DNA from: an uncultured delta proteobacterium | GTDB lineage: Bacteria; Desulfobacterota; Binatia; UBA9968 | Direction of reading: 5' to 3' | Length of the DNA stretch: 64,000 nucleotides | Assembly (NCBI GenBank): GCA_963840855.1 | Contig: CAWJBB010000039.1 | Location: 60,517 to 124,516, forward strand | Part shown: positions 1-64,000 of the stretch, one piece after another | Layout: each line of letters starts with the position of its first letter | Numbering within the stretch: the first letter of the stretch is position 1 | Notes under the pieces: generated by a model | Told to the model about the DNA's origin: nothing | What the model saw: only the letters and a program-made list of their open reading frames with translations | Database searches by the model: none | Made by a program: the position numbers and the translations under genes

Positions 1-50
1 ATACACCCACAGGAGGCTCAACTGCTAAAATTAATTTGGAAAGAGTGACT

Positions 51-211
51 GAAGCCAATAATTGGAGCTTCCAATGGTTCGTGTGCTATTGCATGGACAC
101 GCAGCGTGACCTGTTCACCCCCGACTACCCAAGCAAGCGGACCCTCCTTGCCGAGAAATTCAACGCTGGTAATTTGGGCACCACCTTTGCCAAATGACGC
201 AGCTTCGGGAT
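51..211 (-). pseudogene. Fragment of a second Wzt (start of C-terminal carbohydrate-binding domain)
   Basis: DPEAASFGKGGAQITSVEFL...LAWVVGGEQVTLR...PIIGF aligns by eye with the intact Wzt (DPNGACFGKGG...LSWIVGGEPVSLR...PIVGF); similarity stops at about 51. Confidence 0.75.
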
Positions 212-212
212 C

Positions 213-486
213 GGTACCGTGCTCTTTGTCAGCCACGACACCGGCTCCGTCAAAAACCTTTGCAACCACGCCATCTGGCTAGAAAAAGGGGAAGTATTAC
301 AAGAAGGCACTCCGAAGGATGTATGCGAACTGTACCTGCAAGCATTTTACGAAGCGCAGCAAGGTAAAAGCAGCATCACAAAACTAATAGCAACCAAAAA
401 CCATGACACCACTCCCCCCCCTAAAAGACCAGCGCCTGGAATTATTAACGCCAGTAATTTGCGCAACGACCTGCAAATTTTCAAAT
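213..486 (+). pseudogene. Inverted fragment of the same second Wzt (end of ATPase domain plus linker)
   Basis: GTVLFVSHDTGSVKNLCNHAIWL...LRNDLQIFK matches GTVLFVTHDTGAVLNLCQTAIWL...HRNAIELFS of the intact Wzt but lies on the opposite strand. Confidence 0.75.
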
Positions 487-715
487 CCACCGAAATATCA
501 ACGCCAATGACCTTGCCAGCTCTGCGTGCAAGCATCGCGGAGCCGTAGCCTTCGCCACTGGCAATGTCCAGAACCACCTTGCCGACAGCAATTTCACAGG
601 CTTGCAGGTATCGATGCAAATGTTCAAGCTCAATATTACCATGCACCTCCGGCACAAATCGTTCACCGGTAAAAGCGAGCACTTCGGAATTTGCCTTTTT
701 ATGTTTATCGTTCAT
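487..715 (-). pseudogene. 3'-truncated class I SAM methyltransferase of a polysaccharide locus
   Basis: FTGERFVP...EHLHRY...VLDIASGEGYG...VIGVDIS; sensible sequence ends at about 487, where the inverted wzt piece begins. Confidence 0.75.
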
Positions 716-1409
716 TTTTGATAGTCGCTTCAACGGCTAACGCCGTGGGATATTCGAAACTATGAATCCTGGCACTGGTGAAACCAGCCTCAATAGCATA
801 CCTCCACATATCGGCCCCGAATTCAGTATATACGGTGTTATCGCTATCTTGTTGAGCAGCAGCACCGTGGTAGCTATTCTTTAACCCGACCCGAGAGCGG
901 GTCAATCGCCCGACGACAATCGGAACCGTAAATATGCAGCGTCCGGTTTTCACCAACACGCGACGACACTCAGATAGTCCGGCAATAGGATCCGGAACAT
1001 GCTCTAACGTATCAGAGTGAAGTACCAAATCGAAAATCGCCGGCTCGAATGAAAGGTTGGTCATGTCATATTCCGGGTAGCGCACTAACTGGTGATTCGG
1101 CAACTTCCTTAACACGGAAGTCAATCCTCCGGCTTCATTGATCTCCAACACCTTGAGTGTTTTGGCGAAATCAGATTCGACAAATTGACCTAGCGTCCCG
1201 CAAAATTCATAGGCAGATAAAATCGCATTGGCGAGCGCCATGGATCTTAAGTTATTGCCGCATGCCGTACAGCAAAAACCTTGTTGTCGATTGATGTAAT
1301 CCGCCTCAAGGGACGATAATTGCCAATCGCTTACCAGCTCAGGCCACAAGACTTCTCGAAACAAGAACTCTCCGCCGCCACACACCGGGCAAAAAATTAC
1401 TTTTCTCAT
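705..1409 (-). CDS. Class I SAM-dependent methyltransferase with N-terminal Cys pairs
   Basis: CPVC and CTAC pairs; FDLVLHSDTLEHVPD motif; ATGA overlap with wzt. Confidence 0.8.
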   Translation of the reverse strand: MRKVIFCPVCGGGEFLFREVLWPELVSDWQLSSLEADYINRQQGFCCTACGNNLRSMALANAILSAYEFCGTLGQFVESDFAKTLKVLEINEAGGLTSVLRKLPNHQLVRYPEYDMTNLSFEPAIFDLVLHSDTLEHVPDPIAGLSECRRVLVKTGRCIFTVPIVVGRLTRSRVGLKNSYHGAAAQQDSDNTVYTEFGADMWRYAIEAGFTSARIHSFEYPTALAVEATIKNER

Positions 1410-2764
1410 GATCGACTTAACTCAATATTTGTCATCGGAATCCCAATTAGCCCATGGCACACACTGGATGAGTGAACTTTGAACGCGATGGCTTCATGAA
1501 TCCAATGATGCTGAACGTGTTCTGCTTGGGTGCCTTCGGCCACAGCCACCGCGACGGTATAGTCGCCTAGGGGCATGACCGGCATCACGAAATCGAACCG
1601 TGCTTGAAAACATTCTCCGGCTGTAACCGTTATAGGACGCAGTGCATACGTAAGATAGGTGTTGTCAGCAAACACTACCTGACCAAGCCGATCTTTCAGC
1701 ATAAATCCAACAATTGGGCTGAATGCGTGTTGCACTGCACGACACTGAATCCTGAGGCTCACCGGCTCACCACCAACTATCCAAGATAACGAATTCCCGG
1801 CGTCATCAAAGAGGCCCACAGCATCAATAATAAGTCCCCCCTTACCGAAACATGCTCCGTTAGGGTCAAACGAAAACAGTTCTATGGCATTGCGATGGTC
1901 GGATTGGTTGATTAAATCCGACCGCACGTCCCGTGGTGAGGCTTTACTTATCGAGTTTGGAGTTGGCTCTTTAGGTACCTGCTTCACGCTCGGGCCTTGC
2001 TGGGACTCATAGAGCTTTTCAAGGTACTTCTCAGTTACTTTCTTGGGTACCCCCTGTGCTACTATTTGGCCATTGTGCAACCAAATAGCGGTTTGACACA
2101 AATTGAGGACGGCACCGGTATCGTGGGTGACGAATAAAACGGTTCCTCGTTCCATAAATTTGCGCAGGAAGCGCGTACATTTCTGCACGAAAAAAACATC
2201 CCCGACGCTGAGTGCCTCGTCAATGACGAGAATGTCAGCATCCACATGAGCGATCACTGCAAAAGCCAGCCGCAATAACATACCGCTAGAATACGTCTTC
2301 ACGGGTTGTTCGATGAAATCTCCAATATCCGCAAAGGCAACTATCTCGTCAAAGCGCGCGTTGATTTCTTCCCGCATGAGCCCAAGGACGGCACCGTTCA
2401 TGAAAACATTTTCCCGGCCGGTGAATTCCGGATTGAAACCGGAACCCAGTTCCAGGAGAGCCGCTACGCGGCCGTTCGTCTCAACTATGCCGCTCGTTGG
2501 CGCCAGCGTGCCGCAGATGATTTGCAGCAATGTGGATTTTCCCGAGCCGTTGCGCCCGATGATGCCGATGGTTTCGCCTTTCTTTACCTCGAAAGAAACA
2601 TCTTTGAGCGCCCAAAACTCCCGGTAGTATTGCTTAGGCGGCTGGCGGATCAACCGCTGCAATCTCGGAAGCGTGGATTGCTTCAGACGATCCGGCGGCT
2701 TGTCATAAATTTCGTAGAGCTTCGATAATTTGGCCACGCGAACGGCGATTTCCTCAGAGGACAT
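1406..2764 (-). CDS. wzt: Polysaccharide ABC exporter ATPase with C-terminal domain
   Basis: Walker A GRNGSGKST, signature YSSGM, Walker B ILVIDE, LLELGSGFNPEFTGREN; start set at MSSEE (2764). Confidence 0.93.
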   Translation of the reverse strand: MSSEEIAVRVAKLSKLYEIYDKPPDRLKQSTLPRLQRLIRQPPKQYYREFWALKDVSFEVKKGETIGIIGRNGSGKSTLLQIICGTLAPTSGIVETNGRVAALLELGSGFNPEFTGRENVFMNGAVLGLMREEINARFDEIVAFADIGDFIEQPVKTYSSGMLLRLAFAVIAHVDADILVIDEALSVGDVFFVQKCTRFLRKFMERGTVLFVTHDTGAVLNLCQTAIWLHNGQIVAQGVPKKVTEKYLEKLYESQQGPSVKQVPKEPTPNSISKASPRDVRSDLINQSDHRNAIELFSFDPNGACFGKGGLIIDAVGLFDDAGNSLSWIVGGEPVSLRIQCRAVQHAFSPIVGFMLKDRLGQVVFADNTYLTYALRPITVTAGECFQARFDFVMPVMPLGDYTVAVAVAEGTQAEHVQHHWIHEAIAFKVHSSSVCHGLIGIPMTNIELSRS

Positions 2765-3584
2765 CGGCAAACCCCTTGCGCGATTTCTGAAACCACCAGA
2801 AACCCATCCACGCAATCGCGATACTGACGAACATATATATACCCCAGCCTACCCCGTCGGGAATCTGGCCAAATATAAGTGTTTTGCGCCCTTCTTCAAG
2901 AGTGAAGGTGAGAGGGTTTAATTTCACCCAGATCTGATACTCCTCGGGCAAGGCGGAAAGGGGATAAAAGACAGGCGAGAGGAACAAAAGCACTGTGGTA
3001 AGAATACCGACGGTTTGGCTGACATCGCGCAGGTAGACGCCGATGGCCGACAGGAACCATGCCACGCCCATCGTGGCGAGCAATAACGGCAAGATGATGA
3101 TCGGGAAAAACACCGCCGTAAAGGGCATGGTGTGGTTCAACAAAAGCTGAGCCAGGAGCAGCACAAGCAAGCTGATTCCCGAGTGGAACAACGTGGAACC
3201 CATCGCCACCCACGGAAGAATCTCGAGCGGGAACACAACTTTCTTTACATAGTTAACGTTGGCGAGAATCAACCCTGGAGCCCGGTTGGTACATTCCGCA
3301 AACAAGCCATGAACGATGATGCCGACGAATAACACGATGGCGAAGCCGGCTCTGTCTTCCCCGCCACCCACGCCCCAGCGGGCTTTGAAGATCACTGAGA
3401 AGACAAATGTATAGACCATGAGCATCAGGAGGGGATTGAAAAATGACCACGCGAGTCCCAAAACAGAGCCGCGATACCGACCAATAACGTCGCGTTTCGT
3501 CATTTGCACAATTAGGCTACGGTTTCGCCATAAACTGGCGAACAGCTCGCCGATGGATGTACGGGGTGCTTGATGCGGGTTCAT
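2754..3584 (-). CDS. wzm: Polysaccharide ABC exporter permease
   Basis: RYRGSVLGLAWSFFNP, NYVKKVVFP and C-terminal GFADVL; multiple TM helices; overlaps wzt. Confidence 0.93.
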   Translation of the reverse strand: MNPHQAPRTSIGELFASLWRNRSLIVQMTKRDVIGRYRGSVLGLAWSFFNPLLMLMVYTFVFSVIFKARWGVGGGEDRAGFAIVLFVGIIVHGLFAECTNRAPGLILANVNYVKKVVFPLEILPWVAMGSTLFHSGISLLVLLLAQLLLNHTMPFTAVFFPIIILPLLLATMGVAWFLSAIGVYLRDVSQTVGILTTVLLFLSPVFYPLSALPEEYQIWVKLNPLTFTLEEGRKTLIFGQIPDGVGWGIYMFVSIAIAWMGFWWFQKSRKGFADVL

Positions 3585-3821
3585 GGGTTAATTGAATGCT
3601 TCATTTCAACTTCGACGCGCGCAAACAGACCTCTATTCATGACCCACACAAAGCGATGAGATCAAATAAACCGACTACGCTATCAGAGCGCCACTCAATG
3701 GCAGGCCAAAGTTCTCACTCCCGGTATCATTCCCCGACGAGAACCAGGAATCCCTGAACTTTATAGCTAACATGAAGTTAGATCCCTTGCACGATCTATA
3801 ATCTATAATGGACTCCCGAGC

Positions 3822-4685
3822 TTACTTCCGCAGGTGTCCCTTCTCGATCAAATAGCGCTCGAGAGCGTCTTCCCACAAGGGCAGATCCCCGATCCCCAAT
3901 TGCCTGAGCTTCGCCGGCGCCAAAACCGAATAGGCCGGACGCTGGGCCTTGGCGCCAAAAGCCTCGGTTGTCGTCGGAGCAAAATCCGGCTTGAGACCGA
4001 GAAGAAAGAAAATCTGAGCCGCAAACTCATACCAGGAACATTGCCCGCGATTGGTGATGTGATAGAGGCCGTAAGCTTGAGTTTGTACCAGTGCTTTGAG
4101 GCGCTGCGCCAAGTCCTTTGTATAGGTAGGCGTCAGAACCTGATCCTCAACCACCCGAAGCGGCTTTCCCGCCCCGGCCAATCGGATCATCGTTTCCACG
4201 AAGTTGCCGCCCTTACCGCTCGACCCGGCCTGTCCATAGAGACCTGAAGTGCGCACGATGAAGTGTTTTGGGCAAATATTTCGGACAAAATACTCACCGG
4301 CAAGCTTCGACCCGCCGTAAACACTCAGCGGATTAGGCGCATCGTCCTCAGTGTAAGGAGAAGCCTGTTCGCCGCCGAAGACATAATCAGTGCTGATATG
4401 CATCAGCGCGCAATCCGAATCAGCGCAAACTCGGGCAAGATTCCGCGCGCCATAAGCGTTTACCGAAAAAGCCTGGTCCAGGTCATCCTCACAATCGTCC
4501 ACGCGATTGAAAGCAGCCGTATTGATCACGGCATCCGGTTTTAACTGGGAGAGAACCGCACGCGCCCGCACCACGTCCCGAATATCAAGGTCGCTGTGCG
4601 TCAAACCTTCGATATCCCAACCGGAAAGAATCTTGACCAGATCGGTGCCGAGCTGACCGTTGGCTCCGATGACCACGGCGCGCAT
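3822..4685 (-). CDS. rfbD: dTDP-4-dehydrorhamnose reductase
   Basis: GANGQLG, HISTDYVF, YGGSK (YxxxK), RPAYSVL. Confidence 0.92.
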   Translation of the reverse strand: MRAVVIGANGQLGTDLVKILSGWDIEGLTHSDLDIRDVVRARAVLSQLKPDAVINTAAFNRVDDCEDDLDQAFSVNAYGARNLARVCADSDCALMHISTDYVFGGEQASPYTEDDAPNPLSVYGGSKLAGEYFVRNICPKHFIVRTSGLYGQAGSSGKGGNFVETMIRLAGAGKPLRVVEDQVLTPTYTKDLAQRLKALVQTQAYGLYHITNRGQCSWYEFAAQIFFLLGLKPDFAPTTTEAFGAKAQRPAYSVLAPAKLRQLGIGDLPLWEDALERYLIEKGHLRK

Positions 4686-4985
4686 CTTACAACATCCTGC
4701 GAAATTTCAATTTCTTATTTTCTTGTCGATTCGCCAATTTGGCATCGGCGCACCAAAAATTTGCGCAAGCCGCGAACACCTATACTTATAGCAATTAGCG
4801 TGTATCAGTCACATCCCCCGGCCATCTATTTCAACCGCGTGGCAAATGTTCTGTAACCATTTTCTGCGATGTTTTTCAAATAACCTGTGGTTTGCGGGAT
4901 TAAACCTGATAGAGTAAGCTGGCGCGATTGTTTCGCATCTAGATTATTTCGCTCCAAGCATAAAAACCTTCAAGCTGAGACCAAG

Positions 4986-5879
4986 GTGGCCACAACATTC
5001 AGCATAATCATACCGACCAGGGATCGACACGAAGAGATAATAGGCCTTCTAGAGAGCATTAAATACCTAGACGGCTTGGTGCGGATTAAACCTGAAATCA
5101 TTGTAAGCGATAATTGCTCCAAAGACCAAACATGGCTCGGCCTCCAGAGGATGGCCGCGGACTATCCTGTCCCGATGCGCCCGTTGCAAGCGACCTCCCC
5201 AGGCAAGTCCAGTGCATTAAACGAAGCGATTGCCGTGGCAAAAGGCGATGTCCTGGCTTTCTTGGATGACGATGTCGTGGTGGAACCAGCTTGGCTCGTG
5301 GCATTGGAATCGCATTTTGGCCAATTTTCTCACCTTGCCGTCCAGGGAGCGGTCCTTCTTCCACCTCGGGACACCGCCGATCCGGAGATTTGCCGCCTTA
5401 TCGATAAGTACCGGACGGTGCGCCAGGTCGATTTCGATGGCAGGACCAACGAAACGCATTCTTTGAACGGCGCTAATATAGCAGTCCGCCGCGAGGTCTT
5501 TGACAAAGTAGGAAAGTTCGATATTCGGCTCGGTCCCGGAGCGTCCGGGACTTCGGAAGACGTCGAGTTCGCGCAACGGATACGCCAGGCGGGCATTAAA
5601 ATCGGTTATGTGAAGCAAGCCGTCGTTTATCATCACGTGGACCGATCGAGATTGACCGAGGCCTATTTTCGATCCATTCACAGACAGCAGGGCGCCAGCC
5701 GGCTTTTGTTCAAGCGCCAGAGCGCGGGCCGCATCATTTTCGACCTCGGTCGGGTTTCGGCTCAATACGGTTTTTATTCGCTATTCGGCGGCGAGCGAGA
5801 TCGCTACCGCAGCAAAGGCCGCGTCTACCATTACCTCGGCATGCTGGAATCGAAACGGAAGGGCCGCGATGGGAAGTGA
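4986..5879 (+). CDS. Glycosyltransferase family 2
   Basis: SIIIPTRDR, FLDDD, GANIAVRR, SEDVEF; start placed at GTG 4986 (uncertain). Confidence 0.85.
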   Translation: MATTFSIIIPTRDRHEEIIGLLESIKYLDGLVRIKPEIIVSDNCSKDQTWLGLQRMAADYPVPMRPLQATSPGKSSALNEAIAVAKGDVLAFLDDDVVVEPAWLVALESHFGQFSHLAVQGAVLLPPRDTADPEICRLIDKYRTVRQVDFDGRTNETHSLNGANIAVRREVFDKVGKFDIRLGPGASGTSEDVEFAQRIRQAGIKIGYVKQAVVYHHVDRSRLTEAYFRSIHRQQGASRLLFKRQSAGRIIFDLGRVSAQYGFYSLFGGERDRYRSKGRVYHYLGMLESKRKGRDGK

Positions 5880-5912
5880 ATCCGGCAATCAGTAGGCTCC
5901 CACTTTTGGCGC

Positions 5913-8252
5913 TTATCTCACCGTGCTTCGCGCGGTACCCACGCCGAGCAGGTTAAAATCGAAGCTAAACGTCGTTTTTGACGGATTGATATCATACCCG
6001 ACGCGAAAAGTTATAGACCAACACTCACAGGTGGAAAGATACTTCGTGGCCCCCCGGACGCCGAGAAATCGGCTCTCACGGGCATCGTACGACGAACTAA
6101 GATACAATAGAATATTGTTCGTCGCGTGATAGATTACGTTCGTCCCAACGCTCCCGATGATATTCTTGGAGAAACCCGCGCAACGCGGATCGACGGAATG
6201 TTTTGCGCAATAGGCGGGCGTGGCTGGCTCGTCAAGATTAGCGTTTGCGTCCTCGGACAGGAAGCCAAGTTGGCTATTGCGCAAAAACTGGAAGAAGACG
6301 CCGAGGGAGTTCGGTCGATTGAAATCCGGATCTAAAGTCGGCCGTCGCAGACGCGGATCGGAAATCGCGAAGAAAGCGCGCGCTTGCGATATTTGCCAGG
6401 GACCAGGGTTGATGCCCCCCTCCAACGCCATATACAGGTAACTCAAAGGTATCAACCTGATATAGATGTCAAGATCCGATAGGCTATCCCCGCCTTTCCT
6501 CTCTTTATCGATATCGTAGCTGAGCGCCAGTCTGAATTGCCCTAACTCCGCAACGCCCGTGGGGCCGATTGGACTGACGAGTTCGGTATCTTTTTCGTCG
6601 GCCGGAGCCGCCAGTGATCGTATAGGCCTGCCCCAAAACCTGTTTGCAACGGCAAAAGTCAGGACGTTGCGTCTCCTGATCCGATCAATGTTGTCCATGA
6701 TCGGAATATTGCTTTGATCGACACCGGGCACGAACAGGTAGCTCAGCTCGGGCTCAATGACATGTTTAATCGCCGCCCCTGTTGTCCCGTTCCAGGCAAA
6801 AACCCGGCTCATTGACGTCGCGACATTGCCGCGCATTTCCACCATTGGCCGAGCCAGATTTCGCTCCGATGATTTAACCGGTGTATAGAGATGATAAATC
6901 GTCTGTCGCGGCGCCACGCTCAGGGCGCCGAAGAGGTGAGCCATCTTGAACGGCAGCACCGCTTCCGGGCGCAGGTCAAAACGCAATCCGTCGCCGCCTT
7001 CCCGGCGGAGGTAATTCACCGCCTCGGTTCGCCAGCGAAACTCCAGTGGGAAGCCGGACAAAAATCGCTGGCCCCAAAACGCGACCTGCGGCGTGCGCTG
7101 CAAGGTGATCGAGTCGGGTTGGATGAAATCCTGATAGAACTTCCACTCGCCTCTGAGAAAAGTATCGCCCCAGGCTCTAAAAATACCCATTCGCGATTCG
7201 CCGAAACGGCTGCGCTTGATGTCGCCTTCTTTGGTAGCCGGCAGGTCAAAACGATCGATGAGCTCGCGCGTAAACAAATCGTCCCGATAGGCCGCCACGT
7301 CGCTATAGGTGAGCCAATTGGCAGTGGTAAGATAGCGGTGCGTTGCGACGACACTCCAGCGGTTCTGCGGAATGCGCGGGTCCGCGATAGTGGGGTCGAC
7401 GATGGACTCGTCCGCCCGGTTGCGAAAGGTTTCATTGAAAAAAGACGAGTGAAACCGAAAATCCGAGTCCCGGTCAAACATCGTGCGCAATTCGCCGATG
7501 GCGCCCACCCGCGCCCGGGTCTGGATATCGAATGCCAGAGTCGCGTCGGTGCTTTTCGAAATCGCCCAGAAAAAAGGTTGCTGGAAACGGTAGCCGTCGT
7601 CCGTCGATAAACCGAACTTGGGAAACAGAAACCCGGTTTGCCGCTCGGTTTTTAACGGGAAAAATCCGTAAGGCAGGTAAAAAACCGGCACGTCCAAAAC
7701 ATAGAAATAACCATTCTTGATAATTGCGAGGCCATTGGCTGAGAGGTCCATTTGATCCGCGGAAAACTTCCAGGGGGGGGCGCCGGATTCGCATAGGCAA
7801 GTGGTAAAAAATCCGTCATCGACATGATAAACTTGGCCGCCTAACTTTTGAAAGCGCCGGCCCATGATGCTGATGTGACCCTGCTCGATAAAAAGATTGC
7901 CGTTTTGAATCTCGCCTGTTTCTTTCCCCAAATTCAACTGCAGCAAATCCGCCGACTTGATTTGCCAATCCGGGTCGTCCAACGAGACCCGTCCCTTGGC
8001 CTCGACATCTTGGGTCTCCCTGTCCACGCGAACCTCATCGGCCCTAATCGTGGCCAGGTCGCGCTTGATTTCGACGTTACCGCTGGCTTCGATTTTTGTC
8101 GCGCCATTCCCCGCGGACAACTTATCAGCGGTCACGTTGATTGCCGCGCCCTCGGCAGCGGGCCGCGCCAGTTGCGCCGACGTAGAGCTAGCGATGCAGA
8201 GAAACGAGACTCCCAATAGCAAAGCGATAACGCAATTTTCTCTCAGCGTCAT
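5913..8252 (-). CDS. lptD: LPS-assembly outer membrane protein LptD
   Basis: Signal peptide from ATG 8252; FTTC..PPW, VPVFYLPY, RQTGFLFP, HVIEPELSY, C-terminal ECW. Confidence 0.88.
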   Translation of the reverse strand: MTLRENCVIALLLGVSFLCIASSTSAQLARPAAEGAAINVTADKLSAGNGATKIEASGNVEIKRDLATIRADEVRVDRETQDVEAKGRVSLDDPDWQIKSADLLQLNLGKETGEIQNGNLFIEQGHISIMGRRFQKLGGQVYHVDDGFFTTCLCESGAPPWKFSADQMDLSANGLAIIKNGYFYVLDVPVFYLPYGFFPLKTERQTGFLFPKFGLSTDDGYRFQQPFFWAISKSTDATLAFDIQTRARVGAIGELRTMFDRDSDFRFHSSFFNETFRNRADESIVDPTIADPRIPQNRWSVVATHRYLTTANWLTYSDVAAYRDDLFTRELIDRFDLPATKEGDIKRSRFGESRMGIFRAWGDTFLRGEWKFYQDFIQPDSITLQRTPQVAFWGQRFLSGFPLEFRWRTEAVNYLRREGGDGLRFDLRPEAVLPFKMAHLFGALSVAPRQTIYHLYTPVKSSERNLARPMVEMRGNVATSMSRVFAWNGTTGAAIKHVIEPELSYLFVPGVDQSNIPIMDNIDRIRRRNVLTFAVANRFWGRPIRSLAAPADEKDTELVSPIGPTGVAELGQFRLALSYDIDKERKGGDSLSDLDIYIRLIPLSYLYMALEGGINPGPWQISQARAFFAISDPRLRRPTLDPDFNRPNSLGVFFQFLRNSQLGFLSEDANANLDEPATPAYCAKHSVDPRCAGFSKNIIGSVGTNVIYHATNNILLYLSSSYDARESRFLGVRGATKYLSTCECWSITFRVGYDINPSKTTFSFDFNLLGVGTARSTVR

Positions 8253-8295
8253 ACTGGTCTGTTTTAGTCCCCGACGCGTGCCGCGTACTGCGGCT

Positions 8296-9574
8296 TCACG
8301 GCCGCGCCGCGAGCTCTTGCGCCGTCGGCCGGACTTCGCCCAGCAGGTAGAGCGAGCCGGCAACCAAAATGATATCGTCCGCCCCTGCTTCTTGGTAAAG
8401 CAGCTGCAAACCTGAACGCGCCTCGTCGACGACGCGATGCGGCAGAGACCGCGCCACCCAGCCGGCAATTTTCCCGGGCTCAGTGCTCCGTTCCATTTGG
8501 ACTCTGGTCAGCACCACCTCATCCACCAGCGGTAGCAATAGCGACAGCATGGTGCGCCAATCCTTGTCTTCCATCGCGGCGAACAGAAGCTTAATCCTTC
8601 TTCCCTGGCGAAATTCTTTAAGAGCCTCGGCCAGCGCGCTCACTCCCTCGCCGTTGTGTGCGCCGTCCAAGATCACCCACGGCCGCTCACGCATGATTTC
8701 AAAGCGGCCCGGCCAAGCCACTGAGCTTAGCCCTCGCCGAATCGCGTCTTCAGTGACCGGAATCGAATCGCTCGCCAACTCCAACGCAGCGATGGCCATA
8801 GCAGCATTCGACCGTTGATGCCGCCCAAAAAGTGCTACCGCAATGTCACGAGAAATCGCGTTTTATGCCCTTATAATCGAAGAAGCGCTCGTTTTTCAAG
8901 AAAAATCCGAAATCTGCGCCGAGAAAGTATGAAGGGGCGTGTTTTTCTTCGGCAAGCTGTCTGATCAGCGCCGCAACTTCAGACGGCAGCGGACCACAAA
9001 CGACGGGCACACTCGGCTTGATAATTCCCGCTTTTTCTCTGCCGATGGAAAGCAAGTCCGAACCTAAATAGGCCTCATGATCTTTGGATATCGTCGTAAT
9101 CATCGCAACGATTGGCTGCACCACGTTGGTTGCGTCCAATCGCCCGCCCAGACCCACTTCGATCACGCCGACATCGATTCGCTGGCGCGCGAGATAGAGG
9201 AACGCCATGACCGTGACGATCTCGAAAAACGTCAGGGCCACGCCGGCTGGTGTTATGCGCTCCCGGATCTCCTCGGCCAACTCAACGACTTCACCGGGGG
9301 AAATTTCCTTATCGCCGACCCGGATGCGCTCGGTGAATGAAACCAGATGTGGAGAGGTATAAAGGCCCGCGCGGTAGCCCCCCAGCGATAGAATTCGGTG
9401 CAGCATCGCCGCCGTCGAGCCCTTGCCGTTGGTGCCGGCGATATGGAGCGCGGGAAATTGCCGCTCGGGATGGCCGACAAGAGCCAATGCCTCGTCCATG
9501 CGGTCAAGGCGCAAATCGATGACGCCGCCGCGGAGGTTATAGATCCAATTGAGGGTTTCGGAATAGGAGTCCAT
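8296..9574 (-). CDS. folC: Folylpolyglutamate synthase/dihydrofolate synthase, split by a +1 frameshift near 8848
   Basis: HIAGTNGKGST, YTSPHL, EVGLGGRLDATN in one frame; GRHQRSNAA, WPGRFE, LDGAHN, AGSLYL in the next; one extra base at TCG-T-GAC. Confidence 0.88.
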
Positions 9575-9585
9575 GGGCGCCGCGA

Positions 9586-9664
9586 GGTTCAAGGTTCAAA
9601 GTTTCGGATAAACCCCAAATCCTTATGTTAAAGTCCTTGAACGCTGAACCTTGAACTTTGAACC
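9586..9664. repeat. GTTCAA/TTGAAC heptamer inverted-arm element
   Basis: GGTTCAAGGTTCAAAGTTTCGGA ... TTGAACGCTGAACCTTGAACTTTGAACC. Confidence 0.85.
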
Positions 9665-10468
9665 CCGTCTCGCCCGGCGCATGGCGCGTTTCAGCCGGGC
9701 GACGAATTTGCCAGCGCGCGCCGCCTTTTGTTTTCTGTCTTTCGCGGTTTCGATAATTTGGACCAGCGCGCTACCGACCACCGCCGCGTCGGCAAAGCCG
9801 CCGATCCACGCCGCCTGCTCGGGTGTCGAAATGCCGAATCCCACGCCCACCGGCAACGACGCAGCGCCGCGCACCCGCGTCACCTGGGCGCGCAGTTGCC
9901 TGTCAAATGACCGGCGCGCGCCGGTGACGCCCGTCACCGAGACGTAATAAATAAAGCCGCTTCCCTGCCGGGCCGCCTGACGGATGCGATCGGGGCCACT
10001 TGTGGGCGACAATAGAAAAATCACGTCGAGTCCCAGAGCGTCGCTCCATCGCTTCAACTCGCCGCTTTCCTCCGGCGGCAAATCGACGCAGAGCACGCCA
10101 TCGGTCCCCGCTGCCGCGGCCTGGCGGCAGAAACTTTCCAGCCCGTAATGAAAAAATGGATTGAAGTAACCGAACAAAATGACCGGCAGCTCGGAGTGGC
10201 GGCGAAACCGGCGGACCAGAGAGAGAATTTTCGACATAGACGGATTATTCTTCAAGGCGCGCTCCGACGAGCGTTGAATCGTCGGTCCGTCCGCCGTCGG
10301 GTCGGAGAACGGAATGCCTAACTCGATCAAGTCGGCGCCGCCCCTTTCCACGGCGTAGAGTATTTCGAGCGTTGTGGCGAGATCCGGGTCTCCCGCGGTC
10401 ACGAACGGAATCAGCGCGGCCTCGCCCCGCCGTTTCAATTCGGCGAATTTTTTTTCTATGCGTCCCAC
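9623..10468 (-). CDS. trpA: Tryptophan synthase alpha chain
   Basis: ELGIPFSDPTADGPTIQ, YYVSVTGVTG, VGFGIS, VVGSA. Confidence 0.96.
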   Translation of the reverse strand: MGRIEKKFAELKRRGEAALIPFVTAGDPDLATTLEILYAVERGGADLIELGIPFSDPTADGPTIQRSSERALKNNPSMSKILSLVRRFRRHSELPVILFGYFNPFFHYGLESFCRQAAAAGTDGVLCVDLPPEESGELKRWSDALGLDVIFLLSPTSGPDRIRQAARQGSGFIYYVSVTGVTGARRSFDRQLRAQVTRVRGAASLPVGVGFGISTPEQAAWIGGFADAAVVGSALVQIIETAKDRKQKAARAGKFVARLKRAMRRARRGSKFKVQRSRTLT

Positions 10469-10473
10469 AGTCC

Positions 10474-10500
10474 GTTAAAGTTCAAGTTCAAAGTTCAAGG
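10474..10500. repeat. Single-arm GTTCAA tandem array
   Basis: GTTAAAGTTCAAGTTCAAAGTTCAAGG between trpB and trpA; contains the trpB stop. Confidence 0.75.
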
Positions 10501-11690
10501 TGAAGAAAAATCCTCACTCCGAGGTAATCCCCCACGGTCATCATGTCTTTGTCGCCGCGGCCGGAGAGATTAACGATAACGGTTTGCTGCTTGGGCAAGC
10601 GCGGCGCAAGACGCATTACCACAGCGATGGCGTGGGCGCTCTCCAACGCCGGAATAATACCTTCGATTTCTGCGAGGTATTTGAGCGCGGCGATGGCCTC
10701 GCCGTCGGTGGCGGCGGCGAACTGCACCCGGCCCCGGTCGCGCAGGTAACTCAGCTCGGGACCGACGCCAGGATAGTCCAGTCCCGCCGCGATGGAATGG
10801 GTCTCGCGAATCTGGCCGGAGCTGTCCTGCAGTACGTAGCTCTTGCTGCCATGCAGCACGCCGATCTCGCCGCCGAGAACCGACGCCGCATGCTCGCCGG
10901 TGCCGAGCCCCCGTCCCGCCGCCTCGACGCCGAGCATGCTTACATTGCGGTCTTTGACGAAGGGATAAAAAAGCCCTATCGAGTTGCTGCCGCCACCGAC
11001 GCAGGCCACCAGATAGTCGGGCAAACGCCCCTCGGCTTTAAGAATCTGACGGCGCGCTTCCCGGCCGATCACCGATTGGAAGTCGCGCACCATCATGGGG
11101 TAGGGGTGCGGCCCCGCCACCGATCCGATCAGGTAGTAAGTCGTGCGCACGTAGGTCACCCAGTCTCTAAGCGCTTCGTTCATGGCGTCCTTTAATGTCT
11201 CGCTACCGGACTCCACGACCAGCACTTTCGCGCCCAAAAGCTTCATGCGAAACACATTGAGCGATTGGCGTCGGACATCTTCCCGCCCCATGAAGACTTC
11301 GCACTTGAGACCGAAGCGTGCCGCCACCGTCGCCGTGGCCACGCCATGCTGGCCGGCGCCAGTCTCGGCGATGATCCTCTTCTTGCCCATGCGACGCGCC
11401 AGCAGAATCTGGCCGATGGTGTTGTTGATCTTGTGCGCCCCGGTGTGGCAGAGGTCTTCGCGTTTGAGATATATCTTCGCCCCGCCCAGTTCGCGGGTTA
11501 GCCGCTCGGCGAAATAGAGCGGGGTTTCCCGACCCGCGTACTCGCGGAGATAGCGCCGAAACTCTTTTTGAAATGCGCGGTCTCGGCGCGCCGCCGCATA
11601 GGCCCGCTCCAATTCCATGATTGCGGGCATGAGCGTCTCTGCCACATAGCGGCCGCCGAAGGGGCCGAAGTGGCCGCGCCGGTCAGGCAC
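10488..11690 (-). CDS. trpB: Tryptophan synthase beta chain
   Basis: [38 protein letters not shown]; start taken as GTG 11690 overlapping the trpF stop (ATG 11726 is the alternative). Confidence 0.96.
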
Positions 11691-12309
11691 TTTTGGCAGC
11701 AACAATGAACTCTTTGAGTTTGCCATGATCCTTGATACCCGGACGCGCCTCCACACCGCTGCAAACATCGACTCCGTACGGCCGCACGCGGCGAATCGCT
11801 GCCGCGACATTGGCGACGGTGAGCCCGCCCGACAAAATCAGTTTCTCTGTTTTCACTCCTTCGAGCCACTCCCAGGGAAACCCGGCGCCTGACCCGCCGT
11901 AGCCCGCGGTCCAGGAGTCCAGCAAATAGAATTCCGCGGGAAACTTGTCCATACCGAGCAGCGATTGCTTATCCTTCAAGCGGAATGCTTTAATCACTTT
12001 CATGTCCCAACCGCGGCAGTAATCTGCGCTCTCCTCGCCGTGAAACTGCAAGCCGGAATATGCCTGCCGGCCATTCGCCAACCTTCCGCTGGCGATGACT
12101 TCACGTACCCTCGATTGAGACTCATTGACAAATAGCGCGACGTTGAAAGACGTTTCCGGCAATCCAGCGAGAACCGCCGCCGCCGCCTGCGGCGTTACAC
12201 AACGCGGGCTCGGCTGATAAAAGTTAAATCCCAAGAGATCCGCGCCAAACTCAAGCGCCTTTTCCGCGTCAATCAAGCTGGTAATGCCGCACACTTTGAC
12301 TGTAACCAT
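11683..12309 (-). CDS. trpF: Phosphoribosylanthranilate isomerase
   Basis: [31 protein letters not shown]. Confidence 0.95.
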
Positions 12310-12310
12310 G

Positions 12311-12387
12311 TCGTGCTCGTTGCTCGTGCTCGTGCTCGAAAATCGCGCCTAGCCTTAATCACGATCACAGTCACGAACCCGGTCACG
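12311..12387. repeat. Hexamer-period inverted-arm element (GTGCTC / CACGAN)
   Basis: TCGTGCTCGTTGCTCGTGCTCGTGCTCG ... TCACGATCACAGTCACGAACCCGGTCACG between trpC and trpF. Confidence 0.65.
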
Positions 12388-13159
12388 TTAAAAGTTCCCT
12401 CAGCTTCTGTCCGGGCGCCGGCGCGCGCATCAGCGATTCACCGATCAAAAAAACATGGATGCCCCACCCTTCGATCCGCCGAATCTGCTCGATGCTGTCT
12501 ATGCCGCTTTCGCAAATCGCCGGCATGCCCGGCGGAACGAGGGGCGCCAGCTTTTGCGTGGTCGCGAGATCGACGTTGAAGGTCTTCAGATCGCGGTTGT
12601 TAATCCCCACCAGTTGCGCGCCCGCTTCGAGGGCCGCGCCCAGCTCTTCTTCGCTGTGCACCTCGACGATAGAATCGAGTCCCAGGGCCGTGGCCTGCTC
12701 GCGGAGATCGCGCAGCGAATCGCGGTCGAGCAGCGCCGCGATAAACAATACGGCGTCGGCGCCATAACTTTTTGCTTCGGTCAACTGATAAGGATCGAGC
12801 ATGAAATCCTTGCGCAAAAGCGGCACGGCGACGGCGGCGTGAATTCGTTCCAGATCGTCGAGACTGCCTTGAAAGTGCCGTTCCTCCGTGAGCACCGAAA
12901 TCGCGCTGGCGCCATGCGTCGCGTACTCGCGGGCGATGGCGACGGCGTCGAAATCCTCTCGAATCAGCCCCTTGGACGGCGAAGCCCGTTTGACCTCGGC
13001 GATGATGCGGCGGGTGTTGCCAGCGAGACTCCGGGCGAAACCGCGGGTCACGACATTGAACAATGGACGGTCGCGCAGCGCCGTCAATGGCCGGTCGCGC
13101 CGCCGCCGGTCTACCTCTTCGCGCGCATGCCCGGCGATGGTGGCGAGAAATCCAGCCAT
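12383..13159 (-). CDS. trpC: Indole-3-glycerol phosphate synthase
   Basis: IAEVKRASPSKG, ISVLTE, LRKDF, GINNRDL, ESGI, LIGESLM. Confidence 0.96.
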   Translation of the reverse strand: MAGFLATIAGHAREEVDRRRRDRPLTALRDRPLFNVVTRGFARSLAGNTRRIIAEVKRASPSKGLIREDFDAVAIAREYATHGASAISVLTEERHFQGSLDDLERIHAAVAVPLLRKDFMLDPYQLTEAKSYGADAVLFIAALLDRDSLRDLREQATALGLDSIVEVHSEEELGAALEAGAQLVGINNRDLKTFNVDLATTQKLAPLVPPGMPAICESGIDSIEQIRRIEGWGIHVFLIGESLMRAPAPGQKLRELLT

Positions 13160-13163
13160 GAGT

Positions 13164-14180
13164 CTACGCGGCGTTAGTCATCTCGACCAACCGGGCAAGC
13201 TTTTCGCTGGCCTTCCCGGAGTCGATGGATTCGGCGGCCAACCGCATGCCGTCCTGAATAGTGGCCGCGCTGCCGCCGACGTAAAGCGCCGCGCCGCCGT
13301 TGAGCAGAACCACGTCTCGCGCCGGTCCCTTATCGCCTTGCAAAACCCCGCGCACGATGGCGGCGCTTTGCTCCGCGTTGCCGCCGTGCAGGTCCTCCAT
13401 GCGGCAGCATTTCAGACCAAACTGTTCGGGCTCGACGATATATTCCTTGACCTGGCCACCGCGCAGCTCGGCGACCTTGGTCGGACCGCAAAGTGAAATT
13501 TCATCCAAGCCTTCCATGCCGTGGACGACCATGGCACAGACGCTGCCGAGATTTTTCAGCACATGGGCGATCATGCCCACAAGATCGCCGCTGTAGAGGC
13601 CGATTAGCTGGTGCGTCGCCATTGCTGGATTGGTCAACGGACCCAAGAGATTAAAAACTGTGCGAATGCCGATATCGCGGCGCGGCTGGACGGCGTATTT
13701 CATCGCTTCGTGAAGTAGCGGCGCGAAGAGAAAGCCGATGCCGATCTTGGCGATGCACTCCTCCACGCGTTCCTTGGGCGCGTCGACTTTTACGCCCAGA
13801 GCCCCGAGCACATCGGCGCTACCCGACTGGCTGGAGACCGAACGATTGCCATGCTTGGCGACGTTAATGCCCGCGCCGGCAACGACGAACGCCGCGGTGG
13901 TGGAAATATTGAAAGTCCCTTTCTGATCGCCTCCTGTGCCACAGGTATCGATCACCGTCTTCGACCCAACCTGGACACGGTGGGCCTTCTCACGCATAAC
14001 CCGCGCCGCGCCGGTAACTTCTTCGACGGACTCGCCTTTCATGCGCAGGGCGGTCAGAAAAGACGCCACTTGCAGCGGCGTCGCCTCTCCGGTCATGATC
14101 TGATTCATGGCTTCGATCATCTCCGGCTCGGAAAGACTGACCCGGTTGACGAGCTTGTCAATGGCGTCGCGGATACTCAT
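13164..14180 (-). CDS. trpD: Anthranilate phosphoribosyltransferase
   Basis: DTCGTGGD, FNIST, AKHGNRSVSSQSGSAD, FNLLGPLTNP. Confidence 0.96.
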   Translation of the reverse strand: MSIRDAIDKLVNRVSLSEPEMIEAMNQIMTGEATPLQVASFLTALRMKGESVEEVTGAARVMREKAHRVQVGSKTVIDTCGTGGDQKGTFNISTTAAFVVAGAGINVAKHGNRSVSSQSGSADVLGALGVKVDAPKERVEECIAKIGIGFLFAPLLHEAMKYAVQPRRDIGIRTVFNLLGPLTNPAMATHQLIGLYSGDLVGMIAHVLKNLGSVCAMVVHGMEGLDEISLCGPTKVAELRGGQVKEYIVEPEQFGLKCCRMEDLHGGNAEQSAAIVRGVLQGDKGPARDVVLLNGGAALYVGGSAATIQDGMRLAAESIDSGKASEKLARLVEMTNAA

Positions 14181-14218
14181 GATTCTTATCTATTTTTGAA
14201 TGCTATTTTCTTTTAATG

Positions 14219-14926
14219 CTATTTTCTAGTAGCGAACGCTTTTCCTAGATCCTCTTTGCTCTTCAACATTGCTACGGTTTTATCCGCTTCTTCGCGGGAC
14301 CCAAAGCGTCCGATGCGCACGCGGTACCAGACCTTTCCTTGGACGTTCGCTTCCGTGACAAACGCGTTGTATCCTTTATTTTTCAGACGATCAACCAAGT
14401 CATTGGCGGATTTCGCATCGGGGTAGGAGTTCGCTTGCACGCTCCAGCCCTTGCCGTTCGTTTTCGCTTCGGCGCTCTCCGTTGCCTGCGCCTTGGTTTC
14501 GGGTTCGGCGGCCGCCGGAGATTTTTCGCCGCGGTTCTCCGCGGCTTTGGCACGCGCCGTCGTTTCCTCAGGGCCCTGCGGCTTTTTCTCTTTCGTCGCG
14601 GCCCTGGCGGTTTTCTCGGCTTCTTCCGTCTTGGTCTCCGCCGCCTGCTTAGACTCGGGCGTTTTCGTCAGCGTATTGTAAAACGTAAGGTCGTCTTTGC
14701 TCTTCGCCCCCTCCGTTCCGGCAGCACCCCGCGGCGCTGGTTTTACCGGCACTTTAACGAGGGGCTCTTCGGGGCGCACAATTTTGCGCGCTTCGATTTC
14801 TTTGCCGACAAACATACCCAGTCCAAAAATGATAACAGAGGCCAGCGTGAAAGCGCCGCCCAATAACGCCATCTGCCATCTGGTGAAATAATATCGTTTA
14901 TCTTTTTCTCTGCGGTTTTCAGCCAT
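14219..14926 (-). CDS. SPOR-domain membrane protein (FtsN/DedD-like)
   Basis: One TM helix, LTFYNTL motif, low-complexity linker, WSVQANSY...WYRVRIGRF; downstream of argS as is common. Confidence 0.85.
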   Translation of the reverse strand: MAENRREKDKRYYFTRWQMALLGGAFTLASVIIFGLGMFVGKEIEARKIVRPEEPLVKVPVKPAPRGAAGTEGAKSKDDLTFYNTLTKTPESKQAAETKTEEAEKTARAATKEKKPQGPEETTARAKAAENRGEKSPAAAEPETKAQATESAEAKTNGKGWSVQANSYPDAKSANDLVDRLKNKGYNAFVTEANVQGKVWYRVRIGRFGSREEADKTVAMLKSKEDLGKAFATRK

Positions 14927-14953
14927 AGCTTCCCCTTCCCGTGAGCAGCCTCC

Positions 14954-16651
14954 TCAGCACGCGGCGCCATCCAGGCCCGACAAAGAAGCCATACGCAGCG
15001 GCGCGTCCACGCCGAGGATCTCGAGCCCGCGCCGGATGGTTTTCTGCGCGTTCATGACCAGCAGCAGGCGCGCCTGGCTCAATGCACGGTCGTCGGTTAT
15101 TACCCGGTGGCGGTTATAATAACGATGAAACTCGCCGGCGAGCTCGAGCAAATAAAAAATCATGCGGTGCGGTTCGAGCTCGCGCACTGATTCTTCCAGG
15201 ACCTCATTGAACTGAATCATCCGGCGAATCAGTTCCAATTCTTCCGCCAACTCGAGCCGTTCTAAAGAAACCCCGCCGCTGCCGGCTACGTTCAAAGCCA
15301 TGCCGTTCCTTCGCGCCTGCTCGAGGATACTCGCTACCCGCGCATGGGCGTATTGCACGTAAAACACCGGATTATCGCTCGACTGCCGCTTGGCGAGTTC
15401 GAGATCGAAGTCGAGATGACTATCGGACTTGCGCATGAGAAAAAAGAAACGCGCGGCGTCGCGTCCCACTTCTTGCAACACTTCGTCCAGCGCGACGTAT
15501 CCGCCGGTGCGCTTTCCCATGCGCACCGGCTCCCCGCCGCGCGTGAGTTGCACCATCTGCACGAGCACCACGCGCAGGGCGTCTGCGTCATAACCCAAGC
15601 CGCGCATGGCCGCCTTGAGCCGCGCCACGTAGCCGTGGTGATCGGCGCCCCAGACGTTAATCAGCCGCCCGAACTTCCGCTCGAATTTATTGCGGTGATA
15701 GGCGATATCCGAGGCAAAATAGGTCAATTCACCGTCGCTTTTGATCACCGTCCGATCCTTGTCGTCACCGAACTGCGTCGAGCGAAACCACTCCGCGCCG
15801 TCTTGCGCGTACAGCAAACCGCGCCGGCGCAAGAGATCCATCGATTGGACGACTTCGCTGCGCTCGCGCAGGGCCTTTTCACTAAAGAAAGAGTCGAATT
15901 CAATGCCAAAGTCGCTAAGCTGCCCGCGGATCGTCTCGAGCAACCTCTCGCCGCCGTACTGGGTGAAATACTTTACCGCCGCCGTCTTGTCCCCGTGGAG
16001 AAATTTATCGCCGGCTTGATCCTTAACCGACCGGGCGACGTCGATGACGTAATCGCCGGGATAGCCCTCGGCGGGAAACTCCACCGTCTCGCCGAAAATC
16101 TCGCGGTAGCGCGCGTCAATCGAAAGCCCGAGGTTCTCCATCTGTTTGCCGGCGTCGTTGACGTAGTATTCTTTTTGCACTTCGAAACCGGTGGCTTGGT
16201 GCAAGCGCGCCAAAACATCGCCGATCACCGCCACTCGCCCGTGGCCGACGTGTAGCGGACCGGTGGGATTGACGCTGGCAAACTCCACCTGGACCTTTTC
16301 TCCTTTGCCGAGATCGAAGCGCGCCTCTTTGTCCGCTGCCAACTCGCGTAAGCGCTCGTAATAAAACTTGGGCGCGAAGGCAAAATTCAAAAAACCAGGG
16401 CCGGCGATCTCGCGGCGCGCGATGATCCCGCCCGGATCTTCAAAATTCTTGAGGATCAACTCGGCAATGGCGCGCGGCGCTTTTTTCGCGCTCTTCGCCC
16501 ACAACATGGCGACGTTCGTCGTCAGATCGCCGAACTCGCGTTGCTTGGGCGGCTCAAGAAGCAAAGGGGGGAGCTCGTTAGAAAACAGCTCTCCCCCCTT
16601 CGCCGTTTTATCAATGGCCTGGGTTAATAGTTCCCTAAGCTGACTGCGCAT
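14954..16651 (-). CDS. argS: Arginine--tRNA ligase
   Basis: AGPGFLNF, EFASVNPTGPLHVGHGR (HIGH), WGADHHGY, MGKRTG, YVQYAHAR. Confidence 0.97.
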   Translation of the reverse strand: MRSQLRELLTQAIDKTAKGGELFSNELPPLLLEPPKQREFGDLTTNVAMLWAKSAKKAPRAIAELILKNFEDPGGIIARREIAGPGFLNFAFAPKFYYERLRELAADKEARFDLGKGEKVQVEFASVNPTGPLHVGHGRVAVIGDVLARLHQATGFEVQKEYYVNDAGKQMENLGLSIDARYREIFGETVEFPAEGYPGDYVIDVARSVKDQAGDKFLHGDKTAAVKYFTQYGGERLLETIRGQLSDFGIEFDSFFSEKALRERSEVVQSMDLLRRRGLLYAQDGAEWFRSTQFGDDKDRTVIKSDGELTYFASDIAYHRNKFERKFGRLINVWGADHHGYVARLKAAMRGLGYDADALRVVLVQMVQLTRGGEPVRMGKRTGGYVALDEVLQEVGRDAARFFFLMRKSDSHLDFDLELAKRQSSDNPVFYVQYAHARVASILEQARRNGMALNVAGSGGVSLERLELAEELELIRRMIQFNEVLEESVRELEPHRMIFYLLELAGEFHRYYNRHRVITDDRALSQARLLLVMNAQKTIRRGLEILGVDAPLRMASLSGLDGAAC

Positions 16652-16734
16652 TGCGGCCTCGCATCAACCTGCTCTGCACCCTGCGAAATAAAGCGCTGCT
16701 TTGTCGGGGGGATAAAGACGCGCTAACCCGTTTA

Positions 16735-16764
16735 TTTATAACGACTTTCCCCAGGAAATGTCAA
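16735..16764 (-). promoter_or_regulatory. Candidate sigma70 promoter for argS
   Basis: TTGACA-N18-TATAAA on the minus strand about 85 bp upstream of the argS start. Confidence 0.5.
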
Positions 16765-16847
16765 TATTAACCGGCCCCCGGCATGGGCAGCGTCATGCCA
16801 GCCACTTTCTGCGTTTGCAGCAAAATTGCGTCTGACGATCCCGTTGA

Positions 16848-17348
16848 CTACGCGGGCTTGCGTGACGGTAATTCCCCCGCTCCACGTTCAAGGCGATCAT
16901 CGATCTCGGCCAGATAGACCGTCAGCGAGTTCTCACATTGCGCGATGGACGAGCGCATGTCTCGCTCAAGCTGGTCCATGCGCGCGGCCAGTTCCGTCTT
17001 GGATCGCTCGGTCTGTTGCGCGAGGTTTTGCAGCTGAGTTTCCAGAAACGCGCGCAGCTCATGGAGGCGTGAGCCTTCCGCTTGCTCGGCAAGCTCGCGC
17101 TGGGCGTGCAACTCGCGGGCGTGGCGGCGGGTTTCGAAGAGCACCGACGATTGCAAATAGGCGACATAGAGCAGGAACAACGCGGCGAGCAGCACGACGA
17201 TGCTGAGCAAAATGAGGCCAAGCGGCCCCTCCACGGTAGCGAATATCACGGAAAGAGTCGTGGGCGCGGTAAATGCGTTCCAGTTAACTGCTGTGAAGAG
17301 CGCCAACCCTCCCAGCACAAGCAGTATCAAGACCGTGCGCAAGTACAT
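16848..17348 (-). CDS. LapA-like membrane protein with coiled coil
   Basis: Two TM helices around NWNAFTAPTTLS...EGPLGLILL, then heptad-rich tail; GGAGG RBS. Confidence 0.7.
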   Translation of the reverse strand: MYLRTVLILLVLGGLALFTAVNWNAFTAPTTLSVIFATVEGPLGLILLSIVVLLAALFLLYVAYLQSSVLFETRRHARELHAQRELAEQAEGSRLHELRAFLETQLQNLAQQTERSKTELAARMDQLERDMRSSIAQCENSLTVYLAEIDDRLERGAGELPSRKPA

Positions 17349-17465
17349 GGAGACCTCCCGACGGAAAGCAGCCCGCGAGCGAAAATGCTCCGGTCCGCGC
17401 GCATTACACTTTTTCGTAGCATTTCGTACCAGGCATGCGTATCGATTATAGGACTCTAAATTTAT

Positions 17466-17819
17466 CTACTGGAGCGTCTTAAGCCGCTGTTGCATCTCCT
17501 GCGCCGTGATCTCTTGGCCGTACATTGGCGCTCCCTGGGCAAAATGCTTGGCGCGTTCGAGTGAGCCGATGATTACGGGATCGAAGCCCGCGTCTCGGAC
17601 CAAGCGCGAGGCTGCCTTCAGCGCTTCTTTGTCGTCGCCTGCGATCGGGATGGCAATGCGCCCCTCGGATCGGTTGGCGTTGCTCGCTACCTTACGATAG
17701 TTCGGCGTGTTGAATGCACGAACGACGCGCGCCTCCGCCAGATATTTCGCCGACGTGATGCCGATGCTATTTTCACGCGCTTCCTTTACGATCTCGCCAT
17801 CGCGCGCCAGAACCGCGTT
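17466..17819 (-). pseudogene. C-terminal half of an NADP oxidoreductase (F420H2:NADP/COG2085-like), 5' half missing
   Basis: Manual translation NAVLARDGEI...ARVVRAFNT...IPIAGDDKEA...LVRDAGFDPVIIGSL; no start codon before the upstream in-frame stop. Confidence 0.75.
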
Positions 17820-17962
17820 CCGTGGGCATTCGCGATTGGCGACGTTGTGCTGAACTTAGAGAAGGGCCACCGCCAAGTCAAGGCAAGGTTGCCGCTGCGT
17901 TGAGTTGGCCGGAAGCCTGTGATATTTCCCGTCGAGTCGATTCATTGGAGTAAAACCGTTGC

Positions 17963-19171
17963 ATGAGTAATCCAATCAAAACAGCTGGCGTCGTCGGTCT
18001 CGGCGTGATGGGATTTGATATCGCCTTTCTCTACGCGATGCGCGGCTATCAAACCATCGTTTATGACGCGTCCGGCACAGTCATGGAAGGCGTCGCGAAC
18101 CGTAAGGAACAGACCGTCGAACGGCTGCGTAATCGGGACCGCTTATCCAAAAGCGAGATTGAGAATCTCAGTAAACTTCTGGTACCGTCTGGCAATCTCG
18201 CCGGCCTGGCCCGGGCCGATCTGATCACCGAAGCAGTTTCAGAAAACGCCGAGGTCAAGTTAGCGCTCTATCAAGCTCTGCGCGAGGCCGGATTCAACGG
18301 TCTGCTGGCTACGAACACGTCGTCGGTGACGCGTGCGACTCTGCTCAAAGATGGAACCGTGGACAGCCGGAAGTTCGCGCTCACGCACTTCTTCAATCCG
18401 GTTCTCTACACAAAAATGGTCGAAGTCGTGACCGGCGACATGGAGACGTCACACAGCGAAACTCTACTGGCCTTCTTAAAAAATCTCGGCCGCGATCCGG
18501 TCGCCACCCAAGACATCTCCGGCTTCGTATCCAACGGCATCCTGATGGTTTACGCCGTGATGGCCGTGCGTCTGCTGGAGTGCGGCGCGCGCATCGAGCA
18601 GGTCGATCAAGCCGCCACGGAACTAAAGCTGCTGCCGCCGTTCATCAGCTTCGATAGCTGGAAACCCGCCATCGTCGAAGATGTCACGCGAATCATGTTC
18701 GACCTTCGCGGCGATGAGTTCTTGCGCTCGTCGCGGTTGCTCAGCCGCCTGGCCAATGAAAACCCGAGATTTTATATCGATCGAAAGCCCAATCCGAGGG
18801 TCTACGAGTTAGCCGACGCTAACGGAAAATCCCTCGACAACGCCAGCGTCAAACGCGCGCTCAGAACGTCGATGTTGGTAGCCGCGGCGCGCGTCGCCGA
18901 ACTTGGCGAAACCCCGGCTATCATAGACTTCGTCGCCACCGAGGGCATCAAGACGCCCGAGCCGCCACTGAAAGAGATCGACTTTGAGGGCGCCGCGACT
19001 TTGCTTCAAGATATTACGGATGTGAACCGGCTCCTTGGCAATCAGTCCTTGCCCGCTCCCGAATTGATCACCGCTATGACGAGCAAGAAAGAAACTTTCT
19101 ATAAAAACGACCAAGCCAATCCCTGGCTTCATTTACAGGTGAGACAGCAGGCCCACGATGCGAGCCATTGA
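17963..19171 (+). CDS. 3-hydroxyacyl-CoA dehydrogenase family protein
   Basis: GVVGLGVMG, EAVSEN, ATNTSS, THFFNP, GFVSN. Confidence 0.85.
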   Translation: MSNPIKTAGVVGLGVMGFDIAFLYAMRGYQTIVYDASGTVMEGVANRKEQTVERLRNRDRLSKSEIENLSKLLVPSGNLAGLARADLITEAVSENAEVKLALYQALREAGFNGLLATNTSSVTRATLLKDGTVDSRKFALTHFFNPVLYTKMVEVVTGDMETSHSETLLAFLKNLGRDPVATQDISGFVSNGILMVYAVMAVRLLECGARIEQVDQAATELKLLPPFISFDSWKPAIVEDVTRIMFDLRGDEFLRSSRLLSRLANENPRFYIDRKPNPRVYELADANGKSLDNASVKRALRTSMLVAAARVAELGETPAIIDFVATEGIKTPEPPLKEIDFEGAATLLQDITDVNRLLGNQSLPAPELITAMTSKKETFYKNDQANPWLHLQVRQQAHDASH

Positions 19172-19991
19172 CGTTCACGTACACCCGAGCACCCGCGGCC
19201 TCGACCACGGCGCCTGCGGCTATTTCCGAAGAAATTTGACCGACATACCGCAAACGGCAGAGGAATTCGCCGAGGTGTACGCCAGGAATGATGTGAAAGC
19301 GTTCTTGATCGGCTGGCACCCTTCCACGGTCCCGGACGGCATGCGCAACAGCAACGACCATGTGATCGACCTTGCGACCACATATTCCAACGCGTTCCCC
19401 GGTATTTTGGCGTCCCTCGATATCAGGGCTCAGGATTCAAACGCCGTCGCGCGCTACGCCGAAGAGCTGGTGCGGCATCCTAAGGTCGTTGGTTTTAAAT
19501 TTCATCCTCCCGACCAAGGATTTTTTCCCAGCGATAAAAAGTTCTACGGCCTCTGGGAAGTTCTCCAATCCGGCAACAAGCCGGTCATGTTCCACGTCGG
19601 CTTCACCGTACTCGGCGCCAACACCGACGGCGGCAGCGGTATCGCCCTCGATTACGGACGGCCGATTCATCTCGATACCTTGGCGCGAGATTTTCCCAGG
19701 ATGAAGATCGTCGCCGCCCATCCCGGCTGGCCCTGGGAACAAGAGTTAATCGGCGTGGTGACGCACAAGAAAAATCTTTACGTTGATACCTCCGGCTATC
19801 TTGCCGAGCAACTGCCGGAAATTTTTTTGAAAGCGATCGCCGGGCGGCTCCAGGACAAGGCGTTGTTCGGCACGGACTTTCCCTACGTCGATCTCGAGCG
19901 GGCGCTGACGAGCTTCGACAAGATGGATTTTAAGGACAGTGTCAAAGACAAGATTCTCATTGCTAACGCAAAAACTCTATTCAACCTCTAG
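19158..19991 (+). CDS. Amidohydrolase-2 family metalloenzyme
   Basis: IDVHVH, GFKFHP, AAHPGWPW, LFGTDFP. Confidence 0.88.
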   Translation: MRAIDVHVHPSTRGLDHGACGYFRRNLTDIPQTAEEFAEVYARNDVKAFLIGWHPSTVPDGMRNSNDHVIDLATTYSNAFPGILASLDIRAQDSNAVARYAEELVRHPKVVGFKFHPPDQGFFPSDKKFYGLWEVLQSGNKPVMFHVGFTVLGANTDGGSGIALDYGRPIHLDTLARDFPRMKIVAAHPGWPWEQELIGVVTHKKNLYVDTSGYLAEQLPEIFLKAIAGRLQDKALFGTDFPYVDLERALTSFDKMDFKDSVKDKILIANAKTLFNL

Positions 19992-20004
19992 CCGGCTTCG
20001 CGCC

Positions 20005-20090
20005 GTTCAAAGTTCAATGTTCAAAAGTTGGGGTTTCGGTTGTGCGGTTGAATATCCGAGCGAAACACCCTGAACGTTGAACCTTGAACC
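20005..20090. repeat. GTTCAA/TTGAAC heptamer inverted-arm element
   Basis: GTTCAAAGTTCAATGTTCAAAAGTT ... CTGAACGTTGAACCTTGAACC. Confidence 0.85.
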
Positions 20091-20119
20091 GGAGCGAGCG
20101 AAGGGAGCGATTAAATCGA

Positions 20120-21811
20120 ATGGCTGATTCAAGCGACACAAAAACCGCAGCCCAGGCCTATTTGCAAGTGGCGGCGGCGCATGGAGTCGAATATGTTTTC
20201 GGTTTGCCGGGCACCAGCGGCCAGGAATTCATCGGCACCATAGCCGATCAAGAAAAGATCCGCTTCGTGCTCGCGCTGCACGAGACCTGCGTCGTTTCCA
20301 TGGCAGACGGTCATGCGCGGGTAACCGGCCGTCCGTCGCTGGCGCAGGTGAGCACGTTGCCCGGTTCGGCAAACGCGGTGGGCGCGCTGTACGATGCCTA
20401 CCGCGACCGCTCGCCGGTTGTCGTCACATCGACGAACGTCGACACGCGGATCGCCGGCCGCGACTCGCACACGGAAAGCAAGGACCTCGTTGAGATGACC
20501 AAGCAGTTCACCAAATGGAGCGCCGAAGTCCATCGCTCGGACCGCATTGCCGAGTATTTGAATCGCGCATTTAAGGTCGCTTCGACGCCGCCCACTGGCC
20601 CGGTTTATCTTGCGCTGCCCAGCAATCTGCTCGGCGAATCCGTCAGTATACCGAATCCGATGGCCGACCGTTCGCGCATCGTCCCACGCATCGGCGCCGA
20701 TCCGGAAGCGCTGCGGGACGCCGCGCGGCTAATTGCCGGAGCGAAGCGGCCGTTGATCGTCGCCGGGAGCGGCGTCGCCAAGGCGGGCGCGATAGAAGAG
20801 CTGGTCAAGTTTGCAGAGATGGTGGCGGCGCCGGTGGTCATGGAACCGCGCTATTCATTCTTGAGCTTCCCGACTAATCATCCGCAGAGTTTTCAGATCC
20901 CGGAGCGCCAGCCGTCCTTCAATCTGCCGGTCTGGGGCGAGCCGGATGTGATCCTGGCCATCGGCTGCCGCTTGATCCGCGAATACCGCTATCTGCCGGA
21001 GCCGGTCATGAAGCCGGAAACCCGCTGTATTCATATTGAGGAAGATCCCTGGGAAATCGGTAAGGTTTTCCCAGTCGATGTCGGCATTATCGCCGACGCC
21101 AAGAGCGCGCTCCGTTCGCTACTCGAAATTCATGCCGCCTTCGCTGTCTCGGCCAAGGGCCGCGACGAGCGGCTGGAACGCATTCGCGAAGCCCAGGAAC
21201 AAGTCAAATCGGAGCTGGAAAGCCGCGTGCAACAAGGCTGGGACGATAGGCCGATCAATGCCGCACGGCTAGCCCGCACCATGGGCCGGCTTCTGGAAAA
21301 TGACATTTTGATCGTCAACGAAAGCCCGACCAGCAAAGATATTCTCCTGGCCAATTTCCAATTTGGCGAGGGCAGGTCCTACTTCTCCAATTCATCCGGC
21401 GGTTATCTCGGCTGGGGAATCGGCGCAGCCATCGGCGCTCAATTGGGCTCGCCCCGTCGCCGCGTCGTCGCTTGCCTCGGCGACGGCAGCGCCATGTTCG
21501 GCATCCAGGGGCTCTGGACACTGGCAAAATACCGCGTGCCGCTGTTGGTGATCGTGTTCAACAACCGCGCCTACATGGCGGTGAAGAATCAATTCAGCGG
21601 TTCCGCAGAAAGGGTTCGCAGCGCGGCCGAAATGGGCGCGGAAATCGTCGGACCTGATATCAACTTCGCCAGATTGGCGGACACCTTTGGAATCTTCGGC
21701 CAGCGCGTCGAGAGCCCGGAGGCTATCGAGCCGGCGCTAAGAAGAGCCATGGAGCAAAACGGGCCGGCTCTCGTCGACGTTGTGATCGCCCAGAACACCA
21801 GAAAGGACTAG
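20120..21811 (+). CDS. Thiamine diphosphate enzyme, benzoylformate decarboxylase/ALS-like
   Basis: VFGLPGT, LHE..VVSMADG, GDGSAMF...VFNNRAY. Confidence 0.88.
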   Translation: MADSSDTKTAAQAYLQVAAAHGVEYVFGLPGTSGQEFIGTIADQEKIRFVLALHETCVVSMADGHARVTGRPSLAQVSTLPGSANAVGALYDAYRDRSPVVVTSTNVDTRIAGRDSHTESKDLVEMTKQFTKWSAEVHRSDRIAEYLNRAFKVASTPPTGPVYLALPSNLLGESVSIPNPMADRSRIVPRIGADPEALRDAARLIAGAKRPLIVAGSGVAKAGAIEELVKFAEMVAAPVVMEPRYSFLSFPTNHPQSFQIPERQPSFNLPVWGEPDVILAIGCRLIREYRYLPEPVMKPETRCIHIEEDPWEIGKVFPVDVGIIADAKSALRSLLEIHAAFAVSAKGRDERLERIREAQEQVKSELESRVQQGWDDRPINAARLARTMGRLLENDILIVNESPTSKDILLANFQFGEGRSYFSNSSGGYLGWGIGAAIGAQLGSPRRRVVACLGDGSAMFGIQGLWTLAKYRVPLLVIVFNNRAYMAVKNQFSGSAERVRSAAEMGAEIVGPDINFARLADTFGIFGQRVESPEAIEPALRRAMEQNGPALVDVVIAQNTRKD

Positions 21812-21861
21812 CCGGAGTTCCGTGAATGGGTGGATAAGCGGGGAATTGCGTAATCGAAAAC

Positions 21862-21885
21862 AAAAAAGGCGCCGTCACAGGCGCC
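21862..21885 (-). terminator. Intrinsic terminator (minus strand)
   Basis: GGCGCC-TGTGAC-GGCGCC hairpin followed by T6. Confidence 0.75.
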
Positions 21886-22070
21886 ATTCGATGGACTCAG
21901 GGTGACGTGCCCGATCAAACCACAAAGCACGCCAAGGGTGGAAAGTTAAGGAGTGATTTCTATTTTGCGCCCTGGCTCAGCCCGTGGCTGATCAGCCTTG
22001 GGCTGAGTCTTGGCGCGATAAAATTTCTTTTAGTTCTGTCACCGATTAAAAAGGTTAGCAGCTAGAGGCT

Positions 22071-22325
22071 TTATCTCATTCTTCCCATGGAGTACTGAAG
22101 CTTTTTCAGTTCCCCTTCCAAAAACATGTCCTTGATGACGTGGCGGTCCAAATGCGCCTCCATCTGTTGTGCCGGATAAATTTTCGTGCCGCAGCGGTGG
22201 CAAAGAACCGCGTGGAAGATGTTGCTGTCGAAGTTTATCGCCGTTTCGCTGGTTGCGCTGGTTGCGCTGGTTTCGCTGGTTGCGCTGGTTGCGCTGGTTG
22301 CGTTGGTTGCGCTTGACGTTTCCAT
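22071..22325 (-). CDS. 84-aa protein with Ser/Ala/Thr repeat and C2H2-type zinc finger motif
   Basis: AGGAG RBS before ATG 22325; CHRCGTKIYPAQQMEAHLDRH = C-x2-C-x12-H-x3-H. Confidence 0.7.
   Translation of the reverse strand: METSSATNATSATSATSETSATSATSETAINFDSNIFHAVLCHRCGTKIYPAQQMEAHLDRHVIKDMFLEGELKKLQYSMGRMR
22243..22314. repeat. In-frame 9-bp tandem repeat, 8 units
   Basis: GTT(G/T)CGCTG x8 with a 27-bp superperiod; encodes SAT/NAT/SET triplets. Confidence 0.95.
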
Positions 22326-22368
22326 GTTCCGCTTCTCCTGTTCTACTGAAGGCTCGCAACGGTTTGCC

Positions 22369-22383
22369 GCAAGACCGGTGCCA
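22369..22383 (-). promoter_or_regulatory. Sigma54 -24/-12 promoter
   Basis: TGGCAC-CGGTC-TTGC (GG-N10-GC), 44 bp upstream of ATG 22325. Confidence 0.7.
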
Positions 22384-22607
22384 AGCATTGAAGCGTATTA
22401 GAAACTCTTGAAATGACGGCACAATATGGTGCGAAGAGAGAAACCGGGTAAGCCAGGGTGACACCCGGGAAAGGGTCAATTTGTTGTCACTCCGGCATTA
22501 TTTTGCCACCGCGTGCATTTTTGTCGCAAACGTGCGAAATCTTATCCGCCTATCCTCGAGGGCGCGGGAAATTGCGGCGCCCTTGGTTTTGTTATTTAAT
22601 GGCTAGA

Positions 22608-23753
22608 ATGACCGGCAATAATAGCGTGACTCCGTCCCAGAGTTTGATTTGTTCCGAGGACGACGCAGGGGCTTACCGTCTCGGCATCATCACCCTCGAC
22701 AATTCACGTGCGCTCAACGCCCTGGACCTGAGCATGCTACGAACGATGGAAGCCAAGCTCCTCGAATGGCGGCACCGGGGCGACATCGTCTGCATCGTCG
22801 TTCATGCAAACTCGGACAGAGCGTTCTGCGCCGGCGGCGATGTCAAAGCTCTGGTCTTAAGCATGAAAGAAAATCCGGGGATTCAAGTTGGGATCGATTA
22901 CTTCACGACGGAATACTTCGTTGATTATCTGATCCACGCCTACGACAAGCCGATACTTTGCTGGGCGGATGGCATAACGATGGGCGGCGGCATTGGCATC
23001 ATGAACGGCGCGAGCTCACGGGTTGTCACCGAACGAACAACAATGGCGATGCCGGAAAGCGCCATCGGCTTGTATCCAGACGTCGGCGGAACCTATTTTT
23101 TAAACCGCCTGCCGGACGGGCTGGGTCTGTATCTCGCCCTTACCTCGGCGCGCTTTGATGGCTATGACGCGGTCGCCATCGGCATGGCGGACCACTGGAT
23201 TCCATCGCTGCGGAAAGCCGAGGTTCTGGCGGGTCTCGCCGCGCTGGATTGGACCCACGACGGAGCCCTGAACAAGCAGATTCTGCGCGAATACGTGACG
23301 TCGTTCTCCGCAGCGAATCCTTCCGGCCGCTCCGATTTAATGACGCGCCTGGACGCCGTGCGAGCTTTGACATGCCATTCGAGCAGCGAAGCAATCGATG
23401 GCGTCTTTCGCGGCTGGACCGGCGATGACGAGTGGATGGAAAACGCCATGCGCGGCTACCTCGCCGCTTCGCCCACTTCCGTCAAGGCAATTTTCAAACA
23501 GATAACCCAGGGTAAGAGTTTGTCCAAGAAAGCGGCGTTCCTGCGCGAATGGGACATGTCGGCTAATTTTTGCGCGGCCTCGGATTTCCCCGAAGGCGTG
23601 CGCGCGCGGCTCATCGACAAGGATCAAAAGCCGCGCTGGAACCCCGCGACGCTGGCCGAAGTGCGCGACGGCGACATCGAACGGCTTTTCTCCAAACAAC
23701 ATGGCCAGCCGGATTTGCTCGCGCAAAAATTTTCGGAACACGGCTTGAGTTGA
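22608..23753 (+). CDS. Crotonase-family protein, 3-hydroxyisobutyryl-CoA hydrolase-like
   Basis: [50 protein letters not shown]; start uncertain. Confidence 0.88.
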
Positions 23754-23816
23754 AGACCTTGTTGTTCGATGATACGTGCCATGACAGCCGGGGGCAACCC
23801 GGATGTTGAGAGGCCA

Positions 23817-24791
23817 ATGATGGGTACCAGCCCACTGGAAATCGATCTATCGCAGATGCGCTACGACATCACGATGCCGCTCTTCGAAGGCCGAGTACCG
23901 ATGGACGGCGTTTCACTGAAGCCGGTAAAAGCATCGTCGATGATCAACAAGGAAGACCCCAAACTGAAGGCCGGCGACTTTGGCCTTTTGGATTTGAATC
24001 TGGGTTACTTTCTACCGGCCATCGAAGCGGGTTGGGAGATCGTCGGCCTGCCGGTTTTTTCCAAGCGCAAGCCCGTCTATCAACTCCTTTTCTGTAACTC
24101 CGCGTCCGCGATTCGCTCCGCCGCGGATCTGTCGGGCAAGAAGATCGGCTCGCGCACTTACCGCACGGCGCTCACTGTCTGGGCGCGCGGCTTGCTCAAG
24201 GAGCGCAATGGCGTGGACTTCTCCAAAGTCACGTGGGTGCTGCAAGCCAGGGAAGTGTTTCCGGTGCATGATCCATCGTTGGACATCGAGTACGTCGATG
24301 AATCGAAAAACATGGCGCAGCGGCTCATCGCCGGCGAACTGGACGCGCTCATTACGGATATTTCCGACACCAAGCTCTTCGAAGCTCTGGAGAACAACCC
24401 TAAAGTGCGCCGCCTTTTCGCCAATTATGTTGAAGACGATCAGGAGCTTTACAACGACACCGGCATCTTCACGCCGGTGCACATGATCGTCATGAGCCGC
24501 CGGCTTGATCGCCAACATCCCGAGTTAGCGGGCATGTTCTACACGGCGTTTGAGAAAGCCAAGCAGATCGCTTACGACGATATCCTCAGCGACCGCGGCG
24601 GTTTCTCCGTCGTTTACCTGCGCGAAAGAATGAAGGAGCAAATGGCGACCTGGGGCGACCCCTGGCAATACGGTATCAAAGCCAATAAAACAACGATGGA
24701 CGCGTTCATTAGATACAACGTCGAACAAGGCATGGTCCGCAGAGCGCCGTCCTACGAAGAAATCTTCGCCGCCGGCGTGCTGGACACTTAA
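23817..24791 (+). CDS. 4,5-dihydroxyphthalate decarboxylase-like protein (PBP2 fold)
   Basis: YDITMPLFEGRV, LPVFSKR, YRTALTVWARGLL, TGIFTPVH, GDPWQYGIKAN; adjacent to a phthalate-type Rieske oxygenase. Confidence 0.7.
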   Translation: MMGTSPLEIDLSQMRYDITMPLFEGRVPMDGVSLKPVKASSMINKEDPKLKAGDFGLLDLNLGYFLPAIEAGWEIVGLPVFSKRKPVYQLLFCNSASAIRSAADLSGKKIGSRTYRTALTVWARGLLKERNGVDFSKVTWVLQAREVFPVHDPSLDIEYVDESKNMAQRLIAGELDALITDISDTKLFEALENNPKVRRLFANYVEDDQELYNDTGIFTPVHMIVMSRRLDRQHPELAGMFYTAFEKAKQIAYDDILSDRGGFSVVYLRERMKEQMATWGDPWQYGIKANKTTMDAFIRYNVEQGMVRRAPSYEEIFAAGVLDT

Positions 24792-24807
24792 TTGTGAATT
24801 CCACGAA

Positions 24808-24879
24808 TTGAACGGCTTGAACGTTTTGAACAATTTGAACCCCTGAGGACTCTGAACCTTGAACTTTGAACCTTGAACG
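24808..24879. repeat. TTGAAC arrays, 9-bp period then 7-bp period (single orientation)
   Basis: TTGAACGGC TTGAACGTT TTGAACAAT TTGAACCCC ... CTGAACC TTGAACT TTGAACC TTGAACG. Confidence 0.85.
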
Positions 24880-24898
24880 GACCGCTAAGGAGCGACTG

Positions 24899-26182
24899 AT
24901 GCTATCTAAAGAAGACAACGAGTTGCTCACCCGAACCAATGCGGGTACGCCGGCGGGCGATCTAATGCGGCGCTACTGGATACCCGCGCTATTGTCAGAG
25001 GAGATTCCCGCGCCTGATTGTCCACCGGCTCGGGTGAAGCTTTTGGGCGAAGAACTCGTCGCTTTCCGAGACACTCAAGGCCGCATTGGCCTGATCGGCG
25101 AGCACTGTGCCCATCGCGGCACGTCGCTATTCTTCGGGCGCAACGAAGAGTGCGGCCTGCGCTGCATTTATCATGGTTGGAAATACGACGTTGAAGGCAA
25201 CGTCCTGGATACCCCCGCGGAACCGGGCGATAGCGACTTTAGAAAAAAAATGCGCCACACCGCCTATCCGACGCATGAAGCGAACGGTGTTATTTATGCT
25301 TACCTCGGCCCGCGCGAAAAGATGCCGCTCTTTCCTAACTACGAATGGATCCAGGTGCCGCTGGAATTTACTTATGTGACGAAATGCCTGCTGGAGTGCA
25401 ACTACCTTCAAGGGCTCGAAGGCGAATGCGATTCGTCCCATCTGTCTTTTCTCCACCGCGCTTTCACCAACGAGCGCAATCAAGCTATGTATAAGAGCGA
25501 TACTTCCCCCGTCTATGAAACCGAAGATGCCGACTTCGGAGTGCGGCTCATCGCCACGCGCAGTTCCGATAACCAACACTACGTCCGCTTTTCCGCCTTC
25601 GTGATGCCGGTGTACGGCTGCGTCCCCGCCGGCAGACCGACCAATGAGCTTGACGGCTATGAAATCCACACCTATGTCCCGGCCGATGACACACACTGCT
25701 GGCGCTATGACATTGGTTTTCGCCGCGACCGGGCCGTGCGCGACGATGAAGTGCACCGGCGCAAGCAGATCAACCCCGACTACTCGAAGATTCGCAACGC
25801 GCGTAACAACTATCTGCAGGACCGCCAGATGCAAAAGGCGGTTAATTTTACCGGCATCGAAGATTTTTTGAATCACGATGCCTGCGCCACGGAAAGCATG
25901 GGAGCGATTTTCGACCGCAGCAAGGAACATCTCGGGGTAAGCGACAAGGCCGTCATTGCGGTGCGGAAACGTTTGCTCAATTCGATCAAGGAGCTGCAAC
26001 AGGGGAACGAGCCGCCGCACCTCGTCCTCAAAGCGGAGCGGAACTGGTTCCCGCATATTGACTGCTTTGCCCATTTGGTGGCCAAGAACGTTTCGTGGCG
26101 GCAAAAGTTCGACTACCTGACGCCGGCAGCGCAGAAGGAAAACCCGGCGTCATTTGCGGCGCGGCAGAAAGCCGCGTCCTGA
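24899..26182 (+). CDS. Rieske non-heme iron oxygenase, phthalate 4,5-dioxygenase-like
   Basis: CAHRG...CIYHGW Rieske ligands; EGECDSSHLSFLH iron site; D...ESMG...EHLGVSD. Confidence 0.9.
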   Translation: MLSKEDNELLTRTNAGTPAGDLMRRYWIPALLSEEIPAPDCPPARVKLLGEELVAFRDTQGRIGLIGEHCAHRGTSLFFGRNEECGLRCIYHGWKYDVEGNVLDTPAEPGDSDFRKKMRHTAYPTHEANGVIYAYLGPREKMPLFPNYEWIQVPLEFTYVTKCLLECNYLQGLEGECDSSHLSFLHRAFTNERNQAMYKSDTSPVYETEDADFGVRLIATRSSDNQHYVRFSAFVMPVYGCVPAGRPTNELDGYEIHTYVPADDTHCWRYDIGFRRDRAVRDDEVHRRKQINPDYSKIRNARNNYLQDRQMQKAVNFTGIEDFLNHDACATESMGAIFDRSKEHLGVSDKAVIAVRKRLLNSIKELQQGNEPPHLVLKAERNWFPHIDCFAHLVAKNVSWRQKFDYLTPAAQKENPASFAARQKAAS

Positions 26183-26255
26183 GTCGCCGTGAACCTCCAG
26201 GGGCGTCGGGTCGGGGTCCTTGCAGCCCAAATCTAGCAGGACAGCTGGAGACACC

Positions 26256-27002
26256 ATGAAGAAGACAAAACGACCCGGCCCCGAGCGTCGCGCCGCCATC
26301 AAGCTTGTCGAGAAGGAACTCGGGATTGGCGCAAAAATTTTGGAATGGGAAATCGGCGATATCTGGGGGCATGTCGGCGTCCGTCTGCCCGACAGCCGAG
26401 GCATCGCCGTGCAATTGTTCCGCCGGGCTGAAGAAGGCAATAAAGATTGGCTGGTGCACTTTGATTATTCGCTCAAGAAGCTTTCTGGCGTCGGCACGAT
26501 TCCTCGTGAAGCCGTTATCTATACTGAAATTTTCAAGGCGCGCCCGGACGTCAATGCCGCCGTGCATTGCCACGCGTCCATGTGCGTCGCGCTGAGCATT
26601 GCTGACAAACCGGTCTCCTGCGTGCATGTGCAATCCAACCGCTTCGGCGGCGGCGTGCCGATCTATCCGAGGCCGATCTACATTCTGGATGAATTCGAAG
26701 GGGCGGACCTGGCTCGCACCCTTGGGAACGCCAACGGCATGATGATCAAAGGTCATGGAATTGTTACCGTCGGCAAGTCCATCGACGAGGCGTGCATAAA
26801 TGCGGTTTACATGGAGCGCACGGCGAAGATCATGGCTATGGCCCAGCTGTTCGGCTTCAGCGGCGTGCCGGACGAATTCTTCGGACAACTGACCAGCAGC
26901 AAGCAGAAGCTTCTTTCCCGGGGAACAAGGTTGTCCCACTCCGCCGAGTGGAACTACTACGCCGACAAAATCAAAAAAGGCGAGCGCTGGACGCGCGGGT
27001 GA
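26256..27002 (+). CDS. Class II aldolase/adducin family protein
   Basis: GHVGVR, IPRE..IY..IFKARPDV.AAVHCH, KGHGIV. Confidence 0.85.
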   Translation: MKKTKRPGPERRAAIKLVEKELGIGAKILEWEIGDIWGHVGVRLPDSRGIAVQLFRRAEEGNKDWLVHFDYSLKKLSGVGTIPREAVIYTEIFKARPDVNAAVHCHASMCVALSIADKPVSCVHVQSNRFGGGVPIYPRPIYILDEFEGADLARTLGNANGMMIKGHGIVTVGKSIDEACINAVYMERTAKIMAMAQLFGFSGVPDEFFGQLTSSKQKLLSRGTRLSHSAEWNYYADKIKKGERWTRG

Positions 27003-27078
27003 GCGTGAACGAGCGCTTCGTCCTGCGTTTCGAGTTTCGGATTATCCTCGAAGCCATGAGCAAACACGAAGGCTGACG

Positions 27079-28065
27079 ATGTACACTCGATGTTTCAGTG
27101 CAATTCTCCTGGCGCTGCTCGCGTTGGCATCATCGCTCCCCGCCCAAGAGACACACCTGGTCGCCTACGCCGGGTTCGCGGGTTTCCAAGCGCCGGTCTG
27201 GGCTCCAAAAGATCTGGGCCTTTTCACGAAGTACGGGTTTAACGGCGACGTCGTGTTGGTGCCGGGCTCAGTGCGCCAAATCCAGGCCATCGTGGGAGGC
27301 AGTATTCATTTTGCCCAAGCCGATGCCGCCACCGCCGTCAATGCGATCAATCAGGGACTCGATCTCGTCATGATCTCCGGCACGTTGAACTCTTTTCCTT
27401 ATAGCTTTGTCACACAGAAAGAAATCCGCAAACCCGAAGATTTGACCGGCAAAAAGATCGGCGTCCTCGCCGTCGGCGGCGCCACCGAAACGGCGACGTT
27501 TCTCGCCCTCAGGGCTTGGAACATTTCGCGCCAATCGGTAACGATCTTCCCCGCTGGAGATTCCGCGGCGCGCATCATCGCCCTTTCAGCTAAGGCCATC
27601 GACGGAACCATGCTGTCTTATCCTGACATCAACGAGGCCGTCCGCCTGGGCATGCATGAGTTGGTGAAAATGAGCGATGTCAAAGGATCATCCTTTCCGA
27701 TGAACGTGATGGTCGCGCGCCGCTCCTTCGTCGAAAAAAATCGCGACATCGTGAAACGTTTCCAGCAGGCCTACGCCGAGGGCACCTACCAATTCGTAAC
27801 CAGCAGAGAAAAGGGCCTGGCGATTTTAGCCAAGCGGCTCAGGTTTAAAAACCCCAAGGGCGTTGAAGAGACCTATGACTATTTCGCCAAGAGCTTTTCT
27901 TTCCCGACGCGGGTTTCCCACGAAGGCCTGCGCAACACCTTGGAAATTATCGCGCAGCGCAACCCCTCGGTCAAAGTCGATATGAACGTGAGCCGCTATC
28001 TCGACGAAGGCATCCTGGACGAATTGGAACGGGAAGGATTTTTTAAGAAACTGGCGGGCAAGTAG
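27079..28065 (+). CDS. ABC substrate-binding protein, NMT1/SsuA-like
   Basis: Signal peptide; GLFTKYG, EDLTGKKIGV, DELEREGFF. Confidence 0.85.
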   Translation: MYTRCFSAILLALLALASSLPAQETHLVAYAGFAGFQAPVWAPKDLGLFTKYGFNGDVVLVPGSVRQIQAIVGGSIHFAQADAATAVNAINQGLDLVMISGTLNSFPYSFVTQKEIRKPEDLTGKKIGVLAVGGATETATFLALRAWNISRQSVTIFPAGDSAARIIALSAKAIDGTMLSYPDINEAVRLGMHELVKMSDVKGSSFPMNVMVARRSFVEKNRDIVKRFQQAYAEGTYQFVTSREKGLAILAKRLRFKNPKGVEETYDYFAKSFSFPTRVSHEGLRNTLEIIAQRNPSVKVDMNVSRYLDEGILDELEREGFFKKLAGK

Positions 28066-28089
28066 GGGCGACCGGCCGGTCGCCCCTGC
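28062..28089. repeat. GTAG-type REP palindrome
   Basis: GTAGGGGCGACCGGCCGGTCGCCCCTGC; includes the stop codon of the upstream gene. Confidence 0.8.
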
Positions 28090-28112
28090 TCATTTCTTAC
28101 GGAGGCAATCCC

Positions 28113-28157
28113 ATAGCAAAATTCGTCATCGACGCAGACGGGCATATAATGGAAGAC
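28113..28157 (+). pseudogene. 5' stub of an amidohydrolase gene
   Basis: GGAGG RBS then ATA-AKFVIDADGHIMED (D-x-D-x-H metal motif); ends at the junction with the opposite-strand relic. Confidence 0.65.
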
Positions 28158-28658
28158 CGACCCGTCGATATTCCCTGACTTCAAGGCCGCAAGTCTTTCC
28201 GCTTCGTTGCCGATTTGTAAGATCGAAACATCCCTGGGATCGACACCAACCCTTTGTAGCAGCGCCCGGGTGCCAAACTCCGAGGCCGCTGCGAACCGGC
28301 TGATGCCAAAGCGTTTACCTTTGAGATCGCCGACTCGCTTCAGCTCGGGCCGCGTCACCAGCTGATAGCCCATCCGGTCATCCGACATGGCAATGTAGAT
28401 GATGTCGGCGCCGCGCAGATTGGCGGCCACGCCGGGAGCGCCGGTAAGTTGAGCGATCTCGAGATCTCCAGAAAGCAGCGCCTGCATGACCGGGCCGCCG
28501 CCCGGCACATAGACAACCATCGACGAAAGGCCGTACTTGGTGTAAAGGCCGCGTTTCTCCGCCAGCGATACGAACAGGGCATGCGGGTTAACTGAGCTGT
28601 AGCTAACGCGGATGGGTTCCTGAGCGAACGCGGATGTACGCTGGCAAGAAAGAAGCAT
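28152..28658 (-). pseudogene. 3'-truncated NMT1/SsuA-like substrate-binding protein
   Basis: IRVSYSS, GLYTKYGL, DLKGKRFGISRF, RLAALKSGNIDGSVF, then nonsense; about half the normal length. Confidence 0.75.
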
Positions 28659-28764
28659 CAGGCACGAAGCTAATCGCTGTGATCAAGGGTTTAGCCATTG
28701 TTACACCTAAGCAGATCAAAAAAATTTCCGGCTTTATCTTCCTCCGTTGGAGACTATGTCGCAA

Positions 28765-28853
28765 TGTCATTCTGAGGCGACGCCGAAGAATCTCGTCTTC
28801 GTAACTCCTTGGATACAGGGAATATTAGCCATAAAGACCTCCTTCGCGTGCGG
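28765..28853. repeat. Partial GTCATTCTGAG-type small palindromic element
   Basis: TGTCATTCTGAGGCGACGCCGAAGAATCTC with a degenerate right arm (CCTTCGCGTGC). Confidence 0.4.
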
Positions 28854-28902
28854 TTTTATAGTCCTTTTATTCTTGCTGAGAGCTGGCTGTCAACGGATCG
28901 AT

Positions 28903-29010
28903 TGGAGTGATGGAGTATTGGAGTGTTGGGTAAACTGAGTGGCGGCTACGAATAGCTAATCTCGAACCTCGGGTTGATCCGAACCCAGTACTCCACCACT
29001 CCATTACTCC
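28903..29010. repeat. Octamer-period inverted-arm element (TGGAGTNN / NNACTCCA)
   Basis: TGGAGTGA TGGAGTAT TGGAGTGT TGGG ... CCCAGTACTCCACCACTCCATTACTCC. Confidence 0.85.
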
Positions 29011-29864
29011 TTCTGTGCCCCGACATACGCTGCTAGCGCTTCGCGCCAATGACGCATAGGACGAAATTTTAAGGATTCAGACAAGAGGCAGCGTAAGGGC
29101 GTGTAGCGCGGGCGCGCCGCCGCGCGATTCATGTCCCGTTCGTGCGTAATTTCAATCAATGCGTCGATGCGAGCGCGGGTTAGCCCCGCCAATCGTCCCG
29201 CTTCCAGCGCGAACTCGTAGTAGCTGCAAACGCCATCGTTGACCACATGGTACGTGCCGTAGCGCCGCCGATTGAGGATTTCCAGACAGCGCTCAATCAA
29301 ATCCTCTACATAGGTCGTGCTCGACCAAATGTCGTCGATGGCGCGCACTGGTTTGCCGGTTCTGAGATCGTCGTGCACGGTGCAAAGAAAACTCTTTTTA
29401 CCGCTGCCGTAAACCCAAGAAGTGCGGATGATATAACTCCGCGCGCAAGCATTGCGGACGCCGTCTTCGCCGGCGAGTTTGGTTCGCCCGTAGTGATTCA
29501 CCGGCCGCGCCTCGTCGTCTATCGTGTAAGGCGAACGGCCAACCGGTTCCCCTTCGAAGGCATACTGTGTGCTAAAGTGAATGATTTCAGCGCCGGTGCG
29601 ATTCGCCGCTTCGGCAAAAAACCGCGGCCCGTCCACGTTTACCGCCTGAGCCTTGTCCGGCTTTTCGTCCGCCTCATCGACTTGTATGACGGCGCCGTTG
29701 ATCATCAGATCGGGACGGAAGTCCGCCACGCGTCGGTGCACCGATTCGCCGTCGGCAATATCGAGTTCTCGGTGTGTTAATGCCAATACCTCGTGATCGC
29801 GCGCGAACCTGCGCGCGAAATGGCTCGCGACCAGTCCGGCGCCACCGCTGATGAGAACCTTCAT
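29004..29864 (-). CDS. Second RfbD-like SDR sugar-nucleotide reductase
   Basis: GGAGLVA, HFSTQYAF, YGRTK, RTSWVY, RPRYTPL; more divergent than the 3822 copy. Confidence 0.8.
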   Translation of the reverse strand: MKVLISGGAGLVASHFARRFARDHEVLALTHRELDIADGESVHRRVADFRPDLMINGAVIQVDEADEKPDKAQAVNVDGPRFFAEAANRTGAEIIHFSTQYAFEGEPVGRSPYTIDDEARPVNHYGRTKLAGEDGVRNACARSYIIRTSWVYGSGKKSFLCTVHDDLRTGKPVRAIDDIWSSTTYVEDLIERCLEILNRRRYGTYHVVNDGVCSYYEFALEAGRLAGLTRARIDALIEITHERDMNRAAARPRYTPLRCLLSESLKFRPMRHWREALAAYVGAQKE

Positions 29865-29924
29865 GGCGAACAAACTGTAATGCGAAGCCGGGGGTTCAGC
29901 AAGCGGGGGAGAAGCGAAAAAAAA

Positions 29925-29995
29925 TGGATTGTTGGACTAATGGAGCGTTGGGTCTCGGCCCCATTACTCCGCTATTCCAACATTCCATTACTCCA
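29925..29995. repeat. Octamer-period inverted-arm element
   Basis: TGGATTGT TGGACTAA TGGAGCGT TGGG ... CCATTACT CCGCTATT CCAACATT CCATTACT CCA. Confidence 0.85.
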
Positions 29996-30061
29996 GTCGC
30001 AACTAGGTGATCGAGGGCGAATAGGTTTAATTATCGGCAACTAAGCCTTTTCCAGAGCCTG

Positions 30062-30427
30062 CTAATACTCCGGCTTGCTTCGTCTGAGATTTTCCAGCTC
30101 GATACGCTGGCGTTCGAGCTCAAGCTGATTTCTCTGAATCTGGACGTCCTGGTTTACTGCCGCGTTCTCTCGGCCCTGCAGCTGATCACCGATCAACGCC
30201 CCGGCGCCGAGTCCTAATACACTGCCAATTGCCGCCCCGGCGGCGGGATGGCGTACCGCGGAACCGATAAGGCCGCCCGCCGCGGCGCCACCGAGCGCGC
30301 CGATACCCGCGCCTTTTTCCCGGGTTGTCAAAGAGCCGCCGGCGCACCCCAAGGTCAAGATACTTAAAATCGCCGTCATGCCAATGATACCATTCAGTCT
30401 GTTGATTCGATGAAATTTGACGTTCAT
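30062..30427 (-). CDS. Glycine-zipper lipoprotein
   Basis: Lipobox LTLG-C; GAGIGALGGAAAGGLIG...GAAIG..LGLGAGALIG; coiled-coil tail. Confidence 0.8.
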   Translation of the reverse strand: MNVKFHRINRLNGIIGMTAILSILTLGCAGGSLTTREKGAGIGALGGAAAGGLIGSAVRHPAAGAAIGSVLGLGAGALIGDQLQGRENAAVNQDVQIQRNQLELERQRIELENLRRSKPEY

Positions 30428-30535
30428 GGCAAACACCCTCCCTACACTGTCCTTTAGACGTTCCAGCGACGAATTTGTTTACCGACCCGGCACTCGATTA
30501 CAGTTACTAAGGAGTTCAAGATCAGCGGGCTTACT

Positions 30536-30635
30536 GGTTCAAAGTTCAAGGTTCAATGTTCAACGTGTTCCGATCTTATATAAACCGCATATCCATGATC
30601 TCTAACTTTGAACCTTGAACATTAAACGTTGAACC
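30536..30635. repeat. GTTCAA/TTGAAC heptamer inverted-arm element
   Basis: GGTTCAAAGTTCAAGGTTCAATGTTCAACG ... AACTTTGAACCTTGAACATTAAACGTTGAACC. Confidence 0.88.
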
Positions 30636-30659
30636 GCACACGCAGTGTGCTTGCCGCCG

Positions 30660-31361
30660 TCAACCGAACCGTCGGAGCTCGGCGATCCGGTCATCCAGCG
30701 CCGGGTGCGTGGACAGAAATCCGCCGCCACGATCTCCGCCCGCGCGGCGTATCCAGTCCAGTGTGTCGATCATGATCTCTTTCCGATAGCCGGCGCGCTG
30801 GAGAATTTCTATGGCGCGCCGGTCGGCCGCATATTCCTCCGAACGCCCATAGCTCCGGGCGATGAACGTCCCTGCCAGCGGTGTCAACGCGCTGCTTCCC
30901 GGCAGCAACTGTTCGAGCAAAGCCACGCCCGCGTTGATCCCCGCGCCGAGCACCTGCGCTTTGGCGACATGGCCGAGGTCTTCGTGGGCGATTTCATGCG
31001 CCAGCACCCCGCGCAACTGGTCATCGCTCGCTCTCTGCACGAGCGCCGTCGTGACGTAGAATTGGCATCCACCGGCGTTGGCGGCGTTAATTTCGTTTTC
31101 CCGTACCAATCCGACCCGCATCTCATTCATGGGGCAAGGATGGTCCATCGCGCGAACCAAAGGCATGATAATCCGGCGCAGGCGCTGCGCTTCCCAAGAC
31201 TCGCTGGCCGCGCCGCGCCGCGTGTTGCCATAATAGGCATCGGCGCGCGGCGCGCGCGGAGCCGGATAGGGTGCGGCCGCAATGCAGCCGGAGAATTGAA
31301 TCACCGCGAGCAACAACGCTCCAACCGTCAGCTGCGGCCGCTTTTTCTTATCTTCGACCAT
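30660..31361 (-). CDS. M48 family metallopeptidase (likely lipoprotein)
   Basis: INAA, VLAHEIAH, YGRSEEYAAD, FLSTHP...RI. Confidence 0.88.
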   Translation of the reverse strand: MVEDKKKRPQLTVGALLLAVIQFSGCIAAAPYPAPRAPRADAYYGNTRRGAASESWEAQRLRRIIMPLVRAMDHPCPMNEMRVGLVRENEINAANAGGCQFYVTTALVQRASDDQLRGVLAHEIAHEDLGHVAKAQVLGAGINAGVALLEQLLPGSSALTPLAGTFIARSYGRSEEYAADRRAIEILQRAGYRKEIMIDTLDWIRRAGGDRGGGFLSTHPALDDRIAELRRFG

Positions 31362-31412
31362 GGTCTTCACGGGCTTCGGATTTCAGCCTCATAGAGGAAC
31401 AACAAATACGCC

Positions 31413-32273
31413 TCACGACCCCGCCTTCGGCAGCTGGCTGGCCGTCGACTGCGTAGCGTGCTTATCTTCGATCAGTTCAAGATAGACGCTGCCGAAAACT
31501 ATTTTGCTGGTGAGCTTGATCGGTATCCGCCGCGCATCCGCCGAGATCCAAATTACCGCCTCGTTCAAACGTTTCGCGTAGCCGTTTTTGGTGATGTTCT
31601 GCAGGCGTGGGATAATCTTGTAAGCCTCCACGGTCTTGCCGGATTCCAGGGTCACCGGTTCTTTGCGCTCGATGTGCAGCTCCAGGAGATAGCGGTAGCG
31701 TCCGCCGAATAACTTGAAATACAGCCGGTCGCCGATTTTGAAATCAAGACTGCGCGCGAGATAAACCGCCGTTAGCGGATCAAGAGTGTTTTGCGAGTCG
31801 AACTCATAGGATTTCCGCCGTTTGCCCACCTGCTGGCGGTTCACCGCCCAGCGTTTCGTCGACTCGTTATACCGTGCCTCGGTGTCGATGACGCGGGAGT
31901 TTTCCCTTTGGTGGAAGCTGAAGCTTGAAGGGATGAGCGCTCGGGCGTCAAAACTCGAATGGATCGTATCGCGCATTTTCCAAATCAGATCCAGTGCCAT
32001 GGAAGTCTTAGCCTCCACCCGCACGTTGTAAACCTGCCGGCCGCCGACGACCGTAGGCGTGGTGTATATCTCCGCCGTTGCTACCGAAACCAGACCATTC
32101 CAACTGCCGCGGTAAACCGCCTTTTCCCCGCCCTCGAACGGATAATACTTGGGCTGATAAGCCGGCACCGCTTCAGGCTTAATAGGCAATACCTGGCCGC
32201 CATCCAAAACCGGCACCGCAAGCAACGTCACGAGCATCGAGAGGGCAGCAAGAAAGTTCATTTTATTTCTCAT
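31413..32273 (-). CDS. DUF3108 family exported protein
   Basis: PFEGGEKAVY, DPLTAVY, IWISADARRIPIKL..KIVFGSV. Confidence 0.75.
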   Translation of the reverse strand: MRNKMNFLAALSMLVTLLAVPVLDGGQVLPIKPEAVPAYQPKYYPFEGGEKAVYRGSWNGLVSVATAEIYTTPTVVGGRQVYNVRVEAKTSMALDLIWKMRDTIHSSFDARALIPSSFSFHQRENSRVIDTEARYNESTKRWAVNRQQVGKRRKSYEFDSQNTLDPLTAVYLARSLDFKIGDRLYFKLFGGRYRYLLELHIERKEPVTLESGKTVEAYKIIPRLQNITKNGYAKRLNEAVIWISADARRIPIKLTSKIVFGSVYLELIEDKHATQSTASQLPKAGS

Positions 32274-32409
32274 TACGCACCTTTAGACGATTGGCTAGGG
32301 CAGATATTAAGGGTTTTCCAAAAAAACTAAAACGGCCTTCAACCAGTTGTTTTTATTGTCAACATCAAGTCTATTCGTTACCATTCCTGCTATTTAGAGG
32401 AGGCTGTCC

Positions 32410-33552
32410 GTGCAACCCATACCCTTAAGGTTTTTCACCTTCGTAGTTCTAGCGTCGAGCTTTGCCACTGCCGGCGCCATCGGCCAAAACAAAGTAAACT
32501 CGTCCGTGCCGTCGCGGGAGCAAGTTATAGCCTGCTTGAGACAAGCCGGCGGCGCGGAGTGCCTCGACAATCTGTTTCGCGAAATGCTTAAGACCCATTC
32601 CACCGCCCAGGCGTTGGAGCTGATCCAGCGTTTTGAAAGAGAAGATCCAGAGTTGCGCCGCGACTGCCACCCGGTGGTCCATGCCATCGGCCGAGAGACC
32701 TATCGCTTGAAGGGCAATATTCATGATTCGTTTTCCGCCTGCGACCAGACCTGCCATTCCGGCTGCTATCACGGCTCAGTGGAACGGTTTCTGCGCGGTA
32801 ACGAGATTTACGCCCAAGCTAACAAGCATCCAACTCACGCCGAGCTCAAACAAAAGGCCGCCGCCGCTTGCGATCCGAAACTTCCAGGGCGGCTGCGTTT
32901 TCAATGCCTGCACGGTTTGGGGCACGCGCTGCTTTATTTCTCGCGTTATCAACTGGTCCCGTCTCTGGAAGCCTGCGACGCGCTTACCGAGGACTGGAGC
33001 CGCAGTTCATGCTATGGCGGCGTGTTCATGGAAAACGTTTTCAACGCCACGCCGGAAACCCGCGATCTCAGTCCAACAGACTACCACTATCCGTGCAACA
33101 ATTTGAGCGAAAAATACCGCGGCGAGTGCTACGTCATGCAAACATCGCGCATGGTCGAAATGGGGCTTTCCACCGAGGAGGTTTTCCACCAATGCACCAA
33201 AGCCGGCGTTCATAGCGCCCAATGTTCGTTGTCCGTGGGGCGTGATCTTTCCAACTATGTGCGCGTCGGCGAAACCACCGCCGCCGCGCGCAAGTGTGAG
33301 TTGGCCCAGGGGGACGATCGCCGAGCCTGCGTTCGCGGCGTTGTCTACGCGCTTATCGACAATACCTGGGATGGGCGCTACGCCTGGCCGTTCTGCGCCG
33401 CCCTTGCCCAAGAAAATGATCAAAACCGCTGTTTGCAAGAAAGCATTCAATACTTGAAGACCACGTTCGAAAAAACCGGCGACGAAATTGGCAAAGACTG
33501 TGGGCGACTCGTCAACATCTCGCGCCGCTGTGAAAACCTGGCGACGCAATAG
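32410..33552 (+). CDS. Exported Cys/His-rich helical repeat protein, function unknown
   Basis: GGAGG RBS, signal peptide, 20 Cys by my count; CHPVVHAIG, GCYHG, CLHGLGH, CYGGVFMEN. Confidence 0.8.
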   Translation: MQPIPLRFFTFVVLASSFATAGAIGQNKVNSSVPSREQVIACLRQAGGAECLDNLFREMLKTHSTAQALELIQRFEREDPELRRDCHPVVHAIGRETYRLKGNIHDSFSACDQTCHSGCYHGSVERFLRGNEIYAQANKHPTHAELKQKAAAACDPKLPGRLRFQCLHGLGHALLYFSRYQLVPSLEACDALTEDWSRSSCYGGVFMENVFNATPETRDLSPTDYHYPCNNLSEKYRGECYVMQTSRMVEMGLSTEEVFHQCTKAGVHSAQCSLSVGRDLSNYVRVGETTAAARKCELAQGDDRRACVRGVVYALIDNTWDGRYAWPFCAALAQENDQNRCLQESIQYLKTTFEKTGDEIGKDCGRLVNISRRCENLATQ

Positions 33553-33561
33553 ACACCGTCC

Positions 33562-33696
33562 GGTTTAAAGTTCAAGGTTCAAAGTTCAAAGTTTCCGATA
33601 CGAAGGAGTCCGTCTGTAAAACCGCGAGAGGCCGAATTGGGGCATCGCATCGTGCGAATCCGGAACCTTGAACTTTGAACCTTGAACTTTGAACGG
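33562..33696. repeat. GTTCAA/TTGAAC heptamer inverted-arm element
   Basis: GTTTAAAGTTCAAGGTTCAAAGTTCAAAGTTTCCGA ... TCCGGAACCTTGAACTTTGAACCTTGAACTTTGAACGG between convergent genes. Confidence 0.9.
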
Positions 33697-33699
33697 AAG

Positions 33700-34449
33700 T
33701 TAGAACATATAGCTGCCGCAGTTGATATTGTAGGACTGTCCAGTGATGAACGCCGCCGCGTCGCTGGCAAGAAACAGGATCGGTCCGGCGATGTCCTCGG
33801 GCTCGAGCACATGGGGCAACGGCGTCGAGCGCAGCCGCGCCATGATTTCTTCTTCGGTACGGTGTTGGCGGGGCATAGCGGTATTTGCCGAGCCTGGACA
33901 AATGGCATTGACGGTAATCCCATCCGGTCCCAGCTCGCGGGCCAGCGCCTTGACGAATCCCATCACCGCGGCCTTCGACGCGGCATAATGGGAGAATTGC
34001 CTCATACCGTAATGGCCGATGCCGGATGCGAGGCTGATAATCCGGCCGCTTTTTTGCGCGCGCATGGCCGGCACGAACTCCCGGCAACAGAGGAAGTTGC
34101 TGCCGACGTTGACGTCCATGGTGCGATCCCAATCCTGTTCGGACAGGTCAACCACCGACGCCTTGGGAAAATAAATGCCGGCAACGTTTACCAGGATGTC
34201 GGCGCGGCCAAAATGGCCGAACGTTTCCTTCGCCATGCGCTTGACGGAGGATTCACTGGCGACGTTGACTTCGACGGCGAGCCCTTGGGCGCCAAGTGCG
34301 TGTATTTCACCTGCCACGGACTGGGCTTTCTCGCCCTGCAAGTCGGCGACGACAACTTTCGCTCCTTCTCGACCCATGCCGAGGGCGACGGCCCGGCCGA
34401 TCCCTTGCGCCCCACCCGTGACAACCGCAACTTTGTCTTTGAGTCTCAT
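33700..34449 (-). CDS. Short-chain dehydrogenase/reductase (FabG-like)
   Basis: TGGAQGIG, LVNVAG, YAASK, VNAICPG. Confidence 0.9.
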   Translation of the reverse strand: MRLKDKVAVVTGGAQGIGRAVALGMGREGAKVVVADLQGEKAQSVAGEIHALGAQGLAVEVNVASESSVKRMAKETFGHFGRADILVNVAGIYFPKASVVDLSEQDWDRTMDVNVGSNFLCCREFVPAMRAQKSGRIISLASGIGHYGMRQFSHYAASKAAVMGFVKALARELGPDGITVNAICPGSANTAMPRQHRTEEEIMARLRSTPLPHVLEPEDIAGPILFLASDAAAFITGQSYNINCGSYMF

Positions 34450-35198
34450 GGCATCACCAGCCCGCCGTTCACATGAAGAGTTTGCCCGGTAATCGCCGCG
34501 GCTTCGGCCGTGGTGAGGAAATAATACATCTCGGCCAAATCCTCAGGCTGCCCGGTTCGGCCGAGCGGGATGGACGAATACCAACGCTGCTTGCGCGCCT
34601 CTGGAGTTTCTTTTTCCATTACCCGCGGCGTATCGGTGGGACCGGGCGCCACCGTGTTGGCTAGAATGCCGTCGGGCGCCAGCTCGAGAGCAAGCGATTT
34701 CGTAAAACTGATGATACCAGCCTTGGCGGCCGCATAAGGCGCGCGCAACGCCGAGCCGGTGACGCCATAGTTGGACGCTGTGTTCATGATGCGCCCGCTT
34801 TTTTGCCTTTGCATGACCGGCGCGACTTCGCGGCACATGAGAAAAGTGCCCTTCACATTAGTATCGATGACCTGCTTCCACTCGGCCCAGGTGAATTCTT
34901 CGATGCGCTTGGTGTAAAAGCTGCCGCCGGCGATATTGGCTAGTACATCGATGCGGCCGAAGCGCTGCGCGACGTCGGTGACGAGCGCCTTTACCTCACG
35001 CCCCTGGGTCACATCCACCGAGAGCGCCTCCGCCTTGCCGCCGCCGGATTTGATCTCCGCGCTGACTTGCTCTGCCGCGGCGTGATCGTAATCCGCGATG
35101 ACGACAATCATGCCGGCAACGGCCATGCGCCGCGCCACGGCGCCACCGATACCGCCGCCGCCTCCCGTGAGCAAAGCTACTTGGGCCGCTTGATTCAT
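34446..35198 (-). CDS. Short-chain dehydrogenase/reductase (FabG-like)
   Basis: TGGGGGIG, LANIAG, YAAAK, NTVAPG. Confidence 0.9.
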   Translation of the reverse strand: MNQAAQVALLTGGGGGIGGAVARRMAVAGMIVVIADYDHAAAEQVSAEIKSGGGKAEALSVDVTQGREVKALVTDVAQRFGRIDVLANIAGGSFYTKRIEEFTWAEWKQVIDTNVKGTFLMCREVAPVMQRQKSGRIMNTASNYGVTGSALRAPYAAAKAGIISFTKSLALELAPDGILANTVAPGPTDTPRVMEKETPEARKQRWYSSIPLGRTGQPEDLAEMYYFLTTAEAAAITGQTLHVNGGLVMP

Positions 35199-36979
35199 AC
35201 GCTTTCTCCATCGGCCGCCGTCGCATAGATCGCGCTGATGATTTTTTCATACCGTTCTTGCACGGCCTTGCGCTCGATTTTGATTTTCTCGAAGACGCTG
35301 ACGCTGCGCACCTCCGGCGGAAAATCGGACGGCATAATGCCAAACTTGCGGACCCGTTCGTACGCTTCCAGCGATCTATTGATCTCCTCCAGGCGCGACC
35401 GGATCAATGCCTCGATTGCACCATCGCTCAGGGCAGACTCGGCTTTCTTCAGCTCGGCGGCCATTAGCTTTTTATCAGGCACGATCAGCGCCGCGATAAA
35501 CGGCCGCTGGTCACCGAGCAAAATCGCTTGCCGGATAAAGCGGTCGTTTTCGAGCAGGAGCTCGATATGGGCGGGATAGATATTGGAGCCGTCGGAGCAG
35601 TTGAAAATATCTTTCTTGCGCCCGACGATAAAAAGGCAACCCTCCTCGTCGATCATGCCGCAATCTCCGGTATGGAACCATCCCTCGGCGTCGATTGCTT
35701 CCCGAGTCGCCTCGGGATTATTGAAATATCCGGGCGTCACGGTGGGTCCGCGCACCAGGAGCTCGCCGTCGGCGGCGATGCGCAACTCGATGTTGGCAAA
35801 GGGCCGCCCCAGGCTTCCCGGCTTGTTATCGCCGACGCCGCTGAGCGTCACGCCGCCGCATTCGGTGATGCCGTAGGAGCCCAACAGGGGAATTCGCATG
35901 AGCTCGAAGAGTCGTATGATCCGCGGCGGCATCGCCGCGCCGCCATACGCGAGATATTTGATCCTGCCGCCCAGCGCCTTTCTTGTGGCCTCGCCGAGCT
36001 CGGCGCGCAGTTCTTCGAACCGCGCTGTTTCAAAGCCATTCAATTCCGCGCCCGTGTTCTTGCGGCGATCCAACTCCTCCAGCCGCTCACATTGCTCCCG
36101 GCAGCCTTTTTCGTCAAAAATCTTTTCCAAAAATTTCTCAATGACCCGAGGAACCATGGCCAGAGCCGTGGGCGCAAGCGCGTCGATGGTCCGCATATTC
36201 ACTGCATTTTCCGTGGCTTCGATCACGGCCGTAGCGCGCCCGGTGACAACGCTTTTCAAAAAGCCAAAACGGCCGAACAGATGATTAAGGTTTAGAACGA
36301 TGACTGTCAATTCGTCGGGATCGCTCGAAGATATCGGACGGCCATTGGTGATATTCGCAAGCAGATTATTATGGGTGCGCATGACACCCTTGGGCTCACC
36401 GGTGGAACCGGAGGTGTACATGATCGTCGCGAGATCGTCGGGATAAACCGATTCCAGTATCGCTCCGAAGCGCCCTTCGTCGTCCCGCGCGCCGCGCGAC
36501 AGAAACTCGCCGAACGAGAGGGCGCAGGGCAAGCCGGCGCCGCTGCCATCGAGAACGATCAAATAATCGAGCGCAGGCAATTGGCCCTTGAGATTGAGTA
36601 ACCGCCCCACCGCCGTCTCATTTTGCACGAAGGCCGCGCGGCAGCTGGAATGACCGAGAATCATGCGCAACATCCTGTCGGATAGGCCGGGGGAAACGAT
36701 GACGTTGGGGAAACCGCCCCCTAGGGTCGCAAGGTCGGCGCACAGCCACTCAAGGCTATTCTCGCCGATGATCGCCACGCGGTCGCCTTTGTTCAAGCCG
36801 AGAGCGTAAAGCGCAAAAATGGCGGCGCGCACTTTGGTGCCAAAATCGTGCCATGAGATTTCGTCAAATTGCTCGCCGCGTTGCACCTTGATGAAGCTCC
36901 TCTCGCCAAGTTCCGCAACGCGATTAAAGAAGATCGCCGCTATATGACGGTCCTGTGATACTTGCCGCGCCGTATTCAT
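35195..36979 (-). CDS. AMP-forming acyl-CoA ligase, long-chain type
   Basis: YTSGSTGEPKG, SYGITE, GWFHTGD, GRKKD. Confidence 0.9.
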   Translation of the reverse strand: MNTARQVSQDRHIAAIFFNRVAELGERSFIKVQRGEQFDEISWHDFGTKVRAAIFALYALGLNKGDRVAIIGENSLEWLCADLATLGGGFPNVIVSPGLSDRMLRMILGHSSCRAAFVQNETAVGRLLNLKGQLPALDYLIVLDGSGAGLPCALSFGEFLSRGARDDEGRFGAILESVYPDDLATIMYTSGSTGEPKGVMRTHNNLLANITNGRPISSSDPDELTVIVLNLNHLFGRFGFLKSVVTGRATAVIEATENAVNMRTIDALAPTALAMVPRVIEKFLEKIFDEKGCREQCERLEELDRRKNTGAELNGFETARFEELRAELGEATRKALGGRIKYLAYGGAAMPPRIIRLFELMRIPLLGSYGITECGGVTLSGVGDNKPGSLGRPFANIELRIAADGELLVRGPTVTPGYFNNPEATREAIDAEGWFHTGDCGMIDEEGCLFIVGRKKDIFNCSDGSNIYPAHIELLLENDRFIRQAILLGDQRPFIAALIVPDKKLMAAELKKAESALSDGAIEALIRSRLEEINRSLEAYERVRKFGIMPSDFPPEVRSVSVFEKIKIERKAVQERYEKIISAIYATAADGESV

Positions 36980-38352
36980 TGTCCCAACTGTGCAAACAGC
37001 GCTGGCGCATACTTTGGACGGCCTGCTTTCTCGATTCGTCTGAGTCCTTTGATTTCCTCTCTATGGGCGTAGGCGTGAAGCAGGGCTTCAGCTGTATCAT
37101 CCAAATGTCCCTGTAAGTAGCGGCGCGCGGGTACGGCCAGGCGCAGTAGCTCTACGCCCCGCTCCTTTTGGCTGGGCGCCAGAGGCGGACCCTTTGTCAG
37201 ACGAACCCCTGAGGTTTCATAGATGAAAGCCGCCAGCGCCTCCGCCGCAAAGTTTTCCTTGGGAACTTGCGTCAAGAACCGCGCAACGTCGATAAACACG
37301 CCGTGGCCTCCAGCGGGATGGAGCACCGGAATCGTGTCTTTCAGTCGCCGCCATAAGTAGTGAACCTGTTCCACGCGGCTTGCCGCATAGGCATCGCCCG
37401 TAAGCAATTCGTCCAATGCAATGCTCAGTGCACAGATAACGGCGCTGCCGGCTTGCGCGCCGTCAAGAAAGCTCTGGGCGTAGGCCTTCTGATAAGCAGC
37501 TTCGTCGCGCGCGCCGATGAACCCCCCCGCGGCCACCGAGAAATCCTTGAGCGCGCTCATCGTGCAGCCGTCGGCCAGCGCACAGGTTTCACTGATGATC
37601 TCCGCCACGCTGTGGTTTTGATAGCCGGGCTCGCGCCGCTTGATCAAATAACTGTTTTCCAGAATCCGGCAGGCATCGAGAAACAGCGGCACGCGGTTGG
37701 CGCCGGCGGCGGCTTTTACCGCTTTTAGATTACCGAGGGACACTGGATGGCCGCCGCAGCTGTTGACGCAGAGTTCGACGTAAACGCACGCGACTTTGTC
37801 TTCATGCTCTTTGAACGCCGCCGTCAGTTTGGTCAGGTCGATGTCGCCTTTGAATAGGTGTTCGGCGGTGAGATCGTGGGCTCCGTCGTTGATAACATCC
37901 AGCACTTTTCCGCCATTGGCCTCAATATGATAGCGTGTCGAGGGAAAAAGCATATTGCCGGGCACGACGCAGCCCAACTGGACATGGAGCTTCGTCCACA
38001 GCCGTTCCGCCGCTCTTCCCTGCGCCAGCGGAAGCATGTAGGGAAAGCCAAAAACTTCCCGGAATTTGTCCGTGAGCGAGCGGAAGGCGCCGCTGCCTTC
38101 CGCGGCCATTTCCATGCCCGACTCCAGAGAACCCGCGCCCAACAGCGTGGCCACTTGTCGGGTGCTGAAGGCGCTAACGCCGCTATCGGTCTTGAGATCG
38201 ACGTAAACCAGCTCTTGGGGGATCAGTTCAGTGTTGTAACAGGCGGCCTGGAGCGCGGCTTGACGCTCTTGTCGGGATGTTTGGCGCAGCGGCCGCACCG
38301 CCGCCATCTCATAAGGGACGGAAAAAACGACTTCAGAGAAATTTTCTTTCAT
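36976..38352 (-). CDS. Divergent tryptophanase/tyrosine phenol-lyase family PLP enzyme
   Basis: DLKTDSG, QGRAAE, FKGDIDL, GGHPVS, DACR, MSALKD (PLP lysine), GGHGVFID, LRLAVP. Confidence 0.88.
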   Translation of the reverse strand: MKENFSEVVFSVPYEMAAVRPLRQTSRQERQAALQAACYNTELIPQELVYVDLKTDSGVSAFSTRQVATLLGAGSLESGMEMAAEGSGAFRSLTDKFREVFGFPYMLPLAQGRAAERLWTKLHVQLGCVVPGNMLFPSTRYHIEANGGKVLDVINDGAHDLTAEHLFKGDIDLTKLTAAFKEHEDKVACVYVELCVNSCGGHPVSLGNLKAVKAAAGANRVPLFLDACRILENSYLIKRREPGYQNHSVAEIISETCALADGCTMSALKDFSVAAGGFIGARDEAAYQKAYAQSFLDGAQAGSAVICALSIALDELLTGDAYAASRVEQVHYLWRRLKDTIPVLHPAGGHGVFIDVARFLTQVPKENFAAEALAAFIYETSGVRLTKGPPLAPSQKERGVELLRLAVPARRYLQGHLDDTAEALLHAYAHREEIKGLRRIEKAGRPKYAPALFAQLGQ

Positions 38353-38454
38353 CGATGGGTCTTCTCGCTCGCCTACAAGCGGGATTATTCCCAAGATTAG
38401 CGCCTAAGGAGTAATCCTCTACAGTCGTGGCCAATGGGATGGTACGTTATCAGA

Positions 38455-38527
38455 GTTCGATCCGTTCAAATAGTTCAAATCGTTCCAAACGTTTTGAACG
38501 GCTCGAACTACTTGAACGTTTTGAACC
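38455..38527. repeat. GTTCAA/TTGAAC inverted-arm element, 9-bp period
   Basis: GTTCGATCC GTTCAAATA GTTCAAATC GTTCCAAAC GTT TTGAACGGC TCGAACTAC TTGAACGTT TTGAACC. Confidence 0.85.
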
Positions 38528-38542
38528 TACTTTTGCCGACTC

Positions 38543-39361
38543 TTAGATCTCCTCAGGCGCCCCGAGGCCCTGATGCTCTTGCTTTCTGTCGCGGTCCACC
38601 AGCGCAGCTTTCGCGCGGTTCACCATCTTGCGCTCGGTGGCGAATCTGAGATTTCGCAGCGCTTCGTCAATTGGGAACCAGCGCGCTTCATCGACTTCAT
38701 GGTCATGATCGCGCACGTCGCCGCGCAGATAGCGGACCAGGTAAAAATGAACCCGTTTGTGTATCTTGACCTCTTCTTGGCCGGCTCGTCTTTCACGGTA
38801 GGAATAGCGGATCTCACCGAGCTTTCTCGCCACCCGTCCCTCCAGACCGGTCTCTTCGCGCACCTCGCGCAACGCAGCCTGGTCGGCGCTTTCACCGGCT
38901 TCGACATGCCCCTTCGGCAATCCCCAGCGGCGCCGCACATGAATCAGCGCCACCTCGACGCCGCCGCCTTGCCTGCGATATACCACTCCCCCCGCGGAAA
39001 CCTCGTGCGTCTCGCGCACGCTTCCGTCCGGCCGCGGCGCTGCCGTCGCAGTTTGCTCCCCCAACCAGTTCAGATAGGGCTCGCTACCGGCGATGATCGG
39101 CAGCGCAATGATTTCCGGAACCGTGTAGCTGTGCAGCTCGCGCACGCGCTTTTCCAGCGCAGGGACAAGAGTTTTTCTCGTCTTGATCACGAGCAGTTCT
39201 TCGGCGCTCTGCTCCACTTTGCCTTCCCAGCGATAGACGGACTGGACGGACGGGAGCCGGTTTACGCAGGCTGCGAGCCGCTCTTCCACGAGCGCCCGGG
39301 CTAAACGATCCCCTTCGGCGGCCGAACTGACCGTCACAAAAATTACCAGAAAGTCTCGCAC
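38543..39361 (-). CDS. cutA: CutA (PII-like) fused to a NUDIX hydrolase
   Basis: [11 protein letters not shown]...SVYRWEG...HSYTVPEII...YLNW, then SAGGVV...[27 protein letters not shown]; start GTG 39361 or TTG 39370. Confidence 0.85.
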
Positions 39362-39410
39362 TGGAGCCAATATTACAACCGGCTTTCCCAGTCAGTCAAT
39401 CAGTAAACCC

Positions 39411-39511
39411 AGGCGGGAGGCGGAAGGCGTGAGCCGCGAGCCGAACAATTTTCTATTCCGTACCGATACGCCTGCTATTTTCTCACGCCTCGCGCCTCTA
39501 GCCTCATGCCT
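39411..39511. repeat. Heptamer-period inverted-arm element (AGGCGNN / NNCGCCT)
   Basis: AGGCGGG AGGCGGA AGGCGTG AGCCGCG AGCCG ... CTCACGC CTCGCGC CTCTAGC CTCATGC CT. Confidence 0.75.
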
Positions 39512-39561
39512 ACTTCTATTGCCTGTTGCTTAACGCCGCACGGCTCAGCTAGCCTGAGACC

Positions 39562-40272
39562 GTGAAGACCAAAGATGCCATCCGAAAAGCAATCTGGGCA
39601 TTGCTTCAGAGAAATAAAGTGGCGCGTTTCCCCGGCGCCGAGGGACGGATTCCCAATTTCATCGGCGCCGAAGCCTGCGCGCGCCGCTTGGCCGAAGCCG
39701 CATGGTGGCAAAAATCCAAGGTTATCAAGATCAATCCGGATTCGCCGCAGCGGGCGATCCGCCAGCGAGCGCTGGCCGAAGGCAAAATTATCTACATGCC
39801 GGTGCCCCGGCTGCGCGCAGATGAGCCCTTTATTGAATTAGACCCAAAAAAGCTCAGCTGCTCGCCCCACGCGGCATCATCGATCAAAGGCGCCGCGCAA
39901 TACGGACGCCCCGTCTCGCTCGATGAAGTGAAAAAGATCGATCTCATCATCTGCGGTTCCGTAGCCGTGAACCGAAAAGGCGCCCGGGTCGGCAAAGGCG
40001 GCGGCTATTCCGATTTGGAATTTGCCCTTCTGACTGAAGAAAAAAAGATCGGCCCGAGCACCCCTATCGTCACCTCCGTCCACCCGCTGCAAATTGTTGA
40101 AGACGAGATTCCCATGACCGAGCACGACATCCCGCTTACCGCCATCGTCACGCCGGCGGAAATTATCGATATCAGGTCCCCCTTCAAGCGGCCCAAAGGA
40201 ATCTCCTGGCAGATGCTGCCCGATGAAAAGATCGATGCCATCCCGGCGCTTCAAAGCCGGCGACCAGGGTAA
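39562..40272 (+). CDS. 5-formyltetrahydrofolate cyclo-ligase family, MTHFSD-like subtype
   Basis: GRIPNFIGAE, KINPDSPQ, VPRLR, RVGKGGGYSDLE, VHPLQ, HDIP. Confidence 0.85.
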   Translation: MKTKDAIRKAIWALLQRNKVARFPGAEGRIPNFIGAEACARRLAEAAWWQKSKVIKINPDSPQRAIRQRALAEGKIIYMPVPRLRADEPFIELDPKKLSCSPHAASSIKGAAQYGRPVSLDEVKKIDLIICGSVAVNRKGARVGKGGGYSDLEFALLTEEKKIGPSTPIVTSVHPLQIVEDEIPMTEHDIPLTAIVTPAEIIDIRSPFKRPKGISWQMLPDEKIDAIPALQSRRPG

Positions 40273-40355
40273 GTCAACGATTTAACGGCGTGCATGGAAG
40301 CGTTATTGAAGCCCCCCAATAGATGTGTTAGCTAAACCCATTCGAGGAAATTAGC

Positions 40356-40742
40356 ATGGCAACGGCAAAGATCGATTTTGGAAAAAGCAACGGCCTCGTG
40401 CCGGTGATCGTGCAGGATTATCAATCGCGCGAAGTGCTTATGGTCGCCTACATGAACGAAGAGGCATGGGAGAAAACAAAGGAAACCGGCAAAGCCCATT
40501 ACTACAGCCGTTCGCGCAAAGGGCTGTGGTTCAAAGGCGAGGAATCAGGCAATTTTCAGGAAGTTAAAGACGTCTTCATCGACTGCGATAACGACACCAT
40601 CTTGCTTCAAGTCAACCAGATTGGCGGGGCTGCTTGCCACGAAGGTTACCGCAGCTGCTTTTTCCGTATGGAAAACAATGGCGAGTGGAAGGTCATTGCC
40701 GAGCGAGTTTTCGACCCGCAGGAGGTTTACAAGAAGTCGTAG
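40356..40742 (+). CDS. hisI: Phosphoribosyl-AMP cyclohydrolase
   Basis: [29 protein letters not shown]. Confidence 0.96.
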
Positions 40743-40750
40743 TGACGGCG

Positions 40751-40786
40751 GTTCAAAAGTTCAATGGTCAACGTTCAAAGGTTCGA
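40751..40786. repeat. Degenerate single-arm GTTCAA array
   Basis: GTTCAAAAGTTCAATGGTCAACGTTCAAAGGTTCGA between hisI and hisG. Confidence 0.7.
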
Positions 40787-40792
40787 GAGATA

Positions 40793-41698
40793 ATGGCAGC
40801 CAAACAAGACAAAGAGTTAAAGTTAGGAATTCCCAAAGGGAGTCTCGAGGCCATGACCATCGAGCTCTTCAAAAAATCGGGCTGGAAAATATCCACCAGC
40901 AGCCGCAGCTATTTCCCGTCCATCGATGACACAACTGTGCGCTGCAGCCTGGCGCGCCCTCAAGAGATGTCGCGCTACGTCGAAATGGGCACGTTGGATG
41001 TGGCGATCACCGGTAAAGACTGGACCATCGAGAACAGCTCCGATGTCCAGCTCGTTTGCGAGATGATTTACTCGAAGACCAGCTTCAAACCCACCCGGTG
41101 GGTGCTGGCAGTGCCACAGGATTCGTCCATCACCAAGATCGAAGATCTAAAGGGCAAAAGAATCTCTTCGGAAATGGTCAACTTCACCAAGCGCTACTTC
41201 GCCGAAAGGAAAATTGCCGTGGAAGTGGAATTCTCCTGGGGCGCCACCGAAGCGAAGGCGGCCGAGGGACTGGTCGACGCCATCGTCGAAGTAACCGAAA
41301 CTGGCAGCACCATTCGCGCGCACGGATTAAAAATCATTCACGAGCTGATGGAATCTTGTCCCGTGCTGATCGCCAACAAACAAGCTTGGCAGGACCCCTG
41401 GAAGCGGGAAAAGATCGAGCAAATCCGGTTGTTACTTCAAGGCGCGCTGTCGGCGGAAAACAAAGTCGGAATCAAACTCAATGTTGCCGAGGTGGATCTC
41501 GAAAAGATCATCGCGCTCATTCCGAGCATCACCGCGCCAACGGTGGCGCCGCTGCATCCCACGGCGAACCTCAAAGGGGTGAAATGGTACTCCGTCGAAA
41601 GCGTGCTGGAAGAAGCCAAAGTCCGGGATTTGATCCCGCAGTTGATTCAAAACGGCGCGGTGGGAATTATCGAGTATCCGCTCAACAAAGTCATCTAG
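40793..41698 (+). CDS. hisG: ATP phosphoribosyltransferase, long form
   Basis: [33 protein letters not shown]-terminal regulatory domain. Confidence 0.96.
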
Positions 41699-41701
41699 AT
41701 G

Positions 41702-41730
41702 GTAAGGGCGCAGCATGCTGCGCCCCCTAC
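41702..41730. repeat. GTAG-type REP palindrome
   Basis: Minus strand GTAGGGGGCGCAGCATGCTGCGCCCTTAC between convergent genes. Confidence 0.75.
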
Positions 41731-41738
41731 AGCGTCGT

Positions 41739-43076
41739 CTACTGTTCCCGATGAAGAAAATATTCCTTGGCGATTTCCGGAAACAGCGCGTAGGAAAGCA
41801 CGTCCTCTTCGCTGGTGGCGAGGCTGCCAGCATCCATGCGCGCTTGATCGAGACCGGGCTTTAAGAGGTCGGCGGGTCGGCAGGTGATCGGTTCTTTCTT
41901 GCCAAGAATCATCTTTTTGATCTCGTCGCTCACGGGAGCCGGCGGTTCTCCATATAGACCCATGATGTAATTGCGCGTCTCCATGGCGACGACGGAGTAG
42001 CGTTTTCCCGTCATGACATTTAAAGCCGCCTGCGAGCCCACGATCTGACTGGTCGGCGTGACCAAGGGCGGATAACCCAAATCCTTGCGCACATGCGGCA
42101 TCTCGGCCAGCACCGCATCGAGTTTGTCTTCCGCTTTCTGCTGGCGCAACTGGGCGACGAGATTGGAAAGCATTCCCCCCGGAATCTGCGAGGTTAAAAC
42201 ATCGGTCTTGATTTGATTGTTGACCGGGCTTTCAAATTCGGCATAATTTCGCCGCACGCCATAAAAGTAATCGGCGATTTTGCCCAGCTTGCCAAGATCC
42301 AAGCCGGTATCATAGGGAGTGTCTTTGAGCGCCGCAACCACCTGCTCGGTCGCCGGTTGCGAGGTCCCCTGGGAAAACGGCGCGATGGCCGTGTCCAGGA
42401 TATCGGCGCCTGCTTCGATGGCCATCATATAACTCATGGGCGCCAACCCCGCGGTGCAATGCGAATGAAGATGAAGCGGCAGAGCAATGCGCGATTTGAT
42501 TTTTTCAATAATCTCGTGGGCGGCGTAAGGGCCGAGCATCCCGGCCATGTCTTTAAGACAAATGAGTTGCACGCCCATCTCCGCAAGTTTCTCGGCGATG
42601 CGCAGGAAATAATCCGCGGAGTGAACCGGGCTAATCGTATAACAAACCGCTCCTTCCACCAGTTTGCCGGTTTTGAGCGCGGCCTCGATGGCCGTCTTCA
42701 TGTTGCGGATATCGTTCATGGCGTCGAAGATCCGGAAAACGTCTATGCCGTTGGCCGCCGCGCGCGTCACGAAGGCCTGCACGATATCATCGGGATAGTT
42801 TTTGTATCCGACCACATTTTGCCCGCGCATCAGCATTTGCAAGCGGGTTTTCGGCATCGCCGCGCGCAACTTGCGCAGCCGCTCCCAGGGGCATTCCTTC
42901 AAATAGCGCAAAGTCGCGTCAAACGTTGCGCCGCCCCAAGCTTCCATCGACCAGTAACCGATATCGTCGAGGTGGGCGGCGATCGGCAACATGTCTTCAG
43001 TTCGCATGCGCGTCGCTACTAAACACTGATGCGCGTCGCGCAGAACGGTTTCCATGATTTCGATTTTGTGCGCCAT
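41739..43076 (-). CDS. Pyruvate/oxaloacetate carboxyltransferase (PycB/OadA/5S-like) without biotinyl domain
   Basis: LRDAHQC..ATRM, WGGATFD, RGQN, KDMAG, HSH, QIPGGMLSN, VTPTSQIVG; no AMKM domain. Confidence 0.9.
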   Translation of the reverse strand: MAHKIEIMETVLRDAHQCLVATRMRTEDMLPIAAHLDDIGYWSMEAWGGATFDATLRYLKECPWERLRKLRAAMPKTRLQMLMRGQNVVGYKNYPDDIVQAFVTRAAANGIDVFRIFDAMNDIRNMKTAIEAALKTGKLVEGAVCYTISPVHSADYFLRIAEKLAEMGVQLICLKDMAGMLGPYAAHEIIEKIKSRIALPLHLHSHCTAGLAPMSYMMAIEAGADILDTAIAPFSQGTSQPATEQVVAALKDTPYDTGLDLGKLGKIADYFYGVRRNYAEFESPVNNQIKTDVLTSQIPGGMLSNLVAQLRQQKAEDKLDAVLAEMPHVRKDLGYPPLVTPTSQIVGSQAALNVMTGKRYSVVAMETRNYIMGLYGEPPAPVSDEIKKMILGKKEPITCRPADLLKPGLDQARMDAGSLATSEEDVLSYALFPEIAKEYFLHREQ

Positions 43077-43102
43077 ATAGAAACTGCCGTCCCGGTGATC
43101 GG

Positions 43103-43651
43103 CTATTCGTAGAGCTCGCTTTGTTTCTCTTCGAGCCGTGCTTTTTCCTCGGTATCGATCACGTACACGCCGTTGACCTGTTTAACTTTCGTGGAGTCGT
43201 AAAAAAACTCCGACCTGGTCACCCCATCCTCGAACTCATACATCTTGATGGCATCCCACGGACAAATTTTCTTGTCCAGCCGATCTTCGGATTCCGTGCC
43301 GATGAGCTGAAGCTGAAAGCGCTTCGGTATCTTATCCGGCGCCACGGGTTTCCGGTCGCTGTCATAAAACCGGTTCGCGTATTCAAAGAAAATCTCGCCG
43401 GTTTCCTTGTGCTCGTGGATCTTGGTGAGATCTTCGCTATAGCACATCTGGCAGCCAATGCATTTGTCGTTATCGACGAACACACGGTAAGGTTTGAGCC
43501 CGCCGCCGGGCAGCTCTTCATATAGCAAATTGATGCAATCGTCCACTGGGCAATGGGCTTCACAGATCGGCGAGCCGGCGCAGCTTGAACAGTTTTCGTC
43601 CATCACGGCCAAGAGAGCCGTTCCTTTGCGTTTCTTAGCGGCTTCAGCCAT
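43103..43651 (-). CDS. Dicluster 4Fe-4S ferredoxin-like protein with a large insertion
   Basis: CSSCAGSPICEAHCP and CIGCQMC-(59 aa)-CPWDAI. Confidence 0.8.
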   Translation of the reverse strand: MAEAAKKRKGTALLAVMDENCSSCAGSPICEAHCPVDDCINLLYEELPGGGLKPYRVFVDNDKCIGCQMCYSEDLTKIHEHKETGEIFFEYANRFYDSDRKPVAPDKIPKRFQLQLIGTESEDRLDKKICPWDAIKMYEFEDGVTRSEFFYDSTKVKQVNGVYVIDTEEKARLEEKQSELYE

Positions 43652-44465
43652 TGGTCTGCGTCCTCGCTTTCATGAACCGCCCTTTAACAAAAAACCCTAG
43701 CGCAAACAAAAACAGTACCCACCAATAACGGATCAGGCCGATGCGGCCCCACTGCAACCAGTAAACGAAATTCGGCGACTGGGCGTTTAACCGGCTCAGC
43801 ACCCGTTGGGCGCCCGCGTAGTCGCGGGTTTTTTCCAGAACCTGGGCCAGTCCTTGAAGCGCGCCATGGTCCCCCGGCTTGATCTCAAGTGCCTGGTCGA
43901 AATCGCGCCGGGCATCTTGCCATTTTTCCTGCTCGACGTAGACCCAACCCCGATTGCTCAGCGCTTCCACATAGTCGGCGCGCTGTCCTAACGCCCGGTT
44001 ATAACTCTCCAACGCCTTGTCGAGGGCGCCTTTATTCTTGTAGGCGACACCCAAATTAACATGGGCCTGCGGGGAATCGGGTTTGAGCTCGACGACCTTA
44101 GCGTATTGTTGAATCGCGCCGTCGATATTGCCTCGAATCTCCAGCTCGAACCACGCCAATAGAGTACGCGCTTCGACGTGGTGAGGGTCTAAATCAATCG
44201 CCCGCTTGATGGCAACGACGGCGGCATCCGGGTGACGCAAGCGCAGCTGGGTGATCCCCAAGAACAAATGCAGATCCGGCTCTTCGGGATATTTCGCCAG
44301 CAATTCCTCGAAAGCCGCCTTGGCTCCCGCGGCATTGCCCTCGGCTAAAAATTTCCGCGCCTCTCCCCAACGCGCTTCTTGGGCCAATGACGAGCTGCCA
44401 TCGGCGGCAACGGAAAAACTCGTCCCAGTGAGGACGGCCAAGACCGCTAGCCAGACCCACAGCAT
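43644..44465 (-). CDS. Exported TPR protein with C-terminal membrane anchor
   Basis: Signal peptide; several TPR units (AHVNLGVAY, ALSNRGWVY); hydrophobic WWVLFLFALGFF tail. Confidence 0.85.
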   Translation of the reverse strand: MLWVWLAVLAVLTGTSFSVAADGSSSLAQEARWGEARKFLAEGNAAGAKAAFEELLAKYPEEPDLHLFLGITQLRLRHPDAAVVAIKRAIDLDPHHVEARTLLAWFELEIRGNIDGAIQQYAKVVELKPDSPQAHVNLGVAYKNKGALDKALESYNRALGQRADYVEALSNRGWVYVEQEKWQDARRDFDQALEIKPGDHGALQGLAQVLEKTRDYAGAQRVLSRLNAQSPNFVYWLQWGRIGLIRYWWVLFLFALGFFVKGRFMKARTQTNG

Positions 44466-44468
44466 CAA

Positions 44469-44654
44469 CTACTTCCACATCTCTTTGGGAATTTCGTCTT
44501 CTTTGCCTTCTTCGATGAGTTTGTCGTGTTTGAAGGCTTCCCGCAAGCCGAGCCAGGTAAAGAAAATCACCAGAATCAACATCGCCACGATCGGGATGTT
44601 GTCGGGCTTGGTCACGATTTCGAGAAAATTATGCCACCCGCTGGGTTCTTCCAT
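44469..44654 (-). CDS. 61-aa single-TM membrane protein
   Basis: IVTKPDNIPIVAMLILVIFFTWLGLREA; abuts the TPR gene; promoter upstream. Confidence 0.75.
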   Translation of the reverse strand: MEEPSGWHNFLEIVTKPDNIPIVAMLILVIFFTWLGLREAFKHDKLIEEGKEDEIPKEMWK

Positions 44655-44689
44655 AAATGTTAAGCATCCGTAAAATAAAGATAATTAAA

Positions 44690-44749
44690 AAAATAATAGA
44701 AATAATTTTCAATGTCAACGCGACCCCTGATTTGCCCATGGCAAATCAG
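44690..44749 (-). promoter_or_regulatory. Candidate sigma70 promoter with upstream palindrome
   Basis: TTGACA (44718-44713)-N17-TATTTT; CTGATTTGCC-CAT-GGCAAATCAG at 44727-44749. Confidence 0.55.
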
Positions 44750-44828
44750 TTCAAAGTTCCACGTTCAATGTTCAAAGTTCGGCGGGTCCAACTCTGGACG
44801 TTGAACTTTGAACGTTGAACCTTGAACC
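44749..44828. repeat. GTTCAA/TTGAAC heptamer inverted-arm element
   Basis: GTTCAAAGTTCCACGTTCAATGTTCAAAGTTCGG ... CTGGACGTTGAACTTTGAACGTTGAACCTTGAACC. Confidence 0.88.
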
Positions 44829-44918
44829 TGGCAGGTTCCGGCTGATCTGACTGATCGATACATTAACAACGTGGATTTTACGCAAATTATTCAAGCTAAT
44901 GCCGCTCATCTCATTTTT

Positions 44919-46502
44919 TTAATGTTGCGCGTGGCCGCGGCCATGTTCAGTGTGGCGGAAGATCAGCGATTTGATCACCACCGGCACCGCTTTGGCATCC
45001 GGCAACTCTTGGCCGATGTCGATGAAGTCGAAATCTTTTAGATCGATGCCATCGATGGAGACAATGCCGGCGCCGGGAATCAGCTCCCGTTCGATAATAT
45101 TGCCCATCAGCTTGGCGATGTCGGCGTCAAAGACGAGCACCAGGGGCTGTCCCTGGTCAACATGATCTTTCATGGCGCTTACCAATCCTTCCGCCAGAGT
45201 GCGGATCAAAGGATAGGAAGGTCCTAGCTCCCAATGAATCGCCAACGCCGCGGCGCGGTCTCCCCCGATGGCGTCGCCACGCTGCAAAGCTTTTTCAACC
45301 GCGGCTTTGATGTCGCCCGCCGTGATCGATTCCTTCTGCTCAAATTGCGGGGTGATAACTTGGAGATTGCGCAGCGGCAGCATCTCCGGATGGGACAAGT
45401 AAATGGTGTTGCCGCTAACTTGCACCGTGTACTGCGAAGCCCCGATCACCGTGGCGCGGATGCGCACTTCGGCGGGCCTGAGCGGGATGTTGCCGCCGCC
45501 AAGTTTGTTTACCCGCTCGCGCACTTTGCGTCCGAGCTGGCCACCCAGGTCGCCGAGGTTGCGCTTCTCGTATCCATAGACGTATTCGGAGACGCCGCCG
45601 GAGAACATCACCGCATTGACAGGGTCGGCAAATTCGATATTCGGCGTCAATAGCAAATCCTCCACCCGCGCCGACAGCTTTCGCCGCTCGAGTACTTCGA
45701 AAAGCGATTCGCACAGCGCGGTAGAAAATTTATCCTTGTCGTCGTCGCTCATCGTGCCGCCCAACTTGAGATCTATGCCGGCCATTTTCGCGAACTTGAG
45801 CGCCGTGTCTTCAAGCCGGTTGATTTTGCCGTCTTCGTCCATCGCTACCAGACGGGCGCCCACTTCCACGGCGCAGGTATCGATAACCCTCCCGCCTCGA
45901 ACGATGGCGATCTTGCTGGTGCCGCCGCCGACGTCCACGTTCATTACGGTAAAATCGCCGCCTTCATGGTAAGTCATATGGACGGCGCCGGAGCCGTAGG
46001 ACGCCAGAATCGCTTCTAGGTTATGCCCAGCCGTGGCACAGACGAATTTGCCCGCCTGCGCCGAGAACAGCGCCGAAATGGCTTCGGCGTTTTTCTTCTT
46101 TGTGGCCTCGCCGGTAACGATGAGCGCGCCGGTGTCGATATCACTTGGCGTCACCCCCGCATTGCGATAGGCCTGTTCAATGAAATCACCGAGCTTTGCC
46201 GTGTCGATGGTGGTCTTATCGAGATAGGGGGTGAGCAAGATCGGCGACTCGTGGATGATCTCGCGATTGACGACCACGAAGCGGCTGGAAAGCGCGATGC
46301 CCTGGCGCCGCAAGGTCAAACGGGAAAATATCAAATGCGAAGTAGAGGAACCAACATCGATGCCCACGGAAGTAAGGGTAATCCGTTCCGAGCGCCACAT
46401 CGGGTGCTCTTCGTCCATCTCCATTCCACCATCTTCGTCCTCGCCAAATTCGTCTTCGTGACCTTCATGCAGGTCCAGGGGTTGATCCTGTAAGTTGTCC
46501 AT
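44919..46502 (-). CDS. eutA: EutA-like reactivase (ASKHA ATPase)
   Basis: SVGIDVGSSTS, SPILLTP, GALIVTGE, FVCATAGHNLE, NVDVGGGTS, IRATVIGA, DFIDIG, VPVVIKSL. Confidence 0.85.
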   Translation of the reverse strand: MDNLQDQPLDLHEGHEDEFGEDEDGGMEMDEEHPMWRSERITLTSVGIDVGSSTSHLIFSRLTLRRQGIALSSRFVVVNREIIHESPILLTPYLDKTTIDTAKLGDFIEQAYRNAGVTPSDIDTGALIVTGEATKKKNAEAISALFSAQAGKFVCATAGHNLEAILASYGSGAVHMTYHEGGDFTVMNVDVGGGTSKIAIVRGGRVIDTCAVEVGARLVAMDEDGKINRLEDTALKFAKMAGIDLKLGGTMSDDDKDKFSTALCESLFEVLERRKLSARVEDLLLTPNIEFADPVNAVMFSGGVSEYVYGYEKRNLGDLGGQLGRKVRERVNKLGGGNIPLRPAEVRIRATVIGASQYTVQVSGNTIYLSHPEMLPLRNLQVITPQFEQKESITAGDIKAAVEKALQRGDAIGGDRAAALAIHWELGPSYPLIRTLAEGLVSAMKDHVDQGQPLVLVFDADIAKLMGNIIERELIPGAGIVSIDGIDLKDFDFIDIGQELPDAKAVPVVIKSLIFRHTEHGRGHAQH

Positions 46503-46648
46503 GCTTCCGGGTAAATCCTTTCTCTTTTACTTTCGCGGATCAAAATTGCATAACACATCAATACACCTGTTGCCACCCGCCGAAACGCCAGTCCGTCAGA
46601 GGATAGACAAGTCGTTTCATAAGGGTTAGGATAACCGGGTTTGCAGCC

Positions 46649-49600
46649 ATGGGACAGGAAGAATACCAAGAACTTTCATCGTTTTTGCGGCGTTTTGCGC
46701 GCCGTTTGACCTTCGTTCAGGGAATCGAAGGCCTTTGTCTTACGGCGATCTGCGCTCTCGTGCTCTTTGCTTTGGGGCCCGCCATCAAAGAGCTAGTGTA
46801 TTTCATGCCCTACGCCCCCGTGGCCTATAGCGCCCTGACCGCCCTCGTGCTGGTTGTCATGGCGGCATGGACCATTTTCCGTTTTTTCCGCCGGCTTTCT
46901 CAGGAACGGGCCGCTCTCTACATCGAACAGAAACGGCCGCGGCTGCGCAATAATTTAATCAATTCATTGCAGCTCTATCCTCAGGTCGCCGAGTCGAAAG
47001 ATACGTCCGGCTTCTCAACGGCCATGGTGCTCGCGCTGCTGCGCAGCACGCGCCGGCAGATTGCCGCGTTGAAGGTGGACGAATTGATCGACACACAGCG
47101 GCTAAAAGCCAGCCTGCGCCTGCTGGCGCTGATTTTCGCGCCGGTCTTGGCCGCCGTGCTGTTCAATCCGTCGTGGGTCGGTGAAACCTATAGTTTGCTT
47201 ACCCGCCCGCTGGATCACCTGCCGCCGTCGGTGATCGTGATCGACGTCGAGCCGAAGAATCTTCGCGTCGCCCGTGGCGCGCGGGTGGCGATCCAGGCGG
47301 CAACTTCCGGCGCCGTTGCTGAATCCCTCGACCTGCTCGTCGCCGGCGGCAACACCGATGCCGGCCAGTCCGGGCGTGAAGAGAAACTTTCCATGGAAAA
47401 CCTCGGCGGCGGGAAATTCAGCCTCACCATACCGCGCCTGGAAAAGAGCCTCCGTTATCGCGCCGTGACCGGCGCCTTCTCCTCGCCGGTTTACCTCGCC
47501 GTGGCCGTCGATCCGCCGGAAATCGCCGACATCCAGATCACGCTTTACCCGCCGGCCTACGCCGGCCTCGCCTCGGTGTCATCGCCGGGCGGCAATATCG
47601 AAGGACTCAAAGGCTCGACGTTGCGCCTCGACGCCATGGCCACCAAAGATATTAACAAGGGCGAACTCATCCTCGATGATGGGAAAAAGGTGCCGCTCAA
47701 GATCGAAGGCAGAAAGCTGCAAGCCAATCTAGTCCTGTTTCAATCGCAGCAGTACCGCATCGTGGTCGAGGATGCTTTCGGCTTTCAGAATTCCCCCATC
47801 GCCTACGAGCTGCGCGCAAAACCGGACGGTTTCCCCACCGTTGATCTTTTGGCGCCCACGGACGACCTGGAAGTCAACGGCGATGAAGTCTTACCGCTCG
47901 AATACAGTGCGCGCGACGATTTTGGCATCGGCGAAATCAATCTGGTCGCCAAAATAAGCGAGCGCGAAGAAAAAATTCGCCTCGAGAAGGATGATGTCAG
48001 GCGGTTGATTCTGCGCGGCCAGTTCAAATGGGACCTCGGCAAGCTGGCGTTGCGCGAGGGCGAAGAAGCGCTTTTTCATCTCCAGGTGCTGGACAATGAC
48101 ACCATCAGCGGCCCCAAGCTAGGACTGTCCAAGTCAGTCAGGCTCCGGCTCAAAAATCTCAAAGCCGAGCACAGGCAAGTCGCGCAAATGATCCAGGATT
48201 TGAATAACCGCATGCTCGATCTCCTCGGCGACCATTTGGAATCACCCCCGCCCGGCGATAAGAACGCGCCCATGGGGAGCGACAACGACCAAAAGCTCGA
48301 AAAGAGTCTCGCCGATGCGCTCAAGCGCACCGAAGAAGCGATCCAGCGCACCGAAAAGGACCGGATGTCCGATTTTGCGACATGGAGCGATCTTGACGCG
48401 CTCAAGCGCAACCTCGAGTTCACCAAGGACGAGCTTTTGCAGCGCCAGCAGCAGGCGACGGCGGCTGAGGACAAGCTGCGGGCGCGCGACGATATCTCCG
48501 CCGAGCTGGAGCGGATGTCGCTGCTTTCCGAAGACATCGGCAAGCGGCTCAAGGCCCAGGAGGCCGCCACCACCGCCCAGGACCTGGCGCGCAGTCAGGA
48601 GCGGCTCATGGACGCCCTGGACAAACTCCAGAGCGGCGATAAAAATCTCGACGCGATCATGAAGCAGATTTCGGAGCTAGCCAAGGCTCTCGCCTCGCTG
48701 CAACAAGCGTTGTCGCAAATGGCGCAGCAGCTCCCCGACGATTTCATGAACTCTGAAGCCATGCGCAGCCTCGGTTTCAATGAAATGTTTTCGGCCCTCG
48801 ATGAAATCCGCAAGAAGCTCATGGCCGGCGATATCGAAGGCGCCCGCCAGCTGGCCCGCGAGCTGTTCAACCAAATGGCCGCAATGGTGGCGTCGTTGCA
48901 AAATTCTCAGCGCCAATCCATGGCCTCGAGTATGGGACGCATGCAGGGCGAGATGCAGCGCTCGACCAACGAGCTGCAGCAAATCGCCCGCGAACAGCAG
49001 GAAATTCTGCTCGGCACCGAAGGGGTCAACAACTCGGCGCTCAGCGAGCGCGACAGCTCCCTCAAGGAAAAACTCGACCGCTTTTTGGCCAAGGCCTTGA
49101 AGGATCTGGGCCAGCTCACGCAGGAATTTCCCGACCGCGAAGGCGGCGACGACGATCCGGAAATCACCAAAAAGCTCGACGATGCCACCATGAACCAGTT
49201 GGTTAAGAATTTGATCGCCAAGCTCCTGGCTAAGGACTTTCCCGGCTATGGTGAAGGGGACAAGCTGGCGCGCAATGAGTTGGCGAAACCGCGCACGCCC
49301 GCGCAGGAGCCCAAAGCGCAGCGGGCCGAGGCCACGTTGAAGAATCTTAAATCTGAACTGGACGCCTTGATGGGCACGCCGGGCGGAGCTGCGCAAGCGT
49401 TAAACGAAGCGGATAGAAAAGCGATTCGCGATCTCGCCCAGCGCCAGAGCGCGCTCAAGGAGCGCACCGAGGATCTGCACGAAAAACTCGATTCTCTGTT
49501 CCAGCTTTTCCCAAACCTGGACCCGAAAATATTGCAGGGCATCAAAGAGGCGGGAAACTCCATGGGTTCCGCCTCGGAGCGTCTCGGCAAACTCGACTCG

Positions 49601-49972
49601 CCGGGGGCGGTGCCCCCGGAGCGCAGCGCCCTCGAACGTCTGTCGCAGTCGCAGCAGCAAATGCAGTCGGCGATGCAGCAAATGGCGCAGCGCGGGCAGC
49701 TTGGCAACATGCCGGTGACCCGGCTTTTCCGCCAGGGCCGCTTCATGCCGGGGGGCATGCTCGTGCCGCTGCCCGGCATGCCGCAGTTTCCCCAGTTCGA
49801 CGTGGAGGGCGGCGTCACAGGTCTGGAGATCGAACGGTTCCGACTGCCCGGCAAGGAAGATTACAAGGCGCCGCGTAATTTCCGCGAAGAAATCCTCGAG
49901 TCCTTGAAGCAAGGGGTCCCACCGCAGATGAAAGACCAGATCGAGCGCTATTTTAAAAATCTCTCAGAGTAG
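46649..49972 (+). CDS. DUF4175-like membrane protein with long Gln/Met-rich coiled coil
   Basis: N-terminal TMs, LRNNLINSLQL, YPPAY, ARDDFGI, DNDTISGPK, C-terminal ERYFKNL. Confidence 0.8.
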   Translation: MGQEEYQELSSFLRRFARRLTFVQGIEGLCLTAICALVLFALGPAIKELVYFMPYAPVAYSALTALVLVVMAAWTIFRFFRRLSQERAALYIEQKRPRLRNNLINSLQLYPQVAESKDTSGFSTAMVLALLRSTRRQIAALKVDELIDTQRLKASLRLLALIFAPVLAAVLFNPSWVGETYSLLTRPLDHLPPSVIVIDVEPKNLRVARGARVAIQAATSGAVAESLDLLVAGGNTDAGQSGREEKLSMENLGGGKFSLTIPRLEKSLRYRAVTGAFSSPVYLAVAVDPPEIADIQITLYPPAYAGLASVSSPGGNIEGLKGSTLRLDAMATKDINKGELILDDGKKVPLKIEGRKLQANLVLFQSQQYRIVVEDAFGFQNSPIAYELRAKPDGFPTVDLLAPTDDLEVNGDEVLPLEYSARDDFGIGEINLVAKISEREEKIRLEKDDVRRLILRGQFKWDLGKLALREGEEALFHLQVLDNDTISGPKLGLSKSVRLRLKNLKAEHRQVAQMIQDLNNRMLDLLGDHLESPPPGDKNAPMGSDNDQKLEKSLADALKRTEEAIQRTEKDRMSDFATWSDLDALKRNLEFTKDELLQRQQQATAAEDKLRARDDISAELERMSLLSEDIGKRLKAQEAATTAQDLARSQERLMDALDKLQSGDKNLDAIMKQISELAKALASLQQALSQMAQQLPDDFMNSEAMRSLGFNEMFSALDEIRKKLMAGDIEGARQLARELFNQMAAMVASLQNSQRQSMASSMGRMQGEMQRSTNELQQIAREQQEILLGTEGVNNSALSERDSSLKEKLDRFLAKALKDLGQLTQEFPDREGGDDDPEITKKLDDATMNQLVKNLIAKLLAKDFPGYGEGDKLARNELAKPRTPAQEPKAQRAEATLKNLKSELDALMGTPGGAAQALNEADRKAIRDLAQRQSALKERTEDLHEKLDSLFQLFPNLDPKILQGIKEAGNSMGSASERLGKLDSPGAVPPERSALERLSQSQQQMQSAMQQMAQRGQLGNMPVTRLFRQGRFMPGGMLVPLPGMPQFPQFDVEGGVTGLEIERFRLPGKEDYKAPRNFREEILESLKQGVPPQMKDQIERYFKNLSE

Positions 49973-50016
49973 TTCTCCGGTGAAATATCGAAATTTGTTT
50001 TTTCTGGTTTTGGGTC

Positions 50017-51567
50017 TTGCTGTTTGGCGCGGCTCGTCTATACGGCGCCGAGGCCGACCCTAAATTCAAACCCGGCGATGAACTTCTGGATGCCTGGCGC
50101 ACGGCCGAGGCGGAAGAGTTCGCCGCCAAGGCGCTGCGGGAAAACGCCAAATCGGCGGGCGCCCACGCTTTCGACGGCCGGTTGAAGTTCTACCAGGGGC
50201 GCTATCAAGACGCGCTTACGGCTTTCGACAAAGCGTTGGCCATCGATTCCAAAGACGAGCGCCACCAGGGTTACAAGCTGCTCGCGCAATTCACCGTCGA
50301 TGTCGTAAAAAACCTGAAACGCTTCGAGAGCGCCCATTTCGTTCTTCATCTCGACGACAAGCGCGACGGCATTCTGGCTGCCTATGCTTTGGACACTTTG
50401 GAAAAGAGCTACGCGGCCATCGGCGCCGAGCTGGGTTATTACCCGAAAGACAAGGTCCGCGTCGAGATCGCGCCGGACGCTTCGAGCTTCAATGCCATCT
50501 CGACCCTGTCGCTGCGCGACATCGAAGAGACCGGCGCGGTGGGCATCTGTAAATTCAACAAGCTCATGATCATCTCGCCCAGGGCGCTGAGCTTAGGTTA
50601 CCGCTGGGTCGATTCGCTGAGCCACGAGTATGTGCACTACGCCATCGTCGGCCTGAGCAATAATAAAGCGCCCATCTGGCTCCATGAGGGTATGGCGCGC
50701 TTCTTTGAAACCCGCTGGCGCAAACCGGCGCCGGCCAAGGACGCCGCCGAGGATTATCTGACTCCCGCCAACCAGACGCTACTGGTGCAAGCTCTGGAGA
50801 AAAACCAGTTCATCGGCTTTAAAAAAATGGAGCCGTCGCTGATTTATCTGGAGACGCCGGAGCAGGTCCAGTTGGCGTACGCTGAAGCGGCATCCGCGGT
50901 GGACTTCATCAACAGCAGTAAGGGGCGAAACGGCGTGCGCGAACTGCTCGCCGCCTTGACTGACAAGTCGGCGCCCGAAGCCATCGAAAAAATGTTCGGT
51001 CTGTCCTTCGACGCCTTTGAGTCCCAATGGAAAGGTTTTCTAAAAAACAAAGGTCTCAAGCCCATCGAAGGCAGTCGTGTGCGCAAGCTCAGGGTCAAAA
51101 AAGACGGCCGGGAAGATGAAGAGGCGGTGGAGCTGAGGGAAATTCAATCCAACGTGGCGCGCAACCGCACGCACCTCGCCGACCAGCTTCTGGGTCGCGG
51201 TCGCACCGAAGCGGCCGCCAATGAATACCACCGGGCGTTGCAAATCAGTCCCCACTCGCCGATCATCCTGAACAAACTGGGGCGAGTTTTCATCCAACTA
51301 AACCGCCTGGACGACGCCCGGGATGCGCTCAAGAAGGCCCTCGACGTCGATCCCGATAGCGCCAACACTTATGTTCAATTGGGCCGGGTCCATCATGCGG
51401 GGAAAAACTATCGCGAGGCGCGAGGCGCGCTCGAGGAAGCGGTGCAGATCAATCCTTTCAACCCGATGATCTATCGTTTGCTCGGCGAGAGCTACGCCGC
51501 CTTGGGGGAAACCCAAAAAGCCCAGGCGGCGCGCGCAAACTTGGACAAGCTCATGGGCGCCAATTGA
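50017..51567 (+). CDS. TPR protein with peptidase MA/gluzincin-like domain
   Basis: LSHEYVH...PIWLHEGMA...LAY; TPRs at both ends; true start probably GTG 49980 with a +1 frameshift. Confidence 0.82.
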   Translation: MLFGAARLYGAEADPKFKPGDELLDAWRTAEAEEFAAKALRENAKSAGAHAFDGRLKFYQGRYQDALTAFDKALAIDSKDERHQGYKLLAQFTVDVVKNLKRFESAHFVLHLDDKRDGILAAYALDTLEKSYAAIGAELGYYPKDKVRVEIAPDASSFNAISTLSLRDIEETGAVGICKFNKLMIISPRALSLGYRWVDSLSHEYVHYAIVGLSNNKAPIWLHEGMARFFETRWRKPAPAKDAAEDYLTPANQTLLVQALEKNQFIGFKKMEPSLIYLETPEQVQLAYAEAASAVDFINSSKGRNGVRELLAALTDKSAPEAIEKMFGLSFDAFESQWKGFLKNKGLKPIEGSRVRKLRVKKDGREDEEAVELREIQSNVARNRTHLADQLLGRGRTEAAANEYHRALQISPHSPIILNKLGRVFIQLNRLDDARDALKKALDVDPDSANTYVQLGRVHHAGKNYREARGALEEAVQINPFNPMIYRLLGESYAALGETQKAQAARANLDKLMGAN

Positions 51568-51577
51568 AAAGGAGTTA

Positions 51578-52606
51578 ATGGAGTCAATGGTGATTCAGCA
51601 ACACGAGATCGCGGAGATCGAAGAGTTTGCCGCCAAACGGGATACGATGATCGGCGAAATTCGCAAGGTCATCGTCGGGCAAGATCGCGTCATCGAGGAG
51701 GTCTTGACCGCGCTCTTCGCCAGGGGACATTGCCTGTTGGTCGGGGTGCCGGGACTGGCCAAGACGCTGCTCATCAGCACGCTGGCGGATATTCTCGATT
51801 TGAACTTCAACCGTATCCAGTTCACCCCGGACTTGATGCCTTCGGACATTACCGGCACCGACATCTTGCAGGAGGACGCGACGACGGGGCGCAGGCAGCT
51901 GCAATTTCTCAGAGGGCCGATTTTCACGAATATCTTACTCGCTGACGAAATCAACCGGACGCCGCCCAAGACCCAGGCGGCGCTGCTGCAGTCGATGCAA
52001 GAGTACAAAGTCACCGCCAGCGGCACGACCTACCCTCTGGATCTGCCCTTTTTTGTTCTGGCGACGCAGAACCCCATCGAGCAGGAGGGCACCTATCCTT
52101 TGCCCGAAGCCCAACTCGACCGCTTCATGCTGAACATCGAGATTGGCTACCCGGATTTTGACGACGAAGTGCAGATCGTCATGCAAACCACATCCACAGA
52201 GAAGCCGGCGCCGCGCAAGGTCATGGAAGGCGCCTCGATTCTGCGCTGCCAGGAACTGGTGCGGCGCGTGCCGGTCTCGCCGTTCGTCGTGTCCTACGCC
52301 GTCGCCCTTGCGCAGCGCTCACGGCCGGGAACCGCCGACGCCCCGCAGTTCGTCAAGGATTTCGTCGAATGGGGCGCCGGGCCGCGCGCATCGCAGTATC
52401 TCATCCTCGGCGCCAAGGCGCGCACGATGCTCCAGGGGCGCTATGCGGTCTCCATCGAAGATATCCAAGCGCTGGCCCCTTCCGTGCTGCGCCACCGCAT
52501 CGTTCCCAACTTCAAGGCCCAGGGAGAAGGCCTCACCTCGCTGGACATCATCCGCCGGCTGTTACAAGAAGTGAAGCCATCGGCCGATGGCCGAGCCGCA
52601 ATGTAG
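51578..52606 (+). CDS. moxR: MoxR-family AAA+ ATPase
   Basis: GVPGLAKT, RIQFTPDLMPSDITG, LADEINR, ATQNPIEQEGTYPLPEAQLDRF. Confidence 0.95.
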   Translation: MESMVIQQHEIAEIEEFAAKRDTMIGEIRKVIVGQDRVIEEVLTALFARGHCLLVGVPGLAKTLLISTLADILDLNFNRIQFTPDLMPSDITGTDILQEDATTGRRQLQFLRGPIFTNILLADEINRTPPKTQAALLQSMQEYKVTASGTTYPLDLPFFVLATQNPIEQEGTYPLPEAQLDRFMLNIEIGYPDFDDEVQIVMQTTSTEKPAPRKVMEGASILRCQELVRRVPVSPFVVSYAVALAQRSRPGTADAPQFVKDFVEWGAGPRASQYLILGAKARTMLQGRYAVSIEDIQALAPSVLRHRIVPNFKAQGEGLTSLDIIRRLLQEVKPSADGRAAM

Positions 52607-52733
52607 CCGCTGCGGCGGCGATAACTGCCACACGGTTCGCGCTTGCTCTCGCGTATAAATAAACCGGGCTAGAGTATCCCATACGCCGGTGGTAAGGGAA
52701 TAGCAGGCGCGCAGTACGAAGACCAAAAACTTG

Positions 52734-52791
52734 GAAGATTGAAGATAGACGATGGCGGATAGCGAGCAGCAATCGTCCATCGGCAATTTTC
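52734..52791. repeat. Degenerate heptamer-period inverted-arm element
   Basis: GAAGATT GAAGATA GACGATG GCGGATA GCG ... AATCGTC CATCGGC AATTTTC. Confidence 0.5.
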
Positions 52792-52807
52792 GGTTATTGA
52801 AAAAGAC

Positions 52808-53701
52808 ATGGCTAACGGCGACACAAAAAACTATTTCGATCCGAAAGTGCTCGCGGGCATATCCAATCTCTATCTGCGCGCGCGCTGGGTGGTGGAAGGG
52901 ATTATTTCCGGCATACACAAGAGCCGCGCCAAAGGCTTCAGCGTCGAGTTCGAGGCCCACCGCGAATACTCGCCGGGCGATGAAATCCGCCGCATCGATT
53001 GGAAGGCGCTGGGAAAATTCGACCGCTACTTCATTAAGGAATACGAAGACGAAACCAACTTGCGCGCTTATCTATGCCTCGACGCCAGCGCGTCCATGGA
53101 TTACGCTTCCGATGGCGTGACCAAGTTTGACTATGGCTGTACGCTCACCGCCTCCCTAGCCTATCTCATCCTAAGGCAGCAGGACGCCGCCGGTCTGGTG
53201 ACCTTTTCGAACCGCATCGAGAGCTTCGTCCCGCCGCGCGCCAAGCGCGACTATTTGACGCAGATCCTCCGCGCCCTGGAGAACCGCGGTCCCGCGGGCG
53301 AGACCAATGTCGGCAAGATCCTCGAAGAGGTCGCCGGGCAGATCAAACGGCGGGGCTTGGTAGTCCTCGTATCCGACTTGCTCGACGAGCCGGAACCGAT
53401 TCTCAAGGCGCTCCGCCTCTTTCGCTTCAAGGGCAACGACGTGATTGTGTTTCACCTGTTGGACCCGGCGGAACTGGAATTGCCCTTCGAAGGCAACATA
53501 CTTTTCGAAGACATGGAAGCGCTCGATCTTCGCGTTGTCGCCGACCCGCGCGCGATCCGCAAGACCTACCAGCAAGTCGTCGATGAGTTCGTCAGCGAGA
53601 TGCGCAAACAGTGCCACGATAGCGCCATCGACTACCAGTTGATCTCCACGGCCACCCCGCTGGACAAGGCCTTGGCCAGCTACCTGAGTTGGCGAGGATA
53701 G
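52808..53701 (+). CDS. DUF58 (vWA-like) protein
   Basis: GFSVEFEAHREYSPGDEIRRIDWK, DASASM, VSDLL. Confidence 0.92.
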   Translation: MANGDTKNYFDPKVLAGISNLYLRARWVVEGIISGIHKSRAKGFSVEFEAHREYSPGDEIRRIDWKALGKFDRYFIKEYEDETNLRAYLCLDASASMDYASDGVTKFDYGCTLTASLAYLILRQQDAAGLVTFSNRIESFVPPRAKRDYLTQILRALENRGPAGETNVGKILEEVAGQIKRRGLVVLVSDLLDEPEPILKALRLFRFKGNDVIVFHLLDPAELELPFEGNILFEDMEALDLRVVADPRAIRKTYQQVVDEFVSEMRKQCHDSAIDYQLISTATPLDKALASYLSWRG

Positions 53702-53708
53702 CCGCGCC

Positions 53709-55805
53709 ATGTCGGTTTTTTTTCTCCACCCGATCTATCTTTATGGCCTTCTCGCCGGGTCGCTGCCGATCCTGATCCATCTGCTCAATCGCCGCCGTAT
53801 GAAGCGCATACGTTTTCCCGCCGTGCGTTTCATTCTGCTGTCGCAAAAACGCATCTCGCGCAGCTACCGGCTGCGCCACTGGCTGCTGCTGGCGCTCAGA
53901 ACCACGGCAATTATTCTCCTTGCGCTGTTGCTGGCCAACCCGATCTTTCAAACCGGCGCCGGGCTGTTCGCCGGCGGCGGCACGGTCTCCCTGGTAATCC
54001 TGCTGGACAATTCGCTGAGCATGACCTGGAGCGGAGATGGGAGCGGTTTCAAGCAGGCAAAAGAAGCCGCGCGTCTGCTGATCGCCTCGCTCAACGACGG
54101 CGACCGGGCGGCTTTGATCCCGACCAATATTTCCGGCAAGGAGGCTTTTCGTCTCAAGGAAGAAAAAGAAGTCCTGTTAAGGGAATTGCAAGCCATCGAG
54201 ATCGCCGACGGCACCGCCAACTTTACCGCCGCGCTGGACAAAGCCTATGAATTGTTAAACGTCCCGGCGGGCCAGAGGGAAATTCGCTTGATCACGGACA
54301 TGGGCCTCACCGGCTGGGATCAATTTTCCATCGCCGCGCTCAAGCAATACGATCCTTCGATACCGCTAAAAACCATACGCGTCAGCGCTAAACAAAAGCC
54401 CCTCAACGGCGCCGTCAAGGAAGTCAAGCTCGGCGGCCAGGGCGCGGGCGTTAACTTGCCGTTGCAGATCGAGGCGGTGCTCGCCAACTTCGGCGCGGCG
54501 GAGATCAAAGACCTGCTGGTGCAATTGAGCATCGACGGCGAGACCAAGGAACAAAAACTCGCCACCGTTCCGCCGCGCGGCGAGACCAGCGTGAATTTTC
54601 AGTCGCGGCTCGCTAAACCGGGGTCGCATATGGGAGAAATCACGCTCAAGAAAGAAGGCTTCGCCGGGAGTCCGCGCACCTATTTCGCGCTCCATGCCCA
54701 AGACAAGCTCCATGTCTTGGTGGTCGACGGCGATCCCCAGACCGCGCTGGTGCGCAGCGAAACTTTTTTTCTCAGTCGTGCGCTCAACCCTACGGGAGAC
54801 CAGAACTCGTCGCTCTATTTACCCACCGTGATCGTTGCCGACGGCCTGGGTGCGGCGGCGCTCGAAACCTACCAGGTAGTGGCGCTTTGCAACGTCGCCG
54901 CGCTTACCGACGCGGTGGCACAAAAGCTCCGAAACTATCTCAGCCAGGGCGGTGGTCTGCTAATTTTCGGTGGTGACCGGTTGCAATCGGACAGTTACAA
55001 CCAAAAAATGACTCAAGCCCTGCCCGCGCCGCTGCGAGAAAAAAAAATCGCGCCGGAGGCCTCGGCTGAAAAAATCGGCAAAATCGATGTCACTCATCCC
55101 GCCCTCGAGAATTTTACCGATGCCATCTTGCAGGAATCCCTGGCTAGTTCTCGAGTCTGGGGATATTTCCGCGGCGACGGGGCCGGCAAGTCCACCCTCA
55201 TTTCGCTAGCCAACGGCGATCCCCTGGTCGCGGAACAAAAAGTCGGCATCGGACGGGTCGTTTTCATCGCAACTTCGGCGGACCGGGATTGGACCGATCT
55301 GCCGCTCAAGACCGCCTATCTACCGTTGGTTCAGGGGCTCACCAATTATCTCGCCGGCGGCAAACGGGGCGCACTCGACGGCGGCGTCCAAGTGGGCGGT
55401 ACGAAGGAGATTTCGCTGGCGCCCGGGGTAGTGGGAAAAAGTTTGCGGATCACCAAGCCCAACAGGCAGGAATCCGAGGTCGGCATCGTCGCCGATAGAG
55501 ACCGGTCCATCGCCCGCTTTGAAGAGAATGACCGCGCCGGTTTTTACCGCATCACTTTGCCGGCGGGTGCGGCAAAGGACACCGGCGCGCCGCCGCTCTA
55601 CGCGGTCAATCCACCTTTTCTTGAATCGCGCCTGGACGAGATCAACGAAGGCGAGCTGCAAGCGAAGCTTCGGCCGATTCAGGTCGAAGTCATCCCGGTC
55701 GAGGCTGTGCAGCAGGGTGGCAAAAGAACCGACCTGGCTCTTCCGTTACTGGGCCTGCTCATTGTAATCTTATTGTTCGAAGGCTGGTTGGCACAACGGT
55801 TTTAA
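53709..55805 (+). CDS. BatA N-terminal plus vWA domain membrane protein
   Basis: PILIHLLNR...FPAVRF...LLLALR, MIDAS DNSLSM, ITD, GGGLLIF, C-terminal TM with EGWL. Confidence 0.88.
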   Translation: MSVFFLHPIYLYGLLAGSLPILIHLLNRRRMKRIRFPAVRFILLSQKRISRSYRLRHWLLLALRTTAIILLALLLANPIFQTGAGLFAGGGTVSLVILLDNSLSMTWSGDGSGFKQAKEAARLLIASLNDGDRAALIPTNISGKEAFRLKEEKEVLLRELQAIEIADGTANFTAALDKAYELLNVPAGQREIRLITDMGLTGWDQFSIAALKQYDPSIPLKTIRVSAKQKPLNGAVKEVKLGGQGAGVNLPLQIEAVLANFGAAEIKDLLVQLSIDGETKEQKLATVPPRGETSVNFQSRLAKPGSHMGEITLKKEGFAGSPRTYFALHAQDKLHVLVVDGDPQTALVRSETFFLSRALNPTGDQNSSLYLPTVIVADGLGAAALETYQVVALCNVAALTDAVAQKLRNYLSQGGGLLIFGGDRLQSDSYNQKMTQALPAPLREKKIAPEASAEKIGKIDVTHPALENFTDAILQESLASSRVWGYFRGDGAGKSTLISLANGDPLVAEQKVGIGRVVFIATSADRDWTDLPLKTAYLPLVQGLTNYLAGGKRGALDGGVQVGGTKEISLAPGVVGKSLRITKPNRQESEVGIVADRDRSIARFEENDRAGFYRITLPAGAAKDTGAPPLYAVNPPFLESRLDEINEGELQAKLRPIQVEVIPVEAVQQGGKRTDLALPLLGLLIVILLFEGWLAQRF

Positions 55806-55818
55806 GCGAAAGATACTT

Positions 55819-55920
55819 AACCGCAAAGAACGCAAAGCGGAGAAGCCTTACCACGAAGGTCGCGAAGTTCAGAAAAAAGGATATCCGAACCCTCCGTGTT
55901 ATTCGCGCCTTTGTGGTGAA
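55819..55920. repeat. Nonamer-period inverted-arm element
   Basis: AACCGCAAAGAACGCAAAG..ACCACGAAGGTCGCGAAGTTC ... TCCGAACCCTCCGTG..TTCGCGCCTTTGTGGTG. Confidence 0.6.
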
Positions 55921-55938
55921 AAAACTTATTTACGACCT

Positions 55939-56709
55939 ATGAACCGCAGAGACTTTATTCGCGTCATCTCCCAAGGGGTTTTGGGCGCGGGACTTTTACC
56001 GGCGAAGGCCTGGGCGAATCATCCGAAGGAAAAGCGCGCCATTCAATTTGTCTTCGCCCAGATCAAATACCGCGGCGGCGACTGGAATCCCCATCCGCTG
56101 GCGGCAACACCGCTCATGGAAGAGTTGATGCTGCGCACCAGCGTCGAAGCGGCCACCGCGCGCCATGAAGTCACGCTCGGCGACCCCGATCTATTCAGTT
56201 ACCCGTTCCTCTATATTACCGGCAAGTACGAGTTCGAGCCGTTCACCCAAGAAGAGATCGAAACGCTGAGGCGCTTTCTTTCCTATGGCGGTTTTTTGCT
56301 CGCCGACGACGCCCTAGGACAAGTGGGGTACGGCTTCGACAAGGCATTGCGCCGCGAGCTTAAACGGGTTTTGCCCAACAACGATTTTCAACGCATGCCG
56401 TCCAGCCATGCGGCGCTGAGAAGTTATTATCTGCTGCGCCGCATCGGCGGCGTGCGTATCGCCAGTCCCAACCTGGACGCGATTGCCATCGGCGCCTCGA
56501 CACCGGTGATTTATTGCCAAAACGATTTGAGCGGTGCCTGGGAACGCGACCAGTTGGGTAAATGGACCAGCGCCTGCACTCCTGGCGGCGAAGAACAGCG
56601 GCGCGACGCCTTTCATCTGGGCATCAACGTGATCCTCTACGCCATGACGGAAAACTATAAGGACGATTTAATTCACGTGCCGTTCATCCGGCGCCGCTTG
56701 ACGAAATAG
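55939..56709 (+). CDS. DUF4159 protein with Tat signal
   Basis: MNRRDFI; GGDW, YPFLY, LRRFLSYGGFLLADD, NDLSGAW, GINVILYAMT.NYK.D. Confidence 0.88.
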   Translation: MNRRDFIRVISQGVLGAGLLPAKAWANHPKEKRAIQFVFAQIKYRGGDWNPHPLAATPLMEELMLRTSVEAATARHEVTLGDPDLFSYPFLYITGKYEFEPFTQEEIETLRRFLSYGGFLLADDALGQVGYGFDKALRRELKRVLPNNDFQRMPSSHAALRSYYLLRRIGGVRIASPNLDAIAIGASTPVIYCQNDLSGAWERDQLGKWTSACTPGGEEQRRDAFHLGINVILYAMTENYKDDLIHVPFIRRRLTK

Positions 56710-56712
56710 CTC

Positions 56713-58974
56713 ATGAAGGATCTCTATCTGATCGGCAGCCTACCCTGGTGGCTCATCGCGCTCGGCGCCGTTGCCGTCGCGGCGCTGCTCGTCTTGCAGT
56801 TTATCCAGCTCAGGCAACGGCTCGCTGCCGGCCAATCGCTGTTTCTGGTGGCGCTGCGCGCTTGCGTTTACGGCGTGTTGCTGTTCTTTCTTTTTGGGCC
56901 AGCCCTCATAGAAAAACGTCAGACCAAACTGCGCCGGCCGTTGACCGTTCTCGTGGACAGCTCGCAGAGCATGAACTTCCCGGCCAACGCCAGGTCAGAG
57001 CCCGGTGAAAAACCAGGGCAAAGCCGCCTCGATCTAGTCAAAGCAAAATTGGCGGCGGGCCAAGAGCCACTGATTCAGAGACTCAACCGCGATTACGATC
57101 TGCGCCTTGTTCGCTTTGGCGCGACCATGGAACCCATCGCGCCGGCGGCGCTTGCCGAGCTTAGGGCGCAAGACCATGGGACGCGTCTGCTGGAAACACT
57201 CCAGGCAGTCGCTAAGGATGCAAGCTTGCAATCCAGTATTATTGTTTTCAGCGACGGCATCGCCAACGGTGAACGACAAACGCTGGACGGATTGCCGCCG
57301 TTTCCCGTGCCGGTATTCACCGTCGGCCTGGGCGAGCCCGAGGGCTTCACCGACCTGCGCATCGCAGAATTGAAAGCTCCTGAGTTCGCCTTTCGCGGCC
57401 GCGAGCTAAAACTCGATCTCACGGTCAGGGCCTACGGCCTGAAGGGCAAAACTGTGCCGCTCTATTTCAACCGCGGGCGCAATCTGATCACGAGCCGCTC
57501 GGTGGCCATCGACGCCGATCCGTTCGAGTATAAACTAACGCTCAGCTTTACGCCCAACGAAATTGGCACACATAGTTTTTCGCTGAATTTGCCGGTTCAA
57601 CCCGGTGAACAGATCAGCCAGAACAACCACAAAGAGTTCAAGATCGACGTGCAAAGAGACAAGCTCCGCGTGCTGACTCTGTCCGGCGCTCCCGCGTGGA
57701 ACTATCGTTTTCTGCGCATGGCGCTCAAACAGGACCCGCTCATCGATCTGGTGTCATTCGTTTTTCTACGTACTCCCACCGACAGCGTCGATGTGCCGGA
57801 CAGCGGGCTAAGTCTGATCCCGTTTCCCATCGACGATATTTTCCTCGATGAGCTGAAAAACTTCGACGTCGTCGTGCTCGACGATTTTTCCCACCGCTCC
57901 TATTTCAATCCCGTCTATCTGGAGCGCGTCCGGGACTTCGTGCGCGACGGCGGCGGGCTGGCGATGTTCGGCGGCGTACGCGGATTCGACAGCGGCGGCT
58001 ACGGCGAGAGCGCGCTCAAGGAAGCGCTGCCGGTGGAACTGGACGGCAAAGGCACTTATCAAAACGGGGGCAGCCTGCGCCCGGCGCTCACCGCCGCGGG
58101 GAAAGCCCATCCTGTCACCCGGCTGCTTCCCGATCCCCGTTCTAACGAAGAGGCATGGGGCAAAATGCCGCCGCTCACGGCGTATAACCAGGTGCGCGCC
58201 GCGCGCGGGGAAACCCTCGTGACCGCCAGCGGCGATGGATCCGGCGGCGCTCTGCCGATGCTCACCGTCGGGCGCTTTGGCAAAGGGCGCACACTGGCGC
58301 TGATGAGCGACGAGGCGTGGCGCTGGAACTTCATCGCCGCCGGCAATCGCGAGACGCCGCAGAATCATCTGAAGCTCATTCGCCAGTCGGTGCGCTGGCT
58401 CGCTCAGGAGCCCTCCTTCGAACAGGTACAGTTTCGGCCGATTGCAATCGCAAAGCCGGGTGAAAAAACTGCCATCAAGCTGCGCGTGCTCAAAGACGAC
58501 TTTACGCCGGCGCGCCAGGCATCGGTGCAACTGCGTGTCTTCGGCCCGGACGGCGAGCCCTCGATCATCGCCGCCACCGCGGACGGCGAGGAAGGCGAAT
58601 TCGTCGGCGAATACACACCGGTTAAAGAAGGCGCATACCGCGTCGAGGCCGAAGCGACGCTGGCGGGAAAGGCGCTGGGCAAAGACCGGGCAGGATTTTC
58701 CGTCGCCTATCCGTACGGCGAGGCCGATGACGGGCGGCCGCGCATGGACTTGCTCAAGCAGATCGCCGCGAGCAGCCAGGGCGAATACTTTTCCATCAAC
58801 GACTGGAACGAAAAAAGTCTTGAAAAAATCGCCGCCAAGCTGGAAAAACATACGCCGTCTTCCATAACCGAGCAGCGTCAAACCAAGCTCTGGAGCACAC
58901 TCTGGCCCTTCGCGATGATCTTGGCGTTCCTGAGCGTCGAGTGGTGGATGAGACGGAAGTGGGGGCTAATATAA
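56713..58974 (+). CDS. Membrane protein with vWA, Ig-like and GATase-like (DUF1355-type) domains
   Basis: LVDSSQSM, FSDG, GGGLAMFGG, LPVEL, GKGR, WRW, C-terminal EWWMRRKWGL. Confidence 0.85.
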   Translation: MKDLYLIGSLPWWLIALGAVAVAALLVLQFIQLRQRLAAGQSLFLVALRACVYGVLLFFLFGPALIEKRQTKLRRPLTVLVDSSQSMNFPANARSEPGEKPGQSRLDLVKAKLAAGQEPLIQRLNRDYDLRLVRFGATMEPIAPAALAELRAQDHGTRLLETLQAVAKDASLQSSIIVFSDGIANGERQTLDGLPPFPVPVFTVGLGEPEGFTDLRIAELKAPEFAFRGRELKLDLTVRAYGLKGKTVPLYFNRGRNLITSRSVAIDADPFEYKLTLSFTPNEIGTHSFSLNLPVQPGEQISQNNHKEFKIDVQRDKLRVLTLSGAPAWNYRFLRMALKQDPLIDLVSFVFLRTPTDSVDVPDSGLSLIPFPIDDIFLDELKNFDVVVLDDFSHRSYFNPVYLERVRDFVRDGGGLAMFGGVRGFDSGGYGESALKEALPVELDGKGTYQNGGSLRPALTAAGKAHPVTRLLPDPRSNEEAWGKMPPLTAYNQVRAARGETLVTASGDGSGGALPMLTVGRFGKGRTLALMSDEAWRWNFIAAGNRETPQNHLKLIRQSVRWLAQEPSFEQVQFRPIAIAKPGEKTAIKLRVLKDDFTPARQASVQLRVFGPDGEPSIIAATADGEEGEFVGEYTPVKEGAYRVEAEATLAGKALGKDRAGFSVAYPYGEADDGRPRMDLLKQIAASSQGEYFSINDWNEKSLEKIAAKLEKHTPSSITEQRQTKLWSTLWPFAMILAFLSVEWWMRRKWGLI

Positions 58975-58976
58975 TC

Positions 58977-59035
58977 GTAGGGGCAGACCCGTGTGTCTGC
59001 CCTCCGGACGGGCAATCACGCAGGATTGCCCCTAC
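58977..59035. repeat. GTAG-type REP dimer (two inverted REP hairpins)
   Basis: GTAGGGGCAGACCCGTGTGTCTGCCCT ... GGGCAATCACGCAGGATTGCCCCTAC. Confidence 0.85.
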
Positions 59036-59092
59036 AAACTCCCCACGCAAGGAACAACATGAATCGCTCGAAGACGCATAACAGCAGCATGC

Positions 59093-59857
59093 GTGGTAAT
59101 AGCCGGATTGGTAATGTTACCCCGGCTTGCGTGGGCGTTCTGCCACGAGCTCGAGGTCGTCAACCGGCCGAGCTTGCGCTATGTCGCGAGCGCCTCGCGC
59201 CCAGTCGAAATCGAGTGGTTCGGCCACGCCACCTTTCAGATTACCTCGTCGAAAGGCACGCGCATCCTCGCCGATCCCCACGGTCGCAGTGATTTGCGCT
59301 GGCCCACGCTCGACCAGCATATCGTCACCACCAGCCATCCGCATGGCGCCCACAGCCATATCTGGATGGCCAAGGGCGCTCCGGTTGTTCTTGAAGGGCT
59401 GACCCCGGGCGGAGAGAACTGGCAGAAGATTCATACGACGATCCGCGATGTCGCGGTATATTCCGTTCCCGCTTATCACGATAAAAGCCAGGGACTACAA
59501 CGCGGTAAGAACGCGATCTTCGTCTTTCGGGTCGATGATATCTGCATTGCCCACCTGGGGGATTTGGGACATCATTTGACGCCGCCCCAGCTTAAACTAC
59601 TGGGCAAGATCGACATTCTTTTGGTGCCCGTGGCCGGCGGCATGTTTACGGTGACACCGACCGAGGCTATCGAAGTGACGAAACAAGTCAATCCACGCAT
59701 TGCCATTCCCGAACATTATTGGTGGGAAGGTGGCGCCGATCGATTCGCCGCGGGTTTCGCGAAAGTGAAGCGCCTCAATGGCGCAGTATTGAGAATCACC
59801 AAGCAGGAGCTGCCGCCGCCCACCGAAATCATCGTGATGACCTGGGAGCGGCACTAA
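59093..59857 (+). CDS. Exported MBL-fold metallo-hydrolase
   Basis: WFGHATF, DP, SHPHGAHS, AYHD, HLGDLGH, IPEHY; true start probably ATG 59059 with a +1 frameshift. Confidence 0.85.
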   Translation: MVIAGLVMLPRLAWAFCHELEVVNRPSLRYVASASRPVEIEWFGHATFQITSSKGTRILADPHGRSDLRWPTLDQHIVTTSHPHGAHSHIWMAKGAPVVLEGLTPGGENWQKIHTTIRDVAVYSVPAYHDKSQGLQRGKNAIFVFRVDDICIAHLGDLGHHLTPPQLKLLGKIDILLVPVAGGMFTVTPTEAIEVTKQVNPRIAIPEHYWWEGGADRFAAGFAKVKRLNGAVLRITKQELPPPTEIIVMTWERH

Positions 59858-59881
59858 AATATCTACCGGTGCTGGGATTGA

Positions 59882-59991
59882 CTCGCGCCAAGGCGCAAAG
59901 CACGCGAAGTTCGGAAGGGAAAGATTGATAATCTTACAAAGATCTTCACCATTTTTCTCCGACCTTTGCGGCCTTGGCGTCTTTGCGCGAG
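59882..59991. repeat. Nonamer-like inverted-arm element
   Basis: CTCGCGCCAAGGCGCAAAGCACGCGAAGTTCGGA ... TCCGACCTTTGCGGCCTTGGCGTCTTTGCGCGAG. Confidence 0.8.
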
Positions 59992-60098
59992 ATATCCCTA
60001 GTTTTGGTTGCGGCTTCGCCGCGCTAGGTCTTTGTGGTGGTTACCTCTTCACAGTCATACCGAAAGAACAGAAATAATGGACGAAGGGAGTTCGGTCT

Positions 60099-61067
60099 AT
60101 GAGAGCCGTACGCGTGCACAATTTTGGCGGACCGGAAGTTCTCAAAAACGAAGAGATTGCGGTCCCTGAACCCAAGGCCGGTGAAGCGCGCGTCAAGATC
60201 GAAGCCATCGGCCTCAATTACATTGACATCTACCAGCGCACCGGTCTCTACCCGCTGCCGCTGCCATTCACCCTCGGGAGGGAAGCAGCCGGTCTGGTCG
60301 ACGCCACCGGCCCGAATGTCACGGAGGTCAAAGTCGGCGACCGCGTTGCCTATGCAATGGAGCCGGGGGCCTACGCGGAATATGCCGTTGTGCCGGCGTG
60401 GAAGCTCGTCCCCGTGCCTGCCAATGTCGACACCCTCTCCGCCGCCGCGACCATGCTTCAGGGGATGACTGCCCACTACCTGGCTCACAGCACCTACCCG
60501 CTTAACCAAGGCGATATCGCGCTCGTCCACGCGGCCGCCGGCGGAGTCGGCCTGCTCTTGATTCAGATCGCCAAACGTCGAGGCGCCAGAGTCTTGGGCA
60601 CGGTCTCAACAGAGGAAAAGGCGCGTCTAGCCAGGGACGCTGGCGCGGACGAAGTGATTCTTTATAGCCGCGTGGATTTCGGCACAGAGGTAAAAAGGCT
60701 GACCAGCGGCGCGGGAGTCCATGTGGTCTACGATTCCGTCGGCGCGACTACTTTTGAAAAGAGCCTCGATTGTCTGCGTCCGCGCGGTTATCTGGTTCTC
60801 TTTGGACAGGCGAGCGGTCCGGTCCCGCCGTTTGATCTCGGCAAGCTGGCAGCGAAGGGATCGCTCTTCGTCACCCGGCCAACCTTGGTCCATTATATGA
60901 GCGACCGGCGCGAGCTGCTCGAACGCGCCGGCGATCTCTTCAACTGGATAGCTTCGGGGAAACTGAAGCTGCGCATCGAAAAAACTTTCCCCCTGGCCGA
61001 AGCCGCCGAAGCGCACCGGCAGCTGGAAGGCAGAAGGACGACGGGAAAAGTGATTTTATTGCCGTGA
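60099..61067 (+). CDS. qor: NADPH:quinone oxidoreductase (zeta-crystallin-like)
   Basis: [44 protein letters not shown]. Confidence 0.92.
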
Positions 61068-61089
61068 AAACAATCAGCGCCCGCCCGCC

Positions 61090-61632
61090 TCATGGCTGAG
61101 AACGCGTGAAACGCTGATCGGAGAGCAGTTCCTGGAGTTTTTTTCGCTGCTCCGCCGTCAACAAGGCTTTGCCTTTCTCGATGGCGCGGATGCGCGCGAT
61201 GCGCAGGTCGGCGCGCAGCCGTTCGATGTCGCGAATCTTCGCCTCAACTTTCGCCAGATCGGCGCTTTGCGCCTGCAAAAGATTGTTGAGATCGATCTCG
61301 GCGACGCGAATATCGGCCTCGTTACGGATCGTTTCTTTCTCAAAGTCGCTGCGCAGTTGTTCCAGTTTTTTGACTTGATCGTCGGAGAGCCCGAGTTTCT
61401 CGCGGTTGCGCAATAATAGCGAGATCACCGGTTGCTGCTCGTGCGCCGTGGTGCCGCCGAAATATTCCCACCAGCGTCCCAGCCACCCGCGAAAATCCTT
61501 GCCCAGTTCCTCGAAGCTCTGGCTGCTATCGTCGCGCACAGCCGTTTTCTTATCTTCCGCAGCGCGCGCTGTACCGGAAAGAGATAGAAGCAGCAAAGAC
61601 AGCAAAATCGCTGAACCCGCGTAGCTCTTCAT
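61090..61632 (-). CDS. Spy/CpxP-family periplasmic protein
   Basis: Signal peptide; LGLSDDQ and LTAEQ (LTxxQ) motifs. Confidence 0.82.
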   Translation of the reverse strand: MKSYAGSAILLSLLLLSLSGTARAAEDKKTAVRDDSSQSFEELGKDFRGWLGRWWEYFGGTTAHEQQPVISLLLRNREKLGLSDDQVKKLEQLRSDFEKETIRNEADIRVAEIDLNNLLQAQSADLAKVEAKIRDIERLRADLRIARIRAIEKGKALLTAEQRKKLQELLSDQRFTRSQP

Positions 61633-61754
61633 GGCGATCTCCATCAATATAAATCTAATGTAGAAATTAGAACTCCCGAATGGGCGGTTGTCAATTGGCC
61701 ACGCTGCCGGCAGTGAGGCGAGAGAATTTGCGCCTCCCCAAGCGACCCGTTACT

Positions 61755-62546
61755 TCATCCGATGATCAACGTCAGGCATTTGGCGCTACCGCCCGCTTTG
61801 AGAAACTCATCGAGGGGGGTTTCGAAAACGTTGAAGCCGAGCTCGTCGAGTTTTCCGCGAACCACGGGGCAGCCCGTGTTCATGATGACGTTTTTTCCGC
61901 CGACAACGGCGTTGCAAGCGAAGCGCTCCGCTTCCTGGGCCGGTACGGGGATGAGAACCGGTATTTGATTCTCAAGCACCGCTTGCGCGTAAGCGTCGAA
62001 GGCGGCGGGATAATACAGCGCCGCCCTTTCCGAAAGCGGACAGAAGCAGGTGTCGAGGTGGTAGAACCAGCCGCTCGTCAACTCGAGCGAGAGTATTTCC
62101 TGATCGATAATCTCAGCCACTCTCTGGTGCGCGACCATGTCGGAGCGAATGTGGTAACCCGCGAACCATGACTCGCCGCAGCGCAAGAGGTCTCCTTCGC
62201 CCTCAAAGTAGTAGTCCTGCGGCAGGTGAATGACCTCGTATCCCCGCTCGCGGAACCATGCAGCAAAATGCGCTGCCTCGCCTCTTCGGACTTCGTGGCG
62301 GAAGTTGCTCACGATAAATTTATTTTGCCAAACCACTCCGGCGTTGGCAGTAAACACCATGTCCGGGAGCCCCGGCTTGGCGTCGATCAAGTGAATTTCC
62401 GCAGGCAATTTCTCGGCCAGCACGCGGTGCAATTCGCTCCACTGCCGCATGGCCAGCCCCGCGTCGCTCTGGCGGCTTCGCTTCATCCAGGGATTGATCT
62501 CGTACTCGATGCCGTAATAGGACGGCGGGCACATCAACAGCTGCAT
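61755..62546 (-). CDS. Amidinotransferase-fold enzyme, ArgZ/AgrE arginine dihydrolase domain-like
   Basis: LMCPP...INPWM, LPDMVFTANAG, FEGEGD, FYHLDTCFCPL, FACNAV, FLKAGGSAKCLTL. Confidence 0.88.
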   Translation of the reverse strand: MQLLMCPPSYYGIEYEINPWMKRSRQSDAGLAMRQWSELHRVLAEKLPAEIHLIDAKPGLPDMVFTANAGVVWQNKFIVSNFRHEVRRGEAAHFAAWFRERGYEVIHLPQDYYFEGEGDLLRCGESWFAGYHIRSDMVAHQRVAEIIDQEILSLELTSGWFYHLDTCFCPLSERAALYYPAAFDAYAQAVLENQIPVLIPVPAQEAERFACNAVVGGKNVIMNTGCPVVRGKLDELGFNVFETPLDEFLKAGGSAKCLTLIIG

Positions 62547-62603
62547 ATTTACCGCTGGGTCGAAAGGATTTTGACCACCCTGAAGAAACGCACTGTGTGC
62601 GCA

Positions 62604-62694
62604 GTTCAAGGTTCAAGTTCAAGGTTCAAAGTTAGGGATCGAGCTACTACGGTTCAGTAGAGAACGGATTGCGTTGAACATTGAACATTGAACC
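62604..62694. repeat. GTTCAA/TTGAAC heptamer inverted-arm element
   Basis: GTTCAAGGTTCAAGTTCAAGGTTCAAAGTT ... GTTGAACATTGAACATTGAACC. Confidence 0.88.
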
Positions 62695-62709
62695 AATAGG
62701 CCAAAAGCG

Positions 62710-63942
62710 CTACGGCAAGGTTTTCAAATCCAAGTTGCCGCACAGCTCGCGCAGAAACGGCTCCACGTCGGTGACCAGCCCGAGGGCTTGGAAAGTGCCC
62801 CGGTCGGTGAGCTTCGTCACGACCGCGGGATTGATATCCACGCAGACCGTCTTTACGCTCGCGGGCAAAAGATTCCCAGTGGCGATGGCGTGGAGCGTCG
62901 TTGCCATCATCAGCGCGAAGCTTACGCCGCGCACCTTTTCCCGCATGGCGTCCTGGGCCGCCAAGGTATCCGTGATCACGTCGGGCAACGGTCCATCGTC
63001 GCGTATCGAACCCGCGAGCACGAACTCCACGCCTTTTTTTATGCAGGAATAAAAAATTCCCTTTTCAATCAGGCCCTGCTCGACGGCTTGCCGTATGCCG
63101 CCGGCCCGCCTGACACGGTTGATCGCCCAGAGATGATGCTCGTGGCCTTCGCTGGCGCGAATTTTCTTTTCCAAGTAAACACCCAGCGACGTGCCGTAGA
63201 GGGACGATTCGATGTCGTGGACGGCGAGCCCGTTGCCTGCGAAGAGAACTTGGATGTAGTCGTTTTCAATCAGCTCGACGAGATACTTCGAACCGCCGGT
63301 ATGCACCAATCCCGGACCCGCCACGACAAGTATGCGCCCGTTCTCGCGCCGCGCGCGCTGCATCGATTCCGCGATCTCGCGGATCAGGAGTCCCTTGGGT
63401 TGCTCCGTGGACACCGCGCTGGCCATGAACTCGAAGGCCGCGCGCGGCTGCTGCCGTTCTAACGGCACGATCTTAACGCCCCGGTGGCCGACCACGACAA
63501 GATCGCCTTGCATGACGCGATGCATCGGCACGCACTGCGCTCGTCCGGCGCGAGGCTCAACGCGAATACCGCAATCCATCTCGATGGATTCGACGGGGAT
63601 CCAGCGGTTTTCCAGGCGCACCGAAGTTTCCAGGTTGGTGGTCGCGTAAAAATCGTCGGGGAAGACACCATCGGCGGGCGCCGCTTCCAGCTCCGCGGAT
63701 TCGTTCTCCGCCTGCTCGGGAAGCGCGCCATGTTCTCTGATTTTTGCGAGTACGCGGTCGAGCGCTTCAGGGCTCGGGGCCTCGATTTGAATCCGCGCGT
63801 AACTGCGGTCAGCGCGGCGGTGGCCGACTTGAATCTCGAGAATCTCGAACTCCGCGCCAAGGTTGACGATCAGGTCGAGGACCTTGGGGAGTAGGAGCGA
63901 GTCGATGATGTGACCGGAAATCTGTACGATGCTCCGAGCCAT
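62710..63942 (-). CDS. TIGR00300-type protein (ornithine cyclodeaminase-like C-terminal part of AgrE/ArgZ)
   Basis: GHIIDS, GVFPDDFYATTN, EMDC, FEFM, AGN.LAVHDIE, AGSIRDDGPLPD, CVDINP.VVTKL.DRG. Confidence 0.88.
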   Translation of the reverse strand: MARSIVQISGHIIDSLLLPKVLDLIVNLGAEFEILEIQVGHRRADRSYARIQIEAPSPEALDRVLAKIREHGALPEQAENESAELEAAPADGVFPDDFYATTNLETSVRLENRWIPVESIEMDCGIRVEPRAGRAQCVPMHRVMQGDLVVVGHRGVKIVPLERQQPRAAFEFMASAVSTEQPKGLLIREIAESMQRARRENGRILVVAGPGLVHTGGSKYLVELIENDYIQVLFAGNGLAVHDIESSLYGTSLGVYLEKKIRASEGHEHHLWAINRVRRAGGIRQAVEQGLIEKGIFYSCIKKGVEFVLAGSIRDDGPLPDVITDTLAAQDAMREKVRGVSFALMMATTLHAIATGNLLPASVKTVCVDINPAVVTKLTDRGTFQALGLVTDVEPFLRELCGNLDLKTLP

Positions 63943-64000
63943 CGGAAACCTCACGGGGCATCTTATCGCCGCAAGGCTCGGACCACAACATCAATGACCG

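Follow-up and report, generated by a model that had tools for sequence, protein, structure and literature searches.

Converging GTTCAA heptamer arrays in a Binatia genome, possible gene-less relatives of PF05635 cassettes

The 64,000-nucleotide stretch of uncultured Binatia DNA analysed here as a whole (the window) carries ten intergenic loci built from GTTCAA units. In the underlying element, tandem GTTCAAR heptamers make up two arms that face each other. We interpret the loci as copies of one hairpin-forming element dispersed over intergenic DNA, probably gene-less miniature relatives of cassettes that enclose a PF05635 gene (probability about 0.58).

Results

Ten GTTCAA loci in the window

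The motif GTTCAANGTTCAA occurs 25 times on the two strands of the window, compared with a mean of 0.01 in shuffled sequence, and none of 100 shuffles has as many; GTTCAA by itself is present 83 times where 32.1 ± 5.5 are expected. An array finder (hexamer with at most one mismatch, spacing 6–10, at least two exact units) returned exactly the ten loci, seven of them two-armed, that a first-pass annotation had described from the letters. All seven read GTTCAA array, spacer, TTGAAC array, whereas three loci (10474–10498, 24808–24878 and 40751–40786) have one orientation only. The core hexamer is kept and the linker base varies, mainly between A and G, as had been noted; the period, given earlier as 7 or 9 bp, takes both values at 24808 but spans 6–9 bp overall. 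Spacers measure 6–78 nt by our own arm boundaries. The claim that they differ between copies does not always hold: one sub-family shares a conserved core.

Each locus is intergenic or overlaps just the final codons of an ORF. The flanking genes are co-directional at nine loci and convergent at one (33563), in agreement with the reported placement inside operons and between convergent genes, and the elements lie right after stop codons and 10–35 nt upstream of start codons. As RNA, all seven two-armed elements are predicted to fold into long hairpins (z −4.5 to −7.1 against shuffles). Six of the seven right arms have no T-run on their 3' side, which argues that the elements are not intrinsic terminators. 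Complementarity of linkers between arms is weak, at 35 of 76 cases versus 23.2 ± 3.8 after permutation and with an equally high value in one shift control (24 of 52), so selection for perfect arm pairing is not evident. Identical linker strings are found in both arms of the window element at 33563 and of loci L035 and L024. We saw no consistent target-site duplication at the window loci or at the junctions of cassette-bearing plasmid and genome sites.

Between trpA and folC, the array finder places a two-armed element at 9587–9663, with a left arm at 9587–9599 (plus a partial GTT), a 37-nt spacer and a right arm at 9637–9663 that the trpA ORF reads through; its predicted fold has −29.0 kcal/mol (z −5.9). 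The array at 10474–10498 (four units, spacing 6, 6 and 7) occupies the whole trpB–trpA junction, the trpB stop codon (TGA) falling within a unit, and has no partner arm within 250 nt. The two-armed element at 20005–20089 (3 + 3 units; z −5.0) lies between amidohydrolase and TPP-enzyme genes and has a 45-nt, partly self-paired spacer. At 24808–24878, two TTGAAC arrays of the same orientation follow each other, four units of period 9 and then four of period 7, and neither the array finder nor a relaxed partner search found a GTTCAA arm. The element at 30537–30634 (4 + 4 units, 44-nt spacer; z −4.9) carries the conserved-core spacer in reverse orientation and is 84.5% identical to locus L073 over 84 nt (blastn). 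The element at 33563–33694 between the convergent genes (4 + 4 units, 78-nt spacer; z −7.1) has 45-nt arms that are 84% complementary and whose linkers match as A, G, A. Units of 9 bp (GTTCGATCC, GTTCAAATA and similar) form the two-armed element at 38455–38526, with a 6-nt spacer (z −5.5). The hisI–hisG junction is occupied by the array at 40751–40786 (five units, spacing 8, 7, 7 and 8), for which the relaxed search found no partner arm. The remaining two-armed elements lie at 44749–44827 (4 + 4 units, 25-nt spacer; z −6.4) and 62604–62693 (4 + 3 units, 44-nt spacer; z −4.5), the latter a conserved-core member (AGTTAGGGAT ... GTTGAAC) that is 80% identical to L073 over 86 nt (blastn).

Three further window loci show the paired-array architecture with different units. 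At 12311–12400, between trpC and trpF, a 6-bp (TCGTGC)n array is followed by a spacer and a (TCACGA-like)n array; its fold is no better than shuffles (z −0.09), which makes it doubtful as a hairpin. Arrays of 8-bp (TGGAGTNN)n units at 28902–29013 (z −6.9) and of 7-bp (AGGCNNN)n units at 39411–39510, the latter between divergent genes (z −2.9; 1 of 200 shuffles as good), are each followed by a spacer and reverse-complement units.

Polarity and distribution of the family

Among the matches listed in a genome scan, the GTTCAA family is present in many phyla. The polarity tabulation proposed at first pass gives 37 GTTCAA-first pairs versus 1 reversed among the matches listed, from 29 sources in many phyla (binomial p 2.8e-10); the count covers the window and 120 non-duplicate loci, about 80 of them with long flanks, a sample biased in that genome loci were chosen by motif and plasmid matches are mostly cyanobacterial. 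The opposite arrangement, said never to be seen, is indeed absent from the window (0 of 7) but occurs rarely elsewhere, at L030 and, by relaxed search, at L008, L046, L047 and L048. Read on the other strand, a GTTCAA array followed by a TTGAAC array gives the same arrangement; the polarity belongs to the element, whose units converge, and does not amount to a strand bias.

In the window and the loci among the matches listed, spacers span 2–502 nt, four units per arm is the commonest number (41 of 74 arms) and arrays hold 2 to 28 units. A common spacer core (mean column identity 77%) unites six copies, two of them in the window and the others in three Binatia MAGs and one Thermodesulfobacteriota MAG. 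In the 556-bp element L035, the arms run on into a terminal inverted repeat that is at least 60 nt long.

Four-helix-bundle genes between tandem-repeat arms

The first-pass annotation had named four-helix-bundle genes among the candidates for lying between such arms elsewhere, and PF05635 is one that does. We examined 19 PF05635/TIGR02436 ("23S rRNA intervening-sequence") genes, 6 in motif-selected genome loci and 13 in 12 plasmid regions. Inverted tandem 7–8-mer arms stand on both sides of 15, and all 19 adjoin at least one array. A flank inverted-repeat score of at least 12 was reached by 15 of 18 scorable PF05635 genes versus 6 of 107 control ORFs (Mann–Whitney p 5e-6), and those six controls include two transposase genes and three ORFs bracketed by heptamer arrays. 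The exceptions are L134, with direct rather than inverted arms, L128 and L079, with one arm only, and L052, with a degenerate right arm. The encoded protein matches PDB 2GSC (E 3.6e-23), an entry with five chains.

GTTYAAR arms surround the gene in two Bacteroidota, L005 (Cyclobacteriaceae) and L132 (Riemerella), and GTTCAAR arrays adjoin it in L052 (Patescibacteria) and L079 (Acidobacteriota). Among the 120 non-duplicate GTTCAA-selected loci among the matches listed, only L005, L052 and L079 have a PF05635 gene beside the array. L130 (Azospirillum) carries the gene, with heptamer arms on either side, as a true insertion within 23S rRNA. The closest protein pairs have units in common (L126/L128, 80% identity; L035a/b, 66%; L005/L132, 49%).

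Filled and empty alleles, the comparison proposed at first pass, are seen for the gene-bearing cassette. The nrdB–nrdA spacer is 17 nt in Calothrix and holds a cassette in Nostoc edaphicum (flanks 84.9% identical), and the cas6–cas4 spacer holds one in Anabaena sp. 90 that is absent from a Dolichospermum plasmid (flanks 98.7% identical); related plasmids carry different heptamers at this same cas6–cas4 junction.

Neither the window nor any long spacer yielded a PF05635 gene or a remnant of one in a six-frame HMM search, consistent with the earlier statement that the window encodes no cognate enzyme, so the derivation of gene-less from gene-bearing forms is argued from resemblance. No enzyme able to cut or join DNA is associated with the elements in the window or at the examined loci. 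The suggestion of a non-autonomous element is strengthened by the gene-bearing relatives with GTTYAAR and similar arms and by the conserved spacer core.

Discussion

Relation to described repeats

Judged by its unit, the GTTCAA family is the same as the heptanucleotide repeats [AACGTTG]nAAC of Geobacter bemidjiensis and hence not new. Table S6 and Figure S7 of Aklujkar et al. 2010 (PMC2996986) give 45 such arrays (Gbem_R7058–R7102) as 'multicopy nucleotide sequences', and that paper does not discuss structure, polarity or mechanism; the match to a described family with a known mechanism that the first pass had considered thus holds for the family but not for a mechanism. The unit TTGAACN, the period, the 3–4 units per array and the position mainly between co-directional genes agree, and paired arrays are always '-' then '+', that is, GTTCAA first and TTGAAC second, with at least 13 such pairs in our own reading of Figure S7. 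The lineage differs, the window being probably Binatia-like by its ArgRS, which shares about 80% identity with proteins from MAGs labelled Binatia or Deltaproteobacteria; linkers are mostly G/C in Geobacter but A/G in the window.

The 'global regulator binding sites' of classes 1–3 in G. metallireducens, read as IHF/HU sites by Aklujkar et al. 2009 (PMC2700814), are likewise paired sites on opposite strands at variable distance, made of tandem 7–9-mers (GTTGCTYN x4, TCTCCGTS[Y] x3, MTYCTGA x5) and found in dozens of intergenic pairs, some within amino-acid operons. They differ in having unit sequences other than GTTCAA, and ISGme8 and ISGme9 insertions keep a constant distance to class 1 sites.

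S23p (PF05635) ORFs lie in 23S rRNA intervening sequences of Coxiella, Leptospira and Brucella, regarded as selfish, horizontally moving elements in the account of Warrier et al. 2016 (PMC4990558). In Coxiella, RNase III cuts the insertion at its terminal stem of 28 bp, and the ORF is preceded by 3–4 tandem GACAGAT heptamers whose number varies between strains (PMC4990558). Terminal inverted arms, a stem of ~28 bp and tandem heptamers beside the ORF recall the elements described here; the window copies, however, have no ORF and lie in mRNA spacers rather than rRNA helices, and RNase III cutting is shown for rRNA copies only.

Heptamer repeats of cyanobacteria and Beggiatoaceae (STRR; TAACTGA; MacGregor 2015, PMC4679880) are also short intergenic tandem heptamers near start codons, with a patchy cross-phylum distribution that suggests horizontal spread and with no described mechanism, but the TAACTGA sets are almost all direct repeats (169 direct versus 1 indirect), and neither paired arms nor an associated gene is reported. 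Like MITEs and REPINs, the window elements are small, gene-less, intergenic, multi-copy and hairpin-folding, with inverted arms. They differ in showing no target duplication, in arms made of tandem micro-repeats, in spacers of 2–502 nt among the matches listed and in gene-bearing relatives that encode no recognisable transposase. Our data also support the earlier statement that the family is not CRISPR, IS or classical GTAG-type REP.

Alternative explanations

The arrays could be double-stranded DNA sites for a nucleoid or regulatory protein reading tandem 7-bp units, each pair of arms being two sites with a regulatory rather than selfish role. The omega repressor of pSM19035 reads 7-bp heptads in either orientation. 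A kept hexamer with a free linker is expected of a protein site and not of base pairing, and 10474, 24808 and 40751 have single arms; IHF/HU-type global regulators were proposed for the G. metallireducens pairs (PMC2700814). We nevertheless consider this unlikely, since nine of the ten loci are flanked by co-directional genes or placed at 3' ends rather than at divergent promoters, the same architecture occurs within a 23S rRNA gene, many regulators would be required for the many unit sequences of one genome, conservation of the spacer core extends across phyla and no candidate regulator was found. Growth in place by slippage from chance seeds in existing intergenic hairpins, with convergence and heptamer bias instead of movement, has a similarly low probability. 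It would explain the 2 to 28 units per array among the matches listed, the differing copy numbers of Coxiella strains (PMC4990558) and the different heptamers at the cas6–cas4 junction; among long simple repeats, heptanucleotides are reported to be the commonest in most bacterial genomes (Mrazek 2007, cited in PMC4679880). It fits poorly with one hexamer in one polarity (37 versus 1, 29 sources, among the matches listed), with the identical linker strings of L035, L024 and 33563, with a spacer core and extended terminal repeats common to several genomes, and with joint inheritance of gene and arms.

Site-wise selection for host hairpins, acting as operon punctuation, mRNA stabilisers or terminators with four-helix-bundle genes as passengers, is quite unlikely: the missing T-runs (6 of 7) speak against intrinsic terminators, tightly coupled genes such as trpB–trpA are split, the same junctions are without elements in related genomes (our comparisons and a statement in PMC2996986), and the arm/PF05635 association (15/18 versus 6/107) is too strong for passengers. 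On its side are the stability of the predicted stems, the position directly 3' of stop codons and 10–35 nt before start codons, and the G. bemidjiensis entries, mainly '3' of gene X / 5' of gene Y' (PMC2996986). It seems very improbable that these are REP/REPIN-type elements mobilised by a RAYT (Y1 HUH transposase) whose gene lies at another site in the genome. The inverted intergenic doublets with a variable middle are REPIN-like, as far as REPINs are described in PMC3116915, and classical GTAG...CTAC hairpins at 58977–59035 in the window and in L035 indicate that a RAYT may exist in such genomes; but the arms have no GTAG/CTAC motif and are tandem repeats instead of a single imperfect palindrome, none of 60 window ORFs showed a Y1 transposase domain, and the gene between such arms is PF05635, not RAYT.

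A dispersed element with gene-bearing relatives

We therefore favour the dispersed hairpin-forming element. The GTTCAA family would be one of many unit-sequence families with one architecture, paired inverted arrays of tandem 6–9-mers (about 28–35 bp per arm) around a variable middle, whose full form would hold, between the arms, the gene for a four-helix-bundle protein (PF05635/TIGR02436; S23p, Avd-like), as 23S rRNA intervening sequences do. Fixed polarity, arms identical in some copies, the cross-phylum spacer core and the filled and empty gene-bearing sites suggest that copies arise by a copy-and-insert process of unspecified kind. The movement, self-regeneration and reading of repeats by a protein that the first pass proposed are things we infer rather than observe. 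The elements may be mobile and the four-helix protein may play a part; S23p is probably not produced in vivo in Coxiella (PMC4990558), which argues against an essential role. Operon spacers would tolerate copies because co-transcribed arms could form a long double-stranded stem, which may be open to cutting by RNase III, as the rRNA insertions suggest by analogy, or be otherwise harmless, and slippage would alter unit number and drive turnover of unit sequence. The association of PF05635 genes with tandem-repeat arms, as it appears from sequence comparison, is the new lead here.

Convergent GTTCAA arrays of the window

Tandem Repeats Finder, combined with our own chaining of units, recovered the same ten GTTCAA loci that the first-pass annotation had listed (9587, 10474, 20005, 24808, 30537, 33563, 38455, 40751, 44749 and 62604). 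The window has a G+C content of 57%. Counting both strands, it contains 83 GTTCAA hexamers, where 32 would be expected, and 25 GTTCAANGTTCAA dimers, where the expectation is 0.01. The GTTCRA motif resembles the tRNA T-loop consensus. Seven loci have two arms, each arm being one array, and in all seven a GTTCAA array precedes a TTGAAC array, as had been described; the single-orientation loci at 10474, 24808 and 40751 have no partner arm within 250 nt. Because the two-armed arrangement equals its own reverse complement, its polarity denotes converging units and carries no strand bias. Periods of 9 bp and 7 bp do coexist at 24808, and the units at 38455 are all 9 bp long, but the overall range is 6–9 bp rather than the two values proposed earlier.

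Each of the seven two-armed copies folds as a single long hairpin (−28 to −62 kcal/mol, z −4.5 to −7.1), with 0 of 200 shuffles as stable. The loci at 12311 (TCGTGC units), 28902 (8-bp units) and 39411 (AGGCNNN units) reproduce this architecture with different units; the folds of 28902 and 39411 are good (z −6.9 and −2.9, respectively), whereas 12311 does not fold well (z −0.09). Rfam returned no match in the window at gathering score, rRNA included, and only sub-threshold generic hairpin (microRNA precursor) matches for a set of 13 element-bearing loci.

Gene context

By Pfam, the 60 ORFs of the window are ordinary chromosomal genes, including folC-trpA-trpB-trpF-trpC-trpD, argS, lptD, hisI-hisG and a MoxR/BatA cluster, and the arginyl-tRNA synthetase shares 80–81% identity with proteins whose labels name Candidatus Binatia or Deltaproteobacteria MAGs, so that the source is probably Binatia-like. 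Co-directional genes flank nine of the ten GTTCAA loci and convergent genes the remaining one, in agreement with the siting inside operons and between convergent genes claimed from the sequence. The 13 elements, which by our own count take up roughly one gene junction in four, show no enrichment for a junction type (11 co-directional, one convergent and one divergent, against a baseline of ~43, 6 and 6). Gene ends are abutted or entered by the arrays: the trpB ORF stops at a TGA within an array unit, and the trpA ORF acquires a 13-residue tail from arm and spacer, the DNA between arms. Directly from its sequence, (TTGAACN)3 presents a TGA in all three frames.

Other features were recorded in the same region. 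The folC gene (minus strand, 8296–9592) appears split, with Mur_ligase_C in 8296–8799 and Mur_ligase_M in 8846–9592 in different frames; the cause is a frameshift, pseudogene formation or a fault in the assembly. Two NMT1-family ORFs overlap by ~70 nt on opposite strands (27079–28065 plus, 27996–28658 minus), and one of them could be a truncated or wrongly called gene. At 22243–22313 the 9-bp unit GTTGCGCTG is repeated in tandem 7.9 times (91% matches), in or adjoining an unannotated 146-aa ORF just upstream of an enoyl-CoA hydratase gene, and two copies of the 16-bp unit TTTGAATGCTATTTTC lie at 14195–14227 between trpD and a SPOR-domain gene.

Kinship and distribution of the GTTCAA family

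Scanning genome contigs for three consecutive units yielded at least 123 stretches, a motif-selected and arbitrary sample. The matches listed include Acidobacteriota, Binatia, Thermodesulfobacteriota/Desulfobacterales, Geobacterales (among them the isolate Geomonas propionica), Methylomirabilota, Verrucomicrobiota, Latescibacterota, Bacteroidota, cyanobacteria and others. Pairs with a gap of at most 600 nt were counted in the window and 120 of these loci, after L036, L037 and L078 had been dropped as duplicates of the same contigs. In the window and the matches listed together, 37 pairs (29 sources) are arranged GTTCAA then TTGAAC and one (L030) is reversed. By blastn and tblastn, none of the comparison loci came from the source genome or a close relative of it. 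A relaxed search of the remaining arrays added ~15 degenerate partners on the expected side and placed five loci (L008, L030, L046, L047 and L048) on the opposite side; the statement that the opposite arrangement is never seen thus holds in the window but not beyond it. In the window and the matches listed, four units are the commonest arm size (41 of 74 arms) and the median spacer is 37 nt.

Long single arrays account for many of the matches listed, above all in Bacteroidota. Single-orientation GTTCAAN arrays of 16–28 units in Bacteroidota/Verrucomicrobiota MAGs (L063 9986–10270, L047 9987–10097 and L097 266–383) contrast with the 3–5-unit arms found elsewhere. In an Acidobacteriota locus (L079 2317–2779), four consecutive GTTCAAA arrays ~100 bp apart are each followed by a similar ~75-nt segment and closed by one TTGAAC array, which looks like tandem multiplication of a half-element.

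The spacers had been said to differ between copies. They do so in length (2–502 nt, among the matches listed and the window), but six copies (L073, L111, L113, L120 and the window loci 30537, reversed, and 62604) have a common core, AGTTAGGGAT...GCGGTTCATAAAAGAYCGGAATACGTTGAAC, with a mean column identity of 77%. Whole window elements are 80–85% identical to L073 by blastn. In L035, a Desulfobacterales MAG contig with a GTTCAAR density like that of the window, the arms are part of a longer terminal inverted repeat (60 nt or more) that belongs to a 556-bp element. Judged from these alignments, the copies are related beyond similar design. The linkers, the free bases that follow the hexamers, form identical strings in both arms of L035, L024 and window locus 33563; their covariation between arms is weak, modestly above permutation and not register-specific. 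Arms that were identical at the birth of a copy and decayed later would fit this picture. RNAalifold on the six-member core sub-family was uninformative (2 of 28 pairs with double changes, covariation term +0.45). Two GTTCAAR elements of L035 (11012–11567 and 13442–13670) have in their spacers a common internal GC-rich hairpin, GGCGGGC...GCCCGCC, which suggests a nested insertion of another small repeat.

A four-helix-bundle gene between tandem-repeat arms

Proteins of the PF05635/TIGR02436 family are very common and have no assigned function. Every ORF and six-frame fragment from the window and from the comparison loci was searched for this S23p, Avd-like four-helix-bundle protein, the gene of which is typical of 23S rRNA intervening sequences. 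The window gave no match in the six-frame HMM search and no Y1 transposase among its 60 ORFs, which upholds the earlier remark that it encodes no cognate enzyme. Four-helix-bundle genes had also been put forward as candidates for genes between the arms elsewhere, and PF05635 genes indeed stand between GTTYAAR arms in L005 (Cyclobacteriaceae) and in L132, a Riemerella locus. L035 carries two PF05635 genes, one flanked by the inverted tandem heptamers (GTTTTCG)n/(CGAAAAC)n and the other by (GTTTTCT)n/(AGAAAAC)n. Besides this pair and L005, the gene was found in L039 (Cyanobacteria), with other heptamers as arms; in L052 (Patescibacteria), with four GTTCAAG units on one side and a degenerate arm on the other; and in L079, with one TTGAAC array 40 nt downstream. 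A 9.9-kb transposon in L035, suggested by matching extended ends at 10001 and 19889, was rejected since the interval carries ispH/ubiA-like and seryl-tRNA synthetase genes.

Against plasmids, tblastn gave 30 records with a PF05635-type match. We sampled 12 regions with 13 PF05635 genes, mostly cyanobacterial but with L132 among them, and 11 of the 13 genes have inverted tandem 7–8-mer arms, with a different unit for each. L128 has one arm and an ISL3 element next door, and L134 has direct arrays beside the gene and inverted arrays further upstream. L130 lies with its heptamer arms within the 23S rRNA gene of Azospirillum lipoferum (Rfam LSU 2786–5984) and is a genuine intervening sequence. In three cyanobacterial plasmids (L125, L134 and L135), cassettes, that is, PF05635 genes with flanking arms, sit inside CRISPR-cas operons, at cas6/cas4 of type I-D in two genera and at cas10/cmr3 of type III-B.

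A flank inverted-repeat score of at least 12 was reached by 15 of 18 scorable PF05635 genes, compared with 6 of the 107 ORFs that served as controls in those loci (Mann–Whitney p = 5e-6); the second L035 gene was left out on account of Ns. The six high-scoring controls comprise two transposase genes, three ORFs bracketed by heptamer arrays and one other. The closest PF05635 protein pairs have repeat units in common. A structural match of the protein is PDB 2GSC (E 3.6e-23), whose entry contains five chains, and Avd models are matched at sub-threshold level.

Filled and empty sites

The nrdB-nrdA spacer is 17 nt long in a Calothrix plasmid and holds a cassette instead in Nostoc edaphicum, with flanks 84.9% identical and cassette junctions that are ambiguous. 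At cas6-cas4, Anabaena sp. 90 has a cassette and a Dolichospermum plasmid a different small inverted-repeat insert, with flanks 98.7% identical; Pseudanabaena galeata also has a cassette at this junction, whereas in Pseudanabaena sp. ABRG5-3 only an (AATTACG) array of four units stands there. From these comparisons we conclude that cassettes turn over quickly, by gain, loss or replacement, and that the same junctions are reused. The Dolichospermum insert (L136 ~830–1080) measures ~200 nt and ends in GTAGGTTGGGTTG...CAACCCAACCTAC. The flanks of seven window copies, inspected by eye for the fixed-length target-site duplication typical of a MITE, show none in common.

Comparison with known repeat classes

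The earlier view that the elements are not CRISPR, classical REP or IS is borne out. A CRISPR array has direct repeats of 23–50 bp separated by unique spacers of similar size, whereas the units here are contiguous, 6–9 bp long and arranged in inverted arms. REP/REPIN sequences are imperfect palindromes with a GTAG/CTAC tetranucleotide; the window arms are instead GTTCAAN tandems, and the repeat-flanked Y1 transposase gene of REP/REPIN systems with a RAYT is absent from the 60 ORFs. Classical REP-like GTAG...CTAC hairpins do occur, at 58977–59035 in the window (26-nt arms, 77% complementary) and at 15450–15507 and 18019–18078 in L035 (perfect 25-nt arms), and form a repeat family of their own alongside the heptamer elements. 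Terminal inverted repeats like those of MITEs are found in the window elements and L035, but a MITE shares its ends with a parent IS that encodes a transposase, and the gene-bearing relatives here carry PF05635 only. An intrinsic terminator would combine a G+C-rich stem with a T-run, whereas the window stems are A+T-rich and TTTT follows an arm only at 38455, 5 nt downstream.

With the 23S rRNA intervening sequence/S23p cassette the window elements have in common the terminal inverted arms and a stem of ~25–35 bp. They differ in lying between protein genes rather than in a 23S rRNA helix, and in lacking the PF05635 ORF between the arms that L005, L132, L130 and others have. For the rRNA insertion of Coxiella, PMC4990558 describes a terminal stem of 28 bp that RNase III cuts in vitro, GACAGAT heptamers in tandem before the S23p ORF, their number varying between strains, and horizontal acquisition; it recounts an older proposal that the ORF served mobility and suggests that the protein is not made in vivo.

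The GTTCAA family is not new. In the accessible parts of Aklujkar et al. 2010 (PMC2996986), 45 'Heptanucleotide repeats, consensus [AACGTTG]nAAC' are already listed in G. bemidjiensis, and these arrays are the family of the window. This Geobacter (TTGAACN)n family consists of tandem TTGAAC plus one free base, and the window matches the Figure S7 consensus, AACGTTGAACGTTGAAC. The arrays in the available portion of Table S6 mostly fall between the 3′ end of one gene and the 5′ end of its neighbour, as in the window (9 of 10 co-directional), and Figure S7, by our own reading, holds at least 13 adjacent pairs in the '− then +' order, the polarity of the window (7 of 7). A sister family, [CAATTGA]nCAA, has 56 arrays that pair in the opposite order (PMC2996986). 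Outward-facing TTGAAC acting as −35 boxes was considered as the basis of the polarity and set aside, as the sister (TTGACAA)n arrays are arranged oppositely, facing inward. Aklujkar et al. 2009 described paired opposite-strand sites of tandem 8-, 9- or 7-mers at variable distance and guessed at IHF/HU sites (PMC2700814); no mechanism is offered in the accessible text of either paper. Searches with the exact motif otherwise retrieved only unrelated primers from the literature searched, where, with most subscription journals outside its scope, no link between PF05635 and flanking heptamer arrays was found beyond the Coxiella note.

A tentative model for the cassette class

We read the window loci as gene-less miniature members of the heptamer-arm/PF05635 cassette class; these members would derive from gene-bearing copies. 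Arm length stays at ~27–35 bp whatever the unit period (4 × 7, 4 × 8, 3 × 9 or 5 × 7), which fits a double-stranded-stem constraint better than a fixed number of protein-binding units. By analogy with the rRNA insertions, window copies could persist in operon spacers because their transcribed arms would form a stem that is harmless or cleavable by RNase III on the mRNA.

A broader proposal, to which we give roughly one chance in four, is that tandem-heptamer inverted arms and the PF05635 gene constitute one selfish cassette class across phyla, with a ring protein that reads the arms and helps to copy or insert the cassette. This would unite rRNA intervening sequences, cyanobacterial STRR-type arrays, Geobacter 'paired sites' and the gene-less GTTCAAR hairpins of the window. 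The ring-forming protein (five chains in PDB 2GSC) would read ~4–5 tandem units per arm as RNA or single-stranded DNA and aid copying or insertion, perhaps with a polymerase or reverse transcriptase in trans, in the manner of Avd in diversity-generating retroelements. The fixed polarity would then reflect the making of the ends.

To our knowledge, bacterial intergenic tandem heptamers (cyanobacterial STRR, Geobacter 'multicopy sequences' and TAACTGA repeats) have been on record for decades without a mechanism. For annotation, arrays give neighbouring genes extra codons and stop codons, as in the trpA and trpB tails, and elements stand at 13 of the ~54 window junctions. If the association of arms and gene holds genome-wide, heptamer repeats and PF05635 would gain a common testable frame, that of a promoter-less cassette carried along in rRNA genes and the operons of the host, with its own double-stranded stem neutralising it.

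Follow-up and report, generated by a model that had tools for sequence, protein, structure and literature searches.

The 64,000-nucleotide stretch of DNA analysed here (the window; GCA_963840855.1, CAWJBB010000039.1:60517-124516) originates from an uncultured delta proteobacterium and carries an operon of four genes, which encode a lyase resembling tyrosine phenol-lyase (TPL) and tryptophanase (TnaA), an acyl-CoA ligase and two SDRs (Table 1). The initial annotation described these genes as chained by ATGA overlaps, and ATGA is indeed read on the coding strand at all three junctions. Pfam assigns PF01212 to the first gene, PF00501 together with PF23562 to the second, and adh_short/adh_short_C2 to the third and fourth. 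The operon is surrounded by housekeeping genes, with ordinary G+C content and no island.

Table 1. Features of the four-gene operon and its upstream region (positions counted from the first nucleotide of the window).
Feature	Position	Strand	Remarks
CutA1-NUDIX fusion gene	38543-39370	minus	PF03091+PF00293; directly upstream of operon
Operon leader, intergenic	38395-38542	minus	Repeated GTTCAA / TTGAAC; candidate operator or promoter region
Lyase gene, 458 aa	36976-38352	minus	ATG start; longer TTG alternative start at 38394
Acyl-CoA ligase gene, 594 aa	35195-36979	minus	
SDR 1 gene, 250 aa	34446-35198	minus	
SDR 2 gene, 249 aa	33700-34449	minus	

Upstream of the operon, the repeat block of the leader is common to one related locus (L002) and partly to another (L001), as judged by DNA alignment. 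A search of Rfam over positions 33000-40000 at E <= 1 matched no riboswitch family and returned two chance microRNA-type hairpin matches only, the hairpin-type matches at 38447-38528 being weak and far under their gathering scores, and a promoter/terminator scan gave counts no higher than those of shuffled controls. A NUDIX gene lies directly upstream of the lyase gene in all six loci that were compared (the window and L001-L005), separated from it by 15 bases in L005 and by 60 in L003, whose NUDIX gene has no CutA half. The NUDIX half of the gene in the window resembles the MutT1 N-domain, and the CutA1-NUDIX gene is possibly linked to the operon.

The lyase matches PF01212 with 143.1 bits against a gathering score of 27 (E 1.5e-41), the sole profile reported at E <= 0.001, with no match to the alpha-oxoamine synthase profile PF00155. 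It passes the tryptophanase 'subfamily' model NF009709 (362.6 against a cut-off of 285), a broad model on which the ThiF-fused and ligase-fused proteins described below score 220-330. Its scores are far below the cut-offs of the equivalog models for both TPL (TIGR02618, 342.2 bits vs 720.7, a model on which the control protein P0135 reaches 733) and TnaA (TIGR02617, 254.4 vs 825.8; NF053783, 306.5 vs 750). The lyase aligns with TPL 1c7g at E 3e-85, and its AF2 model (pLDDT 92.4) was matched by Foldseek to TPL 6dvx with a TM of 0.90 at about 35% identity. Alignments made with HMMER (against C. freundii TPL, 1tpl) and with MAFFT reproduced the earlier claim that the PLP and carboxylate residues are kept: T55-D56-S57-G58, Q111-G-R113-A-A-E116, N197, D226..R229, SALK269D and R404 are all retained, with K269, D226, R404 and R113 aligning to K257, D214, R404 and R100 of TPL. 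Among 119 family members (at least 64% identity to the window's lyase), Lys269, Asp226, Arg229, Asn197, Phe136 and Arg404 are each present in 119/119 and Arg113 in 117/119. Given this near-invariance of the PLP and carboxylate residues and the close superposition of a confident model on TPL, the lyase should remain catalytically competent.

The machinery for side-chain catalysis, by contrast with these retained residues, has been remodelled, and every residue statement made to that effect in the initial annotation was reproduced by both alignment methods. GDEAY71AGS of TPL reads GMEMAAEGS in the lyase; A84 takes the place of Tyr71, and 7-8 residues are inserted ahead of this site. YNTF36 has become YNTE42, FPS stands in place of the FTT motif (Thr124 to Pro), KK256/257 reads LK, and LRFFTARF reads PKYAPALF. 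In addition, the ...TYGGMAG loop (288-295) is about 5 residues shorter and the MER381G...SAGR segment about 7 residues shorter. The catalytic Tyr was recovered neither by alignment nor by the structure model, and the site of Arg381 is occupied by a conserved Lys within the shortened segment (K387, which stands opposite Arg381 in the HMMER alignment only). Thr124, Arg381 and Phe448 are specificity residues of TPL. Across the family, E42 is found in 118/119 members, P137 in 119/119, L268 in 111/119 and K387 in 118/119, whereas the Phe448 column is divided between F (62) and Y (56). The Tyr71 column holds P in 61 members, A in 43, S in 6, and V, E and L in 2 each, with no Tyr among these 116 of 119; the other 3 residues were not itemised, and none is more frequent than 2. 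Because the changes are conserved across the 119 members, they represent, at the sequence level, fixed features of the family and not chance or sequencing noise. The roles of Arg381 and Tyr71 in TPL have been described, and Tyr71 mutants are reported to lose C-C cleavage and still eliminate good leaving groups (PMC3870968).

Phylogenetic analysis placed the lyase on a distinct, remodelled side of the family tree. In this tree, 27 remodelled rows (9 from the family itself, 8 from near relatives, 7 from proteins with a ThiF fusion and 3 from proteins with a ligase fusion) were split from 40 canonical rows with an SH-aLRT of 98, and after addition of a polyketide synthase (PKS)-embedded domain, which fell on the remodelled side, the split received 99 and 21/21; both trees are 'quick' searches with SH-aLRT support only, and the branch of the added SH-like row is very long (2.15). 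When residues were counted between conserved anchors, 42 of 128 representative domains proved to be of the short-loop, remodelled type. Relatives of the lyase bear the public names 'tyrosine phenol-lyase' or 'tryptophanase', and a search of the ESM Atlas yielded generically named tryptophanase/TPL clusters only. At least 120 clusters are at least 64% identical to the window's lyase, and relatives from other phyla include clusters named Acidoferrales and Udaeobacter. A literature search found no paper on the lyase family, the lyase-ligase pairing or the ThiF-lyase fusions.

Members of the remodelled branch are also found fused to adenylate-forming enzymes of two kinds. Three representatives (P0139, P0180 and P0173; lyase identity 33-39%), each a single-member cluster at 90% identity, join a remodelled lyase to AMP-binding+AMP-binding_C_3 in the order seen in the operon, and the ligase part of P0139 shares 31.5% identity with its counterpart in the window across 587 aligned columns. 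By uniting the same type of lyase with the same kind of ligase, these proteins reinforce the earlier suggestion of a link to CoA activation; such fusions could arise as artefacts of an indel within an ATGA overlap, in which case adjacency of the two genes would still be shown. No further ligase fusion was present among 15 proteins from a search for longer lyase forms (13 with a double domain, one fused to a cytochrome oxidase and one PKS), and among 11 proteins retrieved with the lyase part of P0139 a ligase occurred in P0139 alone. The second kind comprises seven representatives with an attached ThiF part, which form one clade (support 99) and include P0181 (ThiF/E1-like + Beta_elim_lyase), which comes from an Anaerolineae MAG and bears the name 'beta-eliminating lyase-related protein', the only one obtained when 10 proteins were looked up by cluster; the best match of the ThiF part is NF006077, named 'hypothetical protein'.

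The PKS-embedded domain (P0284, residues 471-930) matches the SH domain 9cen (thiocysteine lyase, GnmT-SH) at E 1e-67 and has the FPT motif, a replaced Lys256, both deletions and no Tyr71. The window's lyase itself matches 9cen at E 1e-25 with a TM of 0.75 (vs 3e-85 for TPL), and transfer of function from the SH domain across such a distance is weak. SH domains cleave in vitro the C-S bond of thioester-tethered L-cysteine and L-thiocysteine adducts in a PLP-dependent reaction that yields pyruvate and ammonium (PMC8479088).

The ligase gene follows the lyase gene in all five family loci compared (L001-L005), and both SDR genes follow the ligase gene in the four loci long enough to show them. 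Synteny of the operon elsewhere is thereby seen within a single lineage (Candidatus Binatia / 'Deltaproteobacteria' MAGs), and because the five loci also have flanking housekeeping genes in common, it could reflect lineage inertia. Among the compared loci, no transporter or regulator conserved with the operon was found; in L005, an amino-acid-type substrate-binding protein (a weak match) is encoded just downstream. Six Nitrospira loci (L006-L011) encode canonical-side double-domain proteins without a ligase and have no bearing on synteny within the family. Complex prediction with trimmed chains (ligase residues 1-575 and lyase residues 34-458) gave no verdict (score 0.00).

The ligase belongs to the long-chain/FadD11-like type of the ANL superfamily and has an AMP-binding_C_3 domain (PF00501, 203 bits, 8e-60; PF23562, 52.8 bits, 6.5e-14). 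Its best NCBIfam model is FadD11 (216.8 vs 950), all others, such as FadD3 and MenE, being under their cut-offs as well, and its best PDB matches, at only about 1e-33, are a chain named oxidoreductase, carboxylic acid reductases and luciferases. It contains the ANL core motifs YTSGSTGEPKG, GSYGITE, TGD and GRKKD. The two SDRs, about 39% identical to each other, both score above 185 bits on adh_short and contain TGGxxGIG and YAAxK, as is typical of classical, FabG-like SDRs. SDR 1 (adh_short_C2, 9e-62; S..YAAAK and VVIAD) passes NF009466 of the FabG subfamily (225.7 vs 222), with FabG and the (3R)-hydroxyacyl-CoA dehydrogenase 2et6 as PDB matches. SDR 2 (adh_short_C2, 3e-62; S..YAASK and VVVAD) passes both NF005559 (229.7 vs 215) and NF009466 (225.2 vs 222) and matches FabG, 2et6, phenylethanol dehydrogenase and BbsD. 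On the assumption that the Asp which ends strand beta-2 in each of them signals NAD preference, both SDRs appear to prefer NAD.

The fold, residue pattern, branch membership, gene linkage and fusions are established by the comparisons above; the reaction type, order of steps, cofactor preference and substrate proposed for the encoded pathway are inferred. The sequence evidence indicates that the window's lyase is neither TPL nor TnaA, since its equivalog scores are under half the cut-offs and Tyr71, Phe36, Thr124 and Lys256 are replaced family-wide. With a confidence that falls slightly short of even, we propose that it is an alpha,beta-eliminase acting on a good leaving group, most likely that of an S-substituted L-cysteine, in partnership with the ligase, and that the SDRs act on the acyl-CoA. 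The lyase would bind its L-amino acid much as usual for the family, holding its cofactor through the PLP Lys269, Asp226 and Arg113 and the substrate carboxylate through Arg404, Asn197 and Arg229. With neither the general-acid Tyr nor an aromatic pocket left, production of phenol or indole would be ruled out; the enzyme would expel a good leaving group from C-beta and, with an S-substituted L-cysteine as the likeliest substrate, release a thiol, pyruvate and ammonium by cleaving the C-S bond. The lyase is envisaged to act in obligate partnership with the adjoining ligase, whose acyl chain may be either the S-substituent freed by the lyase or a CoA-tethered group bearing the cysteine, a variant that would mirror the action of PKS SH domains on thioester-tethered cysteine adducts. 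The SDRs, which are like FabG and (3R)-hydroxyacyl-CoA dehydrogenase, would subsequently turn hydroxy groups of the acyl-CoA into oxo groups or the reverse. Of the two departures from TPL chemistry suggested in the initial annotation, an S- or O-substituted amino acid substrate fits the kinship with SH domains, and a condensation found no support.

Since the nearest studied relatives cut carbon-sulfur bonds, the operon probably marks an undescribed sulfur-handling pathway. However, the simple C-S lyase scheme leaves the role of the two SDRs unexplained, and the operon contains no function for making cysteine adducts and no DUF-type Michael-addition domain. A bolder extension, to which we assign a low probability, is that the operon may constitute a free-standing, CoA-based counterpart of the SH domain for cysteine-dependent sulfur insertion, its lyase working on an acyl group that the ligase has activated, and that the ThiF-fused sisters may act likewise, forming a so far unrecognised persulfide-independent route widespread in uncultured soil bacteria. 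In one version, the lyase would act on an S-acyl-cysteine aldimine and expel a thiocarboxylate; in another, the NAD-linked SDRs would help to put a thiol, by way of a cysteine adduct, in place of a 3-hydroxy or 3-oxo group on the acyl-CoA; and the ThiF-fused sisters would make thiocarboxylates on adenylated C-termini.

A purely catabolic pathway, in which the lyase acts first, seems unlikely although several features are consistent with it. A beta-substituted amino acid with a carboxylic-acid leaving group, such as an S-(carboxyalkyl)cysteine or an O-acyl-serine, would be cleaved, the freed hydroxylated acid would be converted by the ligase to a CoA ester, and the NAD-dependent SDRs would oxidise its (R)- or (S)-hydroxy group before beta-oxidation finishes the process. 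Gene order and fusion order both run from lyase to ligase, the SDRs resemble (3R)-hydroxyacyl-CoA dehydrogenase and FabG with an Asp ending beta-2 in both, and the setting among housekeeping genes, with ordinary G+C and no island, as well as the weakly matched binding protein downstream in L005, would suit such a role. Nevertheless, the data do not point to any natural substrate of this type, the operon has no transporter or regulator conserved alongside it, and the ThiF fusion of the sister lyases would be left unexplained.

A further reading, which we consider quite improbable, is a cysteine-dependent thioacid (thiocarboxylate) synthase, in which ligase and lyase would jointly make R-COS-. 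The thiol of PLP-bound L-cysteine would capture the acyl-adenylate or acyl-CoA of the ligase, and beta-elimination would expel R-COS-, an excellent leaving group, with no need of a general-acid Tyr, the aminoacrylate decaying to pyruvate and ammonium; in a simpler variant, the lyase would serve as a cysteine desulfhydrase and supply HS- for attack on the adenylate, and the ThiF-fused cousins would act alike on adenylated protein C-termini. The attachment of remodelled lyases to two unrelated adenylate-forming classes, ANL (3) and ThiF/E1-like (7), points to a function for which an activated acyl group must lie beside the PLP site, the missing Tyr71 is in keeping with a leaving group for which protonation is unnecessary, and tryptophanase can desulfhydrate cysteine. 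On the other hand, the literature search gave no precedent, the two SDRs would be left without a role, the family that the ThiF part matches best (NF006077) bears just the name 'hypothetical protein', and the operon has no sulfur-carrier gene.

An alpha-oxoamine-synthase-like condensation, joining an amino acid to an acyl-CoA, with the SDRs reducing the aminoketone in the manner of sphingoid-base or capnine synthesis, is very improbable. The combination of a PLP enzyme, an acyl-CoA ligase (here of the long-chain type) and ketoreductase-like SDRs mirrors the enzyme logic that serine palmitoyltransferase pathways follow, but the PLP enzyme lies outside the AOS family (PF01212 only, no PF00155), every characterised relative on both sides of the tree is a lyase, and the SDRs look NAD- and not NADPH-preferring by the rule assumed above. 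Finally, an ordinary TPL or tryptophanase beside unrelated genes, as the public names, the passed NF009709 model and the TPL-like fold might imply, has a negligible probability, given that the equivalog scores fall short 2- to 3-fold, the family as a whole lacks the catalytic Tyr and the specificity residues, the split from the canonical enzymes has a support of 98-99, and the linkage and fusion to ligases are recurrent.

What appears new from these sequence comparisons is the placement of the branch, its 42/128 share of representative domains, the ligase and ThiF fusions, the kinship with SH domains and the ligase/SDR synteny. Together, they delimit a large remodelled branch within a classic PLP family; members of this branch are recurrently joined to adenylate-forming enzymes, and the only ones studied introduce sulfur into natural products. 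As a consequence of the public TPL and tryptophanase labels, phenol or indole production would be wrongly predicted in soil metagenomes. If cysteine-to-acyl sulfur transfer proved true, it would offer a new way to move sulfur without cysteine desulfurases and new biocatalysts for thiols or thioacids; on a conservative reading, the operon represents a compact four-enzyme pathway in an uncultured soil bacterium from a phylum without a cultured member.

Among named systems, TPL (C. freundii and Erwinia herbicola; 1tpl, 2tpl, 1c7g, 6dvx) shares with the window's lyase the fold-type I PLP fold over its full length, together with the PLP Lys, Asp214, Arg100, Phe123, Asn185, Arg217 and Arg404, whereas Tyr71, Phe36, Thr124, Lys256 and Phe449 are replaced, and the TPL gene stands alone while the lyase gene is tied to those of the ligase and SDRs. 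TnaA (E. coli and Proteus vulgaris; 2oqx, 1ax4) is likewise similar in fold and PLP machinery, but the window's lyase has neither the equivalent of its Tyr nor the TnaA-specific Asp at the Thr124 column. The ThiF/E1-like + Beta_elim_lyase fusions resemble the lyase in being remodelled, in lying on the same side of the tree and in having an adenylate-forming partner; they differ in that this partner is an N-terminal E1-like adenylyltransferase instead of a downstream ANL ligase, in having T/S/A at the K256 column and in lacking Glu at the F36 column. The SH domains of leinamycin-family PKSs (GnmT-SH 9cen, LnmJ-SH and WsmR-SH) fall on the same side of the tree and have in common with the lyase the absence of Tyr71, the F-P-T/S motif, the replaced Lys256 and both deletions, as well as a partner that provides a thioester or activated acyl group. 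In contrast to these domains, the window's lyase is a free-standing protein of 458 aa with neither a PKS module nor a DUF partner domain, has its own invariant Glu42 and Lys387, and is partnered with a CoA ligase in place of a carrier protein.

The lyase that heads the operon very probably belongs to a distinct, ligase-coupled subfamily of the TPL/TnaA-like PLP enzymes (TPL, tyrosine phenol-lyase; TnaA, tryptophanase) that makes no phenol or indole. Its relatives carry the names 'tyrosine phenol-lyase' or 'tryptophanase' in public sources, and Atlas and cluster look-ups returned generic names only. The sole model it passes is a broad NF-type 'tryptophanase subfamily' model (362.6 vs. a cut-off of 285). 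It fails the TPL equivalog (342 vs. 720.7) and both TnaA equivalogs (254 vs. 825.8 and 306 vs. 750), and its assignment as TPL or TnaA was rejected on these scores, which lie far under the cut-offs.

The initial annotation had read from the sequence a retained PLP and carboxylate machinery combined with altered side-chain catalysis, and each of its residue statements was borne out by an HMMER alignment to C. freundii TPL and by two MAFFT alignments that took in P0135, a representative protein passing the TPL equivalog (733 vs. 720.7), and the near-TnaA representative P0171. The window lyase keeps the TDSG phosphate loop, QGR113AAE, Phe136 (equivalent to TPL Phe123), Asn197, Asp226, Arg229, the PLP lysine Lys269, and Arg404. 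Tyr71 of TPL is replaced by Ala84 after an insertion of 7-8 residues, Phe36 by Glu42, Thr124 by Pro137, and Lys256 by Leu268. The ...TYGGMAG loop is shorter (43 vs. 48 residues between conserved anchors), as is the MER381G...SAGR segment (19 vs. 26 residues), and the C-terminal LRFF reads PKYA. Across 119 family members (at least 64% identity), Pro137 is invariant, Glu42 and Lys387 are each present in 118 and Leu268 in 111, and the PLP and carboxylate residues are kept in 117-119. The Tyr71 column holds Pro in 61 members, Ala in 43, Ser in 6, and Val, Glu or Leu in 2 each, with 3 unlisted; Tyr is absent among the residues listed (116/119). Judged from these alignments, the changes are fixed across the family. 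An AlphaFold model computed from an alignment of 58 rows reached a pLDDT of 92.4 and a TM score of 0.90 to TPL structures (Foldseek). The lyase has the look of a competent PLP enzyme whose carboxylate site for the amino acid is intact; the general acid for aromatic C-C cleavage is missing, and the pocket, with Glu42 and Lys387, is more polar.

Features of the operon and its surroundings (window coordinates)
Feature	Position	Strand	Length	Remarks
Lyase	36976-38352	-	458 aa	counted from ATG; PF01212 (Beta_elim_lyase)
Acyl-CoA ligase	35195-36979	-	594 aa	PF00501 (AMP-binding) and PF23562 (its C-terminal domain 3)
SDR1	34446-35198	-	250 aa	adh_short/adh_short_C2 (Pfam)
SDR2	33700-34449	-	249 aa	adh_short/adh_short_C2 (Pfam)
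CutA1-NUDIX fusion	38543-39370	-		upstream of lyase, same strand; NUDIX half resembles MutT1 N-domain
Leader between NUDIX gene and lyase	38395-38542			repeats at about 38447-38528
ORF convergent with SDR2	32410-33552	+	380 aa	no Pfam/NCBIfam match
ORF antisense to SDR2	33682-34476	+	264 aa	covers all of SDR2 and exceeds it in length
Same-strand gene run	22458-27002	+		ECH_2 gene, 340-aa ORF without family, LigXa-like Rieske oxygenase, class II aldolase

The four ORFs are arranged head to tail, and ATGA is read on the coding strand at all three junctions, giving a four-base stop/start overlap at each, as had been noted before. The proposed coupling to a ligase and two SDRs also recurs elsewhere, within one lineage. 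A genome scan yielded 11 loci, five of which fall in the window family (64-96% identity), all from Candidatus Binatia or 'Deltaproteobacteria' MAGs. In 5/5 of these the lyase is followed by the ligase gene (in L001 by its first 217 residues only, up to the contig end), and SDR1 and SDR2 come next, in that order, in each of the four loci reaching that far, with SDR2 of L004 interrupted by the contig end. Start/stop overlaps are retained at most junctions. Since the flanking housekeeping genes are also common to the family loci, this synteny is real but single-lineage; relatives of at least 64% identity include ones named Acidoferrales or Udaeobacter. The six remaining loci, from Nitrospira, code for double-domain proteins of the canonical side with no ligase and are uninformative on the window family. 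The lyase is genetically welded to the acyl-CoA ligase.

Directly upstream of the lyase, on the same strand, a NUDIX gene is found in 6/6 loci (L001-L005 and the window), separated from it by only 15 bases in L005 and by 60 bases in L003, where the gene is without the CutA half. The longest possible start of the window lyase is a TTG at 38394, 14 codons upstream of the ATG. The leader carries a repeat block in which four direct GTTCAA-type words precede inverted TTGAAC words and part of which forms a near-palindrome of about 20 bases; this block, common to L002 and in part to L001, is a candidate operator. The operon itself contains no regulator gene. An Rfam scan around it found no riboswitch, and promoter and terminator scans there gave background level only.

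The G+C content of the operon (0.58-0.60) is ordinary relative to the rest of the window, and housekeeping-like genes lie on both flanks: past the CutA1-NUDIX gene, 5-formyl-THF cyclo-ligase, HisG and a carboxylase subunit; on the other side, the 380-aa ORF, DUF3108, an M48 peptidase and RmlD. The 380-aa ORF is 80% conserved in L002 and was not found at the corresponding place in L003 or L005. The antisense ORF has an Arg/Gly-rich, low-complexity translation, and SDR2 is the real gene on account of its family match. Farther away, the same-strand run containing the ECH_2 gene (enoyl-CoA hydratase/3-hydroxyisobutyryl-CoA-hydrolase-like), after which come NMT1/THI5-like binding proteins, may be a cluster for the catabolism of aromatics or ethers.

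A full HMMER search of 1.84 billion representatives produced 2414 matches at E <= 0.001. At 50%-identity clustering, the window family amounts to one full-length cluster (P0016) plus fragments, and the next matches are double-domain proteins of about 900 aa and scattered relatives at 33-45%. A 67-row tree (quick IQ-TREE search, LG+C20 model) was split with an SH-aLRT support of 98 into 27 rows, comprising nine family members, eight near single-domain relatives, seven ThiF-fused and three ligase-fused proteins, and 40 rows of TPL-like, TnaA-like, double-domain and other multi-domain proteins. When residues between conserved anchors were counted for domains from the 150 top-ranking representatives, both anchor pairs were covered by 128 of 146 domains, and the short loop occurred together with the short Arg381 segment in 42 of the 128, among which Tyr71 is present in 1, Lys256 in 6 and the PLP lysine in 41. 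The frequency of this combination marks the remodelling as the hallmark of a branch that is large and diverse rather than as a single-protein quirk.

On the canonical side, lyase domains are also fused to nitroreductase, GmrSD_N, hemerythrin, EF-hand and guanylate-kinase domains (P0191, P0179, P0167, P0215, P0148), and P0283 combines lyase and cytochrome-oxidase domains. The double-domain proteins, which come from MAGs of Nitrospira and cyanobacteria, are each built from two Beta_elim_lyase halves (L007-L011, e.g. L008:8546-11383; P0121-P0144). Their N half has Tyr71 in 11/11 and the PLP lysine in 5/11; their C half has the PLP lysine in 11/11, Arg381 in 7/11 and Tyr71 in 2/11. Because Tyr71 of TPL comes from the neighbouring subunit, such a protein looks like a fused pseudo-heterodimer with divided labour. 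The neighbours of L008 bear no relation to the window operon.

Pfam scans of long representatives revealed lyase-ligase fusions in P0139 (1036 aa), P0180 (1026 aa) and the truncated P0173 (790 aa), in which Beta_elim_lyase, AMP-binding and AMP-binding_C_3 domains follow one another in an order matching the first two window genes. Their lyase parts, 33-39% identical to the window lyase, share its deletions and its lack of the catalytic Tyr, and the ligase part of P0139 aligns with the window ligase at 31.5% identity over 587 columns (E 2e-87). Each is a single-member cluster at 90% identity, two further searches found no more, and they could be artefacts of an indel where the two genes overlap; even artefactual fusions would record lyase-ligase adjacency at 33-39% identity, far beyond the window's lineage. 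In seven other representatives (P0158, P0181, P0182, P0189, P0195, P0233, P0255), forming one clade with a support of 99, ThiF, an E1-like adenylyltransferase, lies N-terminal to a remodelled lyase; the best model for the ThiF part, NF006077, is named only 'hypothetical protein'.

A general C-S-type elimination, with the ligase and SDRs working on the acyl group, is tentatively preferred. The lyase would act as an alpha,beta-eliminase on a substrate with a good leaving group, in the most plausible case an S-substituted L-cysteine that loses its sulfur substituent, and would release a thiol together with pyruvate and ammonium. If SH domains are taken as the model, the ligase may handle an acyl chain that is either this sulfur substituent or a thioester-tethered scaffold bearing the cysteine. 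Both SDRs have Ser/Tyr/Lys intact, resemble FabG and (3R)-hydroxyacyl-CoA dehydrogenase, and end strand beta-2 with an Asp (VVIAD, VVVAD). An Asp closing this strand goes with NAD(H) in SDRs, which points to predicted NAD(H) dependence of both; they would turn 3-hydroxy into 3-oxo groups, or the reverse, with acyl-CoA as carrier. A purely catabolic route in which the lyase acts first is consistent with the gene order and with NAD-type SDRs but has no nameable substrate, and appears unlikely. Somewhat less likely still is a thioacid synthase: cysteine bound to PLP would take up the activated acyl group and a thiocarboxylate would then leave by beta-elimination, or, more simply, the lyase would provide the adenylate with HS-. 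Its attraction is that it accounts both for lyases being fused to adenylating enzymes of two unrelated classes and for Tyr71 being dispensable. It leaves the SDRs without a role, and no precedent was found in the literature searched. An oxoamine-synthase-like condensation, for which the enzyme inventory is the sole support, is very improbable, and an ordinary TPL or TnaA, contradicted by the membership tests, is scarcely credible.

A literature search, with most subscription journals outside its range, returned nothing on the window lyase family, on any pairing or fusion of a beta-eliminating lyase with an acyl-CoA ligase, or on ThiF-lyase fusions. The group is rated as a still uncharacterised functional subfamily that brings a new partner logic into a textbook PLP family. 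For the preferred C-S-type elimination, the comparison is with SH domains of PKSs. Among the weaker PDB matches of the window lyase is 9cen (1e-25; TM 0.75 by Foldseek), a 'thiocysteine lyase (SH) domain from guangnanmycin A biosynthetic pathway', which is matched at 1e-67 by a PKS-embedded domain, residues 471-930 of P0284. This domain bears the signature of the remodelled branch, with TDSW, an F-P-T motif, Lys256 replaced (SLAKDF), both deletions and no Tyr71. A 42-row tree placed it on the remodelled side of a 21/21 split (support 99), adjoining the ThiF-fused clade (support 93), its exact position being unsure because of a very long branch (2.15). According to one report, SH domains cleave the C-S bond of thioester-tethered L-cysteine-polyketide adducts in vitro and prefer L-thiocysteine- over L-cysteine-polyketide adducts (PMC8479088); an earlier survey recorded the absence of Tyr71 and Arg381 from PKS-embedded TPL-like domains (PMC3870968). 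The PKS SH domains are the nearest studied relatives of the window lyase.
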